DNA from: a virus
Taxonomy: Duplodnaviria; Caudoviricetes
Virus record (IMG/VR): IMGVR_UViG_3300033141_002284
Location: 1 to 58,011 of that record
Reading direction: 5' to 3' (one strand)
DNA: 58,011 bases
A program made the position numbers and the translations under genes. Positions 1 through 58,011 of this stretch are shown in pieces. The notes under the pieces are model-generated. The model saw nothing but the letters and a program-made list of their open reading frames with translations. It made no database searches and was not told where the DNA came from. How positions within the stretch are numbered: the stretch's first letter is position 1; each line of letters starts with the position of its first letter.

Positions 1-50
1 TTGCCTCTGGTGCAAACAAATCCCTTTTAGCAAACTCAATAGCAAAGCGA
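1..50. repeat. Terminal 50-bp direct repeat (left copy); assembly circularisation overlap
   Basis: Bases 1-50 are identical to 57962-58011. Confidence 0.97.
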
Positions 51-700
51 ATCTTTTCTTTATATTTATTGGTTGCATCTAAGTATTCTTTTGCATATTT
101 CGGATTGCGTTTAACTTCCTTCTCAGTCGCTTTTTCTTTTTTCTCTGCTGCCCATTCGGCGGCTTTCGCCTGTCTTAATTCAGTATCAACAGCTCTTACG
201 GTTTCCTCACCCTTGATAATCTTTTCTACTCTTTCAGGTGCTTGTTCTTTTACCCGCTTGGCTCTTCTTACGCTTTTTCCTGATATTCCAAATTCTTTAG
301 CTACAGCATCAGTCGCTTGACGAGGATGAGGCCCTTTGGCCTCTACCTCACCAGTACGTCTATATTGAGATACTTTTTTCGCCTTGCTCTTTTTATATTG
401 TTCTTCAAACTCTGATAACATCTCAGTAGCCAACATAGCCCGCTGACTTGTATCAAGGTGTCGTCGCCGGATGTTCATAGAAATAACATAGCTTAAAGGA
501 TCATCGCCTTTATACTCTTCCATCAAAGACAATATCCCTAACTGCTCACAAGCTTTATAGCGATTCACACCATCAAGTATCTCGCCATTTACAGTAACAA
601 TCGGTTCAAGTTGTCCATGATCTTTTATATCCTGAACAAGCAGGTCAAACTCTTCCCCTTCGAGTATAGGGAAATACTTAGCTAATTTATGTATTTTCAT
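1..700 (-). CDS. ParB/Srx-like N-terminal domain protein with HTH-like region, 5' part (255 aa in total; continues across the circular junction)
   Basis: Not in ORF track. Translated by hand: MKIHKLAKYFPILEGEEFDLLVQDIKDHGQLEPIVTVNGEILDVVNRYKACEQLG...SMNIRRRHLDTSQRAMLA...VAKEFGISGKSVRRAKRV; GGGGG SD upstream. Confidence 0.8.
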   Translation of the reverse strand, partial: MKIHKLAKYFPILEGEEFDLLVQDIKDHGQLEPIVTVNGEILDGVNRYKACEQLGILSLMEEYKGDDPLSYVISMNIRRRHLDTSQRAMLATEMLSEFEEQYKKSKAKKVSQYRRTGEVEAKGPHPRQATDAVAKEFGISGKSVRRAKRVKEQAPERVEKIIKGEETVRAVDTELRQAKAAEWAAEKKEKATEKEVKRNPKYAKEYLDATNKYKEKIRFAIEFAKRDLFAPEA

Positions 701-813
701 ATCTGCCCCCTAAATAAAACGAGCCTCTTTGAAATTGGCTGGACATCTGCTAAAGATACCAATCTCGCCGAGGCTCTAAATATTCTATACTTTAATTTAT
801 AGCAAATGTCCAT
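697..813 (-). CDS. Putative leaderless 38-aa upstream ORF coupled (ATGA) to the ParB-like gene
   Basis: MDICYKLKYRIFRASARLVSLADVQPISKRLVLFRGQI*; ATG lies 2-3 nt after the predicted TSS. Confidence 0.4.
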   Translation of the reverse strand: MDICYKLKYRIFRASARLVSLADVQPISKRLVLFRGQI

Positions 814-815
814 CT
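715..815 (-). promoter_or_regulatory. Structured attenuator-like leader A
   Basis: GAGCCTC/GAGGCTC stem followed by GTTTTATTT; loop 740-752 is complementary to the 5' segment 800-812; homologous to the leader at 6237-6330. Confidence 0.6.
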
Positions 816-821
816 TCGGCA

Positions 822-850
822 ATGTTACCACATATCCGATTCTTTGTAAA
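822..850 (-). promoter_or_regulatory. Sigma70-type promoter
   Basis: TTTACA-17 bp-TAACAT with extended -10 TG. Confidence 0.65.
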
Positions 851-875
851 GCGGATATGGGTTTTTTATCCGATT

Positions 876-902
876 TTAATTGTAAAGCCGGTTTACAATT
901 AA
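876..902. repeat. Dispersed palindrome copy (TGTAAA-N5-TTTACA)
   Basis: ttaattgtaaa gccgg tttacaattaa; six further copies in the genome. Confidence 0.75.
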
Positions 903-903
903 T

Positions 904-1272
904 TTACCATGTAACGCTACCGGATGCCGTAGCTATAACATAAGCCCCGGTAGAAGTACTGGTTTTTAATAACGTTCCATCAACATAAATCTGTGCTGTC
1001 ACGGTGCCGCTACTCTGCTGATTTTGTGCCGATACATAAACAAATACATATCCATAAACTGGTTTATTAATTTCAAAAGAATAACTCCACGGTGTCGCCA
1101 TATCATCAAATTGTGAAACACCACCATTTTCGTTTTCAATAGTTAAATCAACTAGCCCGGTAGTGCAAGTTACTTTATATTCAACTTGTTTCGGCCCTGT
1201 ATTTATCTCTTCCAATTCGCATGACAAAATCAGTACCATTATAGATAACACAATAATAATTATCTTGCGCAT
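904..1272 (-). CDS. Lipoprotein with MmpS-like Ig domain
   Basis: Signal peptide ending LILSC; VEYKVT...PWSYSF...VSAQN...VTAQIYVDG pattern. Confidence 0.65.
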   Translation of the reverse strand: MRKIIIIVLSIMVLILSCELEEINTGPKQVEYKVTCTTGLVDLTIENENGGVSQFDDMATPWSYSFEINKPVYGYVFVYVSAQNQQSSGTVTAQIYVDGTLLKTSTSTGAYVIATASGSVTW

Positions 1273-1332
1273 AAACTACCTCCTATCACACATTATTTTT
1301 AAGTACCAATAGTACTTTTATTAACTCCCCTT

Positions 1333-2088
1333 TTAAACAAAAAGCTTTTTTTGCGATACTGAAAGTATTTTTTCTCTAGCATCTTTAACAAAGTTTTTTT
1401 TAATCTCAAATCCATAAGCCCGCCTATTTAGATTTTTTGCTGCTAATAAAGATACTCCTGATCCAGCAACCGGATCTATTACAACTTCATTCTCATCAGT
1501 AAAAATAGATATAATATCTTCAAGAAGTCCTATGGGTTTTTGAGTTGGATGCACCTTTGCTGTTTCAGTATCACGTTTCCAATCCATACAATTAAAAATC
1601 ATTCTGCCATTATTATTAAATTTGGGTAATTTATCTCGATAAAATAATAATCCGTATTCACAATTTCCGACAATTCGCATATTAGCTTTTAATACCTGGG
1701 CGGAAAAGTTTTTCCTAAACACAAGATTTATATAGTTAGGCAATCCGTGTTTTTTTGCTATTTCTATCAGTGTGAATTGCTGTTCAAAAGAACAAAACAC
1801 AAGCATAGCCGGAGCCATCCCTTTGCCCTTCGGTTCTTTTTTCAGCATTTTGCTACAAAAATGAAAAAATTCATATAAATTAAAATGTTCATCGGTATCA
1901 AAAAATGCTTTCCCAGCAAGTTTACTCTCCCCTTTTTTGTTATCGCCATCAATATACCATGATGGATTACTGCCATAGGCATTTTTGGCTATATTAAATG
2001 GGATGTCAGCCAAAACGAGTTGAGCCTTAGGAATGTTGTAGCGCTTATAATTTTGAAAATGATCATTGAACAATTCAATTCTATTCAT
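1333..2088 (-). CDS. DNA N4-cytosine/N6-adenine methyltransferase (beta class)
   Basis: DIPF catalytic motif, HPTQKP, VIDPVAGSG SAM-binding motif. Confidence 0.9.
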   Translation of the reverse strand: MNRIELFNDHFQNYKRYNIPKAQLVLADIPFNIAKNAYGSNPSWYIDGDNKKGESKLAGKAFFDTDEHFNLYEFFHFCSKMLKKEPKGKGMAPAMLVFCSFEQQFTLIEIAKKHGLPNYINLVFRKNFSAQVLKANMRIVGNCEYGLLFYRDKLPKFNNNGRMIFNCMDWKRDTETAKVHPTQKPIGLLEDIISIFTDENEVVIDPVAGSGVSLLAAKNLNRRAYGFEIKKNFVKDAREKILSVSQKKLFV

Positions 2089-2250
2089 CTATCAATCGCT
2101 TATTATTTGGCTTGCTGCCCTCCTATTTCTTATCATCTTTTTTCGGGTCATAAATAACTATTTGCCAGGCTTCTTGCTTGTAATAATCTTTATTCTCAGT
2201 AACATATGCTCTATCAATCCGAGTTGTTTTCCATCCGGGAAAAGCTTTCT

Positions 2251-2646
2251 CTACCCTTTTAGTAACTTCTTTAATGTCCATTTTGTCCTCCTGTTTTGTT
2301 TTCCCTTTATAAATAAAAGTGCTGGATTTAAAGTAGTACCCTTTTTGTTTGCCTTTCCGCCTTCATCGCCTATTTGTTGATCAATATTCCATTTCCGCCT
2401 GAACTCTTCGCCTCTTGAATGACACTGTCCAACCATAGATGCTACACATCCAGCCATAAAACCAGTTATCCCACCAGCTTTGCTTTCATCATCTGCTCGA
2501 CAAATAATTTTATGACAATCAAATTCGCCCGGTTCTTCATCGAGTATTTCCATAACTCGGTGAGCTACTCTAACGCAAGCCCCACCATAAGGATCATCAT
2601 TAATCTTAACATGTTTATCCCATTTTTCTTGTTCAATAATCGGCAT
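2251..2646 (-). CDS. Hypothetical phage protein
   Basis: 131-aa ORF with GGGGGG SD. Confidence 0.6.
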   Translation of the reverse strand: MPIIEQEKWDKHVKINDDPYGGACVRVAHRVMEILDEEPGEFDCHKIICRADDESKAGGITGFMAGCVASMVGQCHSRGEEFRRKWNIDQQIGDEGGKANKKGTTLNPALLFIKGKQNRRTKWTLKKLLKG

Positions 2647-2761
2647 CTTCCCCCCCTAAAAGCGCCGGGGCAGCAATCAATCACCTGGGAGACATTCCGC
2701 ACACCCCGGCATAAATATTATCTTACCTGGTATTGAGCCAACGGCTATGCCAGGATTTTTC

Positions 2762-2999
2762 TTAATCATCCATAAGCCCCATACCCTTCTGATATGTTCG
2801 CTCAATCGCCTGCCGCTTCAACTTCCGCACCTGGCTGTTTGTCAGCCTTTTCCGGTTGCTCACTACATGAGTGAGCAGAATCCGTTTCCCGCACTTCGGG
2901 CATTTACCGAGCAGTTCCCCGGCCAGTGATAAAGCGGAAATTGCAGTCCTCGGAGTCGAACTCAGTTCTGCAATATTTATACGGGCAGGTTATCTTCAT
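2762..2999 (-). pseudogene. Zinc-ribbon protein split by a +1 frameshift
   Basis: MKITCPYKYCRTEFDSEDCNFR in frame 0; LSLAGELLGKCPKCGKRILL...GLMDD* continues in the +1 frame. Confidence 0.5.
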
Positions 3000-3259
3000 G
3001 GTCTTTTCCAATTCGATTTATCCAGACATTCAATAGCGGCCACAACAACCGCAGCGACTTCAATAAGTTCTTTTCGATAATCCGAATAATCACCTGTTAT
3101 TCCATAGCCAGGAAAATGAGCTTCAAGAGCTCCCTTGCAAGCCTCTCCGTATTCCTCACCGAGAATTGCAAGCCATTCCATCGGGTGATGATTCTGCTCT
3201 CCCCATTTTTTATCTTGTCGATTTCGTTCGTTACGGATGTCCTGTAATATTTTTTCCAT
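2996..3259 (-). CDS. MazG-like NTP pyrophosphohydrolase
   Basis: ERNRQDKKWGEQNH, WLAILGEEYGEA, RKELIEVAAVVVAAIE. Confidence 0.75.
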   Translation of the reverse strand: MEKILQDIRNERNRQDKKWGEQNHHPMEWLAILGEEYGEACKGALEAHFPGYGITGDYSDYRKELIEVAAVVVAAIECLDKSNWKRP

Positions 3260-3287
3260 CCCTCTACACCTCCTATAAAACATAATC

Positions 3288-3365
3288 TAGCAAAGGCCCG
3301 AATCGAACGGGCTTCTTCGAATACATAGTGCTATAAGACGTGGGAACCATTTCCACCACCCTGCT
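3288..3365 (-). ncRNA. tRNA-like RNA with non-canonical anticodon arm
   Basis: Acceptor AGCAGGG/CTTTGCT, D arm GTGG-AAATGGTTC-CCAC, T arm GCCCG-TTCGATT-CGGGC; middle arm TCTT-17nt-AAGA. Confidence 0.65.
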
Positions 3366-3437
3366 ACCGGCAGTGCACCTATCACGTGCCTGTTTATATA
3401 CCGCCTGCCAACGGTTCAATCGCCAACGGCGACTGTT

Positions 3438-3752
3438 TTATTGCTTTTTATCAATCTCGCCTATTATTCTATTAAGCCTGTCCGCCAATATTCCACAAGG
3501 CATAGACCCCTCATGCCTTCTGCCAGAGTGTATTTCTATTGCCGTCTTTTCCGCTGTTCTGCATATCTCAAGCAAATCATCGCGTTGTTTCTCGACCTCA
3601 TCAAATTCTTTTAGTACCTGTTTCATTTCAGTTTCCAGCTCAGTTATTCGATTGTTGAAAACAATAAGAGCTTTATCTCTGTCGTTATATAGGCTTTTCC
3701 ATAACCATCTCTGCAAGTCAATAGCTATTTTCTTTGCATCTTTCAATTCCAT
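3438..3752 (-). CDS. Hypothetical coiled-coil protein
   Basis: ORF with SD; N-terminus resembles the adjacent gene (LKDAKKI..DL / NRITELE). Confidence 0.6.
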   Translation of the reverse strand: MELKDAKKIAIDLQRWLWKSLYNDRDKALIVFNNRITELETEMKQVLKEFDEVEKQRDDLLEICRTAEKTAIEIHSGRRHEGSMPCGILADRLNRIIGEIDKKQ

Positions 3753-4139
3753 CTATTCCTCCTTGCCTCTATTTAGATGCTCAATCGCATTAAGATTGGC
3801 TTCCTTGCGTCTAATGGTTTGCGTTAAAGTCTTAACTTTTGCCTTAAGCTCGGTTACCTGTTTTTTCATGTGTGACAAAGGATGATGAGGACATTTTTCA
3901 ATATGTTGTTTTAATATATCAGCCATTGCTACGGGCGTATTTTTTCTTGGGCCATATCTATGTCCGCAATAAACACAATTGATATACATTCCGCTTTGCA
4001 AATCATTCACCCATGCCTCAAGCTCGGTTATTCGATCATCTAAAATGACGGCAGCTTCACATACGCTTGGCAGATATAAAGATATGATTTTTTCTGATCG
4101 TAAATCATTTGATAGTTTTCTTGCCTCTTTTAACTTCAT
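3753..4139 (-). CDS. Hypothetical protein with C2H2/C2HC Zn-finger-like motif
   Basis: CVYCGHRY...LKQHIEKCPHHP. Confidence 0.65.
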   Translation of the reverse strand: MKLKEARKLSNDLRSEKIISLYLPSVCEAAVILDDRITELEAWVNDLQSGMYINCVYCGHRYGPRKNTPVAMADILKQHIEKCPHHPLSHMKKQVTELKAKVKTLTQTIRRKEANLNAIEHLNRGKEE

Positions 4140-4151
4140 GCTATTGCTCCT

Positions 4152-4379
4152 TCATCCGTATTTTGGATTAAGATGCTGATCTCCTAACATTTCACGTACA
4201 ATAAACACATGATTCATGTCACAATCAGCACCGAGAATGTCGAACCTTTTACTGCCCATACGCCGATTAAATAACCCGGCAAAAGCATCAGCTTGGTCTT
4301 TGGTTCTAAAACCGCCGACAATATCAACTCCACAATAATCACAACCCGTGTCTATCAATATCCATCTGCTTTTTTCCAT
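4152..4379 (-). CDS. Hypothetical protein
   Basis: ORF with AGGAG SD. Confidence 0.55.
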   Translation of the reverse strand: MEKSRWILIDTGCDYCGVDIVGGFRTKDQADAFAGLFNRRMGSKRFDILGADCDMNHVFIVREMLGDQHLNPKYG

Positions 4380-4380
4380 G

Positions 4381-4557
4381 TTATTGCTCCTTTGCTCTTT
4401 GGGCTATCATGGTATCGGCTATTTCAATTAAAGATTTATCTCCCGTGCCTGCCACTTCCCTAATAAATTCAGTCATACCAGTATCATACATTTCACGACA
4501 AAACGCCGCCCCACCTGTTTCTTTTCTGTCGTCTGTTTTATCTTCATAGTTATTCAT
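4381..4557 (-). CDS. Hypothetical protein, paralog of 4570-4770
   Basis: Translated by hand, 58 aa: MNNYEDK...ETGGAAFC...EIADTMIAQRAKEQ. Confidence 0.6.
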   Translation of the reverse strand: MNNYEDKTDDRKETGGAAFCREMYDTGMTEFIREVAGTGDKSLIEIADTMIAQRAKEQ

Positions 4558-4569
4558 CCCTTCATCCCT

Positions 4570-4770
4570 CTACCCTCTCTCTGCTATCATGGCATCAGCT
4601 ATGTTGTAGGCTACTCCAGCAATCTTTTTCCATTCACTCCAAACCGCATCCGGTACTAAACTCTGCATAGCCTTAGCTGCGAAATAGTCTCGTAGCGACA
4701 TACCCTCCCATTCCGGGCCTTCAACGAAACCCGGAAACGCCGCCCCACCTGTTTTGTCTTCTGTGTTCAT
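4570..4770 (-). CDS. Conserved small phage protein (TGGAAFP/GMSLRDYFAAKAMQ family)
   Basis: Widespread phage motif GMSLRDYFAAKAMQ...AYNIADAMIAER. Confidence 0.75.
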   Translation of the reverse strand: MNTEDKTGGAAFPGFVEGPEWEGMSLRDYFAAKAMQSLVPDAVWSEWKKIAGVAYNIADAMIAERG

Positions 4771-4801
4771 CCCCTTATTCTCCTTCACCAATTTTACAAC
4801 A

Positions 4802-5410
4802 TTACTCCTCAATCCTGCTTAATGCCTTTTCCAATTCACTTCTTGCCTTGTCGATTTCACCATCGGCCAAATTCATAATAGCCTGCCGGATATATTTCTC
4901 AAATTGATTAAAATAATTAAACAACATTTTTATATCTTCTTTAGCAGTTTCATCTTCATAGCTATTTAAATCGATTTGTTCTTTTAGCGATAAGTAAAGT
5001 TCATTCTCAACCTTCTTGTTTTTTTTATCGGTATTATCCTGTATTAGTTTTTGCTGCCATTTTTCAACAGCCGCTTTTTTTGCATCCTTAATCCATTTGT
5101 TGAAATCTTCTTGAGTTTTACCAACTGCCATAACAAACTTAATCCATTTTGAAATAGTCGGTGTAGATCGGCCCGTAATGATAGCAACCCTATTCATGGA
5201 TACAACGGCTGGTTCATTCTTTTTCGGTCGGCCAGCCCTAGCTCCGCCGCCCTCAAGTTCAGGATACATTCCCAAAACAGCTAATCCCTTCTGCCACATT
5301 CCGCATCTTTCCAGTACAAATAAATCGGCCATCTTGCCGCCGCCTTCAGCCAGGGTATAAGTATCAATCTCATTTATTCGATTTAATAAATCTTGCTCAG
5401 TTTTTGTCAT
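4802..5410 (-). CDS. Hypothetical protein, possible HTH DNA-binding
   Basis: SMNRVAIITGRSTPTISKWI. Confidence 0.55.
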   Translation of the reverse strand: MTKTEQDLLNRINEIDTYTLAEGGGKMADLFVLERCGMWQKGLAVLGMYPELEGGGARAGRPKKNEPAVVSMNRVAIITGRSTPTISKWIKFVMAVGKTQEDFNKWIKDAKKAAVEKWQQKLIQDNTDKKNKKVENELYLSLKEQIDLNSYEDETAKEDIKMLFNYFNQFEKYIRQAIMNLADGEIDKARSELEKALSRIEE

Positions 5411-5843
5411 TCATTTTTCCCCTTTTCTTATTGCCTTGACAACATCCATATATTCAACACCTACCATATCAGCAGTCATTTGTATAAGCCAAACTGTTGA
5501 TTTATCCGAATATAATTTTGCATTATCTTTCCAAAGTTGATATAGTTTATTCATCGGCTTTTTTTTTCATCCTGGAATTGGTCATAAATACAATAGGCAT
5601 AACTTAATCCTAGAAGTAAAATTATAATAATAACGGCTATTTCCATAATCGCCTCCTATATCCAACCTATAACATTCAATATTATTAGCAATACGCAAAT
5701 AGATAATATAAATAAGGTTGTACAAGCGAAAATTCCGAATCCTATAGAAACTTTTTCAAACCAATCCATTAAATCCTCCACTAAAAATCCAAAAACCGAA
5801 AAAATCCCAACTAATTGCTTTCATTTCTACCTCTCCTATTATT

Positions 5844-6221
5844 TTATTCTATTACGAAATAAGGCATACTACCCGGTAGAAGACTCCACATTGGTTTTGG
5901 TAAACAGTATTTTACTTTATCTATTGCTATACCAAGCACAACTAATTGTTCCATTATTTGATGAAGACCAGTCCATTGATCTCCGTTTTTATTATCGCAT
6001 GCATTTAAAAAGCTCATTCCTCCTCCAGTTTCTTTTTGAAAAGCATCTGGTAATTGTTTGAGCATTTTATAAATATCGTCTTTGTATTTTTTTATTCTTT
6101 CTGGATGAAAGCCAAATATATTCACTATCCCTTCGGCTTTTATATAACTTTGAGTTGATTCTTCATTTTCACAAAGACAATTATTAAAAACAATCTCTAC
6201 ATTCCTAGCTGTCAATTCCAT
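5844..6221 (-). CDS. Conserved hypothetical phage protein
   Basis: GGGMSFLNAC...QWTG...LPGSMPYFVI; strong GGAGG SD. Confidence 0.7.
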   Translation of the reverse strand: MELTARNVEIVFNNCLCENEESTQSYIKAEGIVNIFGFHPERIKKYKDDIYKMLKQLPDAFQKETGGGMSFLNACDNKNGDQWTGLHQIMEQLVVLGIAIDKVKYCLPKPMWSLLPGSMPYFVIE

Positions 6222-6236
6222 ATCTATCCCTCCTAT

Positions 6237-6330
6237 AAAAAAAGCTCTCGCAAATTCGGCTAAACGTCAGGCTAAAGACACCAAATCTTTGAGAGCTTCT
6301 TATTATCATTATTAAGCCTGACATTCATAA
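6237..6330 (-). promoter_or_regulatory. Structured attenuator-like leader B with 18-aa leaderless uORF (6272-6328)
   Basis: AAGCTCTC/GAGAGCTT stem plus T7; loop 6262-6273 complementary to 6315-6326; uORF MNVRLNNDNKKLSKIWCL*. Confidence 0.6.
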
Positions 6331-6335
6331 TTTGC

Positions 6336-6364
6336 ATTGTACCATATATCCGATTTATTGTAAA
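6336..6364 (-). promoter_or_regulatory. Sigma70-type promoter
   Basis: TTTACA-17 bp-TACAAT with TG. Confidence 0.7.
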
Positions 6365-6371
6365 GTAGTTT

Positions 6372-7103
6372 TTACATCGGATATTCTTGTATAAGTTCCT
6401 TCCCCCATATTTCTTTTAAACTGTCCTTGAGAAATACAGGAATATTTACAAACTGGCAATAATCAACAATCTCAGTTATACACTCTCGCTTAGGGATAAT
6501 CTTGCCTTTACGATTACCAGTTTCTGCGCCAATAATTACCCAGTCTGGACTAATATAGAATTCTATGCGTTCCAGCAATGGTTCAAAAGAAAGAAAGATT
6601 GTATAATCCTCATCGTCCCACGTTGTATCGAAGATCAAATCAGCAAATGCGTCCATCATAGATTGATCAGTGATTGTCGTTCCCAGCCAACAGTTTAATG
6701 GAAAAACATAACATGAATATATTGATGGTGTTTTGGTTAGAAACTGGAATATATGTTCAGGATGTTTTTTAATCTTATCCAATACCCTATGCATCCATTC
6801 TCTATCCCACCAGCAAATATCGCTCATACTATCAACAAATATTCGACTTGGTTTTTTAGGAAAGGCTCTATCAAAATTACTATAAAGAAATGTAGGCTCG
6901 AAGTTTTTCAATTTCTTATATAATTCCAACCATTCTTTAGGTCTTTCTTCTCCTGAATATAAATAATTGATTTCCTTATTTGCAATTTGTCGAGCAATTC
7001 TTTTTGCTATTTTTCGAGCATAACAGTAAGAACAGTTATTCCGACATCCCCATACTGGATTCCAAGTATAATCACACCAGTCGATTTTAGTTTTATTTAT
7101 CAT
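6372..7103 (-). CDS. Phage Gp37/Gp68 (DUF5131) radical-SAM-like protein
   Basis: TKIDWCDYTWNPVWGCRNNCSYCYA, IFVDSMSD, FQFLTK, FLSFEPLL, WVIIGAETG. Confidence 0.9.
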   Translation of the reverse strand: MINKTKIDWCDYTWNPVWGCRNNCSYCYARKIAKRIARQIANKEINYLYSGEERPKEWLELYKKLKNFEPTFLYSNFDRAFPKKPSRIFVDSMSDICWWDREWMHRVLDKIKKHPEHIFQFLTKTPSIYSCYVFPLNCWLGTTITDQSMMDAFADLIFDTTWDDEDYTIFLSFEPLLERIEFYISPDWVIIGAETGNRKGKIIPKRECITEIVDYCQFVNIPVFLKDSLKEIWGKELIQEYPM

Positions 7104-7117
7104 TATTCCCTCGCATT

Positions 7118-7140
7118 ATTCGTAAACTGGCTTTACAATT
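7118..7140. repeat. Dispersed palindrome copy
   Basis: attcgtaaa ctggc tttacaatt. Confidence 0.65.
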
Positions 7141-7191
7141 AAAAAACGGCTGCCGACAGGGAAAAGGTAAGGATCGGAAAAGTCGACAGCC
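7141..7191 (-). terminator. Large-loop intrinsic terminator or sRNA hairpin
   Basis: GGCTGTCGAC...GTCGGCAGCC followed by GTTTTTT. Confidence 0.55.
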
Positions 7192-7214
7192 ATAGGAGGT
7201 ACTTTAAACATACC

Positions 7215-7388
7215 CTATTTTTTTTCCGGTTTCAACGATAAAATTTTTGGATCTAGCGTATCGATCGATAATTGAATCTTATCGCCATACTCCAATTTGT
7301 TCTGCTCTATCCAGCTTTTCGGCAAGGTGATCTCATAACCGCGAGGCCCTCGCTGCCTCAAACTGAAGGTATTGATTGTATATTGCAT
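7215..7388 (-). CDS. AbrB/MazE-family DNA-binding protein
   Basis: Translated by hand, 57 aa: ...RGYEITLPKSWIEQNKLEYGDKIQL...; AGGAG SD. Confidence 0.7.
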   Translation of the reverse strand: MQYTINTFSLRQRGPRGYEITLPKSWIEQNKLEYGDKIQLSIDTLDPKILSLKPEKK

Positions 7389-7498
7389 AATGCTTCTCCT
7401 TTAAAATATAAAATATCTAACAGGCTTTAAAAATCGCCTGTATAGTACCTGCATGTACCCATATTAAACTTTATTTCCAATCCTACCAATAGACTTGT

Positions 7499-7732
7499 TC
7501 ATGATAATTTAGCCTTAATTTCTTCATTTTCTTCTATCAATTTTCGCACTAATTTCTCTAATGTTAAAATACTTTCATGACTATATTCTATAGGTCTTTT
7601 CGGATACCGGCGCATCATTTGACCAAGCGATTCCTGGACTAATTCCGAAAAAGACCGGTTATCCAGCTTACAATAATCTATAGCCGTATTATATAAATCT
7701 TCATCTATTGAAATTCTTTTTCTAATCTTCAT
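7499..7732 (-). CDS. Ribbon-helix-helix (CopG-like) regulator
   Basis: RKRISIDEDLYNTAIDYCKLDNRSFSELVQESL. Confidence 0.7.
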   Translation of the reverse strand: MKIRKRISIDEDLYNTAIDYCKLDNRSFSELVQESLGQMMRRYPKRPIEYSHESILTLEKLVRKLIEENEEIKAKLS

Positions 7733-8265
7733 ATAGCTTTCTTCCATATTTTATAATTAATAATATCTCCAATATTTGTATTGCTTATTCCGTAAATAAG
7801 TCCTAGCTCTTTTTTAGTTATCCCGCCATCTTTATATCTTTTTCTTATTTCATTGGCTTCTTTCATAGTTAATTTCGCACGTGATGAATTTTGACAATTT
7901 TCCGCATTAGTTACCCAATGGCAATTGGAAGGTTCATAGTTTCCATCATTATCTATCCTATCAATTTGAGCTTTCGCAAATGGTTTAGTACCCATATCTT
8001 TATAAAAATTTTTAAACGAATACAACCAACGATTACACATAGTAATCCCTCTACCGCCATATCTGTGGAATAAACAATAATTTTTATCATAACATCTTAT
8101 TTTTATATTTGCCCAAATTCTATATTCAGGCGTTGCTCGCATACCGTGCCGTTCATATTTTGATATTAATGGATCACCATACTTTTTAAATTTTTGATAA
8201 TGTTTGACACAAAATCCTTTTGCTAAATACTTATTTTCACAGCCTTCAATTGAACACGTTCTCAT
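7729..8265 (-). CDS. HNH homing endonuclease with C-terminal HTH
   Basis: RYGGRGITMC, QIDRIDNDGNYEPSNCHWVT..EN. Confidence 0.88.
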   Translation of the reverse strand: MRTCSIEGCENKYLAKGFCVKHYQKFKKYGDPLISKYERHGMRATPEYRIWANIKIRCYDKNYCLFHRYGGRGITMCNRWLYSFKNFYKDMGTKPFAKAQIDRIDNDGNYEPSNCHWVTNAENCQNSSRAKLTMKEANEIRKRYKDGGITKKELGLIYGISNTNIGDIINYKIWKKAI

Positions 8266-8273
8266 GGTTCACC

Positions 8274-8705
8274 TCAAAACGGAATTTTATCATCTTCAAA
8301 ATCTTCTTCCGCCATAGGTGTAATATCGGGATCAGATGCCACGGACGGAGTATTGCTTGATACACTTTCTTGATTTCTTTTGCCACCAACAAATTGCAAT
8401 TTATCAACCATGATCTTGACTACGCTTCGATTATTTCCATCCTTATCAGTCCATCGATCCTGTTTTAATGATCCCGATATTACAACCTGTTTCCCTTTGA
8501 TCATATATTCAGCCAACGATTCAGCCCGCTTACCAAATATATTACATTGAAAAAACGATACTTCATCTTGCCATTCGTCATTTCTTTTTACGCTTCTGTT
8601 GTTTGCAATCGAAAAGTTAAGAATAGCATATCCATTAGCTGTATATTTAAGCTCAGCATCTCTTACCAATCTAGCCACCAAAATTACATTATTAATATCC
8701 TGCAC
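8274..8705 (-). CDS. ssb: Single-stranded DNA-binding protein
   Basis: INNVILVARLVRDAELKYT, KGKQV.ISG.L, acidic C-terminal DDKIPF. Confidence 0.95.
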   Translation of the reverse strand: MQDINNVILVARLVRDAELKYTANGYAILNFSIANNRSVKRNDEWQDEVSFFQCNIFGKRAESLAEYMIKGKQVVISGSLKQDRWTDKDGNNRSVVKIMVDKLQFVGGKRNQESVSSNTPSVASDPDITPMAEEDFEDDKIPF

Positions 8706-8714
8706 AATATCCTC

Positions 8715-8909
8715 CTATAAATTAAATCTTGTAGCATTCATTTTATTTTCTTGTCTTACAGTCATAACTCCGTCAATACCATAGTCTTTATATCCTTTCT
8801 TTCGTAATCGCTCAGATACTATATATTCTGCTTGAGCAGGCGAATAAGCATGTACTACCGTATTACTTAATTTTACATGATGATAATATACAATATATGG
8901 TTCTTTCAT
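8715..8909 (-). CDS. Hypothetical protein
   Basis: 64-aa ORF in a tightly packed gene run. Confidence 0.5.
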   Translation of the reverse strand: MKEPYIVYYHHVKLSNTVVHAYSPAQAEYIVSERLRKKGYKDYGIDGVMTVRQENKMNATRFNL

Positions 8910-9092
8910 GCTTCATCTATCCGTTTATATATCTCACCTAGTTTATACGATTGCTTAAGCGTCAAATCTTTTCCAGTTTCTAACAATCCATCAACAGATT
9001 CAATAAATCCGATTTCCCAATCATTCAATTTATCTTGCTGATCAATTAACCAATTAGTTTTTTTATCCATTTTTTTCTTGTCTGTTCGCTAA

Positions 9093-9695
9093 TCATCTTC
9101 GTTCCTTAAGATACTTAAACCCATCTATGACCATTTCCCAATGGAGATGATTGCCGGAGCTAATCCCCGTAGAACCCACCAACCCAATGAGTTGTCCCAT
9201 TTTGATAGACTGCCCCTCTTTTACATAACTCTCACTCAAATGGCCGTAAATTGAATACAAACCATCTTCATGTTTTATCGTAATCATACATCCCATAACA
9301 GGATGACCTTTATAAAAAACATGGTTATGCCAGCCTGGCACTAAATAATGCTCTATAACTTCACCTGCTAATACTGCATAAACCGGAGTGCCTTTCGATG
9401 CAGCTAAATCAAGCCCACGGTGTAACCGCTCTGCGCCGCCGCCCATAGGATTGGTACGAATACCCGTAGCCGATGACACCCGGATTTGTTTAACAGGTTG
9501 CGAATAAGGAAGAGGCTTAAGCTGTGTCTTTAAATTAGCTACTACTTGCTCTTTGACTGCCAGCATAGCTTCAAGCTGGATTATCCGAATGCTGTCAGCC
9601 TGTTTGTCAGTCTCAATGTCAAATCGAATACCTAATCCACCAACTATTATTATAGAAAATACAATAATTGGTATTTCTATTTTTATTTTATCCAT
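9093..9695 (-). CDS. Membrane-anchored M23-family peptidase
   Basis: N-terminal TM; HRGLD, YGHL, VGSTG.SSGNHLHWE. Confidence 0.9.
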   Translation of the reverse strand: MDKIKIEIPIIVFSIIIVGGLGIRFDIETDKQADSIRIIQLEAMLAVKEQVVANLKTQLKPLPYSQPVKQIRVSSATGIRTNPMGGGAERLHRGLDLAASKGTPVYAVLAGEVIEHYLVPGWHNHVFYKGHPVMGCMITIKHEDGLYSIYGHLSESYVKEGQSIKMGQLIGLVGSTGISSGNHLHWEMVIDGFKYLKERR

Positions 9696-10242
9696 GTTGT
9701 GCCTCTATTTGATTATCCTTCCATGTCTTATATGTTATTACATTTCCAATTGTCGAAAAATCAACTCCATAGATAAGGCTCAATTTTTTGTATGTTATAT
9801 TTCTTGTTTTATAACTTTCCCTTATTTCTTTGGCTTTTTGCATATTCAATTTAACACATTCTCTGTTTCTTCCATTTTCTGTTGCTGTAGCCCAATGGCA
9901 GTTCTCTTTATAATATCCTTTATTATTATCTATCCGATCAATTTGTGCTTTTGGAAAGGGTTTTGGCCCCATATCTTTAAAAAAAGCTATAAAACTATTC
10001 TTCCATTTATCACATACCATAATCCCACGCCCACCATAGCGACGATATAAATGATAATTACTATTATAACATCTTTGTTTTATACGAGCCCAAGCATAAT
10101 ATTCTGAAGTATCTTTCATGCCATGTTTTTCAGCTTTTTTAAAAAATGGATCGCCATGTTTCCATAGTCTCAAATAATGCTTTCTGCACAATCCTTTGGC
10201 TTTATGTTTATTTTCGCATCCTTCTATTTTGCAGATTCTCAT
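9688..10242 (-). CDS. HNH homing endonuclease (paralog of 7729-8265)
   Basis: Start re-set to MRICKIEGC by alignment with the paralog; RYGGRGI, QIDRIDNNKGY..ENCHWAT. Confidence 0.85.
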   Translation of the reverse strand: MRICKIEGCENKHKAKGLCRKHYLRLWKHGDPFFKKAEKHGMKDTSEYYAWARIKQRCYNSNYHLYRRYGGRGIMVCDKWKNSFIAFFKDMGPKPFPKAQIDRIDNNKGYYKENCHWATATENGRNRECVKLNMQKAKEIRESYKTRNITYKKLSLIYGVDFSTIGNVITYKTWKDNQIEAQHG

Positions 10243-10341
10243 AATACGTCCTACGTCCTGTAGTTTAGTCGGTTTGGGGGAGAAGGACGTATTACTCCCC
10301 CCAAGCTGCCGCCTGCCGACTGTTATATTATGCATTATCTG

Positions 10342-10806
10342 TTATCCTTTGTCAAGCTCAGCCTTGAGCCGCTTTATCTCATCCAATCCATAATCCCTAT
10401 CACTCTCCATTAGTTTAAATCTGTCCTCACATTCGGAGTTGTTTTCTTTTAGCTCGGCTATCTCAGCCATCAGCCAATCAAACAGCACCCCTAGATCTGG
10501 TAGAGCATTATGATTACCGGTTGCCTCTTGCCACATTTTCTCTGCCCTTTTTGTACGTTTCCGCTGCATAGCAAAGAGAACGTTTAATTCCTTGTTCTCA
10601 GTTACCTTGAGCTGTTCAAAATCTTCTGATTGTGCTAATTGCATTTCCAGCATCGTATAATTATCATCAGCTATTTGTAGTTTTCGCTGTGCTATCTCAA
10701 TCTCTGATATGAGCCATGCTATATTATTTTTGACTGACCATTCAGCCTTTAATACATAGTTCCCTTTCAACCATTTTTTTATTTCTGCTATTCTATGTTC
10801 ACTCAT
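10342..10806 (-). CDS. Hypothetical coiled-coil protein
   Basis: 154-aa ORF. Confidence 0.6.
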   Translation of the reverse strand: MSEHRIAEIKKWLKGNYVLKAEWSVKNNIAWLISEIEIAQRKLQIADDNYTMLEMQLAQSEDFEQLKVTENKELNVLFAMQRKRTKRAEKMWQEATGNHNALPDLGVLFDWLMAEIAELKENNSECEDRFKLMESDRDYGLDEIKRLKAELDKG

Positions 10807-11070
10807 CTTTATTCTTCTCCCCTATTCCCCACCAACAATTACTACAGTAACGGCGACCATCTATTTCATGCGTATTTGACAAAGCCACTTCCTTTTTGCA
10901 TTTGTAACAGCGAATATCTACATATAAAATAGCATCTAATATATTTATCATTCGTTCTTCACTCATCTTCGCCCTCCCGAAATACTATTTCTGTTGTTTT
11001 AGATACAAATAAAAATATTGCTGGCAAAAACCAAAATGCAATTTCTCCAGAATCACAATCGCTATTCGCT

Positions 11071-11289
11071 CTAATCTTCATATTTTCTCCCCCACAGATT
11101 CAAGAAATTTATTGTTGCCTTATTTGCTATCTCATGTATGTCCTGTCTGTTTTTATAGCGTTTTATATTCCTTGCATATTCATCTTTGAACGCCATCGCT
11201 ATGTTTGCCTGATAGGCATAAAAAAGACTATCGTCATCTTTAATCGCCTTTGTTATTGTTTCTACCGCTTTTGCTATCTGATCACTCAT
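11071..11289 (-). CDS. Hypothetical phage protein
   Basis: YAYQANIAMAFKDE; GGAGG SD. Confidence 0.6.
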   Translation of the reverse strand: MSDQIAKAVETITKAIKDDDSLFYAYQANIAMAFKDEYARNIKRYKNRQDIHEIANKATINFLNLWGRKYED

Positions 11290-11537
11290 CTCTATCCTCC
11301 AATGCTTTCATGTATTCATCTGCCTGCCAATCGTAAAAATACCATGAACAAGAAAACCTAAATTAAATGCCAGCACTGCTATTATTATAGCTATCCAAAT
11401 AGGGATCATTTCTTTATCTCCTTTTTAGGATATAATATCGGCGGTGGCCCAGTGGATTGTTGTTCATCCAGTTTATCAATAAGAGCTTTCAAATATAAAT
11501 ATACTTCTCCGACGGCTTTTATTTTCATAATCTTTCC

Positions 11538-12353
11538 TTAAAATAATCCGTAATCGCTATCTTCAGCTATATCCAGTCTTGCTTTTCCCCCTGATTCTCT
11601 CTGCGATAATTTTTCCTTTTTTTGCTCTAAACCAGATACTCCTGCCCGTTCCCATGCAGCCGTTACTTTCGGTTCTATAATTGGATATTCCTCAATCGTT
11701 TCTATCCATCCATTAGGATGTTGTGTCATAATATGTACTTCAGTGCTTAAACGCATACGGTTCCAATCTTCATCGCTTCCACCAGCACCAACTGATACGA
11801 TGTGTATCATCTGCCCTTCATCTGCTAATAACGGTTTTAAAGAAGCTTCACAATAAGGATGCGCTAATTTATAATCAGCCATATTTCGATAACTGCCTTC
11901 AAGCGGATCGGATTCCTGCTCATATCGCCATGTTGTCCAGAGACAATAAATATCTCTGACATCAACATCCTTTTCGTAACATTCAGAAATAGTATATTCA
12001 AGCACTTTTGACATTTCCCGAATACTTAAATCTGCACTACTTTTCATTCCATTATCAGGATAGCAATTGAATTTGATACCTTTATGAATATTATCTTTTC
12101 CGCAATTTTGTTTCATAGCTAATCGATTAATGAGTTCTTGATATAATCCCCATTGGCTGGTGGTTTTCTTTTTGTACCAAATCCCCATTTCAATTTCTAA
12201 TAGTTTTTCCTTGCCGGTTTTATCTTCATATTCTTTTTTCTTTTTTAAGAACTCGCTAACCCATTCTATTTCTTTTGGATCGACTAAATCTAAAATTACC
12301 CTACCGTTAACACCGCTCTTGATATGTGCTGCTATAAATTTAACCTTCATCAT
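11538..12353 (-). CDS. Putative HNHc/NinB-like recombination-associated protein
   Basis: SSADLSIREMSKVLEY (NinB-like) and degenerate HIVSVGAGG..D..N...L..EVH...H. Confidence 0.5.
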   Translation of the reverse strand: MMKVKFIAAHIKSGVNGRVILDLVDPKEIEWVSEFLKKKKEYEDKTGKEKLLEIEMGIWYKKKTTSQWGLYQELINRLAMKQNCGKDNIHKGIKFNCYPDNGMKSSADLSIREMSKVLEYTISECYEKDVDVRDIYCLWTTWRYEQESDPLEGSYRNMADYKLAHPYCEASLKPLLADEGQMIHIVSVGAGGSDEDWNRMRLSTEVHIMTQHPNGWIETIEEYPIIEPKVTAAWERAGVSGLEQKKEKLSQRESGGKARLDIAEDSDYGLF

Positions 12354-12910
12354 CCGCCTTTCCAGTGATAAATGCTCAGTGCTGCTAAAAAAGCATTTCG
12401 ATCTGTTGGCTGATTCTGTTCAACCAGCTTCGGCATACTCCCATCCTTTTTTAAGTATAAGTCATAAAGTTTATATTTTTCCGGCTTATCCTGTAATAGT
12501 TGATAGCCGTATAAAGCCACCCCGTCGATTTTAGTAGGCACTCCCGATTTAAGATCTAGAATAAAAGCCTGTTTACCTATAAATCCAAGCCGATCTGGAG
12601 TACCGCAATAATCGTACTTTTCGTTATATTGTCTTTGTTCAATCTGATAATAAAACGGATTATATAGTTCCAAATATTTGATATAAGAATTAAAGTATCC
12701 CTGGTATTCTGGTTTGACTTCTCCTAATCGATTTTCGTCATAAAATTGACAGATCAAATGAATATTTGTTCCCCTTATTCCGTATTTCGCAGGCCCCCGG
12801 AACGGGCGTATTAAACCCGCTCCGGTTATAATCTCATTAACTCCAGGCTTTTTTTTGCCATCGACTTTATAAATATGTTCTTCTTCTTCAAATTCAATGA
12901 TGTGTTTCAT
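12350..12910 (-). CDS. PD-(D/E)XK (Cas4-like) exonuclease
   Basis: RGTNIH, E.R......YCGTPDR, ILDLKSG. Confidence 0.8.
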   Translation of the reverse strand: MKHIIEFEEEEHIYKVDGKKKPGVNEIITGAGLIRPFRGPAKYGIRGTNIHLICQFYDENRLGEVKPEYQGYFNSYIKYLELYNPFYYQIEQRQYNEKYDYCGTPDRLGFIGKQAFILDLKSGVPTKIDGVALYGYQLLQDKPEKYKLYDLYLKKDGSMPKLVEQNQPTDRNAFLAALSIYHWKGG

Positions 12911-13617
12911 ATTGCTTTAGTATCCGCATAAGCTTCAATTCCGCCGACCACCTCATTGGCGTCTTTTTTTAATGCGGTTACTGTCCGATTAATCTTGACC
13001 ACATCCAGCATTAAGAATTCCCGCTTGACTTTTAATGGATTAATAACCCGATATTTCCAGGTTGTCCGCATCTGCACACCGCTTTTTTTCATTTCTTTAG
13101 CGATGTTTCTTTCCGGTATTATGATCTCTTGCGCTCTTACTTCTTCGGCCATATTGAGAGATTGTTCTGCACCTTCTATATCACCGGCTTTTTCCAATCT
13201 TTCGGCTTCTCGAAGTCTTGCAGCTTCTTCTTTTGCTCTACGCTCTTCCTCTTCTTTACGGAGTTTAGCCTGGCGTTTTCTTTCCTCTTCTTCTTTCTTG
13301 CGCTTTTCGGCCAACATATAATCAGTAAGTTTTTTCTGAATTATCGACTTATTATTTTCAAAAGGCGCAAGATTCTCTTTCAGTTTTGCAACCGCTTTTT
13401 TATGCAATTGGTGCGCATCGCTTACCAGTTCATCAAAAGCCTCATGTACCAATACAATAAACTTTTGATTTTCCTGCTTTAAAACAATAGCGGCTTCTTG
13501 TGTTATTTCATCGGTAATTTTTATAGCTTGGATTTCTTGTGTTATGCTATCGCCCTTACCAATCAATCCCTGTTCTGCGCTTACAATGTCTTTAGATGCA
13601 ATCATTAAATTATTCAT
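12907..13617 (-). CDS. Coiled-coil phage protein of the recombination module
   Basis: E/K/R-rich core; C-terminal RTTWKYRVINPLKVKREFLMLDVVKI...GGIEAY. Confidence 0.7.
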   Translation of the reverse strand: MNNLMIASKDIVSAEQGLIGKGDSITQEIQAIKITDEITQEAAIVLKQENQKFIVLVHEAFDELVSDAHQLHKKAVAKLKENLAPFENNKSIIQKKLTDYMLAEKRKKEEEERKRQAKLRKEEEERRAKEEAARLREAERLEKAGDIEGAEQSLNMAEEVRAQEIIIPERNIAKEMKKSGVQMRTTWKYRVINPLKVKREFLMLDVVKINRTVTALKKDANEVVGGIEAYADTKAI

Positions 13618-13620
13618 TCT

Positions 13621-14466
13621 TTATTCTCCTTTATTTGTTTTTTTGATTAATGTTTTAGCCTGCCGCTCTATACTTTCAAGTAAAGCTTTTAAAGCCGCAA
13701 CATTTCCAGATTTATTTAATTCCGCTACTTTGTTTGTCAATATATTCCGCTGATTCGACGGAAAAAGATTCGCTCTATTCAGCCAGTTCAAAGCCTCGTC
13801 CACCATGGTATCAATAGATTTCTCTTCTTTTGGCGGTTTAATTTTCGGCTTTGGCGGAGCAGTCAGCCTTTCGCCTTCCGGCATACCCTCATCTATTTCT
13901 CTACCATCGATATCTTCTTCGCCAGTCATAATCCCAAAAGCATTACAAAAAGCATAGCGCTTTGAATATGTTTGTGCTGTCGCTACTTTTTGTGCTGCAT
14001 TCATATAGGCTTTGGGATCAATTGGAACCATAAAATCTGTTGACTCAGAATGTCCAGAAACATGATGAACTTCACAAATTGCTTTAAATGCTAAGTCTGT
14101 TTGCTCTGTTTTAATAATATATGAAAAACCGCACTCTTCTAATGGTTCCTGGACGGCTTTTACAATCGTATCTAAAGAAGCGTATCGATATCGTAATTCT
14201 CCATCTCTATCCCTTACATCTCGACTTTTAATAATTATCGGACATAATTTTTGAAACTTTGCTAAAGCCATGAAATAATCATCTCTGGCCGCTTCCGCTT
14301 TAAGTTCCCGCCTCATAGCTAACAGCTTCTCCATAGTTTCAACTGGCAATCCGTTTTCAATAGCCTTTGTTATCAACATTTCAGGATTAACCGAAACTAT
14401 GTTTTTTTTCTGCTTGACAATTCCTTTTTTATTTGGCGCTAATTTTTTAACTTTACCCTCTTCCAT
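13621..14466 (-). CDS. ERF-family single-strand annealing protein
   Basis: YRYASLDTI, HVSGHSES, QKVATAQTYSKRYAF..FGI.TGEEDIDG. Confidence 0.88.
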   Translation of the reverse strand: MEEGKVKKLAPNKKGIVKQKKNIVSVNPEMLITKAIENGLPVETMEKLLAMRRELKAEAARDDYFMALAKFQKLCPIIIKSRDVRDRDGELRYRYASLDTIVKAVQEPLEECGFSYIIKTEQTDLAFKAICEVHHVSGHSESTDFMVPIDPKAYMNAAQKVATAQTYSKRYAFCNAFGIMTGEEDIDGREIDEGMPEGERLTAPPKPKIKPPKEEKSIDTMVDEALNWLNRANLFPSNQRNILTNKVAELNKSGNVAALKALLESIERQAKTLIKKTNKGE

Positions 14467-14485
14467 GATTACCTCCATAAAATGC

Positions 14486-14514
14486 ATTGTAACATAAACT
14501 CAAATATTTGTAAA
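14486..14514 (-). promoter_or_regulatory. Sigma70-type promoter for the recombination operon
   Basis: TTTACA-17 bp-TACAAT; upstream AAAAACTAC shared with the promoter at 6336-6364. Confidence 0.7.
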
Positions 14515-14539
14515 GTAGTTTTTAACTATATTCGCAAAT

Positions 14540-14567
14540 AAAAAAGCCCTGGATTTCTCCAGAGCTT
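14540..14567 (-). terminator. Intrinsic terminator
   Basis: AAGCTCTGGA GAAA TCCAGGGCTT TTTT. Confidence 0.75.
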
Positions 14568-14590
14568 AATTGTAAACAGATTTTACAATT
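14568..14590. repeat. Dispersed palindrome copy
   Basis: aattgtaaa cagat tttacaatt. Confidence 0.75.
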
Positions 14591-14922
14591 TAACAATACC
14601 TTGAATTGGTTGCTGTTATCGGCACATAATCTTTAAGCGTACTGTCAAGTCCATCTAACATGCTGATAGAATTTTCCAATTCAATTCTATCGACAACATC
14701 AACCGTGCGCTGTAATCTGCTTTTTAAGATATTTTTATTTATCTCAATGGAATTCATCATATTTTGTTTATCTCCCTTTTGTTAATTTCTAAAAATGTTG
14801 CCCAGATAAAAGACAATCCTAAATCGGAATAAACATTATCGCCGATATGAATGAGAATATTCTTTACTGCCCATTCATGCCGTCTTTCTGTAGCCCGGGC
14901 ATAATGAATAAAAACGCCATTT

Positions 14923-15279
14923 CTACGAATTGTTATTATCTTCATTTTGTCCGCCTTCTGCCTTTGCAATAGCTTTTTCATTTGTATAAATAGCACCATC
15001 AAGCATATCAATCGCCATGCTGCCTATAGTAGTTCTCAATCCATAAAATGTAGATATATGTTTCATTATATCTAGGGCAGTTTTACACGCTGCAATCAAC
15101 TCAGGTACTGCCGCTATTGCATTAGCATCAGCCATTACAGTTTTTTCTATTTCGGGATTCAATCCATCAGTCCAGCGCATTACACATATTTGAGAAAAAG
15201 GATTATCCCATCTTATTACTAATCCTATAGAATCTTGTTTTTCCACAATCCACGGCCCTGGTGTATGTTTCGTTTTCAT
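14923..15279 (-). CDS. Conserved small phage protein (KHTPGPW family)
   Basis: MKTKHTPGPW...ANAIAAVPELIAAC...AIAKAEG. Confidence 0.75.
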   Translation of the reverse strand: MKTKHTPGPWIVEKQDSIGLVIRWDNPFSQICVMRWTDGLNPEIEKTVMADANAIAAVPELIAACKTALDIMKHISTFYGLRTTIGSMAIDMLDGAIYTNEKAIAKAEGGQNEDNNNS

Positions 15280-15926
15280 TTTACCCTCCCCGGCAAATCA
15301 ATAAATCCATGATCTGGCCCTTGAATGCTGATGACCCTACCATCAGGAAATCTGCGATTTATTCCGATTTTAGCGGCCTTAATAGCGGCATCATTACTCG
15401 ATGCATACAGAAAGAACGATCTCATTTTTCGACTTCTTTTAGTCGGCAAAAAACTTACCTTGTATTTTTCCATTTTCTTCTCCTTACAAATTTTTCGTAA
15501 TAACTCTGGTACTGCCAGACTTATCATTATACCAGAAAATCAATGCCCCTTCTTCTTCAGTAAAACAATTCTTAAATTGCATCCCATCGCAAGAAAATAT
15601 ATTACCATGCTTTTTAATAGCTTCATCTATCAGGGTCTGTTTAATTTCTTCCAATTTTTAACCTCCTTTTATTTAATCAAGTTACTTCCAATATTTGATA
15701 CAATAAATTAATGTACCACCAGCTACATAACGATATGTATGTATGCAAAACCCATGTTGACTAAACCATGCTATTGCATGATCCCTTTTTAACTCATTAA
15801 AAAAGTATTTAATTAATTCCATTTCAATCCCCCTATAATTTATTAAAGCTTAAAAGATTTACTCGACGCCTAGTTGCCTAGGCGCCAATAAAACCATTAA
15901 TCTTTCGACATCGATTTGATACGATA

Positions 15927-16121
15927 TTAGCTGTTGCAAAACATTTCCCAGTAATGATTAGTGATCTCATGCCCGTTTTCATCAAACAATCCACCACCGA
16001 CACCAGAGACCTGTTCCTGCCAATCAAGTTCAACATCATCAGGTAGATTTTCTGATAACCATTCCCGATATTCTGCTGCCTCATCTCCACAATTTCCATC
16101 CAATACTACTAATGTTTTCAT
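15927..16121 (-). CDS. Hypothetical protein
   Basis: Start MKTLVVLD after GGAGG SD, downstream of repeat element. Confidence 0.6.
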   Translation of the reverse strand: MKTLVVLDGNCGDEAAEYREWLSENLPDDVELDWQEQVSGVGGGLFDENGHEITNHYWEMFCNS

Positions 16122-16149
16122 ACAATTCCCTCCTAATATTTTCTCAGGT

Positions 16150-16201
16150 CTAACAGACCGCCAAACGGCTCCAATTGGGGAGCCGTCCAGTAGGATGTTA
16201 G
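16150..16201 (-). repeat. Structured intergenic repeat, copy 1
   Basis: CTAACATCCTACTGGACGGCTC-loop-GAGCCGTTTGGCGG..TGTTAG; second copy at 16525-16577. Confidence 0.8.
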
Positions 16202-16494
16202 CAAATCGCCGGAGAATTGATTGCCTCCATCGGGGATTGTGCCACCAATGTATTTCTGAGAATATATCCATAATTACCGCCTAATTTCTCAGACAGAAAA
16301 TTGGTAAATGGTGCAGTATCCTCTGGGTCAAACCAAACGGATTTTTCTATATCGAGTACTGCTATGCAACTATTATGGTTTTTTGCATATTGATAAACAG
16401 CATCAAATTCAAATGGCTTCCCCATTGATACCCCCGCATACATAGCGTGGATGTAAAAATCCTCATCTTGTTCTAGATCATGATATTTAATCAT
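16198..16494 (-). CDS. Hypothetical protein
   Basis: 98-aa ORF between the two repeat copies, with SD. Confidence 0.55.
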   Translation of the reverse strand: MIKYHDLEQDEDFYIHAMYAGVSMGKPFEFDAVYQYAKNHNSCIAVLDIEKSVWFDPEDTAPFTNFLSEKLGGNYGYILRNTLVAQSPMEAINSPAIC

Positions 16495-16524
16495 TCCCTT
16501 TCCTCCTAATTTTTTTCATCAGAC

Positions 16525-16577
16525 CTAACAGGCCCGCCAAACGGCTCTGACTTGAGAGCCGTCCAGTAGGATGTTAG
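16525..16577 (-). repeat. Structured intergenic repeat, copy 2
   Basis: Near-identical to 16150-16201 except the hairpin loop. Confidence 0.8.
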
Positions 16578-16584
16578 ATGATCC

Positions 16585-16788
16585 TCAATATGAATCCTGA
16601 TGCCGTGCACATAGATATGATCCTGCACCACATATCCATACGGCTCCAGCGACGCCACATATGGCGCATTTGCCACGATGTTCTGGATCGGCGTCTGGTT
16701 TATATATTTCTCCATCAACCACTTTCCCGCCAGCCAAAACCGGATCAATTCCATATTTTGCTAAAATATCCTTTTGTCTTTCGGTCAT
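16585..16788 (-). CDS. Small Zn-binding protein, first gene after strong promoter
   Basis: CAICG...C....LCARH; AAGGAGG SD. Confidence 0.6.
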   Translation of the reverse strand: MTERQKDILAKYGIDPVLAGGKVVDGEIYKPDADPEHRGKCAICGVAGAVWICGAGSYLCARHQDSY

Positions 16789-16821
16789 TCTGTCCTCCTT
16801 GTTAATCTTGATCATACCTTA

Positions 16822-16850
16822 AATATAGCATATCCAATATTACCTGTCAA
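16822..16850 (-). promoter_or_regulatory. Strong sigma70-type (probably early) promoter
   Basis: TTGACA-17 bp-TATATT with TG and A-rich UP region. Confidence 0.75.
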
Positions 16851-17237
16851 GTATTTTTTACCTATCAAAGTAAAAAAGTGAGAAAAAATGAAAAAATATC
16901 GAATTTATACTAAACATATTGATAGTATTATGTGCTTATCACTATAAAATTAAATATATCTTTTTGCATGTCTACATATCCTGCTATTATCCAAATTTTG
17001 AGTCCATATCCGCCCTATACATTGCCTGAGGATCGCCATACAGCCTTCTTTGATAAGCACTTGATACTAATATACCTTGCCTATTTCGGCCGTTTTTAGA
17101 GTATGATTGTATCTATTTATGGTATATAGAGATAGATAGCAGCTTTTTTGAAAGTTCTTATTACAGCCTGTTTTTCGCCTATGCTTTGTATCTCTATACA
17201 TGGTAAGTAGATAGGGCTATAGGTATTTTGCAGTTTT

Positions 17238-17261
17238 ATTGTAAACTACCACTTTACGATT
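17238..17261. repeat. Dispersed palindrome copy (7-bp spacer)
   Basis: attgtaaa ctaccac tttacgatt. Confidence 0.55.
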
Positions 17262-17282
17262 TAAAGAGCCCGTATATCGCCG

Positions 17283-17717
17283 TTATTTGACTATCCAAAC
17301 TATCGATATTATACCGGCACCAATCAAAACTCCGGCACCGAATTTATACCAGCCCTTAATCTGCGCCTGGATCATATCCTGGATATGTGCTGCCCTGATT
17401 TCTTTAAGAGCTGCCTCATACTTTTCTTCATTGTCCTTGACAGTCTGCTTTGAGGCTTCTAACAATAATGAGAGATCGTCCAATTGATTCTGCAATAGCT
17501 CGATTCTCTTCTTCTGCCTCTCCGGTAATTTTTGAGCCTCGATCAATAATTTCTTTAAGCTTATTATTTTCTCGCTCAAATTCTTCGAGTGTGCCCTTGA
17601 GATTAACAATTCTTTCTCTAACAGATTCAAGTTCTCCAGTAAGCTGTTCGTTATCTGCCCGTAGATCGGCAATATGATCATTAAGATGGTCAACAGTATC
17701 ATCAGTAATTTTTTCAT
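17283..17717 (-). CDS. Putative spanin-like subunit (signal peptide, coiled coil, C-terminal hydrophobic segment)
   Basis: Overlaps 17428-17790 out of frame, at the end of the lysis cassette. Confidence 0.5.
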   Translation of the reverse strand: MKKLLMILLTILMIILPIYGQITNSLLENLNLLEKELLISRAHSKNLSEKIISLKKLLIEAQKLPERQKKRIELLQNQLDDLSLLLEASKQTVKDNEEKYEAALKEIRAAHIQDMIQAQIKGWYKFGAGVLIGAGIISIVWIVK

Positions 17718-17790
17718 AAATCAAAATCCCTACAATTATAATTGCTATAATCAGTATACTATAAAAGATTATTCTTTCCAGATTTTTCAC
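17428..17790 (-). CDS. Putative inner-membrane spanin (Rz-like)
   Basis: N-terminal TM then periplasmic coiled coil; follows holin and endolysin. Confidence 0.55.
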   Translation of the reverse strand: MKNLERIIFYSILIIAIIIVGILIYEKITDDTVDHLNDHIADLRADNEQLTGELESVRERIVNLKGTLEEFERENNKLKEIIDRGSKITGEAEEENRAIAESIGRSLIIVRSLKADCQGQ

Positions 17791-18026
17791 TTTTTTAAAT
17801 CCTTCAAAAATTTGAGTCCTTCAATCCCGAACAAAACCAATAAAACAATAAATCCAAATATGTATGGTTCCGATCCTTCAGGGAAAGTATCACTTTTTAT
17901 TAGCCATACTGTCAAAGCCAACACTATTCCTTTCCTGGAGAGCAGTTTCCAAATCAATCTAAGCAGCCGAGCAGGAATATCTTTTATAACTTCCCATGCG
18001 GTTTTTTCTTTAATGTCTTTCATCAT
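17787..18026 (-). CDS. Putative holin
   Basis: 79 aa, two TM segments, SRK motif, basic C-terminus, adjacent to endolysin. Confidence 0.6.
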   Translation of the reverse strand: MMKDIKEKTAWEVIKDIPARLLRLIWKLLSRKGIVLALTVWLIKSDTFPEGSEPYIFGFIVLLVLFGIEGLKFLKDLKK

Positions 18027-18541
18027 ACACCTCTCAATAATTTCAATGCAGGATCGACATCCCAGCTACTCTTATCCAGCTTAGAAAGTTCTTTTATTTT
18101 ATCCCATTCTATTTGCCGCCATTCCGTTTTATATCCTCTTTGCTCATACCATTCCCGCACGCTTTTAGTAGTTTTTAATCTTGCCGGATCATTAATATTG
18201 ACAGCATCTAATATAACATATCTACCGACTACCGGCGTTACATGGGTCATTTTGTTTTGACCATAAAAAACGGCCATAGTTGCCTGGTTATCCGAATAAT
18301 CGTTAACCGGCTTTACGAATATTTGCTCATATAATCCTTGCGCATTAAGTCGAATATTAAATCCCAACATCCATAAGGAAAAACAAATAGTTCCAGAACA
18401 ATCAACTCCGAATAAATTTTCGGCTCCCCATATATAAGGTACATCTACAAGCTTTAAACACCAATACCGAAACTTTTCAGCAGCCGACATTCTGTCCAGT
18501 CTTGCAATATCCGCTTTTATTACCTGGAGCCATTCAATCAT
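18023..18541 (-). CDS. NlpC/P60-family endopeptidase (putative endolysin)
   Basis: VPYIWGAEN..GVDCSG, THV. Confidence 0.8.
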   Translation of the reverse strand: MIEWLQVIKADIARLDRMSAAEKFRYWCLKLVDVPYIWGAENLFGVDCSGTICFSLWMLGFNIRLNAQGLYEQIFVKPVNDYSDNQATMAVFYGQNKMTHVTPVVGRYVILDAVNINDPARLKTTKSVREWYEQRGYKTEWRQIEWDKIKELSKLDKSSWDVDPALKLLRGV

Positions 18542-18550
18542 ATCATCACC

Positions 18551-18784
18551 TCAAAAAAACAATAATTTTAATCCACAGCTCACCAAAGTTACAATAACGG
18601 CAGTGATGAATACTTTGCAAAATAGCCTTACCCTCTTTGCCATCTGTTGATCAAGATAATCGGTAATACCTTTAATGATTTTCTCTGATAACCCGTTATT
18701 GAGAAAATAATCGATCTTATCCAGCTTGCCTTCAAGAATATCGTCCCTTTTATCTGAATGATCTTGCAGTTCCTTTATTGTCAT
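18551..18784 (-). CDS. Small C-terminally anchored membrane protein (lysis accessory)
   Basis: Coiled coil plus C-terminal TM. Confidence 0.55.
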   Translation of the reverse strand: MTIKELQDHSDKRDDILEGKLDKIDYFLNNGLSEKIIKGITDYLDQQMAKRVRLFCKVFITAVIVTLVSCGLKLLFF

Positions 18785-19110
18785 TTTGCAATCTCCTTAG
18801 TTGTTTTTATTTTTTCTTCAAGTACCTGCACTTTAGCTTGTAGTTCTTTTACAATATCTGGCATGGCATCTATATAATTTGCTTTATCTTCCTGCTCTTG
18901 TTTCGCCGTCAATTCCACCGTGCTTAACGGATATGGTTTTTCAATAATCTTTTTTAATTCATCATCCCAATGGACATCTGCTTTGCGATAACCTTTCCAA
19001 TCTGCATCGTTTATTTCAATTATAGCTTGATTGGCGTTTACCTTGTAGGTTGAATAACCAGCACTGATTATTCGTTTATATCTTTCCATTCCTTCAACTA
19101 CTAGTTTCAT
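18781..19110 (-). CDS. Putative tail-fibre assembly/accessory protein
   Basis: Position after fibre genes; C-terminal coiled coil. Confidence 0.45.
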   Translation of the reverse strand: MKLVVEGMERYKRIISAGYSTYKVNANQAIIEINDADWKGYRKADVHWDDELKKIIEKPYPLSTVELTAKQEQEDKANYIDAMPDIVKELQAKVQVLEEKIKTTKEIAK

Positions 19111-19889
19111 ATAATTCTCTTTACTACTATTTTGTAATAGTAATTATCTGTGTCCAGTATATTTGTAGTTCCATTATCAAGCATTAACGACATTCCCCCG
19201 GATCCTGTTTGAACTATTATATTATCATTATCTACTGCAATAATACCGTGTCCATATCTGGAGTCATTACCAGGAAAAATAAAACCCATATCTACTTCAT
19301 TGCTATTGGCATCTATCCCATCGGTACTGATTAAAACCTTCACCAACAAATCAGATAACGGCACACCAAGATTATGAGCAACGTTGCTATCGGTATTCTT
19401 TGTGGTTACGCTGCCAAGATGTACATTTGTCCAATCGCTTCTATTGATCCATCCAGTTTCATAAGTTGCCTGTAATCCAATTAAAAACCATTCGGTACCG
19501 TTACAAATTATTTTTAATCTATCATATTTGCTTGGCAATTTTACAGTTAATGCACCACTAATAGTTTCAGCATTTTCACCGTCTATTGTTACAGTTCCGC
19601 TTGCAGCAGCATTTACAATTTCCAATTCTCTAGTCGGATTTATTGATGCTGTCGGTAAGGTTATTGTAGCCGATGCCGTAACCCAAATAACCTTATATCC
19701 ATCATCATCCAATACAGTATAGTCAACAGCCGTTGTTTTTATCGCATTTGCGATAAGATCATAATTACCTTTAACCGTTTCCGTAGTTCTTCCGCTACCT
19801 GCCAGATCGATAATATTATCCATCAGCCGGTCATAATCCGATTTTCGAGTAGGTGTGCCTAAATTAACAGTGCTGGTATCCCAAGGCAT
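19107..19889 (-). CDS. Tail fibre / receptor-binding-like protein
   Basis: TITLPTAS, TVTIDG..AETISGA, HNLG motifs typical of fibre proteins. Confidence 0.65.
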   Translation of the reverse strand: MPWDTSTVNLGTPTRKSDYDRLMDNIIDLAGSGRTTETVKGNYDLIANAIKTTAVDYTVLDDDGYKVIWVTASATITLPTASINPTRELEIVNAAASGTVTIDGENAETISGALTVKLPSKYDRLKIICNGTEWFLIGLQATYETGWINRSDWTNVHLGSVTTKNTDSNVAHNLGVPLSDLLVKVLISTDGIDANSNEVDMGFIFPGNDSRYGHGIIAVDNDNIIVQTGSGGMSLMLDNGTTNILDTDNYYYKIVVKRII

Positions 19890-20503
19890 TAACTTTCAAG
19901 CCCCTTCCCGTTTTCCGACCATAACAAAAAGATAGAAACCGTCGATGAATCCACAGCCTTGTTTACTGACCGTATCACATAAGTCGTCGAAGTATCTAGA
20001 ATATATGACGCCCTTGCGAGCCCGGTGTCTCCGCCAAGATCAGATGCTCCAATTGTACCACCGCCAAATATTTTTTGATTGATTTGTGTCGCTGCCCCGA
20101 TTGTCACTGTGCCAGAAGTTTCTATCTTCACTCCCGACACACCATTTGATAACCGATTTCTATTAATTGGAGTAAAAGATGTATCGCTGGTTGCTGTCGT
20201 TGGTGATTCGTAGATTTGTAATCTGCATTGACCACCGTCAGTCCAACCTTCAAGTTTTAAAATGTGAACATATGCTGTAGTACTTGCCGGAGTTCTAAGA
20301 ATTATGTCATAAGTGCCATCGGCTGCTAAGTTAGTAATTTGTCCCCAAGCAACAAATAATTTGCCATTATGTATCATATTTTCTGTATGGCTTACTGTTT
20401 TTAGTGATTCACTTACATAATCAAATGGCAATAGATGTTCATATCCGTCCTCGTCTGTATAATGTACAAGGTCATGAATTGATTTTAAATTACTTTTAGT
20501 CAT
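19889..20503 (-). CDS. Putative virion structural protein
   Basis: Beta-rich, T/S-rich; located in the tail-tip region. Confidence 0.55.
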   Translation of the reverse strand: MTKSNLKSIHDLVHYTDEDGYEHLLPFDYVSESLKTVSHTENMIHNGKLFVAWGQITNLAADGTYDIILRTPASTTAYVHILKLEGWTDGGQCRLQIYESPTTATSDTSFTPINRNRLSNGVSGVKIETSGTVTIGAATQINQKIFGGGTIGASDLGGDTGLARASYILDTSTTYVIRSVNKAVDSSTVSIFLLWSENGKGLES

Positions 20504-20552
20504 TGTTTTCTCCTATATTATCTTAATGCAATTTGTTGCATTATAAAAGCCT

Positions 20553-20577
20553 AAATTGTAAAGCCGGTTTACGATTT
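20553..20577. repeat. Dispersed palindrome copy
   Basis: aaattgtaaa gccgg tttacgattt. Confidence 0.75.
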
Positions 20578-21200
20578 TATTCTTCATATTGTATTGTTAT
20601 CCATCCTCTATTATAAGAAGTTGAATCAAAAACCAATGAATCAAAAAACCCACCCAATCTTCTAGTTAAATATATATTTAGTCCATCAGAAGATATTGCA
20701 TTTATTCCACCATGTACAGTTGAATCATTTTCATTTGTTTTATAACTATCGAGTTCATAAAGAGCATTATTATCATCATTCCGTATCATTACGGTTATTT
20801 TCCTAATTTTCATATTATCAACAATACCATGTAGCACATATTTATAAGGAGTTGTGTCCATATTCCAATCGCCAATCTCTATTATTTTTGTATATAATCT
20901 TCTTAAGCTTACCGTACCCGAAATATCATAACCTACCTGTATAGATACCCCGCTAGTTGAAGTGTTGCTATCTATCCCTGGTAATTCAGGATGAACAGAG
21001 AGTGTTGCTGTTTCCGCAATCGTTATTGTACTACTCAAAACTACTGCATCACTAAATGTCTTAGCCCCCGCAAAAGTATTTGTCCCACTATATACCGTAT
21101 CCAGTCGGCCTTTATTATATTGTGTATTTTCAAGGAGATTATCGTAATCTGCCTTACGAGTTGAAGCACCGATCGAAACTGTACTGCTTGTAAATTCCAT
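20577..21200 (-). CDS. Tail fibre-like protein
   Basis: TFAGAKTFSD repeat motif; N-terminus shared with 19107-19889. Confidence 0.65.
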   Translation of the reverse strand: MEFTSSTVSIGASTRKADYDNLLENTQYNKGRLDTVYSGTNTFAGAKTFSDAVVLSSTITIAETATLSVHPELPGIDSNTSTSGVSIQVGYDISGTVSLRRLYTKIIEIGDWNMDTTPYKYVLHGIVDNMKIRKITVMIRNDDNNALYELDSYKTNENDSTVHGGINAISSDGLNIYLTRRLGGFFDSLVFDSTSYNRGWITIQYEE

Positions 21201-21209
21201 ATTTCCTCC

Positions 21210-23075
21210 TTACCAAAACAATGAAAAACCCAAAGTCGTAATATCATCAGATATTATACCATCGTCGTCTGTCCAGAATCCGCCCTGTGAGAGAGCCCAG
21301 CTTTTTTGTGATTCATTCCAATCATTATCCCATTCTGTTATTGTACCGCCACCCAACAGTTCAGGAAAAGCCCAATCATCTGCAACCCAGTGAGCCACCC
21401 GTTGCCCCACATTTTTGAGATCATCGACTATGATCTTAAATTCCGATTTGTCAAAATCTTTCTCGATCTTTTGTATCTCGACATTTTTCGAATCTATCCA
21501 TTCATAATTACTATCTGACCGTCGCCGCCTGAAAGACAATACAAATCTATCGCCAATATTTTTTTCCGCCAATAAAAGCTTGCTGGTAAACGATATTAGA
21601 TTTGTCGCATTTCGATATAACAATTCCATGTGGCTTAAAAATAAATTAACCCCGGCCTGCGAACACAACAAAGTATTTATTGTCCTGGTCTTTTTTATAT
21701 CATAAATATATTCTGTTTGCGCTGTTGTATTTTGGTCATAAGAATAAGTATCTTTGGCCCAATTTTTACGCCATCCGCATCTTATAACTTTCCGTATCTC
21801 ATCGGTTTCCGCCCAAGCTTTTATATTTTTTATTTCTATATCGCTAACCAGGGTTGGCGATGCAGGCATATCCACATTCCAAACTGATATGGCATATTTG
21901 CCCTCATTATTGGAATAGAAATTCCCCATGATAGATTTCATAATATCAGCCATTAATTCAAGACCGGAAATATATTCTCCAACAAACAAACCAATAGCTG
22001 CATGATTCGCCTCTGCCTCTGCTCTTGCTGCCGCCCTTGCTGTAGTATCCCAATCGCTATCAGTGATTCCTAATAGCTCGGTTATTTCCTGTGCTATATC
22101 GATCGGATTTGTTATTACTGTCCCGCTCATATATCCTATAATATCCGCCGTTACTTCATCACCTGGTGTATAACTGCTTGTATGCAAATTAAAAGTTGCC
22201 GCCGTTAAGCTTGTAGATGTTGCTGTTACTTCATTTTCTGCCACATACACAGTGGATATGGCATTAATCGAATGGGTTGAAGTATCGCAAATTTTAAAAC
22301 TATACGTGCTGGTGGTTTCCGCCCTGTTTGTGCAAACAACCGGCACATTATAACAGGTGCTCCATAAATACGGTATTGGTTTCCCGACATCTTCAGAATC
22401 TAAATTCGGATAATCGGTTTTATTGAATCTGTTTAATGGCAGACTGTTTTCTATTTCTCTTTTTCTATCTTCATAATCAAATACTATTTCCCCGGTAGTC
22501 ATGTTTTTCTTGACAATCTTGCCGTCGAACATAGTTGCATATTCTGTATATGGTAAATCTTCACCACCGATCTTGACAGTAATCGTTGCATTTTCCCAAG
22601 CATAACTTTCAAAGATATTGTCGAAATGCCCATAATGATTATAAAGCCGGACAGTTCCGTTACTGACAATAGAAACGCCCCAATATAACTCCGGCTTGCT
22701 TTGTACAATTTTAGGAATACCCGCAACAAAAGGCTGATAATAATAGTCATTAAAAGTCTTCCCTTCTGTCCCGTAATAAACTTTATAATTAGCAACTATT
22801 ATATTCTGGTAAGGTGTGCCGGATGTAGATTGCAAATAAATATAAGTTCCGTCATAATACCATGATCCCGCAGTAATGGCAGCAATAGATGACTTTTCTG
22901 TTAAGGTATCACCATCTTCAGTAACCGACTGAACATGGATAGTACCGACTTCATACCGATAAATACTACCGGAATATAAAGCCCATCCGGATATTCTTTG
23001 CGCCGGTTGAATTTCAACTAAGAATATCTTCTTAGTTCCTGGAGTAGTTATTAATTTAGCAAAAGTCGTTATCAT
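21210..23075 (-). CDS. Tail tip / baseplate hub protein
   Basis: VGKPIPYL, NPIDIAQEI; position after the Dit-like gene. Confidence 0.7.
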   Translation of the reverse strand: MITTFAKLITTPGTKKIFLVEIQPAQRISGWALYSGSIYRYEVGTIHVQSVTEDGDTLTEKSSIAAITAGSWYYDGTYIYLQSTSGTPYQNIIVANYKVYYGTEGKTFNDYYYQPFVAGIPKIVQSKPELYWGVSIVSNGTVRLYNHYGHFDNIFESYAWENATITVKIGGEDLPYTEYATMFDGKIVKKNMTTGEIVFDYEDRKREIENSLPLNRFNKTDYPNLDSEDVGKPIPYLWSTCYNVPVVCTNRAETTSTYSFKICDTSTHSINAISTVYVAENEVTATSTSLTAATFNLHTSSYTPGDEVTADIIGYMSGTVITNPIDIAQEITELLGITDSDWDTTARAAARAEAEANHAAIGLFVGEYISGLELMADIMKSIMGNFYSNNEGKYAISVWNVDMPASPTLVSDIEIKNIKAWAETDEIRKVIRCGWRKNWAKDTYSYDQNTTAQTEYIYDIKKTRTINTLLCSQAGVNLFLSHMELLYRNATNLISFTSKLLLAEKNIGDRFVLSFRRRRSDSNYEWIDSKNVEIQKIEKDFDKSEFKIIVDDLKNVGQRVAHWVADDWAFPELLGGGTITEWDNDWNESQKSWALSQGGFWTDDDGIISDDITTLGFSLFW

Positions 23076-24199
23076 TTCTGCTGCCTAAACCTTAAATCGC
23101 CTAAATTAAATATAGTCGTATTTTTTAATCTTTTAAAATTCGGATCGCCAAGCAAATAAACATAAACCGTACTGGTATCAACATTATGATCTAGAGAAAT
23201 ATAAAAAGATTTATCATTTCCAATATCATCCAGCATAGTTTCAAATCCGGTCTTTGTCGCCGCATCATAATATTGGTCTAATGGCGGAGTCGGTATTGTA
23301 TATTCCAATAGCCGATCTTTTTTGTCAAAGAAAGAAGCACCTGCCTGGCTTACAAATACAGTCGATCTATGGTCAAGTTTTTTGCTGCTAAATGATATGG
23401 TATTAGTAGCCTGATGGGTTGGCGCAAAATAAACACCTGCCCACAACCGGCCTATATCAGAATAGCTATTATCCCGATCATAAAAATATAACTGTAGAGC
23501 TTTATAGTTTGCTTCTGTAAATTCAACTGATATTCTATCCGCATTATAAGATACTGTTGAACTCAATGATATTGTCGATGTTTCATTCCAGCCGCCATTA
23601 AAATCAGTAGCCGTTGAATTCGTTCCCCTTAATCTTATTGTTACCGTACTGCTAAATTTATGATTATCGATTATAAAACATGAAATAGAACAAGTACTTG
23701 TTAAATTAACTATAATCTCATGCTCATTACCCAGAGTGGAAGAAGTACTAGTATAGTTTGCCGCTCCGGTTAAATTTGTACCATGCCCGAATCCGGTTAT
23801 AACAGCAACAGTAGTATCTTTATAAGTTGTATCACCAAACATTAAAGAAAAGGTTCCGCTTGCCCGGCCGATATTAAAAGTGTGAGTTGCTGTATCATAA
23901 GTTGCTATATGATTAGATTCTCCAACACTATTTAATCCTGATTGCATTTTAGCTGCTAATAGAATTCCTGTATAAGTAGCCGACGGAATGGAATAATTTA
24001 AAACGGTTCCCGTAGAAGTATCCCGGAAAGGTAAATTATCATTATAGGCAGTTATTACAAAATTAGAATCAGTCCGCCATATTTTCGATAATATTTCATT
24101 CTGAATATTAGCTGCCGGTAAACTTGCAAGTTGAGAACTATATCGATATACTGTACCTTCGTCGATTTGATTTCTGTATTTATAATGTATTATGCTCAT
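23072..24199 (-). CDS. Distal tail (Dit-like) protein
   Basis: Directly after TMP; IGRLWAGVYF.P motif. Confidence 0.65.
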   Translation of the reverse strand: MSIIHYKYRNQIDEGTVYRYSSQLASLPAANIQNEILSKIWRTDSNFVITAYNDNLPFRDTSTGTVLNYSIPSATYTGILLAAKMQSGLNSVGESNHIATYDTATHTFNIGRASGTFSLMFGDTTYKDTTVAVITGFGHGTNLTGAANYTSTSSTLGNEHEIIVNLTSTCSISCFIIDNHKFSSTVTIRLRGTNSTATDFNGGWNETSTISLSSTVSYNADRISVEFTEANYKALQLYFYDRDNSYSDIGRLWAGVYFAPTHQATNTISFSSKKLDHRSTVFVSQAGASFFDKKDRLLEYTIPTPPLDQYYDAATKTGFETMLDDIGNDKSFYISLDHNVDTSTVYVYLLGDPNFKRLKNTTIFNLGDLRFRQQK

Positions 24200-26901
24200 A
24201 TATTTGACCTTACCACTTTCGGATTAATCCGAAAACTACCCCGATCCGATTCCTCGGTAAGAAATTCTATTACCCCTCTGCCGACCTCTCTACCATCTAT
24301 TGAAATCATAACTGGAGCCGGGATTATAGATATACCGCCGCTCTCCCCGGCATTTATCGCTTCCAGGGTATCAAGATTTTTAGCAGTTGCATCTTTGTTA
24401 ACGACATATTCCCCGCTTGTTAATGCTACTACATTTGTATCAATTCCAGGCTTCCCTTCAAATAATCCACCAGCGGCTTTTTTTTCAATTCCTTTATATT
24501 TATCTCCTACCAACCCTCCCTTTTCTAATCCCTCGATAAACGATGCTCCAATAAATGCTAATGCGCTAGTAGCAGCAGCTAATGCGGCTTTTCCCCATTG
24601 TAATGTCAAGGCATATCCGGCAGCAGCTACTATAAGTTGTTTCCCAATAGCACGTAACAAATCAGCAAACAAACCTTTTACCGCATCTTTTATTTGTCCA
24701 GCGAAATCTTTTGTAGTAGACCATGCTGATTCCCAAGCAGACGTAAAAGATGTTGCTAAAAAATCGCTCCAATCAGCAGCACTCATTTTAAGTTTTTTGA
24801 ATGATTTCTCTAAATCAAAATTAACATCTGTAGCATCTTCATTTGCTTCAGTTTCTTTTTTTGTTGCTTTAGTTAATTTTACTGTGCCATCTGCTAATTC
24901 TAGTTTTGCTATTAATAATGCTTCTTGTTTTTCTCTTTGTCTATCTGCTCTTTCTATTGCCTCGTCTTCTGCTTCTTCTATCTTTTTATAATAATCAGCG
25001 TATTCGATTTTTAAAGTTTTAATTATATCTACTTCAGCAATTCCCAACTTTCTTAAATATTTTGCTCTTGCTTTTATCCGTTCTTCATCGGTCATTTCGG
25101 CTTCACGGATTTTATCCATTATTTTAAGTTTTGCTGCTAATCTTTGCGCTTCTGCTCTTGCCGCATCTCTGGCCGCCTGCTCTCTGGTCTCATCCGCTGC
25201 TATTTCCGCCTGTATTCTTTTTTGTTCCTCTATATAGGCTTTCATTTCAGCATCGGCTTTTTGCTTCATTGCCAATTCAGCCTGGCCGTCTGCTCTTGCT
25301 CTTGCTTCTCGGTTGGCTTCTATTTCTGCCTTCTGCGCCTTTAATGTTTCTATTTCTTTTTCGTTTATTTTATTCAAAGATCGTCCAAAAGATATACCGC
25401 TTCCTTTTTGTGCTGCTAATTTTTCATATTCTGTTGTTTGCTCTTCAATCCGTCTGTTTAATATTTCAAGAGCTTCATCATAATCTTCAACCGATCTTGC
25501 CGATCCGCTCATGGCAGAATCAACCAATTCCTGATCATCTTTTAATTGCCTAGAATGTTTGGCTACTTTTAAAAACAAATATACTAATGTACTCAATCCT
25601 GCTATTACCAATCCAATCGGCCCAGCACCAGCCGCAAAGGCCGCATTTAATGCTATAATAACTCCTGCGACTTTTTGCGCTACCATTAATCCGCCAATAG
25701 CAATGCCAGCAGCAATAATAACCTCTTTCCATTCACCGATAGTAGTTACTAGATTTGTAATCAAATCCAATAAGTCTTCCGCAAATTTAATAAATCTATC
25801 CTGGTTTTCATCAAGCCATTGTCGGAAAGCATCTATAATATCTTTGACTGTCGGCAATAACTTATCACCCATATTAATGCTGACAGCTTTAAAAGTCGCT
25901 TTAAGTCGATCCCATGCCACCTGCATAGTACCGGATTGTTTTTCCCAGGCTTCCATTGTCGGACTACCATCAGCCATAATATCTGTAAAGGTCTGCATCT
26001 CATCGCCCATACTATCAGCAGCCGTTATAATAGCAGTCAAACCTCTCACGTTTGGAAATAATTTTGTCAATACATCTGCCGGTAATCCAGCTAGATCTTT
26101 CATCACTCCTTCAAAGCCATGTGCTTTTATTGCCGATAAGCCGAATTCGATTCCCAACTCCCTGGCTGTATCAACTGCCTCTTCAGATGGTTTTAATAAT
26201 CCGGTTAATGCGCCTCTTAAAGCAGTAGACGCTATTGAACTATCTAAACCATTCCTGGTTAAAATAGCCATCATGGCGCCTAGTTCTTGTACACTGACTC
26301 CAGCTTTGGCTCCCAAGGTTGCTACCGTACCTATTGATGATGCTAATTCTCCAAAAGTAATTTTTCCTCTCTTAACCGTCGTGAATAAAACATCTGAATA
26401 ATAATTTGCATTTTCCGCTGAATCTCCGAAAGCATTTATTAAAGTTGTTATAACATCAGCCGCTACCCCCGTATCTGTCATGCCTGCTTTAGCGGCCAAT
26501 AGAGAAACTTTTAAAACATCAATCGCTTTCTCGGCCGGTATACTTGCAGATAAAATATCATACAATCCTTTGGTTAGTGTTTTAGTTCCTTCACCAAAAC
26601 TTTTACTAGCAGTTAATATATCTTTCTTAAATTGGTCCAACATCGGCATGGTACGTTTATCAAGCATGGTTGCAACATTAGCCATTTGTGCTTCAAATTT
26701 AGTTGCATCAATTACTGATTTGACAACAACAGCACTTACAGCAGCAAAAGCAATTTTTGCGGCTTTAGCTATCAATCCAAAAGTTTTATCAGTGGCTTTT
26801 TGCAGAGTGGAAGCTTCACTTCCTGCATCTTTAAGACCAGCAGTATAACCACTTTTATCGAGTCCTAATGTTGCGAATAATTCACCGACCTTTATAGCCA
26901 T
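24196..26901 (-). CDS. Tail tape measure protein (TP901-like core)
   Basis: VGELFATLGLD, FEAQMANVAT, GLYDILSA, TVKRGKITFGELA; 901 aa, Ala-rich. Confidence 0.93.
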   Translation of the reverse strand: MAIKVGELFATLGLDKSGYTAGLKDAGSEASTLQKATDKTFGLIAKAAKIAFAAVSAVVVKSVIDATKFEAQMANVATMLDKRTMPMLDQFKKDILTASKSFGEGTKTLTKGLYDILSASIPAEKAIDVLKVSLLAAKAGMTDTGVAADVITTLINAFGDSAENANYYSDVLFTTVKRGKITFGELASSIGTVATLGAKAGVSVQELGAMMAILTRNGLDSSIASTALRGALTGLLKPSEEAVDTARELGIEFGLSAIKAHGFEGVMKDLAGLPADVLTKLFPNVRGLTAIITAADSMGDEMQTFTDIMADGSPTMEAWEKQSGTMQVAWDRLKATFKAVSINMGDKLLPTVKDIIDAFRQWLDENQDRFIKFAEDLLDLITNLVTTIGEWKEVIIAAGIAIGGLMVAQKVAGVIIALNAAFAAGAGPIGLVIAGLSTLVYLFLKVAKHSRQLKDDQELVDSAMSGSARSVEDYDEALEILNRRIEEQTTEYEKLAAQKGSGISFGRSLNKINEKEIETLKAQKAEIEANREARARADGQAELAMKQKADAEMKAYIEEQKRIQAEIAADETREQAARDAARAEAQRLAAKLKIMDKIREAEMTDEERIKARAKYLRKLGIAEVDIIKTLKIEYADYYKKIEEAEDEAIERADRQREKQEALLIAKLELADGTVKLTKATKKETEANEDATDVNFDLEKSFKKLKMSAADWSDFLATSFTSAWESAWSTTKDFAGQIKDAVKGLFADLLRAIGKQLIVAAAGYALTLQWGKAALAAATSALAFIGASFIEGLEKGGLVGDKYKGIEKKAAGGLFEGKPGIDTNVVALTSGEYVVNKDATAKNLDTLEAINAGESGGISIIPAPVMISIDGREVGRGVIEFLTEESDRGSFRINPKVVRSNI

Positions 26902-26911
26902 CTTGTCCTCT

Positions 26912-27210
26912 TTATGATAGCCATCCCATTCCCTTTAAGGTGTTTATCAAGGTTTTGTCATCCTGGATTCTATCTTCAAAGGTAAATCCCAAATATTTTG
27001 ACACCATTATTTCCAGCCTGGCAATTCGAGTATTTGTTGATATTTTATTATTACTTATTTCCATCAATTTTTTCACCTCTCGCCAGGATAATTCATCCTC
27101 TATTTTTTTGACAGAATAAGCAGGATAGATTTGCATGAAAACATGGTAGACTTCATAAACGTCTACATCCGTCGTTACTTCATCAGTACCTCGCTGAACT
27201 TCGATTGAAA
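26912..27210 (-). CDS. Tail assembly chaperone, -1 frameshift (gpGT-like) extension
   Basis: The -1 frame is open from the slippery site into ORF 26912-27136 (FSIEVQRGTDEVTTDVDVYEVYHVFMQIYPAY...). Confidence 0.75.
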
Positions 27211-27630
27211 AAAAGGGGGCAACCAGCTCATTTGATTCTGCTTTGCCACCTCCAATAATATTTCCTTCAATATTCTAAAAGACATATTATCTTCCACCCA
27301 TTCAACTGTTAATGCCTCATAATTATCATTTCTGTATTCAAACAGAAAGTTCAGAACCGCAGTTAATTCTTTAAAAACAATTTCCCCGCCTTCATCAATC
27401 AAAGATTGTAAGGTTATCTTGTCCCATTTGACATTACCTTTCCGATCAGTCGGCAGATTTAATTTTTCCTTTAATCCTTCAACTGTCTGGGTTATCAGTA
27501 TGACAAACTTTTTCGCTCTTCCGATTGCCATTTCGTTCATGTTTATTTTTTTCGATCCTACTGTAAAAATCGTCAGCGACTCTGATAATCTCTGGATCAG
27601 TTCTGTATTGTTTTTCAAATCCTTTTCCAT
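27175..27630 (-). CDS. Tail assembly chaperone (gpG-like)
   Basis: Upstream of TMP; ends in ...LPPFFQ containing slippery C CCT TTT TTT. Confidence 0.75.
   Translation of the reverse strand: MEKDLKNNTELIQRLSESLTIFTVGSKKINMNEMAIGRAKKFVILITQTVEGLKEKLNLPTDRKGNVKWDKITLQSLIDEGGEIVFKELTAVLNFLFEYRNDNYEALTVEWVEDNMSFRILKEILLEVAKQNQMSWLPPFFQSKFSEVLMK
27208..27219 (-). other. Programmed -1 ribosomal frameshift site
   Basis: CCC CCT TTT TTT (X XXY YYZ). Confidence 0.75.
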
Positions 27631-28618
27631 CTCTTTTTACAACCTCTCTAAAATCAGCTTTGGGGAATTCTGTTATTATTCCTTCGCTGCAATCAAACAA
27701 CTGCGGTCTGTCTATTTTATAAATGCTCATTAATGCAATTTTATATTCTATCTGCTCTTCCGTCGTCTGAATACCATTGTCAGCCATATGCAATGGTCTA
27801 TTTAATTTATCAATACAAACACATTCATTTTCTATCCATCTTTTTTTCCATAACCATCTTGGCTCAAACGGAAAACGCCACGGGATTTTGTATTCATTTG
27901 TTCTATTTATCCCCCAAGGATAACCGAAATCACAACCAACCATAAACAGAGGATCATAGCCCATAAAATGCGCAGTCTGAACCATATTATTAACAACACA
28001 GCCAGCATTTAAAATTCTTGCCGTAATATAAGGAAATAAGATCGGATTTATAAAACTGAAAAACTCCGATCCAAAAGCCTGTCCCTTTACATATTCTACC
28101 AATTCCTGCATAGTCCAGTTGCCCTCAATTCCCGTTGTTTCAACTTTCGGCACGTGCATCATTAAATAATATATTTTTGCCCATTTCCACCATTTAAGCA
28201 TTGTCGAATCAACCGCCGGATGCGTTAATAAAACCGAACCTTTCCAATTATAATTTTGCAAATAAAGTTTCGCGGCACCACCATCATAGGCGGCTATATA
28301 TTCCGGTTGCCTGTCATGATAAACAAAAGCCGACGCCATTGTTTCCGGCACAAAAAAAGGAAGCTTACAATCTTTTAAAATAGACAAATATTTAATCAAG
28401 CTTGGCCCTGCGCCTACAATTACCGCTGGCCCTTTATATTTTTGTTTAAAACTACTTAAATCATATTCTTTGCCAGATTCAAATTCTTTTTTGACCAAAT
28501 TGAAATTCGACGCAGTAGACCATGCCCACTTAGGTAACCACGCTGCTAATACGCCTCTATTTCTTTGTTCCTGAGTTTGTGTTATAAATTCACCCCGATT
28601 GTTTTCCGTTTTTACCAT
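27479..28618 (-). CDS. Maf / MAF_flag10 (DUF115, MptE-like) family protein, putative glycosyltransferase
   Basis: PAVIVGAGPSL, QPEYIAAYDG, AGCVVNNMVQTAHFMGYDPLFMVGCDFGY; TAATG-coupled to the tail tube gene. Confidence 0.78.
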   Translation of the reverse strand: MVKTENNRGEFITQTQEQRNRGVLAAWLPKWAWSTASNFNLVKKEFESGKEYDLSSFKQKYKGPAVIVGAGPSLIKYLSILKDCKLPFFVPETMASAFVYHDRQPEYIAAYDGGAAKLYLQNYNWKGSVLLTHPAVDSTMLKWWKWAKIYYLMMHVPKVETTGIEGNWTMQELVEYVKGQAFGSEFFSFINPILFPYITARILNAGCVVNNMVQTAHFMGYDPLFMVGCDFGYPWGINRTNEYKIPWRFPFEPRWLWKKRWIENECVCIDKLNRPLHMADNGIQTTEEQIEYKIALMSIYKIDRPQLFDCSEGIITEFPKADFREVVKRDGKGFEKQYRTDPEIIRVADDFYSRIEKNKHERNGNRKSEKVCHTDNPDS

Positions 28619-29391
28619 TAAGTCTCCAAGCTCCATTCAAATAATTGTTTCCCTGGATTTTTTGACAAATCACCTAACAGATGGAATGTCATGGGAATAC
28701 CCGAAAATTCTGCCGCCATAGAAATAGCAGCATCCGATGAACCTATATGCTTTGCCCTAAAGCCTTTGAACTGTAGTGCTTTGCCGCCATCAAGAATGTG
28801 TACTAATTTTAATTCGGCTTCAAAATCGGCAAGTTGGCCACCGCCCGACAATATAGAAACTGTAGATGTTTTATTATATTCGACAATAACTGTATCGCCA
28901 TCACCGATGGTGGTTCCTGTTATTCTTGCAATTGTTCCGCTTGCTGCCGTAGAAGTAAAATCTGTTCCTCTCACATAAGCAGTCGCAAAACCCGGACTCC
29001 AAACATTAATTGTGCCAGAAATATATCCAGCTCGATCTAGCGTGTTTGAAGCATATCCTGCTAAAGTTTGTTCTTCCCGATATCGTTGTATCGAGCTTGA
29101 TGTTGCACTGTAAGCCGTTGTCGATATGGTCCCGACTGCATCAAACCCTGTTGCAGCATCATATACATATCTCATGTTGGCAAGATCAAAATCGGCAATA
29201 ACAACATCTATCTCCATTACTTCTTTGGTTTTTCGTGATATAACATTCACGCCATGATCTTCTAATCCGGCCTGAACGGTTTCTTTTGAATAACGAAAAC
29301 TCGCCTGACTTTTCGGGCTTCCCATCCGGACATCATTCCAATAAATTTGAACGGGCCCTATGGGGATTTTCTTCGCTACTGTTGTACTCAT
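28618..29391 (-). CDS. Major tail (tube) protein
   Basis: KIPIGPVQIYW..V.MG, ...GIPMTFHLLGD..K; Ig-like insertion; position. Confidence 0.75.
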   Translation of the reverse strand: MSTTVAKKIPIGPVQIYWNDVRMGSPKSQASFRYSKETVQAGLEDHGVNVISRKTKEVMEIDVVIADFDLANMRYVYDAATGFDAVGTISTTAYSATSSSIQRYREEQTLAGYASNTLDRAGYISGTINVWSPGFATAYVRGTDFTSTAASGTIARITGTTIGDGDTVIVEYNKTSTVSILSGGGQLADFEAELKLVHILDGGKALQFKGFRAKHIGSSDAAISMAAEFSGIPMTFHLLGDLSKNPGKQLFEWSLET

Positions 29392-29798
29392 ATTCTTTCC
29401 CTCCGATAGAATACCTGGAAAATAATTGCTCTTCCAAAAGCATTCAAATCTTCATCGTATAATTCTTCGGTCATGGTATCTACTATAATCCGTATACCAT
29501 AACTGTCATTGTTTGGCATTTGATTCAATAACCGGATTATTCTTTCAGCTATCGTTTCATAGCTGGTATCCCGTGTCCATATTGTAACAGTCAAAGACAC
29601 TCTCATTATCCGACAATCAAAATCCTCTTGTGATATTACCACATTACCAAACCGATATATTACTTCTGGCAAATCTGGTTTCTCCGGCGGTTGGATATAA
29701 AAAGTTCTGTAGGGATCAGCAGCAGGATCACCAAGCAATCCTAAATAAGTCGAATCACCCGTTAATATATTATAAACCTGATCCTTTAAATCATTCAC
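29388..29798 (-). CDS. Tail terminator / completion protein
   Basis: VYNILTGD...LGLLG, P...P.VIY; position. Confidence 0.7.
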   Translation of the reverse strand: MNDLKDQVYNILTGDSTYLGLLGDPAADPYRTFYIQPPEKPDLPEVIYRFGNVVISQEDFDCRIMRVSLTVTIWTRDTSYETIAERIIRLLNQMPNNDSYGIRIIVDTMTEELYDEDLNAFGRAIIFQVFYRRERI

Positions 29799-30211
29799 CC
29801 AAACACCCTCGACAATTCATTTGCCATTATTCTAATGTTTTCTCCTTGCGTATCCTCCAGCCCAGGCACTAAAAAAGGATAAGCCCGTCTGTTCGGCCCT
29901 CCCAGTTCAACCAGAGCCCCATAATCCATCCCAACTCTGATTTCTATTTCAGCTCCATTTCTAAAAACCTTGACCTTGCTTCTATGAATCGAATTTATCA
30001 AATCCTGCGACCACACATAAAAATGTTTATGTGGATGCGCCTTCACTGTTTTCTTGTCCAGAGATTTTCCCCAAAGATGCTCCTGCTTCGTCTTGATATG
30101 ATTTATCGTATTTCCGGCTGCGTCTTCCAGTGCTCTTTTTATCGCCGGATTCGTCCAGTTGTCTACTCTCCGCAGGTTTTTTTGTAATTCTTCTAATCCC
30201 TGCAAGGCCAT
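29795..30211 (-). CDS. HK97 gp10-like neck protein
   Basis: GLEELQKNL, DYGALVELG..R.AYPFLVPGL. Confidence 0.8.
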   Translation of the reverse strand: MALQGLEELQKNLRRVDNWTNPAIKRALEDAAGNTINHIKTKQEHLWGKSLDKKTVKAHPHKHFYVWSQDLINSIHRSKVKVFRNGAEIEIRVGMDYGALVELGGPNRRAYPFLVPGLEDTQGENIRIMANELSRVFG

Positions 30212-30313
30212 ATAATTCCTCCAAAGTATATACCTGCCGCATATACCTGATTGTTTTTTCTCCTCTAGCCTCGGCTGCTCTGATATGTCCTATTGTTAAT
30301 TTTCCTGGCAGCA

Positions 30314-30670
30314 TTATCTATTCTCCACTTTCTTGGCATATATTTCTTTATGATCTTCGAATACATCAATCTGTAATACCTCATAATAATCGGTCGGTGC
30401 AGCATTTTTTCTAATTCGATGCATGGTTGATACGGTCGATGTCCACGGGAACATAATCAAATCGGTTGCTTCGGAAATAATTCCTTTACCTTCCCGATCC
30501 GATCTTCCCCGATATGGAAAAAACATCACGGTGCTCGATGATACCACCGTACTTGTACTTTCAACATGCGGCCTTGATTCGTAATCAATAGTAGCCGAAT
30601 ATACTGTTACCGCTACCGCTCCCTCGGGATCATCGCTAATAATATTGACTGTATCTTCCCTCCGAATCAT
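30314..30670 (-). CDS. Head closure / head-tail joining protein
   Basis: Position; YEVLQID..EDHKEIYAK. Confidence 0.6.
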   Translation of the reverse strand: MIRREDTVNIISDDPEGAVAVTVYSATIDYESRPHVESTSTVVSSSTVMFFPYRGRSDREGKGIISEATDLIMFPWTSTVSTMHRIRKNAAPTDYYEVLQIDVFEDHKEIYAKKVENR

Positions 30671-30927
30671 GCAATTGTCTCTCCGATATATTCGGATATA
30701 TCAACGCCAAATTCATCGACACCCAACGCAACATGCCGGATGTCTTCATACGGCTCTACCTCGGCAAGGGCCTGATATTGAGCCCTTGCCTTCAGTAAAG
30801 TATTTAAAATCTCGCTTTTATTAACCGATTTCTGGCCCAATTTATAAGATGCAATGTCATTAGGACTTGCTATAATAGTAGCAATTTTTGCATCAAGAGT
30901 AGCCAGCATATCAGTTACAGTACTCAT
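30667..30927 (-). CDS. Head-tail adaptor (gpW-like)
   Basis: SYKLGQKSVNK..IL..L; follows the capsid gene. Confidence 0.6.
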   Translation of the reverse strand: MSTVTDMLATLDAKIATIIASPNDIASYKLGQKSVNKSEILNTLLKARAQYQALAEVEPYEDIRHVALGVDEFGVDISEYIGETIA

Positions 30928-30937
30928 TTATAACCTC

Positions 30938-32083
30938 TTAACTCGCGCCGGTGGAGGCAAACACATAGCGATTTGTTATCGCTCCGCAGCCGCCCATGAA
31001 CCGGGCTTTAAAGCGAAAAAGAACATCTCTCTCGAATTCCTGATCATTCCCTTTCTTAGCCTGAAAAGTCCTAAGAGGAAATACTTCAGTATAAACAAAT
31101 TGTTTTTTTGGATCGCCATAATACCAATATTTAGCACCCTTCAGACTATCCACATACGGACTGTAAAGATGCTTAATTCCCATTTCTTGAGAATACACAT
31201 TGAAATTGCCCGCAGGCGCAGTCAATATAACATTCTGTTTCGATCTGGTAATTGTCCTTCCGACACCCATAAGGGCCATCGAAGTAAATAAAACTTTCGG
31301 TACTAATGCCAGTAAAGTTCCATTCTCATCCGTATAACTAGCCATAGCCGCAGTTGCTGCATCAAGATCGGTTTCATCGGCAAGCGTATTGGTTCCCAAG
31401 TTGTTTAGCGTATCGCTGGTATAGGGATCAGCTGATGCTGAATTATATAATGTAGTTGCTGTTCCGCCCGGCCGCCATGAGGCATATTCACCAGTAGAAA
31501 CATATTCCGTAACTGCACTTATGATGATTTCCTCTTGTTTCGCTTTTGCCATTTCCCCAACACGCCTTGCTCTGTTTACAATCTGGTGTGTCTTGTCGAA
31601 TTTTACCATTTCTTCAGACACCGAAATAATCCGACCCCATTTTCTGTTTTTAACTTTATGATATTTCTCAGTAACCGAACCTTCCTGATAAGGCATCAGT
31701 TCCGGCACTTCTTGCATGGTATCATCGTCAGCAAAACCGACAATAACATCATCTTTTTGAGTAGATGGTATTTTTGTAACCAACTGAAAACCTATGCCAT
31801 ATTCCAGATCATAGGCTTCCTGCACCACTTTGTTAATTAGTGCTCCAGTTATTTTCGGGAAAGTCGAGCTATCCACGGCCTCTTTAAATTCTGCCTCGGT
31901 TACCGCTCTGTCTAAGATGTTTCTATCTCTTGCAAAATCCGGTCTTCCCATTGCTTCCCACAGTCCCTTGAGTGAAAAATTCTCGGCGTTGAGTTTCCCC
32001 TCATGGATCATGTTAAGCATATTGACAGCGAACCTTTTTTCTCCGTCGCTCTCGTATAATTCTTTAAGTCTTGTATAATTCAT
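30938..32083 (-). CDS. Major capsid protein (Mu gpT-like)
   Basis: FPKITGALINKVVQEAY, KWGRIISVSEEMVKFD, LVPKVL. Confidence 0.88.
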   Translation of the reverse strand: MNYTRLKELYESDGEKRFAVNMLNMIHEGKLNAENFSLKGLWEAMGRPDFARDRNILDRAVTEAEFKEAVDSSTFPKITGALINKVVQEAYDLEYGIGFQLVTKIPSTQKDDVIVGFADDDTMQEVPELMPYQEGSVTEKYHKVKNRKWGRIISVSEEMVKFDKTHQIVNRARRVGEMAKAKQEEIIISAVTEYVSTGEYASWRPGGTATTLYNSASADPYTSDTLNNLGTNTLADETDLDAATAAMASYTDENGTLLALVPKVLFTSMALMGVGRTITRSKQNVILTAPAGNFNVYSQEMGIKHLYSPYVDSLKGAKYWYYGDPKKQFVYTEVFPLRTFQAKKGNDQEFERDVLFRFKARFMGGCGAITNRYVFASTGAS

Positions 32084-32093
32084 TAGATAATCC

Positions 32094-32549
32094 TTATAAC
32101 GCCAATATTTCAGCCTGGAATTTTCCAGGTAAGAACTGCACTAGAACCTCTGTTCCTGCTGTTCCCAATTCCTGGATGCTTACCGCCACCGCATTAGTCG
32201 CTGAAGAAGAAATGGTAGTCATTTCTCCCATCGAATCAAGCGTCTGATTTCCGGTAATTTTAAAATATGTGCCAACAGTATATGTTGAACTATCGTCAAC
32301 GGTCATTTCAAAAACCGTACCATGCCCGATTTCTGCCATTCTTACACTCTGGCCACTCGCATCACTTGTCGGGGATGCACTCATAGCAATCCCAACCAGA
32401 TTTTTTGAATCAGCAGATGTAGTACATGGAGTTACTGTTCCACCAGCAACCCATTTCAGCATATCGCCCTGTTCAACATCTACAGTTGCAGATTTATCAA
32501 CCCACTTCAAAACAAGCGGGCCCCATCTGTATCGCATTTTGTTACTCAT
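32094..32549 (-). CDS. Capsid decoration/cement protein
   Basis: VEQGDML...LVGIAM; between scaffold and capsid genes. Confidence 0.7.
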   Translation of the reverse strand: MSNKMRYRWGPLVLKWVDKSATVDVEQGDMLKWVAGGTVTPCTTSADSKNLVGIAMSASPTSDASGQSVRMAEIGHGTVFEMTVDDSSTYTVGTYFKITGNQTLDSMGEMTTISSSATNAVAVSIQELGTAGTEVLVQFLPGKFQAEILAL

Positions 32550-33945
32550 TTATAACTGCCTCGTACTCTTTCTTTTTTGCCTCAAGGACTTCTTGGGTCT
32601 GCTCACCATCAGTATTGGTTTCATCGCCCATGCCATTGACGCCTTCTCGTGACTTTTCGATCAATTTTACTCGATCCTCGATGAGAGCCTTTATATCCGC
32701 CTCATCTTTTCCATCTCTCAAAGATTCCATAAACCTTGGTGTTACAAATTCTTTATTATCTTTTAGCTTTGACACCTCGATAAATTCAAGAATTTTCACC
32801 TCTCGATTTCTGGCAGCTTCTTTAACCTCGGCTTCATCAACCTTTTTTTTCAAGTCGATATTTTCTTTGGTTAAAGTTTCATTAGATTCTTTGAGTTTTT
32901 TTAATTCCTCGTCATTCTGCATATTCTCTTTTACCTCGCTCTGCACAGCCTCTATAATATCAGGCCGTGATTCTTTTAGCTCTTTTAATTCGATTTTTGT
33001 ATAATCCATTTCCTCAATCTCTTCCTCTCCATGTTTAGATTCAAATAGATTTATTGTTGATCCTGTCTCGGTTACAAGATCGGCGGATGCTAATTTGCTA
33101 ATGCTTTCCGTAACGCCAACATTATTATCTCGATCTATACTCATCGGCCCGAAAGCATGTATTGATAATCCCACTTTATCGGCCATGTTGTCAACTAGAT
33201 CTTCAAGCCTTTCTGCATTTGTTTTTAAATAATGAATATCAGCTCTTACAACATTGTTTTCTAATCGGCCATTTTCAAAATATCCAGCTAAATCGCTTGT
33301 TTTCCGAACGCCTCTATTATCTCGATCCTCACTTTCACTCGCATGATCTATATAAAATTTCTTTCCAGTTATCAATTTTGCAATATCTTTTAATGCCTGT
33401 TCTGAAAATTTTGTGCCTTTAGTACCCTTAATATATGTGTTAGAAGATGTTGGCCGTAAGATAGCAACATTTTTTATTATTCGTGCTTCTTTATCAATAC
33501 TGTTTTCTACAAACTGTCTATCAATTATAGCTTCTCTAATTTCAATATCCACTTTATCCCCCTGCTTGTTTTCTTTGTATTCGCCTATATTATATCTTTG
33601 GAGTAATTTCTTGATTTTTGATCTTATTTCAGAAGGTACTTTCATTGGCGTGCCGGTTCTTGCCCCGCCCAAAGCAGCAGCAATAGCTCGTAGAGCGCCA
33701 AGGTTAACCGGCCCTGCGCTGCGATACATTTTTGTATCGGGATCTAGTCCGCCCGTGCCTTCCCGATACGGTAAATGCCATGTTGCTTTTTTATTAGGGT
33801 CTTCTATCCACAGAAAGCACGATCTAGGTAGTTTACTTTTATCTACATCAGCCCATGCTCGCTGACTTGAGTCTTGTTCTAATATTTTCTGAACTTGCTG
33901 GTCTAAATAAACAGCATATAAAACATTATTTGTTACTTTATCCAC
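32542..33945 (-). CDS. Prohead protease-scaffold fusion with extra N-terminal domain
   Basis: YIDH, VGLSIHA, SADLV catalytic-type motifs; coiled-coil C-terminus; N-terminal WHLPYRE...VNLGALRAIAAALGGARTG. Confidence 0.8.
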   Translation of the reverse strand: MDKVTNNVLYAVYLDQQVQKILEQDSSQRAWADVDKSKLPRSCFLWIEDPNKKATWHLPYREGTGGLDPDTKMYRSAGPVNLGALRAIAAALGGARTGTPMKVPSEIRSKIKKLLQRYNIGEYKENKQGDKVDIEIREAIIDRQFVENSIDKEARIIKNVAILRPTSSNTYIKGTKGTKFSEQALKDIAKLITGKKFYIDHASESEDRDNRGVRKTSDLAGYFENGRLENNVVRADIHYLKTNAERLEDLVDNMADKVGLSIHAFGPMSIDRDNNVGVTESISKLASADLVTETGSTINLFESKHGEEEIEEMDYTKIELKELKESRPDIIEAVQSEVKENMQNDEELKKLKESNETLTKENIDLKKKVDEAEVKEAARNREVKILEFIEVSKLKDNKEFVTPRFMESLRDGKDEADIKALIEDRVKLIEKSREGVNGMGDETNTDGEQTQEVLEAKKKEYEAVINE

Positions 33946-34392
33946 TTACCATAATTTATGCAGATGCCTGTTTTTATCTATCTCTATCCGGTCTCCATAA
34001 CCAACTAATCTGCTATTTGGTTCATTTATGATTTCCCGCCGTTCTTCACCATAATTTTCTTTTATGTAAGCAATTACAATTTTCAAATATTTATGGTTTT
34101 CTTTTCTTCTTAATTCTTCCGCATCTTTGCGTGCATTTCTTGCTTTTAATAAAGCCGCCTTAATCTGTTCTTCTCCAACTAATCTTTTTTCACTAATCCT
34201 GACCTTTGTGTCTGAATCAAGATTCCCTGCATCATCCATGGCCTTTTTCCAACCGCCAAACTTTAATGCAAGATTAGCTCCCAGTTCATTCATCATCACG
34301 CCACCAGATAGAGATAACCCTTGTTCAATATGATTAACATATTTTTGTTCAACTTTAACCCTACCCATTTCTTTCGTAGTGGTTTTTCCCAT
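33946..34392 (-). CDS. Hypothetical protein
   Basis: 148-aa ORF with AGGAG SD. Confidence 0.6.
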   Translation of the reverse strand: MGKTTTKEMGRVKVEQKYVNHIEQGLSLSGGVMMNELGANLALKFGGWKKAMDDAGNLDSDTKVRISEKRLVGEEQIKAALLKARNARKDAEELRRKENHKYLKIVIAYIKENYGEERREIINEPNSRLVGYGDRIEIDKNRHLHKLW

Positions 34393-34440
34393 TATAAAAA
34401 CTCCTTACTATATATAGTCTTTCTATTTATTATATTTTTG

Positions 34441-35373
34441 TCAAGTGCTTTTTGTAACATTTACAGTTGCTCCACTTTTTAAAATATCTCTTCTTATAAC
34501 ATCGGTCAAGTAACATAAGCACTGAGGATGCGATATTGGTATTTCTCCACCAGGATAAATACCGCTTCCCAATCCATATAAATCCTGTGATGCGTAAGTA
34601 TCGCATTCCCCGCATTCTATTGCCCCGGCTACTCTATTCCACTTAACTCCGGTAATCCATGCCCGGCTTTTTGCATATTCACTTTGCGCTAATCTGAAAG
34701 CATTATTTGTTTCTGTCCGCATAATTCTTTCAGTATTTTTATAAGCAGACTTATAAACTCCCCGACCCGGAGGATGCTCTTTAAAAAAAGCTTTCCATTT
34801 TTTTGTTCTCATATCCGAATCGGATATTAATAACATTCGCCTTACTTGTTGCGCAATAGAATAACTCGGCTCGCCATATAAATAACCTTTAGCTATTAAT
34901 CGTCTTATTTGAGTTATAGTTGTTTTATGGACATCCCATACTCTTTCACTTAATTCAATACCATCAAGCGGTCTGCGAAATAATGCTCTTATTGCATCAT
35001 GGTAAATACTATTAAATACTGAAGATGTCGGATCAATAACAAAAGTAGCCGGCATAAAATCTCTGTATACTGATAACCGATCTATCGAGTTATCTATTCC
35101 CATTTTAACCGATTTATTTATTGCAACATTAATAGAATTTAATACTCGATTATCTAACCGTTTTATTTCATTATCTATGCTATTTAATAATACTCTTAAT
35201 TTCGCTTTTGGTATCGGCGCTTCTTCAAGCATTATTTTAGTGCCGATCTTCCCGGCAGCCTTTTTATATGTCCGCCATAATTGTTTTTCACTTACCTCCT
35301 GATAAGATAGATGCACTTTACGGCCTTTTAATATAGCGGCTTTATTTTTTTTATCGGCTTCATCTATTGTCAT
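34441..35373 (-). CDS. Minor head morphogenesis protein (SPP1 gp7/MuF-like)
   Basis: LSERVW, ERIMRTETNNA, C..CD..A, HPQCLC. Confidence 0.85.
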   Translation of the reverse strand: MTIDEADKKNKAAILKGRKVHLSYQEVSEKQLWRTYKKAAGKIGTKIMLEEAPIPKAKLRVLLNSIDNEIKRLDNRVLNSINVAINKSVKMGIDNSIDRLSVYRDFMPATFVIDPTSSVFNSIYHDAIRALFRRPLDGIELSERVWDVHKTTITQIRRLIAKGYLYGEPSYSIAQQVRRMLLISDSDMRTKKWKAFFKEHPPGRGVYKSAYKNTERIMRTETNNAFRLAQSEYAKSRAWITGVKWNRVAGAIECGECDTYASQDLYGLGSGIYPGGEIPISHPQCLCYLTDVIRRDILKSGATVNVTKST

Positions 35374-36872
35374 TCTTTTGGTAATTCTTCTTTTGCTGCT
35401 TTCCTGAATGCCTCATCTTCTTTGTCTTCTGGTAATGGTGCCTCACCGCCCGTTTCGTTTTCTTCTTCTTGCCGGATTAATTCCTGTTCTGCTTCATAGT
35501 CCCGGTCAAGATCGGCGGCCGCGGTATGGTCTGAAATCCAACCTTCGTTTCTTTGCAACACCAAAGCTTCACATAGTTTTTTTATATCCCTGGCTACAAT
35601 CTCAGGAAATATTATATTGCATTCTGTACTGACAGGCTCTCTTACCTCTTCCTCTACTGTTATAGTTGTGCCGTTTTTTTCTTTTGGCATTTTCTTCTTA
35701 TATATTTCATGGGTCGGCAGTTTGCCTCTGTCTATAGCATGTTTAATAACTCTCTCAAAAATATTTTCAAATACTATCGAAAAATAATCTTGCCAATCCT
35801 CAATCTCCATTACTGCCGGGCCCTCAGCAATCAGCGAACTCGCATAATTGGCATTAGAGCTGTCAGCGCTAATCATACATTCAGACATCCCTACTCCTGT
35901 GGCTATCGCTAATAAAATAGCCCTACCATCATATCTCACATCGCTCGCTTGTAATTTAGGTGCCATCATATCATATTCAACACCCTTGTTTGTAGTGAAA
36001 ACACTTACCCCTTCCGGTGCTCTATGATAAGATGTTTTATCAGGTGCCAACTGTTTGCTGGTTTTAATCCTGTCTGCCATTGCTATGTTGGCCGCTTGTG
36101 TCGGCGTGCCTGTTACTTTTTTTACTAATCCAACCGCCGCTCTAACCTTATTTAATCTCATCCGATCTTTGAGCCAATCATTATACATCTTTACTAATGG
36201 TGCAATTATTTCTAAAAATGATCGGCCTCGCTTGACATCAAAATCAACCATTATTTTATTATGATCTACTTCTTCGGCAGGTATCCTGTTGCCCTTGTAC
36301 CAATATGCCAATACATTCTCAATATCATCTTTATCGGTTTCAATCCCATGTGTACAAATCCCAACTATTCCATCTTCTTTATCGGGATCATTTATTTTAT
36401 CTGGATTCATAAAGCGTACAGCTATTATCCCACCATCATCAAAATATCGAATGAATATTTCACCATCTCGCATAAGCCGTCGTACAATTTCTTTTTTGCG
36501 CAAATCCATCCTGTTGTGTTTCCAGAATTCTTTCCAAACATCAACCACCGATTCAAGGGTAGACATTGGCGATATTTGAAATCCCCGGCCCACAACATAT
36601 TTCTCAATTAATCGAATAATATTTCTTGCATGGGGTTCTTTATAATAAAATTTAGTAGCTTGTTGCCGGAGGGTTGTACTATCTGTCTCACTTAATTCTT
36701 TTTCGCTGGAAGCTCCCAATTCGATCCACTGATCTTCATCTTTGTCTTTCAGACTATCCAGCGATTTTAATGTTTCCGCTTCCAATTGCTCAATATATTT
36801 AATTGCTAATTCTGTTTGCTTGATTCCTAATATTTGATCAAGTCGGCGTCTTTTTAATCCTTCAAACATCAA
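35370..36872 (-). CDS. Portal protein
   Basis: RDGEIFI, RGRSFL, AIATGVGM...D.SNANYASS. Confidence 0.88.
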   Translation of the reverse strand: MMFEGLKRRRLDQILGIKQTELAIKYIEQLEAETLKSLDSLKDKDEDQWIELGASSEKELSETDSTTLRQQATKFYYKEPHARNIIRLIEKYVVGRGFQISPMSTLESVVDVWKEFWKHNRMDLRKKEIVRRLMRDGEIFIRYFDDGGIIAVRFMNPDKINDPDKEDGIVGICTHGIETDKDDIENVLAYWYKGNRIPAEEVDHNKIMVDFDVKRGRSFLEIIAPLVKMYNDWLKDRMRLNKVRAAVGLVKKVTGTPTQAANIAMADRIKTSKQLAPDKTSYHRAPEGVSVFTTNKGVEYDMMAPKLQASDVRYDGRAILLAIATGVGMSECMISADSSNANYASSLIAEGPAVMEIEDWQDYFSIVFENIFERVIKHAIDRGKLPTHEIYKKKMPKEKNGTTITVEEEVREPVSTECNIIFPEIVARDIKKLCEALVLQRNEGWISDHTAAADLDRDYEAEQELIRQEEENETGGEAPLPEDKEDEAFRKAAKEELPKE

Positions 36873-37141
36873 TATTCACCATTTGCATAAAACTCTGCTA
36901 TTATCTCGGCTACCTCTTTACTATATCCATCTGAAATTAATTGTCCAGTATTGGCAAGAATAATGTCACCGCTTGCACCTTGTTTTAAACTTTCTTTTAT
37001 TCCTTTACTTTTCCGCCATTGGCTGTAACATATACCAGCTCTTACTTTTTGCTCATATTCTGCAACCATAGTAGGATCAGATAGACAACGGGCAATAAAT
37101 TTCTTTTCTTGTTCATTAGGTCTTACAGTTGGGATCGGCAT
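36869..37141 (-). CDS. Small conserved head-module protein
   Basis: MPIP...E...FIARC......EY....R.GICYSQW. Confidence 0.7.
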   Translation of the reverse strand: MPIPTVRPNEQEKKFIARCLSDPTMVAEYEQKVRAGICYSQWRKSKGIKESLKQGASGDIILANTGQLISDGYSKEVAEIIAEFYANGEY

Positions 37142-37725
37142 TTAAAACTCCTCTTCTGATTGGTTTTTCTCCTCTTAGTTTAGCTTCCTTTTCAAACAAT
37201 TTTGCTCCGATTAAACATAATTCTTTATAATTTAAAATAGAAAGTTTTAATAGTAATTCTATAAATCGCTTTTTAAATCCTATTCTTTTTTTCATCTCCA
37301 ACCTCCTTTTATTATAAATCTTTTTATAATAAAATATGACAATGAGCGTGTTCTTTGTTTTGGCGTTACTCCCAACGTATTTTTCTACCTACGAATATCT
37401 TCTGAATTAATTCTTTTTCTGCATTTGAAAACTCCGGTTTATGAATTGTTGAAACTATTAATGGTATCCCGCATGTACTACAAATTGTTAGTTTAAACGG
37501 ACAACCTTTCAATTCACATAAATCACACATTATTTATAAATCCTCTTTATGATTAAATACTTTTTCGAATTCACTATTAATTAAGTGCATTTCTATTGAT
37601 ACCCCGCATAATTTGTTTAATAACCACTCGCTACAACAAAGAATAAGCGTTTTTATTTTATTCACTCTTTTGTGAGAATTAATCCTGTATTTCAATCTAT
37701 AAACAATACGACTTTGCATTTTCAT

Positions 37726-37748
37726 AATTATAAACCCTCTTTACGATT
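37726..37748. repeat. Dispersed palindrome copy (degenerate)
   Basis: aattataaa ccctc tttacgatt. Confidence 0.5.
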
Positions 37749-37797
37749 TAGCATCTTTCACTTCTATCTTTTAATAAAATAGCCAAGTAAACTATTT

Positions 37798-38115
37798 TTA
37801 TAATGTTTCTATCATTTTACCATCGTTGTTTAGTAAATATACATCTGCTCGTGGATCAAATGCTATTGCTAACTCTATTCCATTTCGCTTACAAAAGCAA
37901 ACAGTTATACCAGTATTGGCTGTAGGAATAGATATAAAATTCATATCTATTTCTACCCGCTCTCCTGATTCTTTTGATTCCTTTTTTCCTGTTGTATGAA
38001 AAACATCTCCATCCTCATTTACATAATATTGATCTTTACCAACCGCAATTTCGCTAATATTCTCATAATATTCCCACCGGTTTTTCCATTTTGGATTCTT
38101 AATCTTCAAAATCAT
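37798..38115 (-). CDS. Hypothetical phage protein
   Basis: C-terminal VYLLNNDGKMIETL; AGGAG SD. Confidence 0.65.
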   Translation of the reverse strand: MILKIKNPKWKNRWEYYENISEIAVGKDQYYVNEDGDVFHTTGKKESKESGERVEIDMNFISIPTANTGITVCFCKRNGIELAIAFDPRADVYLLNNDGKMIETL

Positions 38116-38183
38116 ATCTATCTCCTATCTATTTTCTGTCTGTCTGTTTCTCTGCCTGCTTAGCTATTATAAATAAATTTATT

Positions 38184-38420
38184 TTACGATTTAACCATCC
38201 TTATAATATCCTTAACCAGAGTTTCCGGCGTTATGCTATACTTCCGTCCAGCCCGATAATTTCTTTTAACACAAGCGCAAACAATCGGCGAACCATCAGA
38301 ATGTCCTCCCCTATATCCTCTACCATAACATTTTTTACAACTTCGGTCAGCATATTCCCGTAAATTTATTTCTTTAGTATTTTGATAGCTTCTTTCTGGT
38401 TTATTGGTTTCTGTTTGCAT
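38184..38420 (-). CDS. Small Zn-finger protein
   Basis: CKKCYGRG...CACV. Confidence 0.6.
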   Translation of the reverse strand: MQTETNKPERSYQNTKEINLREYADRSCKKCYGRGYRGGHSDGSPIVCACVKRNYRAGRKYSITPETLVKDIIRMVKS

Positions 38421-38818
38421 GGTATCTCCATCTCGATTAATGCCGGTTCTTTATTATTCCCTAAAAGTTTTTGTAAATCAAAATATTTAAACTTCCATTT
38501 TTTTATGTCTTTAATATATTTTATCGGCTTTTTATACCAGCATGATTTTAACCATGTAATTATTATTTTGTTTTTATATCGCCATAATTGCCCCACAAGT
38601 TGTGTTTGCACTTCATCATTAATTTTCTTAATAGATAATATATCGCAATAGCCCATTATTTTATTATCATGTTGGAAATACATTTTATCTCCTGGTGCCG
38701 TTTTTTTAGGCCGTTTATAGCATACATGAAAATGGTATCCTGGCTGTTTATTAAAATCTCTTTTATCATTTATTAATGCCTGGTATTCGCCTTCTTCAAT
38801 ATTTATTACTATATCCAT
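38366..38818 (-). CDS. Hypothetical protein, possibly PUA/EVE-like
   Basis: PGDKMYF....IMGYCDI. Confidence 0.45.
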   Translation of the reverse strand: MDIVINIEEGEYQALINDKRDFNKQPGYHFHVCYKRPKKTAPGDKMYFQHDNKIMGYCDILSIKKINDEVQTQLVGQLWRYKNKIIITWLKSCWYKKPIKYIKDIKKWKFKYFDLQKLLGNNKEPALIEMEIPCKQKPINQKEAIKILKK

Positions 38819-38821
38819 ATT

Positions 38822-39037
38822 TTACCCCTTAATCTCTTTTGAATTTTCTTTATCCCATGCGCCAATTATCTCAAATTCCGTTTTAGGATTATGCACCGAA
38901 TCTAATCCCGATCCCTTACAACATGGACAAATAATATTTATCCCAGTTAATTTATTATATTGATATTTTTTGCCACCACAACACGGGCAGAGAACTTGAA
39001 AATAATCTTCATTATTTGCTCTTATATCTTTTTTCAT
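38822..39037 (-). CDS. DnaJ-type Zn-finger small protein
   Basis: CPCCGG...CPCCKGSG; start re-set to MKKDIR. Confidence 0.55.
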   Translation of the reverse strand: MKKDIRANNEDYFQVLCPCCGGKKYQYNKLTGINIICPCCKGSGLDSVHNPKTEFEIIGAWDKENSKEIKG

Positions 39038-40590
39038 AACAATACTCCTTCCCCTTCTCTTGCCTCTTCGTAATCCTCTTCGATCAACGTCTCTACCGGC
39101 GCAATACAATATATAAAAGAATCCCCTTTATCTGGTGATCTACCCAATCGCTTTTTATAATCTTCTTTTAACTCCGCCTTTTCCCGACCATCACTATGAA
39201 TTTTATATTTCATTCCGCCAAGCTCTTCTATAAGCTCATCATCATCAGGAATTGAAATAACATTCCCCTCTTCAAATTGCCGCTTGAATATCGCCCTGGC
39301 ATGAAACCACATTTCCGATCTGAAATTATAAAACCTCTCATTATTTGCAGCGTTTTTAGCGCTCATCAATCCATAACAAGCATATCCCAATTCAGCCAAT
39401 CTGTCAAATACTCCACTACCAACCCCATCTGCATCAACCTTAATAACTGCCTGCACTACTGTCCGATCCGGCGTTATATTTCGCTCTAACATTTCATTAG
39501 CAATAATACCGACTGTCTCCATGGTATCTTTCTTGCCCCATACTTTTTGCGGATATACTGTCTTGCCCTTTAACTCGGTCAACACGCTTCTATCATCCCC
39601 AAATCTAGCTACATCCTGCCCAAATTCCCAAGGCCCTATATCATCTACCTCAGCATTAACAGCCGACATTATCCATGCCAATGGTATAATATTATCAGTA
39701 CCTTGCTCCCAAAAATTGCCAACAACCTTACATGACCACAAATCTAGCCGGTCTTCTTTCCATGCCTTCTCTCGGCCATTAATCCATTCATCATCGGCTA
39801 TTTGTATTTGTTTTTTTAATACCGCTGGCCATTCGGCTTTATTTTCAAACTTGCCATATTCATACAGTTTTTTATTGAGATATTTTTTATATTCTTTTTT
39901 GACTTTAGCAGGATTTATAAAAGGCGAATCCCAGGCCGACATATTAATGCACTTCCATTCTCTTCTTTTATCAGTGTGATGCTTCCGAAAAGGTGCCTGC
40001 TGATCTGCCCCATCGGTGGTTGATATTTCCAGCATTTTAGCCTGTCCGCCCATACTACCTTCAAGCGCATCATAAACCCATTGTGGGATTCCCTTTGCTT
40101 CATCTAAAATAAAAAGAATATGTGCACTATGCCAACCTTCTATTCTTGTGGCATTATCCGTAGCAAATCCAATCATATAGCTTTCAGGATTACATTTTAC
40201 TTCTACCTGAAGGCAGGTTCCCCGAAGCTGATTACCAACCCGCATATAAATTTCTCTGATCTCTTTCCATAAAAGTTTTTCTACTTGTCGAGTACCTGGG
40301 GCTGTGGTTACAACAATCGCATCTTCATGAAGATTAAGATATGTCACAGCAATAGCCGCTGCACATTTTGTTTTACTCATACTGTGAGCTGCTCTTATGC
40401 TTACTCTTTTATTATTCCATACAGCATCTATCGCCATCCGCATTCCAGACCATAATCTAATTCCAAGTTTATGCTCTATAAAAAAATCAGGATGTTGAAA
40501 ATAGGTATATTCTAGATCCGCTTGAGCTTTTGCTGTATCGGAAATTTGTTCTTCTTTAATTATTGGACGCAATAATGTCTTTTGGGACAT
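39034..40590 (-). CDS. terL: Terminase large subunit
   Basis: SIRAAHSMSKT (Walker A variant), FILDEAKG, GQDVARFGDD, VDADGVG, SPDKGDS. Confidence 0.93.
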   Translation of the reverse strand: MSQKTLLRPIIKEEQISDTAKAQADLEYTYFQHPDFFIEHKLGIRLWSGMRMAIDAVWNNKRVSIRAAHSMSKTKCAAAIAVTYLNLHEDAIVVTTAPGTRQVEKLLWKEIREIYMRVGNQLRGTCLQVEVKCNPESYMIGFATDNATRIEGWHSAHILFILDEAKGIPQWVYDALEGSMGGQAKMLEISTTDGADQQAPFRKHHTDKRREWKCINMSAWDSPFINPAKVKKEYKKYLNKKLYEYGKFENKAEWPAVLKKQIQIADDEWINGREKAWKEDRLDLWSCKVVGNFWEQGTDNIIPLAWIMSAVNAEVDDIGPWEFGQDVARFGDDRSVLTELKGKTVYPQKVWGKKDTMETVGIIANEMLERNITPDRTVVQAVIKVDADGVGSGVFDRLAELGYACYGLMSAKNAANNERFYNFRSEMWFHARAIFKRQFEEGNVISIPDDDELIEELGGMKYKIHSDGREKAELKEDYKKRLGRSPDKGDSFIYCIAPVETLIEEDYEEAREGEGVLL

Positions 40591-41083
40591 ATCCTAACTC
40601 TTTAGCCTTTTTGGCGGCATTTAACATTTCATCTATCGGCGAGGCTTTCTTGACTGTCATATCAATATCCTGTTTTATAGTCTCCCTCTTGCCATATATT
40701 TTGGGCTCCATCCTCTCAAGGAACCATGCGGCAGCAAACCAGTTGGTTTTTGCCGCCTCTTCGATAAGCAATACATTTCTTAAAATAGCCGCATGCCTAC
40801 CCCTTTTTACAATATCCAGGAAGTTTAAAAGCAGTTCTGCTTCATGTTTCTTTTTTAATGTCGCAAATTTAACTTCCCTTTTTTCCGATAGATCACTAGC
40901 TAAATTTTCAGCTTTGGTTTTCCAGTAATACCAGGTACTTCGGGGGATTCCTAATGTACCATATATTGTTTTATCGTAAAGTCCGACTTTACAATATTTG
41001 TCTATTTCTTTTAATAGAGTCTCGGTTAAGCATACTTTACGAGTTTTATATTTGATTGTTTTATTCTTTCCATTTTTTACCAT
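40556..41083 (-). CDS. terS: Terminase small subunit
   Basis: HTH LGIPRSTWYYW, NWFAAAWFLER..P..YG; directly upstream of TerL. Confidence 0.8.
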   Translation of the reverse strand: MVKNGKNKTIKYKTRKVCLTETLLKEIDKYCKVGLYDKTIYGTLGIPRSTWYYWKTKAENLASDLSEKREVKFATLKKKHEAELLLNFLDIVKRGRHAAILRNVLLIEEAAKTNWFAAAWFLERMEPKIYGKRETIKQDIDMTVKKASPIDEMLNAAKKAKELGYVPKDIIASNN

Positions 41084-42329
41084 TTAATTTAATATTAATC
41101 TCCCTTTTGTTTTGTTTACACCAATCTTTATATCGCTGAACTGTTACATTGCAATAGTGCGGCTCGATCTCCATGCCATAACATATCCGGTTGGTTTTCT
41201 CACAGGCTATGAGAGTGGAGCCTGAACCGAGGAAAGGATCAAGGATTGTTTTATAGGAATTAAATCGTCTGAAAATATTCTCAAAAAGGCCGACTGGTTT
41301 TTGAGTTGGATGCACTCTCTTCAACAGTTCATCAGTTCTATTTCCTTCACGGGAGAGGCCATTCCAGAGATATTTAAAAACCTTAATCCCGCCCTTTTGA
41401 AAAGAAGTCCAGGCCATTTCCGCTTCTGAGAAATTACCGGTCATTTCCTTATCCCAGATAAACCAACATCGGGAGATAGGAAGAAAATCGGTATAATAAT
41501 TCCCGCCCCATAGAACTATGTTTTTATATTTCAGATTTTTACAGATTTGATAAAAACGTTTTGTCGTTTCTGTAGAATCATCTCCTCTTATTTCGTAATA
41601 TTCTTTTGAATCAACTATATTCACACCACCAATCTTGCCCTTGAATTTTGTTTCACCACCTCCGCCTGTCTTTTTTGTCTTTACATTTACAGCATTAATC
41701 CCATAAGGCGGATCAGTGAATACCATATCCGCCTTCTGCCTCGCCATTAGCTTTTCAATCTGCTTTGCATCGGTGCTATCTCCACATAATACCCGATGTT
41801 TCCCAAGTTCCCATAAATCACCCATTTTGGTTATTGTTTTAACTTTTTCCGGTATTTCATCGTCATCAACGGTTTCTTCTTCTGGAAACACAATGTCAAC
41901 ATTAGGTATTTCTACTGTATTTAATAAAGAATCTACATCTAAATCGGCTTCATCAATAAAATCCATTAATCCTGCCTCGGTTATTATTCCGTATTGGCTG
42001 GCGATTCCCAACAGTTTTTCTTTTGCTTCTTTTTTATTGATTGCTTTTATATAATCAATTGGCAATTTTGCCGGTATTTTATATCCTTCCTTCTGCAATT
42101 CCAATAATGCCTTGACTCGACTATGTCCATCAAGAATATATGCCTTACTTTTATCAGATTTTTTCCAAATAAATATCGGTGCGCTGAAGTTGTTTTTGAT
42201 AATATTATTCTTTAGCTTTTGCATATTCTCAGGAGTTATCTTTTTTAGATCGCCCTGAAAGTTTATCAATTTATCAATCGGCAATAAATCAGCTCCTTTA
42301 CAAGCTGTCTTGATTTCCTTTACCATCAC
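41061..42329 (-). CDS. ParB-domain / DNA N6-N4 methyltransferase fusion
   Basis: ILDGHSR, GDLWELGKHRVLCGDS, FTDPPYG, HPTQKPV, LDPFLGSGSTLIA. Confidence 0.92.
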   Translation of the reverse strand: MMVKEIKTACKGADLLPIDKLINFQGDLKKITPENMQKLKNNIIKNNFSAPIFIWKKSDKSKAYILDGHSRVKALLELQKEGYKIPAKLPIDYIKAINKKEAKEKLLGIASQYGIITEAGLMDFIDEADLDVDSLLNTVEIPNVDIVFPEEETVDDDEIPEKVKTITKMGDLWELGKHRVLCGDSTDAKQIEKLMARQKADMVFTDPPYGINAVNVKTKKTGGGGETKFKGKIGGVNIVDSKEYYEIRGDDSTETTKRFYQICKNLKYKNIVLWGGNYYTDFLPISRCWFIWDKEMTGNFSEAEMAWTSFQKGGIKVFKYLWNGLSREGNRTDELLKRVHPTQKPVGLFENIFRRFNSYKTILDPFLGSGSTLIACEKTNRICYGMEIEPHYCNVTVQRYKDWCKQNKREINIKLNGKKWKE

Positions 42330-42500
42330 CTCGCCCTTGGTCTTAACGGTATTACTATCGGTATTCCTAATATTTGCAAATCTATAACAAATCCGTTTAT
42401 ATGAAATCTAAATATACGGAATTTATATCCAATCTCTTTCCAGCCAATCTCTAATAAATTAATTGTAAAGTGCCCTTTACGAATAATTATATCGAATATA

Positions 42501-43058
42501 CTAATCCAATATTGATTCTGCATAATCATCCTCCTCTTCATCCAGAACCATTGCTACTCTCGGCTTTCCATTAAGTTTATATGGCCGAACTTCTATGATC
42601 CTGGATGGTATTTTAAAAACCTCAAATTTTTGCTTTCTTAACGGTAAATATAATCCTTCATTCCTTAATTCTTCAAGTTGGCTTTTTAATATTGAGCAGC
42701 GCATTTCCCATGCCTTCATGTTTGGCTGGATAAAAAACAAATCAAATCCTATCCGATATAAATATATCCCAACTATTATCATTGGTGTAGTAAAAACCGA
42801 ATTTTTATTTATTAGACATAGATTGGTTATTTGATGTTCACTTAACTTCCGGAATGGGAAAGCTTGATAATTTTTAAGCATTTTTGTTTCATAAAAATAA
42901 GTAAATCCGTTTGCAACAGCAATTCCATCAAATGGCCGCCTAAGATTAAATCTCTGGTTTTCATCATTAGTAAATTGTGGATCGATTATTTTATAACTAA
43001 ATCCACCGGCATCTTTGAAATTCTTTACTATCAGACTATTAAGATTGCTCTCTTTCAT
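42501..43058 (-). CDS. RecU-like Holliday junction resolvase / PD-(D/E)XK nuclease
   Basis: RPFDGI......YETK, FPFRKLSEHQITNL. Confidence 0.7.
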   Translation of the reverse strand: MKESNLNSLIVKNFKDAGGFSYKIIDPQFTNDENQRFNLRRPFDGIAVANGFTYFYETKMLKNYQAFPFRKLSEHQITNLCLINKNSVFTTPMIIVGIYLYRIGFDLFFIQPNMKAWEMRCSILKSQLEELRNEGLYLPLRKQKFEVFKIPSRIIEVRPYKLNGKPRVAMVLDEEEDDYAESILD

Positions 43059-43060
43059 GA

Positions 43061-43438
43061 TTAATCCTTTAAAAGTTCCGGATTTTCATAAAAATTACCA
43101 ATAACAATACCATAAAAATCATAAAACATGGTTTCCAAAAAACTTCCTTTTGTTGGCCCTGGTCGATATAGGGCAAAATAGGGCGGACTCCATTCAACTA
43201 TATAAATAGTTCCATTAACATCTTTAACAATATCTTTTTCATATATCTCTTTGCTATTCTTGTCCTCGAGGCCGGTATAGAATGAGATTTCCAGATGATT
43301 CATGCCCCGCATATAATGATCATATCCACATTCAGTAAAACACCATGCCTCTCCGTCTTGGTCTATGTAAATATCATCATAATCCGTTTCCCAGCGCTTT
43401 TGTTTATCATTCCATACCCTAAACTTACTCTCTTTCAT
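43061..43438 (-). CDS. YopX family protein
   Basis: KFRVW, YTGLEDKNSKEIYEKDIV, VIGNFYENPELL. Confidence 0.9.
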   Translation of the reverse strand: MKESKFRVWNDKQKRWETDYDDIYIDQDGEAWCFTECGYDHYMRGMNHLEISFYTGLEDKNSKEIYEKDIVKDVNGTIYIVEWSPPYFALYRPGPTKGSFLETMFYDFYGIVIGNFYENPELLKD

Positions 43439-43703
43439 TCCTTTGCTCTCCGTATGCTTTTATTCTATGAGCTATCAAGTGATCTATTGTTGCATCAAGT
43501 CTCCGCATAGTCATTTCAGAATAAAATAAAAACATTAATTCTTCGCTTTCTGTTATTTTGTCAGGATGCTCAATTCCTAAAGATAATACAATATTATTAT
43601 AACCGGCATCTTTTAAAAAAATCATTATACTTTCTACTTTTATTTGTGCAGCTTTTTTAGTATTTTCTGGAACAAATCGATTTGTTAATAATTCAATTTT
43701 CAT
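43425..43703 (-). CDS. Hypothetical protein
   Basis: 92-aa ORF tiled between neighbours. Confidence 0.55.
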   Translation of the reverse strand: MKIELLTNRFVPENTKKAAQIKVESIMIFLKDAGYNNIVLSLGIEHPDKITESEELMFLFYSEMTMRRLDATIDHLIAHRIKAYGEQRNERE

Positions 43704-44846
43704 TTATTCCTTCGCTTTATATCCTGGATTCTCAAATTCAAAAGAACCGTATACTAAACCATAATCATCAGATTGCTTTAATTCTCTTCCTTTATGTGGC
43801 TGTACAGAATCCCATTGTGTACTCACATATAATTTAGTTGACGTTTTTTTTATACATGGTAGATAACCATATTCAATATCATCATTTAATTCTGGCAGAC
43901 GACGTCCTGTTGTATAATTCTCAATATAGCCATATCCAGTATGCATCGGCCATAATCTATTTAACATAGAAGGACAATAAATTGAATTTTGATTTATTAT
44001 TAGATCATCAACCAAATCTTCCTTTATCCATTTTCGCCAATCTAATTTCGTATTACCTATTGGCGGCCCCAATATCTCACCAGTAGGAATACCAATCGCT
44101 AAAGATTTATTTGCTTTATTAAGCTCTGGTCTTATTTCTTTGATAAATTTGGTTAAATATGAGCCAAGCAGACGGCGCCAACTAACCAAATCAAAATCGT
44201 CAATATAGATATCTTTACCGTAAAGCTCATAATATTCTTTTCTTACTGGCTCATTAAATCCAAACTGATCTGCAAATTCGGCCGGTTTTGATTGCGATCT
44301 TAAACAGATAAACAATCCATCAAAATCCGTATTTTCTATTGAGCTTAAAAAATATTCTCTGAAATATTTGCGGACTTCCGGATAAGATAAACTTAAAACA
44401 CCCCACTGTCTTTTCGTTCCGCTTCTATCTACCCTGGCATATTCAGGATGTTCATAAGAGAATCTACTCATACGAGTATTATATTGTGCTGTATCAGCAG
44501 AATGATAACTGACTTTCCGTTCTTTTAACGGCGGCAATGGCCAACCTTCGTCAAACAGGTGGACATACAAATAGATTTTCATTCCCACCCTATGAGCTAT
44601 TGCCGGTATTTCATGGTCTTCCCAATCTATAGGAATGGCTTTTTTCTTTTTACGGATTATATTATAGATTGAATTAAAATATTTGTTTTCCGCTTTTCTT
44701 GTTCCCCGCCAAAATATTTTATCAGCATTCAGTCTTTCTTTCCAAATTGCCATTCTCTGCTCAATAGCATCTAGGGTAATTAATTGTCCATCTCCATTTC
44801 CTCCATAAGTGCGATGATCCCCCCAAGATACATTTACTATATTCAT
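43704..44846 (-). CDS. Glycoside-hydrolase-like TIM-barrel protein (GHL10/DUF187-like)
   Basis: AHRVGMKIYLY, LSLSYPEVRKYF, DFDGLFI, LDWRKWIKEDLVD. Confidence 0.65.
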   Translation of the reverse strand: MNIVNVSWGDHRTYGGNGDGQLITLDAIEQRMAIWKERLNADKIFWRGTRKAENKYFNSIYNIIRKKKKAIPIDWEDHEIPAIAHRVGMKIYLYVHLFDEGWPLPPLKERKVSYHSADTAQYNTRMSRFSYEHPEYARVDRSGTKRQWGVLSLSYPEVRKYFREYFLSSIENTDFDGLFICLRSQSKPAEFADQFGFNEPVRKEYYELYGKDIYIDDFDLVSWRRLLGSYLTKFIKEIRPELNKANKSLAIGIPTGEILGPPIGNTKLDWRKWIKEDLVDDLIINQNSIYCPSMLNRLWPMHTGYGYIENYTTGRRLPELNDDIEYGYLPCIKKTSTKLYVSTQWDSVQPHKGRELKQSDDYGLVYGSFEFENPGYKAKE

Positions 44847-45556
44847 ATTTCAATTATCTCTTTGTAAGCTCTTTCAATATCGGAATATCTCTCTGGGAAA
44901 AACCCTAAGTAATCGATTACCATATTCATTATTGCCATTTCGAGCGGATAATCAATGTCAATCTTAATTGCTGTTTTTCCCGGCGGCATAATATCACTAC
45001 AATCAACCAATTTGATTAATGGATCACCTTCCTTAAGCACATAGCAACACCAATATTGTTCTTCCATTTTTGCTGGATCGGAACATTTTTTCATAGCCGC
45101 TATTTGTGATTCCATATATATTTTTTTTATACCGCCAGTATTATGCCCGCTTATTGGTGATCCCCAAGGACTATAACTACCATAAGTCCAATAGTCCGGT
45201 TCTCTCCTCATTGCATCAATAAGTCTTTGTGCTATTTCCAAATCAAAAAAAGGGCTATCTCCCGAAACTGTTAAAGCATGGGTAATGCCATATTCATTCC
45301 AAGTTTCCAAATGTCTACTTGCCAAATTGTGAACATCACCCCGGTAACATTCGACTTGATTATCATCACAAATATTTTGAATGACATCATCTGAAGTTAA
45401 ATAAGAGGTTGACACAACTATCCCATCAAGATTTTTAAGATTTTTGCACTTTACAATTATTTGTTCCAACATCGGTTTTCCGCCCAACATGGAAATAACC
45501 TTATTCGGAAATCTTTCTGAAGAACAACGTGCTGTTATTAATGCAAATAATTTCAT
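44843..45556 (-). CDS. SpsF/NeuA-like cytidylyltransferase
   Basis: ITARCSSERFPNKV...LGGKPML, VVSTS...DD, YRG, VSGDSPF.D, IDIDYP. Confidence 0.85.
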   Translation of the reverse strand: MKLFALITARCSSERFPNKVISMLGGKPMLEQIIVKCKNLKNLDGIVVSTSYLTSDDVIQNICDDNQVECYRGDVHNLASRHLETWNEYGITHALTVSGDSPFFDLEIAQRLIDAMRREPDYWTYGSYSPWGSPISGHNTGGIKKIYMESQIAAMKKCSDPAKMEEQYWCCYVLKEGDPLIKLVDCSDIMPPGKTAIKIDIDYPLEMAIMNMVIDYLGFFPERYSDIERAYKEIIEI

Positions 45557-46230
45557 AATTTTTCCATCTCCATAAATGCTTTTTCTATTTCCTCATATTT
45601 TTCTGGATAATGGCCGATATATTCAATTACTTTATTTAATATTGCAACATGCAAAGGATAAGCGATATTCAAATCTATTAAGTATTTATTTCGTAAATTA
45701 GGTTCCTTCCAATCATGCAGAATAAAACCATCTTTTTTGGATTGTTTGGATTGCCACCATAGTTCTTGATCGGTTCCAGTCTTTTTATATTCTTCTATTA
45801 TTTCCCTAGAAGGTATAGAATGCATAATGCCCTCCGAATGAACATAGGCATATCTATAATATGCATACCCTGGTTTTTTTCTTATTTCTCGAATCACTTC
45901 GTTCATTATTTTTATCTCAAATAATGGCCAATTAGCAGGCATCGGAATAAAATAATCAAGATCATATTTCACAACAGCTTCGTAATATCTTAATCCTCGA
46001 TCATCCGGCGGGCCCGTAATATATTGAATTCCATATCGCCCCGCAAGATTCATCAACCATTTGTCTTCTGGATAATAAGTAGTTGATAAAATTATTTCAT
46101 CAAGGCCCTTTAGTTTTACCAATCTTTCAATCACTCTTTCAATAATTGGTACTCCTCCCAGTTTGGCTTTAATCTTATCCGGCCATCGACCATAATTAGA
46201 CCTTGCTAATACTACAGCTCCTATTCTCAT
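45553..46230 (-). CDS. Degenerate SpsF-like cytidylyltransferase paralog
   Basis: LARSNYGRWPDKI...LGGVPII, ILSTT; ANWP and LNIAYP replace GDSP and DIDYP. Confidence 0.75.
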   Translation of the reverse strand: MRIGAVVLARSNYGRWPDKIKAKLGGVPIIERVIERLVKLKGLDEIILSTTYYPEDKWLMNLAGRYGIQYITGPPDDRGLRYYEAVVKYDLDYFIPMPANWPLFEIKIMNEVIREIRKKPGYAYYRYAYVHSEGIMHSIPSREIIEEYKKTGTDQELWWQSKQSKKDGFILHDWKEPNLRNKYLIDLNIAYPLHVAILNKVIEYIGHYPEKYEEIEKAFMEMEKL

Positions 46231-46472
46231 TTCTTTCTCCCCTCTGCAAAATCTTTTAATATTTTCCGCACTTGCTTTTTATAGTTTAAATATTCTTTTA
46301 AAACACCTCCACCAGTTATTATCAGTTTTATTAAATAAAATGGTATTGCCATAATTAAAACTGCCAAAAAACCTATTGCTATCGCAAACATCCCCACAAA
46401 TAAAAACGGCGATAATATTATAAAGGCTATTATCTCTTCTGTTTTAGATAATTTTTTATCTTCATTATCCAT
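46227..46472 (-). CDS. Small membrane protein
   Basis: Long hydrophobic stretch; C-terminus paralogous to 46465-46728. Confidence 0.6.
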   Translation of the reverse strand: MDNEDKKLSKTEEIIAFIILSPFLFVGMFAIAIGFLAVLIMAIPFYLIKLIITGGGVLKEYLNYKKQVRKILKDFAEGRKK

Positions 46473-46728
46473 TGTTTATTCCCTTGTTTTTTTCAAAATC
46501 TTTTAATATTTTGTGTCTCTGTTTTCTAAAATTTATATATTCTATTATAAAATCAACTCCGTCTTTTGTTAATATTATAATCGCTTTTGGTATCGTTATT
46601 ATTAAACACACAAAAATCATTGTTATCGCAATAATTAGAATAAATGGCAGTGCTATCGGCATCGGCACTAACAATATCCAAGCGACTAATGGGTAAGCTA
46701 ATGATATTTTATTTTTTTTATCTGTCAT
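46465..46728 (-). CDS. Small membrane protein
   Basis: Start re-set to MTDKKNK; EYINFRKQRHKILKDFE. Confidence 0.6.
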   Translation of the reverse strand: MTDKKNKISLAYPLVAWILLVPMPIALPFILIIAITMIFVCLIITIPKAIIILTKDGVDFIIEYINFRKQRHKILKDFEKNKGINNG

Positions 46729-46730
46729 AA

Positions 46731-47558
46731 TTACCCCTTTGTTACTCCCGAAAAAATATTCTTTAAAAAATGCTTTTGGAACATTGCAAATATTACTAAT
46801 GGCGGTAAAAAAGCGAATGTAGCACAAGCATTTTTCAATCCATAATGCTCAAGCCCGGATTTAAAAAGTATCTCTGCACTGGTTACTATTTTCAATATGC
46901 CGACCGGTAAAGTATATATATTTTCTGATTGTGCTATTATTAGCTGCCACATTAAGGCATTCCATCCGCCTATAAATCCGATTAAAAACATAGCCGCTGC
47001 CGGAGCCATCGATAAAGGTATTACTATTTTTATCAATTTTGTTATTTCTCCGGCTCCATCGATCTCTGCAATATCTAATAATTCATTCGGAAATGATTTT
47101 AAAAATTGCCGATAAAAAAATATATAAACTGGTGAAGCTAATCCTGGTATTACCATTCCTGCTAAAGAATCATATAGTCCCATTTTTTTAATCATTAGAA
47201 ATAACGGTATCATTTTACTCTGCATTGGCACCATTAAGGAAGCTAGAAATAACATAAAAATAGTTTCTTTGTAAGGTATTTGTTTTTTTGCGAAAGCATA
47301 TCCACTTAATATACTAAATGATGTTGCTCCGAAAGCCCCGGCAGCCGATACAATAAAACTATTAAAAGTCCATCTTAAAACCGGCCATTTAAACAAAGTT
47401 ATATAGTTATTGATTGTCGGCTTTCTTGGTAGTAATGTCGGCGGCATAGCAACGGCGCCCAATGCTGATTTAAAAGAGCCGCTTATCATCCATATGACTG
47501 GAAATAAAAGAATTAGTGCTAATAATATTATTATTGTTTGATTAATTGTTTTTAACAT
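46731..47558 (-). CDS. Carbohydrate ABC transporter permease (MalG-type)
   Basis: FNSFIVS, GYAFAK, EAA-loop ELLDIAEIDGAG, WN.LMWQ, FQKHF..GVTKG. Confidence 0.93.
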   Translation of the reverse strand: MLKTINQTIIILLALILLFPVIWMISGSFKSALGAVAMPPTLLPRKPTINNYITLFKWPVLRWTFNSFIVSAAGAFGATSFSILSGYAFAKKQIPYKETIFMLFLASLMVPMQSKMIPLFLMIKKMGLYDSLAGMVIPGLASPVYIFFYRQFLKSFPNELLDIAEIDGAGEITKLIKIVIPLSMAPAAAMFLIGFIGGWNALMWQLIIAQSENIYTLPVGILKIVTSAEILFKSGLEHYGLKNACATFAFLPPLVIFAMFQKHFLKNIFSGVTKG

Positions 47559-47745
47559 CTATTTTTCTTCTACTGTGAAACTGTTTGGATGCTAAAATCA
47601 TCATATATGCCATAGGATAAAAACCGACTATTTTATCAAATTTATCTTTTATTCTTTTCTTATCCCCATCTGAACTAAAATAATAATATGACAATAACGT
47701 AAACACACATCCCGCCCCTAATATAATACCTGGTATTATTCCCAT
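47542..47745 (-). CDS. Small membrane protein inserted between the permeases
   Basis: GGAGG SD; N-terminal TM. Confidence 0.5.
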   Translation of the reverse strand: MGIIPGIILGAGCVFTLLSYYYFSSDGDKKRIKDKFDKIVGFYPMAYMMILASKQFHSRRKIDVKNN

Positions 47746-47862
47746 AATGTGCCTCCCGTAAAAATTGTTTCTTCTTTTTCTTGCTCAAGAAAGTTTTCAT
47801 ATTCCCTTTGATTCATTTTCTTTAAATATTTTATACCGCAATTAGGACAATATAAATCATAT

Positions 47863-48705
47863 TTATTTCCTATCAATCAATATTTTTTTCTGTATTACGG
47901 TTAATGCGATAATTATTGTAAATACCACCAGGCTTTCTGCCGCTCCCAGTCCATATTTGCCGCTTTGAAAAGCCCGTACAAAAATCTGATATACCAATGT
48001 AGTTGTCGCATAATATGGCCCGCCGCCTGTCAATACATATGGTATCTCCCAGATCATCATAACTCCGATTGTTTGCATGATTAAAATAAATGCTATTATC
48101 GGCAGCATTAACGGCATTGTAATATAGAGAGCTTTTTGTCTATCGCTACAACCATCTAATTCAGCGGCATCATATAGTTGTGTATCGATAGTCGATAAAG
48201 CCGACATATATAAAATAACATTTAATCCCATCCCTGAAGTTATCATAACAATGCAAATTGAAAAAAAAGCCGCTGGCATAGTTCCTGTCCAGATCACTGG
48301 TTCAATCCCGATTAATCCTATTATATAATTTAGCAAGCCATGCTGTGGATTAAAAATCCAGCTCCAAGTAATTGAAATAATCATCCCCGCCGATATTAGC
48401 GGAACATAATAGGCAAATCGTATAAATGATTGCATTTTTCTTGACATATCATGCGCTATCAATGAAACAAAAAACGAAACAAACACCAGTAAGGGAACAC
48501 TGAAAGCTACAATGCTTATAGTGGTTTTCATAGACTTCCAAAATATGTCATCGTTTATCAAATAGATGAAATTATCAAATCCTATGAATCGACTCACTCT
48601 GGCATTAGCTTTAAAAAAAGCAAGAGCAACACCTTGGATTGTAGGGATTGCTGTGAAGAGAATAAATATGAAGAGGGCTGGCGAAATCAACGCCAACCCT
48701 ACCAT
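47863..48705 (-). CDS. Carbohydrate ABC transporter permease (MalF-type)
   Basis: FIGFDNF, WIFNPQHGLLN, LYDAAELDG, LTGGGP, YGLGAA. Confidence 0.93.
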   Translation of the reverse strand: MVGLALISPALFIFILFTAIPTIQGVALAFFKANARVSRFIGFDNFIYLINDDIFWKSMKTTISIVAFSVPLLVFVSFFVSLIAHDMSRKMQSFIRFAYYVPLISAGMIISITWSWIFNPQHGLLNYIIGLIGIEPVIWTGTMPAAFFSICIVMITSGMGLNVILYMSALSTIDTQLYDAAELDGCSDRQKALYITMPLMLPIIAFILIMQTIGVMMIWEIPYVLTGGGPYYATTTLVYQIFVRAFQSGKYGLGAAESLVVFTIIIALTVIQKKILIDRK

Positions 48706-48721
48706 ATAGTTTTTTATTTTT

Positions 48722-50053
48722 TTATTCTGAAAGAAGCTTATTTGCACGACGGTCAAATTCCGCTGCCGCTTCGGCAGGTGTAATCTCATTTATTAACATG
48801 CCCTGGAGTACAGCCAACCAAATTTGGCGCAGCTCATTATATACCGGAAACCCTATGCCCATGTCGTAAATACCCCGATCTTTTATAATCTGTGACATCT
48901 GTTTCATCGCCATGCCAATAGTTCCTGAACTTGTCGGCATTCCGGCAGTTTTTAAAGGACTGAATTTTGAATAGACTTTTTGTAAAATTGTCTGTACTTC
49001 GGCCCCGGTTATATATTGTAAAAACTTTAATGCCTTTTCTAACTGAACAGGATCGCCATTATCAATAACCATAGCCAGATCTGGCCCGAAACATGGTGCT
49101 ACTCCATCAACTCCTTCAACGTGCGGATATTCCATTAATACACATTCGAATTCCGCCTCTACAACTCCGTCTTTTACGGCATATTTCCCTACCTCTATAC
49201 CAGCAGGAACGTAACCCCGCATTCCTAATTTGCCGGAATTGAACAACATAGCCATATCGCCATCATACAGTCCAGAGGCTCCATAAGGTACATAACCATT
49301 TTCATGCAGATAATGAATATATTCCATTCCTTTTATGCCTTCGGGAGTATTAAGAATCGCCTTGCCGTTTTCATAAAGATTAGCGCCAAATCCACCCAGC
49401 ATATTCAATACCCAATAATCACCGCCGCATTCTTTTGCAATAATATAGTAACCATAGTACTCATCGCCCAAGGCAGTAATAGCCTTAACTGCTCGATCAA
49501 ATTCCGCTACTGTCCATGATCTATCGGGATCATCGTCGACCGGTAATACATCCGCAACCCCCGCCTGTTCAAATAAATTTCTATTAGCCATTAAACAAAC
49601 AGCCCATCCAGGCATCGGCAAAGCATACAATTTACCATCTCGCTCAAATTGTGATAATGCCGACTTTTTAAATTGATCAATAAACTCTTTCGGCAATGCC
49701 TCATAAAGATTAACCCCAAAATCAGCATTGGCAAATTTATTGACTCGCCCACCATAACTCCAGATAACATCGGAAGGTTCACCGCTCGCTAAATCCATAT
49801 CAAGACTTTTCGTAGTATTGTCTATAGCATCTGAATATTTCCGTAATTCTATCTTAATTCCTGTTTCCTCTTCAAATTTAGGAATAATATTGTCTTTCCA
49901 TAGATACCCTGTAAAATCACGATTTGGATATTGCTCTTCGGAAACATCCGATACAATAGCGAAAATCAGCGGTTTTTCGACTTCCGGTTGACCTGTGGCA
50001 AATACCGAAAAAACCAACATAAATACCATTAAAACTAAAACAATTCTTTTCAT
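48722..50053 (-). CDS. Carbohydrate ABC transporter solute-binding protein (CUT1)
   Basis: Signal peptide; FEEETGIKIE, ASGEPSDV, DGKLYALP, NRNLFEQAG, FNSGKLGM. Confidence 0.92.
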   Translation of the reverse strand: MKRIVLVLMVFMLVFSVFATGQPEVEKPLIFAIVSDVSEEQYPNRDFTGYLWKDNIIPKFEEETGIKIELRKYSDAIDNTTKSLDMDLASGEPSDVIWSYGGRVNKFANADFGVNLYEALPKEFIDQFKKSALSQFERDGKLYALPMPGWAVCLMANRNLFEQAGVADVLPVDDDPDRSWTVAEFDRAVKAITALGDEYYGYYIIAKECGGDYWVLNMLGGFGANLYENGKAILNTPEGIKGMEYIHYLHENGYVPYGASGLYDGDMAMLFNSGKLGMRGYVPAGIEVGKYAVKDGVVEAEFECVLMEYPHVEGVDGVAPCFGPDLAMVIDNGDPVQLEKALKFLQYITGAEVQTILQKVYSKFSPLKTAGMPTSSGTIGMAMKQMSQIIKDRGIYDMGIGFPVYNELRQIWLAVLQGMLINEITPAEAAAEFDRRANKLLSE

Positions 50054-50077
50054 TCTTTTACCTCTTCTCTTTAATTT

Positions 50078-50100
50078 AATTGTAAACTCACTTTACAAAT
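50078..50100. repeat. Dispersed palindrome copy
   Basis: aattgtaaa ctcac tttacaaat. Confidence 0.7.
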
Positions 50101-50153
50101 ATTCCTGACAAATATTAATCTGCCAGGAATACATTTTTTCCACTACCTATTTG

Positions 50154-50693
50154 CTAATAATTAACTAACACTTTTGCATAGACACCGCCATTCAACGGTT
50201 CGGACGGTGCCACCTCAGCAATCTCGGCTCCGCAATCTGTCAACAAATAGCCTACGGTAAACTCAAACGGATCCGGTTTATAAGTTGCGGAGAATTCCGC
50301 ACCCTGCCAATCTTCCTGTTCGGGATCAAGTAAAGTACACGTAGTAACATTAAAGCCGAAATTCTCATAGATAAAATCTACCCAACTTTTATTTTTTCTC
50401 AGCTCTAAATCTTTCTCTCCATATATTTTGGAACCGAATACGAATCCTGCTACTGAATACTTAGCAGCAAAATCATATTCCCAAAATTTCTCATCGGCTT
50501 CCAGATCAATGTTATATTCACCGTTTGCATCAAACCGCAAAGGCCCGACTTCCAGGTAAGCTCCCTGGTTAAACCAAACTTTTTGATACTCGTCTCCCTG
50601 CATCCCAGATGTGGAAGTACTACCCCCAACATCAACTGCATAAATACCTACTGCTAATAGCAGTATCATCAAAAACAGTAAAACCCTCTTCAT
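50154..50693 (-). CDS. Putative outer-membrane beta-barrel (porin-like) protein
   Basis: Signal peptide MKRVLLFL...IYA; alternating beta strands; C-terminal GVYAKVLVNY beta-signal. Confidence 0.6.
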   Translation of the reverse strand: MKRVLLFLMILLLAVGIYAVDVGGSTSTSGMQGDEYQKVWFNQGAYLEVGPLRFDANGEYNIDLEADEKFWEYDFAAKYSVAGFVFGSKIYGEKDLELRKNKSWVDFIYENFGFNVTTCTLLDPEQEDWQGAEFSATYKPDPFEFTVGYLLTDCGAEIAEVAPSEPLNGGVYAKVLVNY

Positions 50694-50733
50694 CTCAATA
50701 CCTCTTCTCTTTTTATTTAAATAAGCCAACGGC

Positions 50734-52311
50734 TTATATTTCTTCTTTTATAATCATATTTATTAACTTTGGCGTTTCCGCTGTAAATCCCATAATATCG
50801 TACATCTTCGGATTAGCAGGATCAGACAAACTCAAGGTTTCTCCATAAGGAACTAAATAGTTAATAATTATTTTACAATTAGGATATTTTTTCTGATATT
50901 TTTTTGCTACTTCCGAAACATGCTCTTTTCCATACCATGATTGTCCATCAGTCCACATTATAATAGCATCATATTCTTGTTCAGTATCCATGGCATATTT
51001 TATCGGCAACGCACAATCAGTTGCATTATGAGTTGCATCTTTATAAACCAGTGATTGTGGATTTAATATATTCCTGAAAGCGGTTTTTTTAGTTAAATAA
51101 ATCGGATATAAACTTCCATCAAAACCAATTAAGTTATAATATGGTTCTCTGGCTATTGAAGCTCTTGCCATTACAGCTCCGATAATTCCAGGAGTAAGCC
51201 AAAGCGGTTGTAAATTTTGTGACCACATAGAACCAGAAGCATCTAGGCCATGCAAAATTCTTTTATTAATCGGTTCTATAATATCAAAACAATCCTCAAT
51301 CGCAGTTTCTAAAATATCACAAATAGCCTCTTCAGCTTTCCATGTAAGTTTAGTTTTTCCTAGTTGCCCGCCATTAGAATAAATATAATAAGCCGATGCT
51401 AAAACAACAGGATGGATATAAGCCCTTTGCAAATTTTCTCTCTTTAATTTATTTCGCAATATTTCTATATTCGCTATTTTATTAAATAATCCTTTTTCAG
51501 TTAATTGGCCTAAATTACGAATAGCAGCACCTACTGGCATTTTAATAAACAATGCTTCCCATATTGCCTTGGTTCTTTTAATATTTGCCGGTATCATTTC
51601 ATGAGTTAAATTGAGACCACTAATAGCTTTTATTACATCGACTTCATTAAGATCGGTTTTCATTTGTTCGTATGCTCTTATTCTCAATAAAGAATCATTG
51701 GCTTCTTTTTTTTCAGTAAAATATCCATAGAGATTGTCTTTTAAATCATTTTTTTTACCGACTGGTTTTATAATTCTTAATATGTCTCTTGCCGCAAAAC
51801 CATAACGATTCTGATATTTTAAAAATTGATATTCTAATTCTTGTACAGATTTATTATCTAGCCAACCCTTAACCGCTTTATGTATAACAGTGCCCTTTCC
51901 CCGCACTCCTTTAAGATAGGAAAAAAACTCATATAAATGAGAAGCAGTTCTGATAACTGCATTGAATATTTTCCTAAATGCTGGTTTCCCTCTTGTTGAT
52001 AGCCAAACCAGGGCATAAATCGGAGTATGAACAGAAATACCTTTTTTTGAAGCATAAAGGATAAGATCACCAACCTTGTCAGGATCGCTTTTGGCACATT
52101 CCAGAAATATTTTAACATTCTCTTCTGTCATTTCCTGTTTGCCTTGATAAAAAGCATTGCCCATGCTGCCGGTTAATAGCCATCTTTTTAATGCTTGAAA
52201 TGGATCCGTTTTAAAAGCAAATCCACCAGCCAAAAGTTTGGCCATTACCTTTTCTCTTCCAAGAATCAATTTACTCTGCGGTGCAGACACATTCATAAAT
52301 TTATAATCCAC
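50734..52311 (-). CDS. rsr: TROVE-domain Ro60-family ribonucleoprotein (Rsr) with vWA domain
   Basis: AGGFAF...LKRWLLTGS..FY, KYQNRYG...RDILRI.KP, LTHEMIP, MPVGAAIRNLG, IHPV.L, LDASGSM, TDCALP, WTDGQSW; start re-set to GTG after GGAGG. Confidence 0.92.
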   Translation of the reverse strand: MDYKFMNVSAPQSKLILGREKVMAKLLAGGFAFKTDPFQALKRWLLTGSMGNAFYQGKQEMTEENVKIFLECAKSDPDKVGDLILYASKKGISVHTPIYALVWLSTRGKPAFRKIFNAVIRTASHLYEFFSYLKGVRGKGTVIHKAVKGWLDNKSVQELEYQFLKYQNRYGFAARDILRIIKPVGKKNDLKDNLYGYFTEKKEANDSLLRIRAYEQMKTDLNEVDVIKAISGLNLTHEMIPANIKRTKAIWEALFIKMPVGAAIRNLGQLTEKGLFNKIANIEILRNKLKRENLQRAYIHPVVLASAYYIYSNGGQLGKTKLTWKAEEAICDILETAIEDCFDIIEPINKRILHGLDASGSMWSQNLQPLWLTPGIIGAVMARASIAREPYYNLIGFDGSLYPIYLTKKTAFRNILNPQSLVYKDATHNATDCALPIKYAMDTEQEYDAIIMWTDGQSWYGKEHVSEVAKKYQKKYPNCKIIINYLVPYGETLSLSDPANPKMYDIMGFTAETPKLINMIIKEEI

Positions 52312-52342
52312 TTTTACCTCCAATCTAATCAAATATCCTTCT

Positions 52343-52507
52343 TTAAATATGATTTTTCTTTTTTTTCCTATTATTGTTTTCAGTTAATTTATTTTCTAAA
52401 GTATTTATTCGTGTTGCAACATCTTTTATGGTTTTATTTGCATTCCATAATTTTTTTTGCATTTTTTTAAATGTTTCTATTACTTGTAATCGTTCATCTT
52501 CTTTCAT
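52343..52507 (-). CDS. Small basic coiled-coil protein between the Y RNAs and rsr
   Basis: Translated by hand, 54 aa: MKEDERLQVIETFKKMQKKLW...RKKKKNHI; GGAGG SD. Confidence 0.6.
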   Translation of the reverse strand: MKEDERLQVIETFKKMQKKLWNANKTIKDVATRINTLENKLTENNNRKKKKNHI

Positions 52508-52525
52508 CTATTCCTCCTAAAAAAT

Positions 52526-52593
52526 TGGAGACAAGATTTTAGCAAAAGGAGTTCATATCAAAGTTACGATAACCTTTCACAATTCAGTCTCCA
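52526..52593 (-). ncRNA. Y RNA-like, short (third in transcription order)
   Basis: UGGAGACUGAA...GGUUAUCG...UCUUGUCUCCA; ends pair with a Ro-type bulged helix. Confidence 0.75.
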
Positions 52594-52607
52594 TCGTTTT
52601 TTAATAA

Positions 52608-52749
52608 TAGGAGCAAGGAATGAGAAACGGAATGGGTTTCCCCAAGCGCTCTCCCAGACTGAGCTATCTACTTAATGAAAAATAGAATTGGATTCGAACC
52701 AATGACCTCTCGATTAAAATTCGATAACCGTTTTACTCTTCAGCTCCTA
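52608..52749 (-). ncRNA. yrlA: YrlA-type Y RNA with circularly permuted tRNA module
   Basis: UAGGAGCUGAA...CCUUGCUCCUA terminal helix; T arm AUUGG-UUCGAAU-CCAAU precedes a loop-closed acceptor stem and D arm GCUC-AGUCUGGGA-GAGC. Confidence 0.85.
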
Positions 52750-52769
52750 ATCTTTTTCCTTTTCTAAAT

Positions 52770-52830
52770 AAGAGGCAAGATTTTATGAAACGGATACACA
52801 TTGCCGATAACCGTTTCAATTCAGCCTCTT
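52770..52830 (-). ncRNA. Y RNA-like, short (first in transcription order)
   Basis: AAGAGGCUGAA UUGAAACGG UUAUCG...CCGUUUCA..UCUUGCCUCUU. Confidence 0.75.
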
Positions 52831-52841
52831 TAACTTTTTGC

Positions 52842-52870
52842 ATTGTAACATGTATCTTTATATCTGTCAA
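52842..52870 (-). promoter_or_regulatory. Near-consensus sigma70 promoter of the Y RNA-rsr operon
   Basis: TTGACA-17 bp-TACAAT with TG; predicted TSS about 5 nt before the first Y RNA. Confidence 0.8.
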
Positions 52871-52877
52871 GCTCTTT

Positions 52878-53111
52878 TTACTGTATGTTTTCCGCTATTA
52901 CAAACCCATCATTTATTATTAATCGCATTGGTTCTAATATACGTATCATTTTACCATTGCTATTTCTGATATACATTCCCCCTTGCTTCATTAGCCGCCT
53001 TGCTTCATTTCTGGACGTGCATAGTTTTGCTTCACAAAATAAGTCCAGGATATCTATGCCCTTTTTTATATCTTCCATTTTTAATATCGCAGTCGGCATT
53101 TCCCCGGTCAT
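52878..53111 (-). CDS. Stand-alone S4 RNA-binding domain (TyrRS C-terminal type)
   Basis: MPT......I..GIDILDLF.EAKLCTSRNEARRLMKQGGMYI. Confidence 0.8.
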   Translation of the reverse strand: MTGEMPTAILKMEDIKKGIDILDLFCEAKLCTSRNEARRLMKQGGMYIRNSNGKMIRILEPMRLIINDGFVIAENIQ

Positions 53112-53404
53112 TTATCCGCTCCGAAAAATCGGCCCGCTCGCTCTTCCATGTTTATCATCGGCTGTACTATCCGGCAAACATTACTTACCATTTTTCCTCT
53201 TTCGCATCGCCGATTTATAATATCAGCCAATTTAACAATAAAATTCTTTCCGCTTTCTGCTCGCTTTACAGCAATAAACTTTCCATAATTTTTATCGAAT
53301 TTATCTTTTGGATTACACAAACTATAGCCGATTTTTTTAGAACTCAAGGCTACTACAACACCTACTTTTTTGCCGCTTTCGCTTTTTACATAGTGTATTA
53401 ACAT
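53108..53404 (-). CDS. Conserved hypothetical phage protein
   Basis: IGYSLCNPKDKFDKNYGKFIAVKRA. Confidence 0.7.
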   Translation of the reverse strand: MLIHYVKSESGKKVGVVVALSSKKIGYSLCNPKDKFDKNYGKFIAVKRAESGKNFIVKLADIINRRCERGKMVSNVCRIVQPMINMEERAGRFFGADK

Positions 53405-53417
53405 TGTTTATCTCCTT

Positions 53418-53606
53418 TTATCTGCTACATCTCTCAATTGCATCAATCAAATCATCTGCACGAAATGTATATTGCTCATTGCCAATATGAATATATACTA
53501 AACAATCATAATTCCAATGAGAACAAATTTTTAACTTCACATATTCACTACCAGTTGAACCATCACCTGTTTGCCCTTGCACTTCCACTGTTATTTCATT
53601 TTTCAT
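53418..53606 (-). CDS. Hypothetical protein
   Basis: AGGAGG SD; 62 aa. Confidence 0.55.
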   Translation of the reverse strand: MKNEITVEVQGQTGDGSTGSEYVKLKICSHWNYDCLVYIHIGNEQYTFRADDLIDAIERCSR

Positions 53607-53618
53607 ATCTTCCTCCTT

Positions 53619-54014
53619 TTATCCTGATGAATCATAAGCCTGGTCTTTACCGCAAAGCTTGCATACTTGCACATGATAGCAGGCTCCAGCATGATAAATA
53701 CCGATCGCTTTTGCCGTTTCTTTTGAAATCTCCACCCAATCATGTTGTTTGCATTCTTTTTGTTTTTGTTTGTTTTCAATAAATAAAACTGTAATTAATT
53801 TTCTTCTGCGATTATCATAAACAACATTCATTTTTTTGCTGCCGACCTTGACTCTATATACGCTCCTTGCGCAGGATGTTTTACTAATTCTTTCACATTC
53901 ATTATTTTGGATAGCCCTGACAATAGCTCGCCTTAAAAACCGATTGCATTCAATATCAAATCGCTGTTTAAATCGCTTCTTGACATGCTTTGTTATCGCT
54001 TCTTTTTTGTTCAT
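53619..54014 (-). CDS. Hypothetical protein (DUF4258/BECR-like N-terminus plus Zn-binding C-terminus)
   Basis: ITKHVKKRFKQRF...VVYD.....LITVL; C..HDW...CKLCG. Confidence 0.5.
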   Translation of the reverse strand: MNKKEAITKHVKKRFKQRFDIECNRFLRRAIVRAIQNNECERISKTSCARSVYRVKVGSKKMNVVYDNRRRKLITVLFIENKQKQKECKQHDWVEISKETAKAIGIYHAGACYHVQVCKLCGKDQAYDSSG

Positions 54015-54038
54015 AATTACCTCCTTTTTTAAAATCAA

Positions 54039-54269
54039 TCATTTTTTTAATCCTATAATTAATTTTCCATTCACTCCTGCTAAATAATCCTTACCTGTTA
54101 TAGGACAACTATAAAAACTTAATGTATCTGACTCTTCACCTGTCTTTGCGTCTGTTCCATATTCAAGTTTATGTAATTGGCCACAATGAGGACAAATAAT
54201 TTCCATCCCCTTTTTAGCTTCGGGTTGGTTTTTTAACTCTTCATTACCATAAGCTACATACGGTGTCAT
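54039..54269 (-). CDS. Small Zn-ribbon protein
   Basis: ICPHCGQLH...YSC; start re-set to MTPYV. Confidence 0.55.
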   Translation of the reverse strand: MTPYVAYGNEELKNQPEAKKGMEIICPHCGQLHKLEYGTDAKTGEESDTLSFYSCPITGKDYLAGVNGKLIIGLKK

Positions 54270-54270
54270 T

Positions 54271-54468
54271 TTATACCTCCACTCTTTTATTCCATGCTTC
54301 AATTGCCTTTTCTTTCGATGTAAAAAACTCATTCGGGTCACCCGGCATTACAACACATCCCTCAACACAAAATACTTTCCAGCTATGCTTATTTGTTATT
54401 GAGTCGTTGTGTGTAAAAGCGTTACCATTGCAAAATGGACACGGTTTCAAATTATATCTGCTTATCAT
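54271..54468 (-). CDS. Lar-family restriction alleviation protein
   Basis: LKPCPFCNG.A...VFC..GC...KEKAIEAWNKR. Confidence 0.8.
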   Translation of the reverse strand: MISRYNLKPCPFCNGNAFTHNDSITNKHSWKVFCVEGCVVMPGDPNEFFTSKEKAIEAWNKRVEV

Positions 54469-54473
54469 TTTAT

Positions 54474-54920
54474 CTACCCCCTACCTTCAAATAGCTTTGG
54501 ATTCTTCCAGATATTGCCAATCTTTTTCATGTCTGTATGCCAAATATCTGACGATAAAAAATTATCAAAATTTCTGCATTCAAACCTAGCAGATTTTTCA
54601 TTCCATACGATAATATATAAATCATGATCTCCATATAATATTTTTCCGCAATGAGGACATTTATCCCCATCATATTCCAAAATATCATTTTCATATAATC
54701 TTATATTATCTTTATCATTAAGATTAGTATATTGGTCTGGTTTCGCAAGTTCAACAGAGCTATGATATGCCGGTTCATCTTGTGTCCCAAATGATTCTAC
54801 AATTACCCATGCTTTAAGTTTTCCATCTTCAAATCCCCATATATAAGAATCGTTTTCTTGGTCGGAATAAGCAAAACAATCAGCATCTTTATCCCATGCC
54901 CGAAATATATATTCTTTCAT
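54474..54920 (-). CDS. YopX family protein
   Basis: FRAWDK, QYTNLNDKD...LYENDIL, IGNIWKNPKL. Confidence 0.88.
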   Translation of the reverse strand: MKEYIFRAWDKDADCFAYSDQENDSYIWGFEDGKLKAWVIVESFGTQDEPAYHSSVELAKPDQYTNLNDKDNIRLYENDILEYDGDKCPHCGKILYGDHDLYIIVWNEKSARFECRNFDNFLSSDIWHTDMKKIGNIWKNPKLFEGRG

Positions 54921-54961
54921 TTTCTCTACCCCCTATCCTTTTGTTTTTTCTATAATAGTAA

Positions 54962-55204
54962 TCAGCAAAAAAACCGCCACCATTTCTTTTTGGTTTTTAT
55001 TTCTTTTTGTTCAAAAAATTGACAATTACAATCTCTATTTTCTTGTTTACAATCAGATGTTCTTGTTTTTGTCGGCCCTTCAATTGGATCATATATGGTA
55101 GTAAAACAAACAGGATTTTGACAAGATTTACAACCCTCATAATCCTCGATCCCTTCCTCTAAATATTTACAATCTTTACAATAAACTTTGTCTTTCGTTT
55201 CCAT
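54962..55204 (-). CDS. Cys-rich hypothetical protein
   Basis: CKDCKY...C....N...C.FFE..KKWW. Confidence 0.6.
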   Translation of the reverse strand: METKDKVYCKDCKYLEEGIEDYEGCKSCQNPVCFTTIYDPIEGPTKTRTSDCKQENRDCNCQFFEQKEIKTKKKWWRFFC

Positions 55205-55206
55205 TT

Positions 55207-56061
55207 TTATCCTCCATTTTTTAATTTTTTTCTATAATCATCGCCGCTAAATTCAATAATTGTACAATATGAGATCAACCGGCTGGTTATAGCCTGCCCG
55301 AATTTATCAACAAAATCCGATCCTTTCAAAAAGTTTGTTGTAGCTATTATTATTTTCTGCTCATTAATCAGATTATTAAATAGACTGAATATCCGCTCTC
55401 TTACCCATTCATTTTGAGTAGTTATCTTATCAATATCATCAAACATTATTAAATCATAGTTGCGCATCAGGTAAGAAATTAAATCTAATCCTGCCTGTTT
55501 GTTAATAAATCTGGAAGTTATATCTGACATATTTATATATTTTAATGCCAGCGGTTTAGCACTTGCTTCCCACATCAAAGAAATAGCACAATGCGTTTTA
55601 CCAGTCCCGACATCGCCATATAAAATAATCCCACTGTTTAAATATTCTTCATTCTTGCAAATATCGTATACATTTCTAAAAGCTTCATTTGTTTTATCTT
55701 TTACTCCGTAATCCCAATCTTTAAATCGGCATTTTCTTAAACCAGCTGGAATCCCGGCAGATTCCATTTTCTTTTCTCTGTATTGTTGTTTCTTTGTTTC
55801 ACCGCCAACTTTTAATAAACATTCGCATTTTGCCCGATACCAAATATAATCTGATATAATACTTTTCTCTTCTACCTTTTCGAATTCAGTTCCGCAGTTA
55901 GGACATTTGCCGCCCCTCCATTCCAGCAATAATAAATCAGTTTCCTCTTGTGGTATATTTTGTTCATAACATTTATCAAGAGATAGCTGCATCCTGTCAT
56001 CGAATCTTTTTTGATCAATAAGTAATTCAGGTATAATTTCAGCAGCTTTTTGTATTGTCAT
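55207..56061 (-). CDS. DnaC/IstB-like AAA+ helicase loader
   Basis: CPNCG..CEC, LYGDVGTGKTH, MFDDID, IATTN, ITSRL. Confidence 0.9.
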   Translation of the reverse strand: MTIQKAAEIIPELLIDQKRFDDRMQLSLDKCYEQNIPQEETDLLLLEWRGGKCPNCGTEFEKVEEKSIISDYIWYRAKCECLLKVGGETKKQQYREKKMESAGIPAGLRKCRFKDWDYGVKDKTNEAFRNVYDICKNEEYLNSGIILYGDVGTGKTHCAISLMWEASAKPLALKYINMSDITSRFINKQAGLDLISYLMRNYDLIMFDDIDKITTQNEWVRERIFSLFNNLINEQKIIIATTNFLKGSDFVDKFGQAITSRLISYCTIIEFSGDDYRKKLKNGG

Positions 56062-56438
56062 TAATATGCCTTCCCATGTTTCTCTGGCCGAGTTTTATTA
56101 TATTCTAGTTTCGCTTTGATATGTTTCTCAATATCTAATTTTAAATATCCGCATAAATCAGCTAATCGAATAAAAGTATCTGCTATTTCATCTTCAAAAG
56201 TATCTTTTATGCAACTTTCAAAAAAACTATACCTGGTTATATTTTCAATCGTAAAGTATTCTATTAAATTCGCAGGTTTTATAGTATGATTATTATTTCT
56301 ATGCGCCTCTAATGCTTCTCCCAGTTCTGATACAACTAGCATTAAAAGCTCACCGATGTTTTTATTTTTGCCTTCTGGATAAAATCCTTTATCAACTGCT
56401 GCTTTATGTGCTTTTTTTACTAAATTGTTAATATCCAT
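56061..56438 (-). CDS. MazG-like NTP pyrophosphohydrolase
   Basis: LMLVVSELGEALEAHR, EDEIADTFIRLADL, YNKTRP.KHGK.Y. Confidence 0.85.
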   Translation of the reverse strand: MDINNLVKKAHKAAVDKGFYPEGKNKNIGELLMLVVSELGEALEAHRNNNHTIKPANLIEYFTIENITRYSFFESCIKDTFEDEIADTFIRLADLCGYLKLDIEKHIKAKLEYNKTRPEKHGKAY

Positions 56439-56441
56439 ATT

Positions 56442-56627
56442 CTATCTCCTTATCGCATCTCTTATAGCCCCTGCGGACTTTGTCTTTAGTTTATACGGTA
56501 TCGAAAACATAACCTTATACACCTGGCATTTGGCATTATTGCACCATTCTGTTTTATCCTCAAAGTTTCGTTTTAATGGTCTGCCGCATACATGACAATT
56601 CTTTTTTTTCAAATTAAACCTATTCAT
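56442..56627 (-). CDS. Small Zn-ribbon protein
   Basis: CHVCG...WCNNAKC. Confidence 0.55.
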   Translation of the reverse strand: MNRFNLKKKNCHVCGRPLKRNFEDKTEWCNNAKCQVYKVMFSIPYKLKTKSAGAIRDAIRR

Positions 56628-57454
56628 TTACTCCCCCCAAAAAATTCATCATAGCTATGCAGCTCTTTATCGGTACCTTTAAAACCGCCAGGCTTTTTGC
56701 CTTCTTGCTTCATCTGCAATAGCAGCTTCGGAAACTGCAATCTTAGCTTTTTGCCCGACATTATATTTACAAACCAAAAGTTACCTTCTGTTTTTACCCA
56801 TTTTATAACCTGTTCAACTTCTTCTATTGTCCGGCCATCCCTTTCAACCAGCAGCCGGATGTCGTTTGCCCAATTTTTTAAAACATCGGAAACAACCTTA
56901 CCTCTTAAATATTTGCTATCTACTTTTTTATGTTCATAATAAAGAAGTTCAGAAAGAGGAAGATACGGCTTTAGCCGGTCTTTCTTGTCTTTGTCTAAGT
57001 CTTTGTCTCTAGTCTTAGTCTGGTGCATTAATTCATCATTACGTAATGGCGCTGTAATCATTACATGCTTTGTTTTCTCCCTATGCCTTGCTACCCTCTC
57101 TCTATTAAGCTGATTATTACGTTCTATTTTCCCAAGCTGTTGATGTTTTTCAAAGTTTACCAAATAGATTTCTTCATTCTCAAAATATTCTATCATCTTG
57201 AATTTTTTAAATATCTCCAATCCCATTCTTATAACTGGTAAATCTATATCAAGTTCTATTGCTAAAGTTTCATCATTAAAAGGTATTCCATCGCCGATCT
57301 CTAATACTCCTGATCTGCCCGATTTCATGGCTAAACATAATATTCCGATCCATAATTCAAACATTTTTGCACCGTCCGGCATTTTCCGAATCAGCTTTAT
57401 TTTTGTATCATTCATGATATTAATATCAAGCTTGATAAAAGATAGGCTCATCAA
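56624..57454 (-). CDS. Phage replication initiator (replisome organizer N-terminal domain)
   Basis: IKLD....DTKIKLIRKMPDG, W..ILCLAMKS, NFEKHQ, RERVARHRE; C-terminal WANDIRLL..D.R, FW..NIMS..KLR. Confidence 0.88.
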   Translation of the reverse strand: MMSLSFIKLDINIMNDTKIKLIRKMPDGAKMFELWIGILCLAMKSGRSGVLEIGDGIPFNDETLAIELDIDLPVIRMGLEIFKKFKMIEYFENEEIYLVNFEKHQQLGKIERNNQLNRERVARHREKTKHVMITAPLRNDELMHQTKTRDKDLDKDKKDRLKPYLPLSELLYYEHKKVDSKYLRGKVVSDVLKNWANDIRLLVERDGRTIEEVEQVIKWVKTEGNFWFVNIMSGKKLRLQFPKLLLQMKQEGKKPGGFKGTDKELHSYDEFFGGSK

Positions 57455-57459
57455 TATTC

Positions 57460-57897
57460 CTAATTCGTAAGTAATGGAACTTCTTTAATATGTGGTATGT
57501 CTAATTGCCATTTACTTTCATCAAGTCGCTGGTTATACCCGCCAGTTCTTGTTGCGACATCTGAATATTCTCTCTCTAGTGTTGCTTTGTATTCTGCTTT
57601 AGTACAAAATTGCCACATACCCTTGAAGCTTCCCCATTCTCTGTAATAACAGAAATGTTTTTTTCTTTTGTTTGCCAAATAGGAAGCAATTTCTCTGATA
57701 TGTCGCCTCCAATAATCCTTGGTCGGGCGCCAGATATAATCCAATTCCTTAAGATCATCCGCATGTCCATCTTGTTTGAAATACTCCATCATCGTTTTTG
57801 TTAAACGATGCACATTAGGCAGGGGAAGGTCTTCGTTTTTTTGCATAGCTTCTAATATCTCTGCCCCGATTACCATTCTGGTTTCTTTAGCATTCAT
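57460..57897 (-). CDS. Hypothetical protein
   Basis: 145-aa ORF, ATGA-coupled to the junction-spanning gene. Confidence 0.65.
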   Translation of the reverse strand: MNAKETRMVIGAEILEAMQKNEDLPLPNVHRLTKTMMEYFKQDGHADDLKELDYIWRPTKDYWRRHIREIASYLANKRKKHFCYYREWGSFKGMWQFCTKAEYKATLEREYSDVATRTGGYNQRLDESKWQLDIPHIKEVPLLTN

Positions 57898-57961
57898 ATT
57901 GTTTCCTCCAATTTAATCATTAATTCTTTAATCTGGTTGTGTCTGGTTGCGATGAATTGTT
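57894..57961 (-). CDS. C-terminal part of the junction-spanning ParB-like protein
   Basis: In-frame continuation ...APEAKQFIATRHNQIKELMIKLEETI*. Confidence 0.75.
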
Positions 57962-58011
57962 TTGCCTCTGGTGCAAACAAATCCCTTTTAGCAAACTCAA
58001 TAGCAAAGCGA
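57962..58011. repeat. Terminal 50-bp direct repeat (right copy)
   Basis: Identical to 1-50. Confidence 0.97.

Follow-up and report, generated by a model that had tools for sequence, protein, structure and literature searches.

A candidate route for import, CMP-activation, and transfer of an ulosonic-type sugar in a phage encoding a short Maf-like protein

Gene content of the two loci

The window, the whole stretch of 58,011 nucleotides analyzed here, represents an entire phage genome (58 kb) bounded by terminal repeats; the source phage is uncultured. The genes singled out in the first-pass annotation were all confirmed in position and all lie on the minus strand (Table 1), with 16 kb between the Maf-like gene and the importer/cytidylyltransferase cluster.

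Table 1. Features of the tail module and the import cassette
Feature	Position	Strand	Evidence
Distal tail protein, 375 aa	23072-24199	minus	Contains YTSTSST
Tape measure gene	24196-26901	minus	PF10145, phrog_991
Two small ORFs, tail-assembly-chaperone position	26912..27630	minus	Position only
Maf-like (DUF115/MptE-like) putative CMP-sugar-dependent glycosyltransferase, 379 aa	27479..28618	minus	PF01973, structure match to Maf
Tail tube protein, Ig-like C-terminal part, conserved Ser/Thr patches; proposed acceptor	28618..29391	minus	Weak phrog_807 and NCBIfam tail_tube_6XGR matches
Cytoplasmic GH-like (beta/alpha)8 barrel, last operon gene	43704..44846	minus	GHL10 24.9 bits, below cut-off 27.9
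Cytidylyltransferase 1 (CT1, CTP_transf_3)	44843..45556	minus	PF02348, 68.5 bits vs cut-off 22.6, residues 5-124
Cytidylyltransferase 2 (CT2, CTP_transf_3), tandem paralog of CT1	45553..46230	minus	PF02348, 38.6 bits vs 22.6
Two paralogous small membrane proteins, role unassigned	46227..46827	minus	33% identity over 90 aa, 4.8e-7
ABC permease 2 (UgpE/MalG-like)	46731..47558	minus	BPD_transp_1 3.4e-13; NCBIfam UgpE 1.7e-37, below cut-off
Third small membrane ORF in operon	47542-47745	minus	Translation
ABC permease 1 (UgpA/MalF-like)	47863..48789	minus	BPD_transp_1; NCBIfam UgpA 1.9e-27, far below cut-off
Periplasmic CUT1-type solute-binding protein (SBP)	48722..50053	minus	SBP_bac_1 6.5e-21, SBP_bac_8 1.1e-14
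Secreted beta-rich protein, probably small outer-membrane barrel or channel	50154..50693	minus	Signal peptide, C-terminal Tyr
Rsr/Ro60 homolog, context only	50734..52332	minus	TROVE, vWA_Ro60; NCBIfam Rsr 8e-49, below cut-off

Apart from small membrane proteins, the operon at 43704-50693 encodes the barrel-like protein, the importer components (a CUT1 SBP and two permeases), both cytidylyltransferases, and the GH-like TIM barrel. The Rsr homolog lies directly upstream in the same direction, and the first cassette gene after it is that of the barrel-like protein. This protein has a signal peptide and a C-terminal Tyr that is invariant among 13 aligned homologs, two of which match Porin_4; its neighbors in the Atlas language-model feature space, taken as a lead only, include a viral 'porin' cluster and KdgM porins. 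These four features form the basis of the earlier label 'porin-like', which we keep in the weaker form 'barrel-like'. In loci L030, L163, and L136, a homolog of it immediately precedes the SBP gene, and a different secreted protein, ending in Phe, occupies this slot in L034.

The SBP carries a signal peptide and lacks a lipobox Cys. Its closest solved structures were generic sugar-binding proteins (1e-8 or weaker), and this comparison showed no specific similarity to any sialic-acid binder. No family matches to the two paralogous small membrane proteins were found in Pfam, PHROG, and NCBIfam searches, and no ABC ATPase was found genome-wide.

The two cytidylyltransferases reach no NCBIfam equivalog (approximately 50 bits vs cut-offs of 155-281). 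CT1, for which only 16 homologs were found, matches known families over its N-terminal nucleotide-binding half only; KdsB-type NCBIfam models matched at 1.8e-13, but with 50 bits against a cut-off of 255, and the best PDB match was 6oew, a 'cytidylyltransferase' (4.2e-10), with KdsB structures at approximately 1e-3. CT2 is 29% identical to CT1, and its PF02348 match spans the full-length profile. To our knowledge, all characterized CTP_transf_3 members use 2-keto-3-deoxy acid sugars as substrates (for example, Kdo and sialic, pseudaminic, or legionaminic acid), and since this is so, the imported sugar would most likely be of the ulosonic type and is probably acidic, a substrate class extrapolated from the family.

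The TIM barrel was previously called GH-like, which holds at the level of the fold only. Foldseek comparison of its AF2 model (pLDDT 76) gave Cwp19 (GHL10; 3e-13) and the PgaB C-terminal domain, with a GH156 exosialidase at rank 13. The protein belongs to a widespread uncharacterized bacterial family with >720 homologs at approximately 50% identity, all unnamed. In bacteria, the gene stands beside NeuB in 7 of 78 loci, beside CTP_transf_3 in 7 of 78, and in unrelated contexts in approximately 69 of 78; no homolog was found in the other phage loci examined.

A short Maf-like protein in the tail module

The Maf-like protein matched the MptE-like/DUF115 family PF01973 in Pfam with 55.2 bits against a cut-off of 34.6 (E 9.4e-15). 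Of the Maf architecture it has the central domain alone, and among solved structures it aligns best with that domain of M. magneticum Maf (5mu5). A profile of 30 homologs matched 5mu5 at 4.2e-7, compared with 0.18 for the archaeal MptE kinase. VIA-align comparison of the AF2 model (pLDDT 89) with residues 238-514 of 5mu5 gave Z 20.4 over 235 residues at 17% identity, compared with Z 14 over 197 residues for the MptE HPPK and approximately Z 9 for CstII and ST8Sia, sialyltransferases that depend on CMP-sialic acid. Profile and structure alike place the phage protein nearer to Maf than to MptE, and both comparisons bear out the Maf assignment made in the first pass. Passages of PMC11339370 describe Cst-II as resembling the Maf central domain (pfam01973), CMP-Neu5Ac and CMP-Kdo as accepted by Maf enzymes, and the Maf C-terminal region as weakly resembling flagellin and flagellin chaperones; the roles of the N- and C-terminal domains are called unclear there.

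The tail-tube stop codon overlaps the start of the Maf-like gene in the sequence TAATG, a coupling that had been pointed out before. The chaperone-position ORFs closely follow the Maf-like gene and precede the tape measure gene. This order, with the Maf-like gene enclosed by homologs of the tail tube and the chaperone ORFs, recurs in 26 related viral loci; in 25 of these, no more than approximately 65 nt separate the end of the tail-tube ORF from the Maf match. The gene had been described as inserted; its position is as given, but the conservation shows a fixed member of the tail module rather than a recent insertion. Because the gene is translationally coupled to the tail tube and keeps its position there in 26 loci, late and stoichiometric co-expression of the Maf-like enzyme with virion proteins is expected.

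Both Ser/Thr-rich motifs quoted in support of a glycosylated tail were located: the tail tube contains TISTTAYSATSSS, and the distal tail protein contains YTSTSST. The Ser+Thr content of the tail tube is 19.5%, compared with 10.7% across all 91 proteins, and 21 aligned tail-tube homologs share conserved patches around YSATSS, TDFTST, and EYNxSAT. Such richness is, however, common among phage surface proteins and not specific.

Co-occurrence of the import cassette and Maf-like genes

The genes for an SBP, two permeases, CTP_transf_3, and a Maf-like protein are contiguous in five phages (L029, L030, L033, L034, and L035), which have portal, terminase, or capsid types unlike those of the window. 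A permease profile built from Maf-bearing phages retrieved 33 viral records, many of them related fragments, so that the counts do not represent independent events: PF02348 was present in 32/33 and PF01973 in 30/33, and the four misses fell in fragments that were 8-24% complete. By coordinate arithmetic, 26 of the 29 records that contain both a cytidylyltransferase gene and a Maf-like gene have them on one strand with 0.4-2 kb between them. Moreover, a natural fusion of 687 aa (L031:110-2173) joins an N-terminal CTP_transf_3 domain to a C-terminal MptE-like domain.

The first-pass annotation had also remarked on the lack of a sugar synthase. NeuB was found neither in the window nor in any of the 33 importer-bearing records, which fits scavenging. 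Among 38 Maf-bearing records, NeuB occurred in seven, permeases in eight, and both in none; the NeuB-bearing phage records also encode PseB-like, aminotransferase, and acetyltransferase genes. Neighborhood in unrelated phages, the fusion, and the mutual exclusion of importer and NeuB strongly support the earlier proposal of a single pathway that includes both the Maf-like gene and the distant cluster and, as far as gene context goes, show the cassette and Maf-like genes to be a predicted functional unit.

The cytidylyltransferases and the Maf-like protein of the window fall into different clades from their counterparts in the contiguous cassettes, and only the importer genes are shared (22-35% identity). 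Among the five records of the window's subclade that continue past the terminase (the window, G004, G008, G009, and G014), all have a cytidylyltransferase and the first four have permeases. In G015 (complete, with terminal repeats) and G021 (74% complete), the Maf-like gene is kept in the tail module, and neither cytidylyltransferase, permease, nor NeuB was found in these two genomes. Therefore, the cassette appears to be an exchangeable supply module rather than an obligatory partner, and the transferase can do without phage-encoded supply. The initial interpretation was thus upheld in part: a link between the two loci is supported, with co-occurrence in 30/33 and 32/33 records, whereas G015 and G021 show that the Maf-like gene also occurs in relatives independently of the cluster.

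Proposed route and alternative explanations

On balance, we lean toward a route in which an ulosonic-type sugar is imported, CMP-activated, and transferred, with the tail tube as its most likely target; we infer which sugar and which acceptor are involved, as well as every activity. The secreted barrel-like protein, the periplasmic CUT1 binding protein, and the two inner-membrane permeases would take the sugar into the infected diderm cell, and the importer would borrow a host ABC ATPase because the phage encodes none. One or both CTP_transf_3 enzymes would turn the sugar into its CMP form, and trimming or other processing of the imported compound may fall to the cytoplasmic GH-like barrel. 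The short Maf-like enzyme, made with the tail tube late in infection, would then move the sugar to Ser/Thr residues of virion proteins, with the tail tube as the most likely acceptor. The recurrence of this gene set in dozens of unrelated phages suggests an undescribed way of sugar-coating particles with scavenged material; descriptions of phage mini-Maf genes or of the import cassette were not found in the literature searched.

The same chemistry might act on a host surface structure (flagellin, pilin, S-layer protein, or LPS), masking a receptor and thereby excluding superinfection or keeping progeny from re-adsorbing to the dying cell. Published abstracts and passages of PMC11339370 give flagellin as the target modified by characterized Maf enzymes, and the 26 contiguous cassettes have the Maf-like gene next to the importer, upstream of the terminase or portal genes and outside the structural genes. 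We nevertheless regard a host acceptor as unlikely: in the window's lineage the gene is coupled to the tail tube and keeps this place in 26 loci, Maf-like genes of other, NeuB-type phages adjoin the capsid gene on one side or the other or come after the portal gene, and the phage protein lacks the N- and C-terminal domains of Maf. In addition, no integrase or repressor was seen among the 91 ORFs, and lysogenic conversion is therefore not indicated.

It is considerably less probable that the PF01973 protein is an MptE-like (diphospho)kinase or another small-molecule enzyme instead of a glycosyltransferase, converting the imported compound, together with the cytidylyltransferase, to a cytidine-linked metabolite with another use, such as DNA/nucleotide modification, a cofactor, or a signal. 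The archaeal HPPK gives the Pfam family its name, ranks second by structure, and is the top single-sequence PDB match of the phage protein (0.0037), and the G-x-G-P-S motif aligns with both this kinase and Maf. Fusion and adjacency with a cytidylyltransferase also fit two consecutive small-molecule steps, and DNA-modification genes (methylases, PAPS-reductase-like genes, and Vut_1 transporters) are numerous in this phage and its relatives. However, both the profile and the structural comparison place Maf closer, NeuB-type nonulosonate pathways, the classic Maf context, co-occur in other phages, and a position in the tail or capsid module is hard to explain for a metabolite enzyme.

That the loci are unrelated, the cassette serving nutrient uptake or the host envelope and the Maf-like enzyme using a host-made CMP-sugar, is very improbable: G015 and G021, the differing clades, and the 16-kb separation would agree with it, but the co-occurrence counts, the gene content of the window's subclade, the lack of a role for a cytidylyltransferase in catabolism, and the mutual exclusion of importer and NeuB argue against it.

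Relationship to known systems

The favored route of tail-tube glycosylation resembles the Maf flagellin nonulosonic-acid O-glycosyltransferases (M. magneticum 5mu5, C. botulinum CbMaf, Campylobacter, and Aeromonas) in the PF01973 domain and fold, in the genomic pairing with a CTP_transf_3 activating enzyme, and in the presumed attachment of an acid sugar, activated with CMP, through Ser/Thr O-linkage to a filament-forming structural protein. The phage protein differs in being half-sized (379 aa vs the 632-residue 5mu5 chain), without the terminal domains, and its gene lies beside a tail-tube gene, with flagellin absent; the donor would be imported rather than derived from a NeuB/PseI/LegI pathway.

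Mycobacteriophage virion glycosylation, reported by Freeman et al. (2023, Cell Host Microbe; cited in the review PMC12582341), likewise involves phage-encoded sugar modification of the phage's own virion proteins. That study is said to have found ordinary glycosyltransferases using host nucleotide sugars, with modification at capsid and tail-tube C-termini; we know of no Maf-type enzyme, CMP-sugar activation, or importer in that system.

Bacterial sialic-acid scavenging comprises uptake, activation by NeuA, and transfer to a surface glycan, and the proposed phage route would follow the same logic, in which a ready-made acid sugar is imported, CTP-activated, and displayed. CUT1-type SatABC transporters share a separately encoded ATPase, and they are thus, as in the phage, CUT1 importers without their own ATPase. 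In contrast to bacterial scavenging, the virus would carry the whole route, and the sugar would presumably end up on a protein. The phosphate-binding protein PstS of cyanophages is an auxiliary transport gene product that, like the cassette, provides a phage-encoded periplasmic binding protein using host ABC machinery; in the present cassette, both permeases accompany the binding protein and a channel-like protein, and the set appears tied to glycosylation instead of nutrient supply.

The complete phage genome and its putative glycosylation pathway

The 58,011-bp window record carries direct terminal repeats and is rated 100% complete; the minus strand holds all long ORFs, and the GC content ranges from 32 to 42%. 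By Pfam and PHROGs matches, the late region is of siphovirus type (terminase, lambda-type portal, capsid, neck, tail tube, tape measure, and distal tail proteins), and the early region encodes ERF, SSB, a replisome organiser, and methylases. Because the capsid and Maf-like proteins both lacked a match in a tblastn search of 50,697 GenBank phage records, the lineage appears to be uncultured. The reading that the evidence slightly favours is that this phage imports an ulosonic-type sugar, activates it with CMP, and O-glycosylates one of its virion proteins, the tail tube being the likeliest, a pathway of which we infer the chemistry and the acceptor.

Features of the window phage, related viral records (G) and loci (L)
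Sequence	Coordinates	Strand	Feature
Window	1333-2088		second methylase, N6/N4 type
Window	2251-2646	-	Tad4-matching protein, 131 aa
Window	6372-7103	-	DUF5131 (radical-SAM-like) protein
Window	26912-27630	-	two chaperone-position ORFs
Window	27479-28618	-	Maf-like protein, 379 aa
Window	28618-29391	-	tail tube
Window	41061-42329	-	DNA methylase, 422 aa, N-terminal part ParB-like
Window	43061-43438	-	YopX-domain protein
Window	43704-44846	-	TIM barrel, 380 aa
Window	44843-45556	-	cytidylyltransferase CT1
Window	45553-46230	-	cytidylyltransferase CT2
Window	46731-47558	-	permease
Window	47863-48789	-	permease
Window	48722-50053	-	binding protein
Window	50154-50693	-	barrel-like protein
Window	50734-52332	-	rsr
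Window	54474-54920	-	YopX-domain protein
L031	110-2173	+	CTP_transf_3/MptE-like fusion, 687 aa
L168 (G025)	96-719	+	short NeuB-family ORF, 207 aa
L040 (G004)	10350-11009	-	Vut_1 (YhhQ-type) transporter
L043 (G014)	13589-14212	-	Vut_1 (YhhQ-type) transporter
L041 (G008)	7285-8826	-	sodium:solute symporter (SSF), 513 aa
L048 (G015)	2242-6570		radical-SAM proteins
L049 (G015)	13697-14947		radical-SAM proteins
L028 (G027)	8856-16179		loci of large-phage fragment
L044 (G027)	4227-10871		loci of large-phage fragment
L073 (bacterial MAG)	7477-12255		TIM barrel, NeuB+SAF, CTP_transf_3 cluster
L112 (bacterial MAG)	7267-12236		TIM barrel, NeuB+SAF, CTP_transf_3 cluster
L064 (bacterial MAG)	6924-11378		TIM barrel, NeuB+SAF, CTP_transf_3 cluster

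A Maf-like gene within the tail module

The ATG of the Maf-like gene overlaps the tail-tube stop codon as TAATG, as described in the first-pass annotation. That annotation also regarded the gene as inserted between tail genes; as a recent event, this was contradicted by related phages. An alignment-based scan of viral contigs, in which a single-sequence search with the Maf-like protein had returned nothing, yielded 38 loci with a Maf-like relative. In 26 of them (L002-L027), the gene was flanked by homologs of the window tail tube on one side and of the chaperone-position pair on the other, and in 25 of these 26 the tail-tube ORF stopped no more than about 65 nt from the Maf match. Since the slot is kept throughout L002-L027, the Maf-like gene can be regarded as a fixed member of the tail module.

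Two Ser/Thr motifs previously quoted as marks of possible acceptors were both found in phage proteins. Ser and Thr together account for 19.5% of the tail tube versus 10.7% of the proteome, and Ser/Thr-rich patches were retained across 21 aligned tail tubes, a suggestive and unspecific sign of an acceptor. A single-sequence search with the tail tube returned only four close loci, relatives devoid of the Maf-like gene lying outside this sample. The predicted complex of the Maf-like protein and tail tube, run without controls, had a score of 0.00 and counts neither way. What points to the tail tube as the most likely acceptor is gene position and coupling; next to it, a host surface structure as acceptor in place of the virion is unlikely. 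No flagellin gene was found among the annotated phage ORFs.

Fold of the Maf-like protein

The assignment of the gene product to PF01973 (MptE-like/DUF115) was confirmed with a score of 55.2 bits (cut-off 34.6). Among the 54 homologs listed, all but three carried PF01973 and none was characterised; one, named from a Candidatus Cloacimonetes MAG, provides the sole hint of the host. With a 30-sequence profile, the structure of M. magneticum Maf was matched at 4.2e-7 and the archaeal MptE kinase at only 0.18. The AlphaFold model (pLDDT 89) gave the same order: M. magneticum Maf (PDB ID: 5mu5) was the best match (VIA-align Z 20.4, rmsd 3.1, 235 residues), in line with the likeness proposed at first reading, followed by the MptE kinase (PDB ID: 8sd5; Z 14.0, 197 residues), and Foldseek returned 1.3e-8 for Maf versus 1e-4 for the kinase. 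Many CMP-sialic-acid-dependent sialyltransferases also matched, with Z of 8-9.5. With the kinase as second-best match, a role other than glycosyl transfer may be considered, and we regard it as quite improbable beside the closer match to Maf.

The model matched residues 238-514 of the 632-residue 5mu5 chain, and outside this core it consisted of one N-terminal and one C-terminal helix. Maf enzymes are described as three-domain proteins with a Cst-II-like central domain, able to use CMP-Neu5Ac and CMP-Kdo, in PMC11339370. Unlike these enzymes, which have an N-terminal Rossmann-like and a C-terminal helical domain, the 379-aa phage protein lacks flanking domains; by profile and structure it therefore corresponds to the central catalytic part of Maf alone.

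The sugar cassette

All elements that the first-pass annotation had listed downstream of rsr were present, co-directional and largely overlapping. Starting from rsr, the first gene of the operon, whose product contains TROVE and vWA_Ro60 domains, the string runs through genes for a beta-rich secreted protein, an SBP_bac_1 binding protein, and a pair of BPD_transp_1 permeases with small membrane ORFs between them, to those for two CTP_transf_3 proteins and a 380-aa protein. The binding protein (SBP_bac_1/8) has a signal peptide and, together with the two BPD_transp_1 permeases, fits the make-up of a CUT1 importer; its nearest likeness was to generic CUT1 sugar binders. No ABC ATPase (PF00005) was matched at E<=0.1 in the complete phage genome, so the importer would depend on a host ATPase. 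The reported absence of a NeuB synthase likewise held for the complete genome.

The barrel-like protein possesses a signal peptide, and its family an invariant terminal Tyr. Porin_4 matched two of 13 homologs and not the window protein itself; language-model neighbours included KdgM-type acidic-sugar porins, which we treat as a lead. The family profile retrieved no membrane barrel from the PDB, the matches being weak ones to soluble retinol-binding barrels only. A phmmer search of the L002-L054 ORFs with the window protein found none, and a family HMM later located members in L030, L163, and L136, in each case next to the binding-protein gene on its upstream side; in L034, the same slot held a different secreted protein with a C-terminal Phe.

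The two cytidylyltransferases, 29% identical to each other, both passed PF02348 (CT1 68.5 and CT2 38.6 bits; gathering score 22.6), the alignment covering only residues 5-124 of CT1 and CT2 at full length but weakly. Their proposed relation to CMP-sugar synthetases stood at the level of family membership, and assignment to characterised equivalogs such as KdsB (TIGR00466) or PseF (TIGR03584) did not hold: the best scores were 50.4 bits for PRK13368 (cut-off 255), 30.9 for kdsB (cut-off 155), and 27.5 for PseF (cut-off 206). KdsB-type models topped the equivalog scores, at approximately 50 bits against cut-offs above 190. The closest solved relative was 6oew, an uncharacterised cytidylyltransferase, followed by KdsB structures, and one of the 16 database relatives of CT1 was auto-named a Kdo8N cytidylyltransferase. 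CTP_transf_3 and Maf/sialyltransferase-fold enzymes use CMP-activated 2-keto-3-deoxy acid sugars, and we assigned the sugar class on this basis; the imported sugar would thus be of ulosonic type, a class extrapolated from the enzyme families.

Linkage of importer, cytidylyltransferase, and Maf-like genes across phages

Five loci (L029, L030, L033, L034, and L035) contained a contiguous set of a binding protein, two permeases, a CTP_transf_3 gene, and one or two Maf-like genes, and their portal, terminase, or capsid families differed from those of the window. In a reverse test, searching with a profile built from eight permeases yielded 33 viral records, eight of which were already among the 38 Maf loci. 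The co-occurrence named as a check at first reading was found in whole-record Pfam searches of these importer records, 32 of 33 containing CTP_transf_3 and 30 of 33 an MptE-like gene, counts that come from related and often fragmentary records and do not represent independent events. The four misses (G062; G039, G040, and G056) were fragments 8-24% complete, and in G056 the cytidylyltransferase match reaches the contig end. Both genes were present in 29 records, in 26 of which the match coordinates placed them 0.4-2 kb apart on one strand; the exceptions (G004, G008, and G009) belong to the window's lineage and, like the window, keep the Maf-like gene in the tail module, at a distance of 16-18 kb. 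Of the 33 importer loci, 27 yielded a homolog when searched with a binding-protein HMM. In L031, CTP_transf_3 (N-terminal) and MptE-like (C-terminal) domains are fused in one protein, with terminase, portal, and capsid genes downstream. These gene associations give good support to the view that importer, cytidylyltransferase, and Maf-like enzyme are functionally coupled. A universal extra component of the cassette was not recovered, as the proteins between permease and cytidylyltransferase genes vary among phages.

None of the 33 importer records, including two complete genomes, contained NeuB or an ABC ATPase above the Pfam cut-off. Across the 38 Maf-bearing records, NeuB occurred in seven, permeases in eight, and both in none, a complementarity that would be expected if the importer stands in for sugar synthesis. 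The NeuB-bearing phages also encode PseB-like dehydratases, aminotransferases, acetyltransferases, and their own cytidylyltransferase, and their Maf-like genes lie next to the capsid gene or follow the portal gene. G027, a 60-kb fragment (26% complete) of a large phage, encodes a Maf-like protein, a tubulin/FtsZ-like protein, GT2, UDP-glucose dehydrogenase, methyltransferase, radical-SAM protein, PseB-like dehydratase, NeuB+SAF, cytidylyltransferase, and ATP-grasp ligase.

Relatives lacking the supply genes

Within the closer lineage, the expected co-occurrence of Maf-like gene and cassette was partial: G004, G008, G009, and G014 contained a cytidylyltransferase, and G015 (complete, 61.6 kb) and G021 (74% complete) had a tail-module Maf-like gene with cytidylyltransferase, permease, and NeuB absent. 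In a quick tree with SH-aLRT supports, tail-module Maf-like proteins formed one clade (23 rows, support 93) and cassette-type proteins together with the fusion another (26 rows, 99); a G015 and G021 subclade (98) was separate from that of the window and its four cytidylyltransferase-bearing relatives. The cytidylyltransferases of the window lineage likewise formed their own clade, apart from cassette-type and de novo-type enzymes. G025, in the importer-less subclade, carries a short NeuB-family ORF that immediately precedes the portal gene. Judged from these trees, the window version is a combination of the shared importer family with its own cytidylyltransferase and Maf clades. Given the importer-less relatives and the distinct clades, the supply module can be exchanged and dispensed with; the same two observations favour a view in which importer cluster and Maf-like locus are unrelated in the window phage, which is very improbable beside their association in the importer records.

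Several relatives encode other genes near these sites. Transporters lie between terminase and cassette in G008 (SSF) and in G004 and G014 (Vut_1); their neighbours are PAPS-reductase-like and ParB_N genes in L041, and in L040 only ParB_N. Four radical-SAM proteins, of which one has a SPASM domain, are encoded by G015, and one of these genes is located just upstream of the terminase gene, the site of the sugar cassette in the window.

Proposed mechanism and significance

Under the import and glycosylation reading, tailed phages of diderm bacteria would carry their own envelope-spanning uptake system (outer-membrane channel, periplasmic binding protein, and permeases) powered by a hijacked host ATPase. 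The captured compound would be a free acidic keto-sugar that the phage does not synthesise, to be CMP-activated and O-linked to virions by the stripped-down Maf enzyme; sister phages would reach the same outcome through NeuB-based de novo synthesis. Somewhat more tentatively than for the window phage itself, and with doubt slightly outweighing confidence, we propose a widespread 'scavenge and decorate' system, in which a sialylation-like virion coat would be a common phage trait and the supply modules interchangeable.

To our knowledge, experimental proof of virion glycosylation is so far confined to mycobacteriophages. Full-text literature searches found no phage-encoded Maf, nonulosonic virion modification, or phage importer-cytidylyltransferase cassette; the work retrieved dealt with bacterial Maf enzymes and with phages binding or altering the nonulosonic acids of their hosts. 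The mycobacteriophage case of virion glycosylation is cited in PMC12582341. If the proposal is true, virion glycosylation would extend to CMP-activated acid sugars, Maf-type enzymes, and many uncultured phage lineages, and phages would forage environmental sugars during infection, besides making their own, through a phage-borne transporter plugged into the host ATPase. The importer/NeuB interchange would offer a natural experiment on the purpose of the coat (stability, avoiding decoy adsorption, or escaping recognition), and the short Maf enzymes and divergent cytidylyltransferases could serve as compact tools for protein glyco-engineering.

The TIM-barrel protein

The last cassette gene encodes a protein scoring 24.9 bits with PF02638 (GHL10), under the gathering score of 27.9, and a PDB sequence search gave nothing meaningful. 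Its model (pLDDT 76, five disordered stretches) is predicted to have a GH-like (beta/alpha)8 fold, with Foldseek matches to Cwp19 (GHL10, 5oq3; 3e-13), the PgaB C-terminal domain (1e-8), and GH156 exosialidase (8e-8). A signal peptide is absent. No homolog was found by phmmer among the phage ORFs of L002-L054. The family comprises >720 unnamed proteins of approximately 50% identity from Chloroflexota, Acidobacteriota, Desulfobacterota, and others. NeuB adjoined the gene in seven of 78 bacterial loci and CTP_transf_3 in seven, the remainder being unrelated contexts. The recurring bacterial set consisted of HAD, TIM-barrel, NeuB, SDR, and cytidylyltransferase genes; among the three tabulated MAG clusters, HAD phosphatase and SDR were found only in the two Desulfobacterales, and aldehyde dehydrogenase and transketolase replaced them in the Chloroflexota MAG. 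Our guess is that the protein trims an imported glycoside or modifies the sugar; the proposed pathway, if true, would give this conserved bacterial family a first functional context.

Other genes of the phage

No tRNA genes were found in the window, and an Rfam scan of the whole window at gathering scores matched neither Y RNA nor any other family. The product of a short ORF matched Pfam Tad4, a type I Thoeris inhibitor (5.8e-8; 33.5 bits against a cut-off of 25), and is likely an anti-defence protein by this match. The window also encodes a DUF5131 protein, two methylases, and two YopX-domain proteins, and further YopX genes lie within or next to the sugar cassettes of L029 and L033.

Follow-up and report, generated by a model that had tools for sequence, protein, structure and literature searches.

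The question raised by this locus is whether three structured RNA units, encoded in tandem ahead of a TROVE/vWA gene in an uncultured phage, are Y RNA partners of the protein which that gene specifies. Conservation of Ro60-Y RNA particles extends from bacteria to humans. To our knowledge very little has been learned of what they do when a phage infects, and the Thermus phage phiLo is the one phage system studied biochemically. The window, i.e. the whole stretch of 58,011 nt that was analysed, is a complete phage genome of 58 kb, and all features described in a first-pass annotation of it were found in place. Gene identity, conservation of RNA structure and linkage of the RNAs to rsr together make it probable that the locus is a phage-borne Ro60 (Rsr) RNP cassette with Y RNAs.

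All elements of the locus were assigned to the minus strand. A near-consensus, sigma-70-type promoter (TTGACA-17-TACAAT with a TG extension, 52842..52870) lies 11 bases upstream of unit 1; it had been annotated from the outset and stood up well, with 11 of 12 consensus matches and first rank among the nine promoter-like sites in 50000-53500. Similar promoters occur ahead of the first units of two related loci, L004 and L010, and in the closest relative, L011, TTGACA-17-TATAAT is positioned 9 bases ahead of the first unit. The promoter is followed by unit 1 (52770..52830, 61 nt, minimal), unit 2 (52608..52749, 142 nt, a handle with a permuted tRNA-like domain) and unit 3 (52526..52593, 68 nt, minimal), all at most 520 bases upstream of rsr and on its strand. 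Directly downstream of unit 3 come AAUUUUUU and then the strong ribosome-binding site (AGGAGG, five bases ahead of the ATG) of a lysine-rich 54-aa ORF (ORF54, 52343..52507), which is present, as had been stated, between the units and the TROVE/vWA gene rsr (50734..52311). Where rsr ends, its stop codon coincides with a palindromic hairpin of 7 bp (50721..50737), which was placed on the plus strand by the promoter/terminator listing and is possibly a weak terminator. Public sequencing runs were looked for over 52300-52900, and none was listed. ARAGORN detected no tRNA or tmRNA gene in the window, and the complete phage genome encodes no RtcB, in agreement with the earlier claim.

The product of rsr has 525 residues when read from GTG 52311, which is the likely start because it aligns with the starts of relatives, the frame being open upstream to TTG 52332. 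Pfam places in it a TROVE domain (PF05731; 74.8 bits against a cut-off of 23, E 1e-20), as expected from the initial reading of the gene, and a Ro60-type vWA domain (vWA_Ro60, PF25045; 85.2 bits against a cut-off of 27.7, E 6.4e-24). The protein also matches phrog_850 (E 1.1e-33), and its vWA domain carries the MIDAS motif DxSxS, with D357, S359 and S361 invariant across six relatives. Sequence search of the PDB at E<=0.001 returned only human Ro60 (9nen, 3.7e-41), Xenopus Ro60 (1yvp, 5.3e-41) and Deinococcus radiodurans Rsr (2nvo, 5.3e-35), each match spanning about residues 31-529, and left the phiLo entry unmatched as too distant. All 361 GenBank phage matches were at less than 30% identity, and a scan of genome contigs gave a single relative, on a 3.1-kb MAG contig that carries no upstream DNA. 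The domain, phrog_850 and PDB matches and the invariant MIDAS residues identify the protein as an Ro60/Rsr orthologue.

Each of the three units folds closed on itself, as had been proposed, and covariance models give the same boundaries. The basal stem of unit 1 has 7 bp and is succeeded by the bulged U, the G.U pair, the A-U pair and an internal loop; the inner stem above them has 8 bp and leads to UUAUC and a small loop at the apex. Shuffle controls gave a z of -3.95 for the unit 1 fold (-20.5 kcal/mol), a modest -2.43 for unit 2 (-41.8 kcal/mol) and -5.19 for unit 3 (-20.7 kcal/mol), for which none of 200 shuffles was equally stable. The basal stems differ in sequence (AAGAGGC/GCCUCUU, UAGGAGC/GCUCCUA and UGGAGAC/GUCUCCA, just as first read), and the shared ends and covariation of the terminal stems were likewise upheld: the units have in common a 5′ GCUGAA-type end, a 3′ CUUG end and an internal GGUUAUCG. 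Four copies of GGTTATCG occur in the window, three of them inside the units, with 1.04 expected. All three units also share a C-G pair, the bulged U, the G.U and the A-U, and across 21 aligned units these are kept in 20/21, 21/21, 21/21 and 17/21, respectively. A K-turn or C/D-box reading of the CUGA, a motif defined by tandem sheared pairs with GA on the 3′ strand, was ruled out because that strand has no GA here. Rfam at gathering thresholds gave no match in the whole window, and a search of 52300-52950 at E<=10 listed none to any metazoan Y RNA family.

The units were recovered independently of their own sequence. Model R2, built from a MAFFT alignment (A6) of 11 units of six other contigs and containing no window sequence, detected exactly three units when run over both strands of the 58,011 bases, with scores of 45.5 bits for unit 1 (E 1.9e-7), 36.6 for unit 3 (1.5e-5) and 29.9 for unit 2 (4e-4); the next-best match in the window reached 12 bits (E 2.5). 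A second model, R1, scored unit 2, which was outside its training set, at 27.2 bits. Covariance-model search of 91.4 kb gave 21 matches at E<=1.1, all upstream of rsr and on its strand, eight of them outside the training set, and the next best had 13.3 bits. Of the 16 non-redundant related loci that extend 500 nt or more ahead of rsr, 14 have one or more units there (E<=0.01), and arrays reach six units in a row. In two loci, L012 and L025, rsr has its own promoter and there is no detectable unit in the available upstream sequence.

Helices in these units are maintained while their sequences change. In the 21-unit alignment A3, 92.1% of cells pair as compared with 68.6% after shuffling, 13 of 16 pairs change on both sides and the covariation score is 0.639 against 0.217; none of 500 shuffles reached the observed value on four of five measures and three did so for pairs changed on both sides, but these controls overstate significance because A3 was fitted to the model structure and the units are related. 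Controls in which the alignment was slid gave 46–55% pairing. RNAalifold on a structure-blind MAFFT alignment of 13 units, a check suggested in the first-pass annotation, recovered the basal stem with compensatory change in six of its seven pairs.

The bulged U and its neighboring pairs, which we call the handle, can be compared with known Ro60-binding elements. Near the 5′ end of bacterial Y RNAs a motif GNCGAAN0-1G has been described, resembling the contact site of Xenopus Ro60 (PMC4201824), whereas the handle here reads GCUGA(A/C), a one-base, U-for-C variant of the published Ro60-binding motif. The published form is absent as such, all tabulated units carrying U for C; the bulge is U in 38 of 38, in a table that is biased because its model was trained on U. 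The more distant locus L010 has both bulge bases, in GCCGAAUG and GCUGAAUUG, and its RNAs are tRNA-shaped and unpermuted, have open acceptor stems of 7 bp and carry the handle within their anticodon loop. A reading of the three units as putative Y RNA-type partners of Rsr is supported by where and on which strand they lie, by their covarying helices and by this variant of the Ro60 motif.

An alternative explanation, which could hold together with the Y RNA reading, is that the units exist not as free RNAs but as a structured leader at the 5′ end of the rsr transcript, acting in cis as Rsr-binding sites or attenuators that control rsr expression. This would account for their location between the only strong promoter and rsr, and for the U-run that ends unit 3 just ahead of the next ribosome-binding site. 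A hint of autoregulation comes from the handle-like sequence YUGAA, which is found in the translation start region of 12 of 17 related rsr genes and of 4 of 104 other genes. However, YUGAA is absent from the start region of the window's own rsr, and a leader would hardly explain arrays of up to six different units with differing apical modules and tRNA genes interleaved among them. Moreover, the known Y RNAs whose genes precede rsr accumulate after being cut out of a precursor (PMC4201824). We consider the leader explanation improbable.

Among the three units, only unit 2 has tRNA arms. The permuted order originally claimed for it was borne out: a T arm (52703-52687, loop UUCGAAU) precedes a closed 7-bp acceptor-like hairpin (52686-52667) and a D arm (52664-52648) with GG in its loop. 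When the Rfam YrlA model (RF02553), also named in the annotation as a means of checking, was searched against 651 bases, unit 2 aligned over the full model (1-114) with E 2.5e-6 and high posterior in the T- and D-arm columns, but its 36.6 bits are about half the gathering threshold of 69, and in gathering mode there was no match. A candidate long-range stem of 5 bp (52713-52709 with 52646-52642), a possible analogue of the anticodon stem, covaries in L004 and L018. Constrained folds of unit 2 gave -40.8 and -34.5 kcal/mol against the minimum free energy of -41.8, the YrlA-like conformer with the long-range stem lying 7 kcal/mol above that minimum. A local 4-bp hairpin with a 7-nt loop, AUUUUAA, can also form, but the idea of an anticodon-loop decoy was dropped because the competing long-range stem covaries and the local hairpin is unconserved, with a 6-nt loop in L004 and none in L018; it is probably incidental. 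The arrangement of arms and the full-model alignment support a predicted YrlA-type permuted tRNA mimic in unit 2.

The same features could be read as the remains of a decayed phage tRNA cluster with no functional link to Rsr. Unit 2 in an out-of-register reading does score 27.7 bits on the tRNA model (RF00005), against a gathering score of 29, and in L004 and L005 genuine tRNA genes are found in between units. Yet no tRNA arm is found in units 1 and 3 or in most units of relatives, T and D arms occurring together in only 3 of the first 25 units, and the parts that are conserved are the handle and the inner helix, kept by compensatory change. The succession of T arm, closed acceptor and D arm is the YrlA permutation as opposed to a broken tRNA, and ARAGORN, as noted, reports no tRNA in the window; a tRNA remnant is thus very improbable. 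Chance hairpins or generic repeats (terminators, REP-like elements) might be suspected, hairpins being common in AT-rich intergenic DNA and a loose scan for a stem-NGA...UU-stem pattern having been dropped as unspecific with hundreds of matches, but this is contradicted by a model trained elsewhere finding exactly three sites in 58 kb, by covariation across 21 units and by a position kept in 14 of 16 loci, and we give it practically no credence.

Returning to the units as Y RNAs, comparison with L011, whose Rsr is 84% identical to that of the window, indicates how such an array may change. There are three orthologous units in L011, with inner helices kept by compensatory changes, as in the inner stem of unit 1; units 1 and 3 each have an L011 orthologue, and that of unit 2 is near-identical except that the 65-nt tRNA-like module is missing. 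In the window this module is accompanied by ORF54 and an S4-like ORF, both also missing from L011, where rsr begins about 20 bases downstream of unit 3. ORF54 is missing from all other relatives examined as well; it matched no family in Pfam or PHROG, and nothing could be learned about it from the Atlas. The S4-like identity of the other ORF, which is 77 aa and lies upstream, is a lead only: its predicted model has pLDDT 80, and Foldseek gave no match in the PDB at E<=0.001, the best rows being TyrRS C-terminal and S4-type domains at E 0.2-2.

Loci in which Y RNA-like genes precede a phage Ro60 gene have already been published, for mycobacteriophages in 2014 and for phiLo in 2025, and the locus described here is a divergent form. 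In phiLo the Ro60 protein (phiRo60) binds the two Yrl RNAs encoded ahead of its gene, and it attenuates host PNPase (PMC12135203, NAR 2025). Likenesses to that system, as described in the same report, are that the phage encodes a Ro60 immediately preceded by Y RNA-like genes, that each RNA has a 5′-3′ stem on either side of a bulge that carries a conserved motif, and that the phage has no gene for PNPase or RtcB, for which reason host factors are presumed to be used (PMC12135203). Differences are that phiLo has two RNAs (Yrl1 and Yrl2) with CGAA whereas there are three here with UGAA, one of them a probable tRNA mimic, and that binding and PNPase attenuation have been shown for phiLo (PMC12135203) and are predictions for the present system. 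In Mycobacterium smegmatis, YrlA and YrlB are likewise encoded upstream of rsr and on its strand, are made as one precursor, and are cut and accumulate; one mimics a tRNA and has an acceptor-like stem of 7 bp, and the other is a simpler hairpin (PMC4201824). Chen et al. (2014, PMC4201824) report YrlA sequences for 22 mycobacteriophages, and Table S1 of that paper has no row with the word phage. The host lineage there is Actinobacteria (PMC4201824), as opposed to a lead only to Spirochaetota for the present phage.

Unit 2 resembles Salmonella Typhimurium YrlA in its T arm, closed acceptor-like stem and D arm and in an anticodon-stem analogue built from the 5′ and 3′ strands, and S. Typhimurium also has a second, non-tRNA-like Y RNA (10.1101/312249). 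As that source describes it, however, the S. Typhimurium operon is rsr-yrlBA-rtcBA, with an RtcB/RtcA partner that is lacking here and Y RNAs downstream of rsr instead of upstream, and the acceptor-like stem has 6 bp in Salmonella against 7 here (10.1101/312249). Metazoan Y RNAs share the end helix and a single bulged pyrimidine beside conserved pairs (PMC4201824, PMC12135203). Their bulge is C, whereas here it is U, in phage genes under a bacterial-type promoter.

The patterns detected would be consistent with the following mechanism. One promoter would give a precursor containing three Y RNAs, the small ORF and rsr, and cleavage would occur in the A/U-rich spacers. Three distinct RNPs, as first proposed, may result. 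Each Y RNA is closed by a basal helix of freely varying sequence ending in the handle (C-G pair, bulged U, G.U, A-U), which is the counterpart of the GNCGAA / GGUCCGA element recognised by Ro60 proteins and would be where the ring of the phage Rsr docks. Beyond it are an internal loop, the inner helix with its covarying pairs, UUANC, which is invariant, and an apical module that varies: a short loop in units 1 and 3 and a YrlA-type circularly permuted tRNA mimic in unit 2. If D. radiodurans, S. Typhimurium and phiLo are a guide, these modules would link Rsr to factors of the host, such as PNPase, and host RNA decay may in this way be re-programmed or damped during infection. It is further conceivable, though rather unlikely, that in this phage Rsr clade the Ro60 handle is a portable cassette set on exchangeable apical modules and matured by host tRNA machinery, such that each phage would have a personal Ro-adaptor kit. 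Compatible with this are the presence of the unit 2 module in the window, together with the two extra ORFs, and its lack in L011, the tRNA genes among the units of L004 and L005, the L010 handle in an anticodon loop, and the YUGAA of related rsr start regions, through which free Rsr might repress its own synthesis while the Y RNA array titrates it. If it were true, such adaptors could direct Rsr to several of the host's RNA enzymes, or could be tRNA-like decoys against tRNA-targeting defences.

The general picture of Ro60 systems is unchanged by this locus. What it adds is a complete and compact phage genome whose cassette has three RNAs, a covariance model that spans the clade and detects Y RNAs missed by the public RNA library, an Ro60 recognition element in which U naturally takes the place of C, and a tRNA-like module that was naturally gained or lost between close relatives. 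These would serve as ready constructs for separating the contributions of the handle and the tRNA mimic.

The open reading frame at 50734–52332 on the minus strand encodes the Ro60 orthologue (rsr). Its TROVE (74.8 bits, E 1e-20) and Ro60-type vWA (85.2 bits, E 6.4e-24) domains both score above the curated cut-offs, which bears out the TROVE/vWA gene proposed in the first-pass annotation, and it also matches phrog_850 ‘RNA-binding protein’. Similarity runs almost full length to human Ro60 (3.7e-41), Xenopus Ro60 (5.3e-41) and D. radiodurans Rsr (5.3e-35), and the MIDAS motif DxSxS is unchanged across six Rsr relatives. The likely start is the GTG at 52311; GGAGG precedes it by five bases, and it lines up with the start in relatives, the equivalent codon in the closest relative (L011) being ATG. 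Of the Ro-like phage proteins in GenBank (361 records), every one is less than 60% identical to the window Rsr, with identities of about 28–30% among the 30 listed. Upstream, a promoter at 52870–52842 (11/12 matches, with TG) is followed by three units, every one self-closing in folds, at 52830–52770 (unit 1, z -3.95), 52749–52608 (unit 2, z -2.43) and 52593–52526 (unit 3, z -5.19). An A-rich spacer of 20 nt separates the first two and a 14-nt spacer the last two, while 3′ of unit 3 there is a U-run, followed by the ribosome-binding site for a 54-aa ORF; the order of promoter, three RNA units, small ORF and TROVE/vWA gene first noticed thus holds, all read on the minus strand. The presence of rsr with Y RNA-type units is confirmed as an observation and supported as a reading. 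Just upstream of the promoter (52878–53111, minus strand) is a 77-aa ORF with sub-threshold Pfam matches to TyrRS C-terminal and S4 RNA-binding domains; its single-sequence model has a pLDDT of 80, and its best PDB neighbours, TyrRS C-terminal, Hsp15 and S4-type domains, were non-significant.

Rsr relatives with 35–84% identity were taken from viral, genome and metagenome contigs, and rows of like units were evident by eye upstream of their rsr genes. Thirteen short units gave a MAFFT alignment that was clean at both ends, and RNAalifold without a given structure recovered a 7-bp basal stem in which 6/7 pairs show compensatory change, in line with the covarying terminal stems noted at first pass. 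A covariance model built from this alignment with the basal-helix end and inner helix annotated (R1), applied to 91.4 kb without filters, gave 21 matches at E<=1.1, all upstream of rsr on the rsr strand; eight were outside the training set, including unit 2 of the window (27.2 bits), and the other 15 listed matches were noise (<=13.3 bits, E>=2.2). With the caveat for shuffle statistics that the 21-unit alignment is fitted to the model and drawn from related units, standard pairs occupied 92.1% of cells vs 68.6% when shuffled, the covariation score was 0.639 vs 0.217, and both sides had changed in 13 of 16 pairs, as reached by 3/500 shuffles; on four of five measures no shuffle in 500 reached the observed value. 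Sliding the 3′ partner by 1–3 columns reduced pairing to 46–55%. A second model (R2), from 11 units on six other contigs and containing zero window sequence, recovered 52770–52830 (45.5 bits), 52526–52593 (36.6 bits) and 52608–52749 (29.9 bits), the next-best score in the window being 12 bits (E 2.5).

The basal helix ends in a putative Rsr docking element, or handle, in which a bulged U and a G.U pair occur in all 21 units, a C-G pair in 20 (the remaining one is U.G) and an A-U pair in 17. Bacterial Y RNAs have the motif GNCGAAN0-1G near the 5′ end, which Chen et al. 2014 liken to the GGUCCGA contacted by Xenopus Ro60 (PMC4201824), and a conserved CGAA is used in the phiLo paper (PMC12135203). 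GCUGA(A/C) of the present units is this same element, with U replacing C as the bulged base, and both forms occur in L010, at 35% identity the most distant relative. No literature was found on the present Rsr clade or on the U-bulge variant. Directly after the inner helix stands UUANC, in 38/38 units at E<=0.01, though the model itself favours UUANC; no description of it was found in the literature consulted. Of 17 rsr genes, 12 (L001, L004, L006, L008, L012, L013, L016, L017, L018, L020, L022 and L025) also have a handle-like YUGAA no more than 25 bases from the start codon; for ORFs other than rsr in the same DNA that are 100 aa or longer and have a Shine-Dalgarno sequence, the count is 4/104. 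The motif is placed either directly 5′ of the Shine-Dalgarno after a small hairpin or between Shine-Dalgarno and start codon, and may be an Rsr autoregulatory site; it is absent from the rsr start region in the window, L011, L005 and L010, and L021 has CUGAG instead.

Nothing in the window matched Rfam at gathering thresholds. The expected likeness to YrlA and Y RNA families stood in part, in that in sensitive mode unit 2 matched the whole YrlA model (36.6 bits vs the gathering score of 69, E 2.5e-6), while no metazoan Y RNA family was listed at E<=10 in the same search (52300–52950). The YrlA alignment, with T and D arms at high posterior, and an arm search agree with the earlier description of unit 2, giving a T arm (5 bp, loop UUCGAAU), a closed acceptor-like hairpin (7 bp, then U-A) and a D arm (4 bp, GG in the loop), an order that is the YrlA permutation. 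Constraining the fold to the three arms costs 1 kcal/mol relative to the MFE, and a 5-bp long-range ‘anticodon-stem’ analogue costs 6 kcal/mol more; the YrlA four-way junction is taken as the conserved form because, read by eye, an equivalent stem is possible with other bases in L004 (4/5 pairs) and L018 (5/5 pairs). Both T and D arms were present in only 3 of the first 25 units, with a fourth case in L018, which agrees with the published rule of one tRNA-like Y RNA per species plus simpler ones (PMC4201824).

After merging of duplicates (L001=L002=L003, L006=L009, and the near-duplicates L004~L014 and L005~L019), 16 loci remained in which rsr is preceded by 500 nt or more of sequence, and 14 had at least one same-strand upstream unit at E<=0.01, the longest rows being six units in L018 and L004. 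In L012 and L025, whose rsr is served by a promoter of its own, no unit was detected in the available upstream DNA. The promoter, rsr and orthologues of all three units recur in L011 (Rsr 84% identical), where compensatory changes preserve the inner helix in both unit 1 and unit 2; neither the 54-aa nor the S4-like 77-aa ORF is present there. The 77-nt unit 2 of L011 keeps flanks almost identical to those of the window and is without the 65-nt tRNA-like module, so that module was gained or lost recently. In L010 (2552–2940) tRNA-like Y RNAs appear unpermuted: 2552–2674 matches the tRNA model (49.5 bits) with a 52-nt anticodon-loop insert that carries the handle and its small capping loop, by eye two more RNAs of this kind come next, each with an open 7-bp acceptor stem, and the YrlA model also reads a permuted frame across neighbouring RNAs (23.3 bits). 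True tRNA genes lie among Y RNA units upstream of rsr in L004 (Gly-GCC, 2481–2551) and L005 (His-GUG, 2627–2697; Trp-CCA, 2865–2938), and this interleaving suggests common precursor processing. An HNH endonuclease ORF (about 950–2209) sits inside the L001 array between units 864–949 and 2210–2328. A seventh candidate unit in L004 (2634–2800), seen by eye and not called by the covariance model, has an 8-bp basal stem and an atypical 3′ side (UG not UU before the stem).

The virus record of 58,011 bases has direct terminal repeats and is rated 100% complete, with nearly all genes on the minus strand, including replisome organiser, DnaC-like loader, terminase, portal, tape-measure protein, endolysin-like peptidase, Erf, SSB and ParB; the rsr/Y RNA locus sits between the replication module and the packaging module. 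The suggested lack of an rtcB partner was upheld, as a search of the complete phage genome found no RtcB (control positive in 10/14 known genomes), and no RNA ligase or kinase was found among 91 window ORFs scanned. Directly downstream of rsr (43704–50729, minus strand) is a cargo block encoding a 191-aa signal-peptide protein with an aromatic C-terminal residue, an ABC solute-binding protein (SBP_bac_1), two ABC permeases (BPD_transp_1), two cytidylyltransferases (CTP_transf_3) and a GHL10-like protein; no ATPase was seen within it. The block looks like an uptake and activation module for a sugar or nonulosonic acid, which is uncommon phage cargo. The nearest Atlas clusters to the solute-binding protein are mostly Spirochaetota, only a lead to a possible host. 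An MptE-like protein is encoded at 27479–28636, and minus-strand matches to the type I Thoeris inhibitor family Tad4 (2251–2646; 33.5 bits vs a cut-off of 25) and to Lar restriction alleviation (54271–54468; 47.3 bits) are anti-defence candidates.

Y RNA-like genes beside rsr have been reported for 254 bacteria and 22 phages, with at least two Y RNAs in every bacterium studied, and in M. smegmatis two arise from a single precursor upstream of rsr (PMC4201824). Ro60 of Thermus phage phiLo binds two upstream Yrl RNAs, and its complexes with host PNPase slow RNA decay in vitro (PMC12135203). By analogy, the promoter would likely drive transcription, the A/U-rich spacers would be sites of unit release, Rsr would bind the handle, and the apical modules would probably tether host factors. 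The phage rsr/Y RNA system is already known, and the window is a divergent phage form of it, a locus that supplies a useful covariance model and natural variants.
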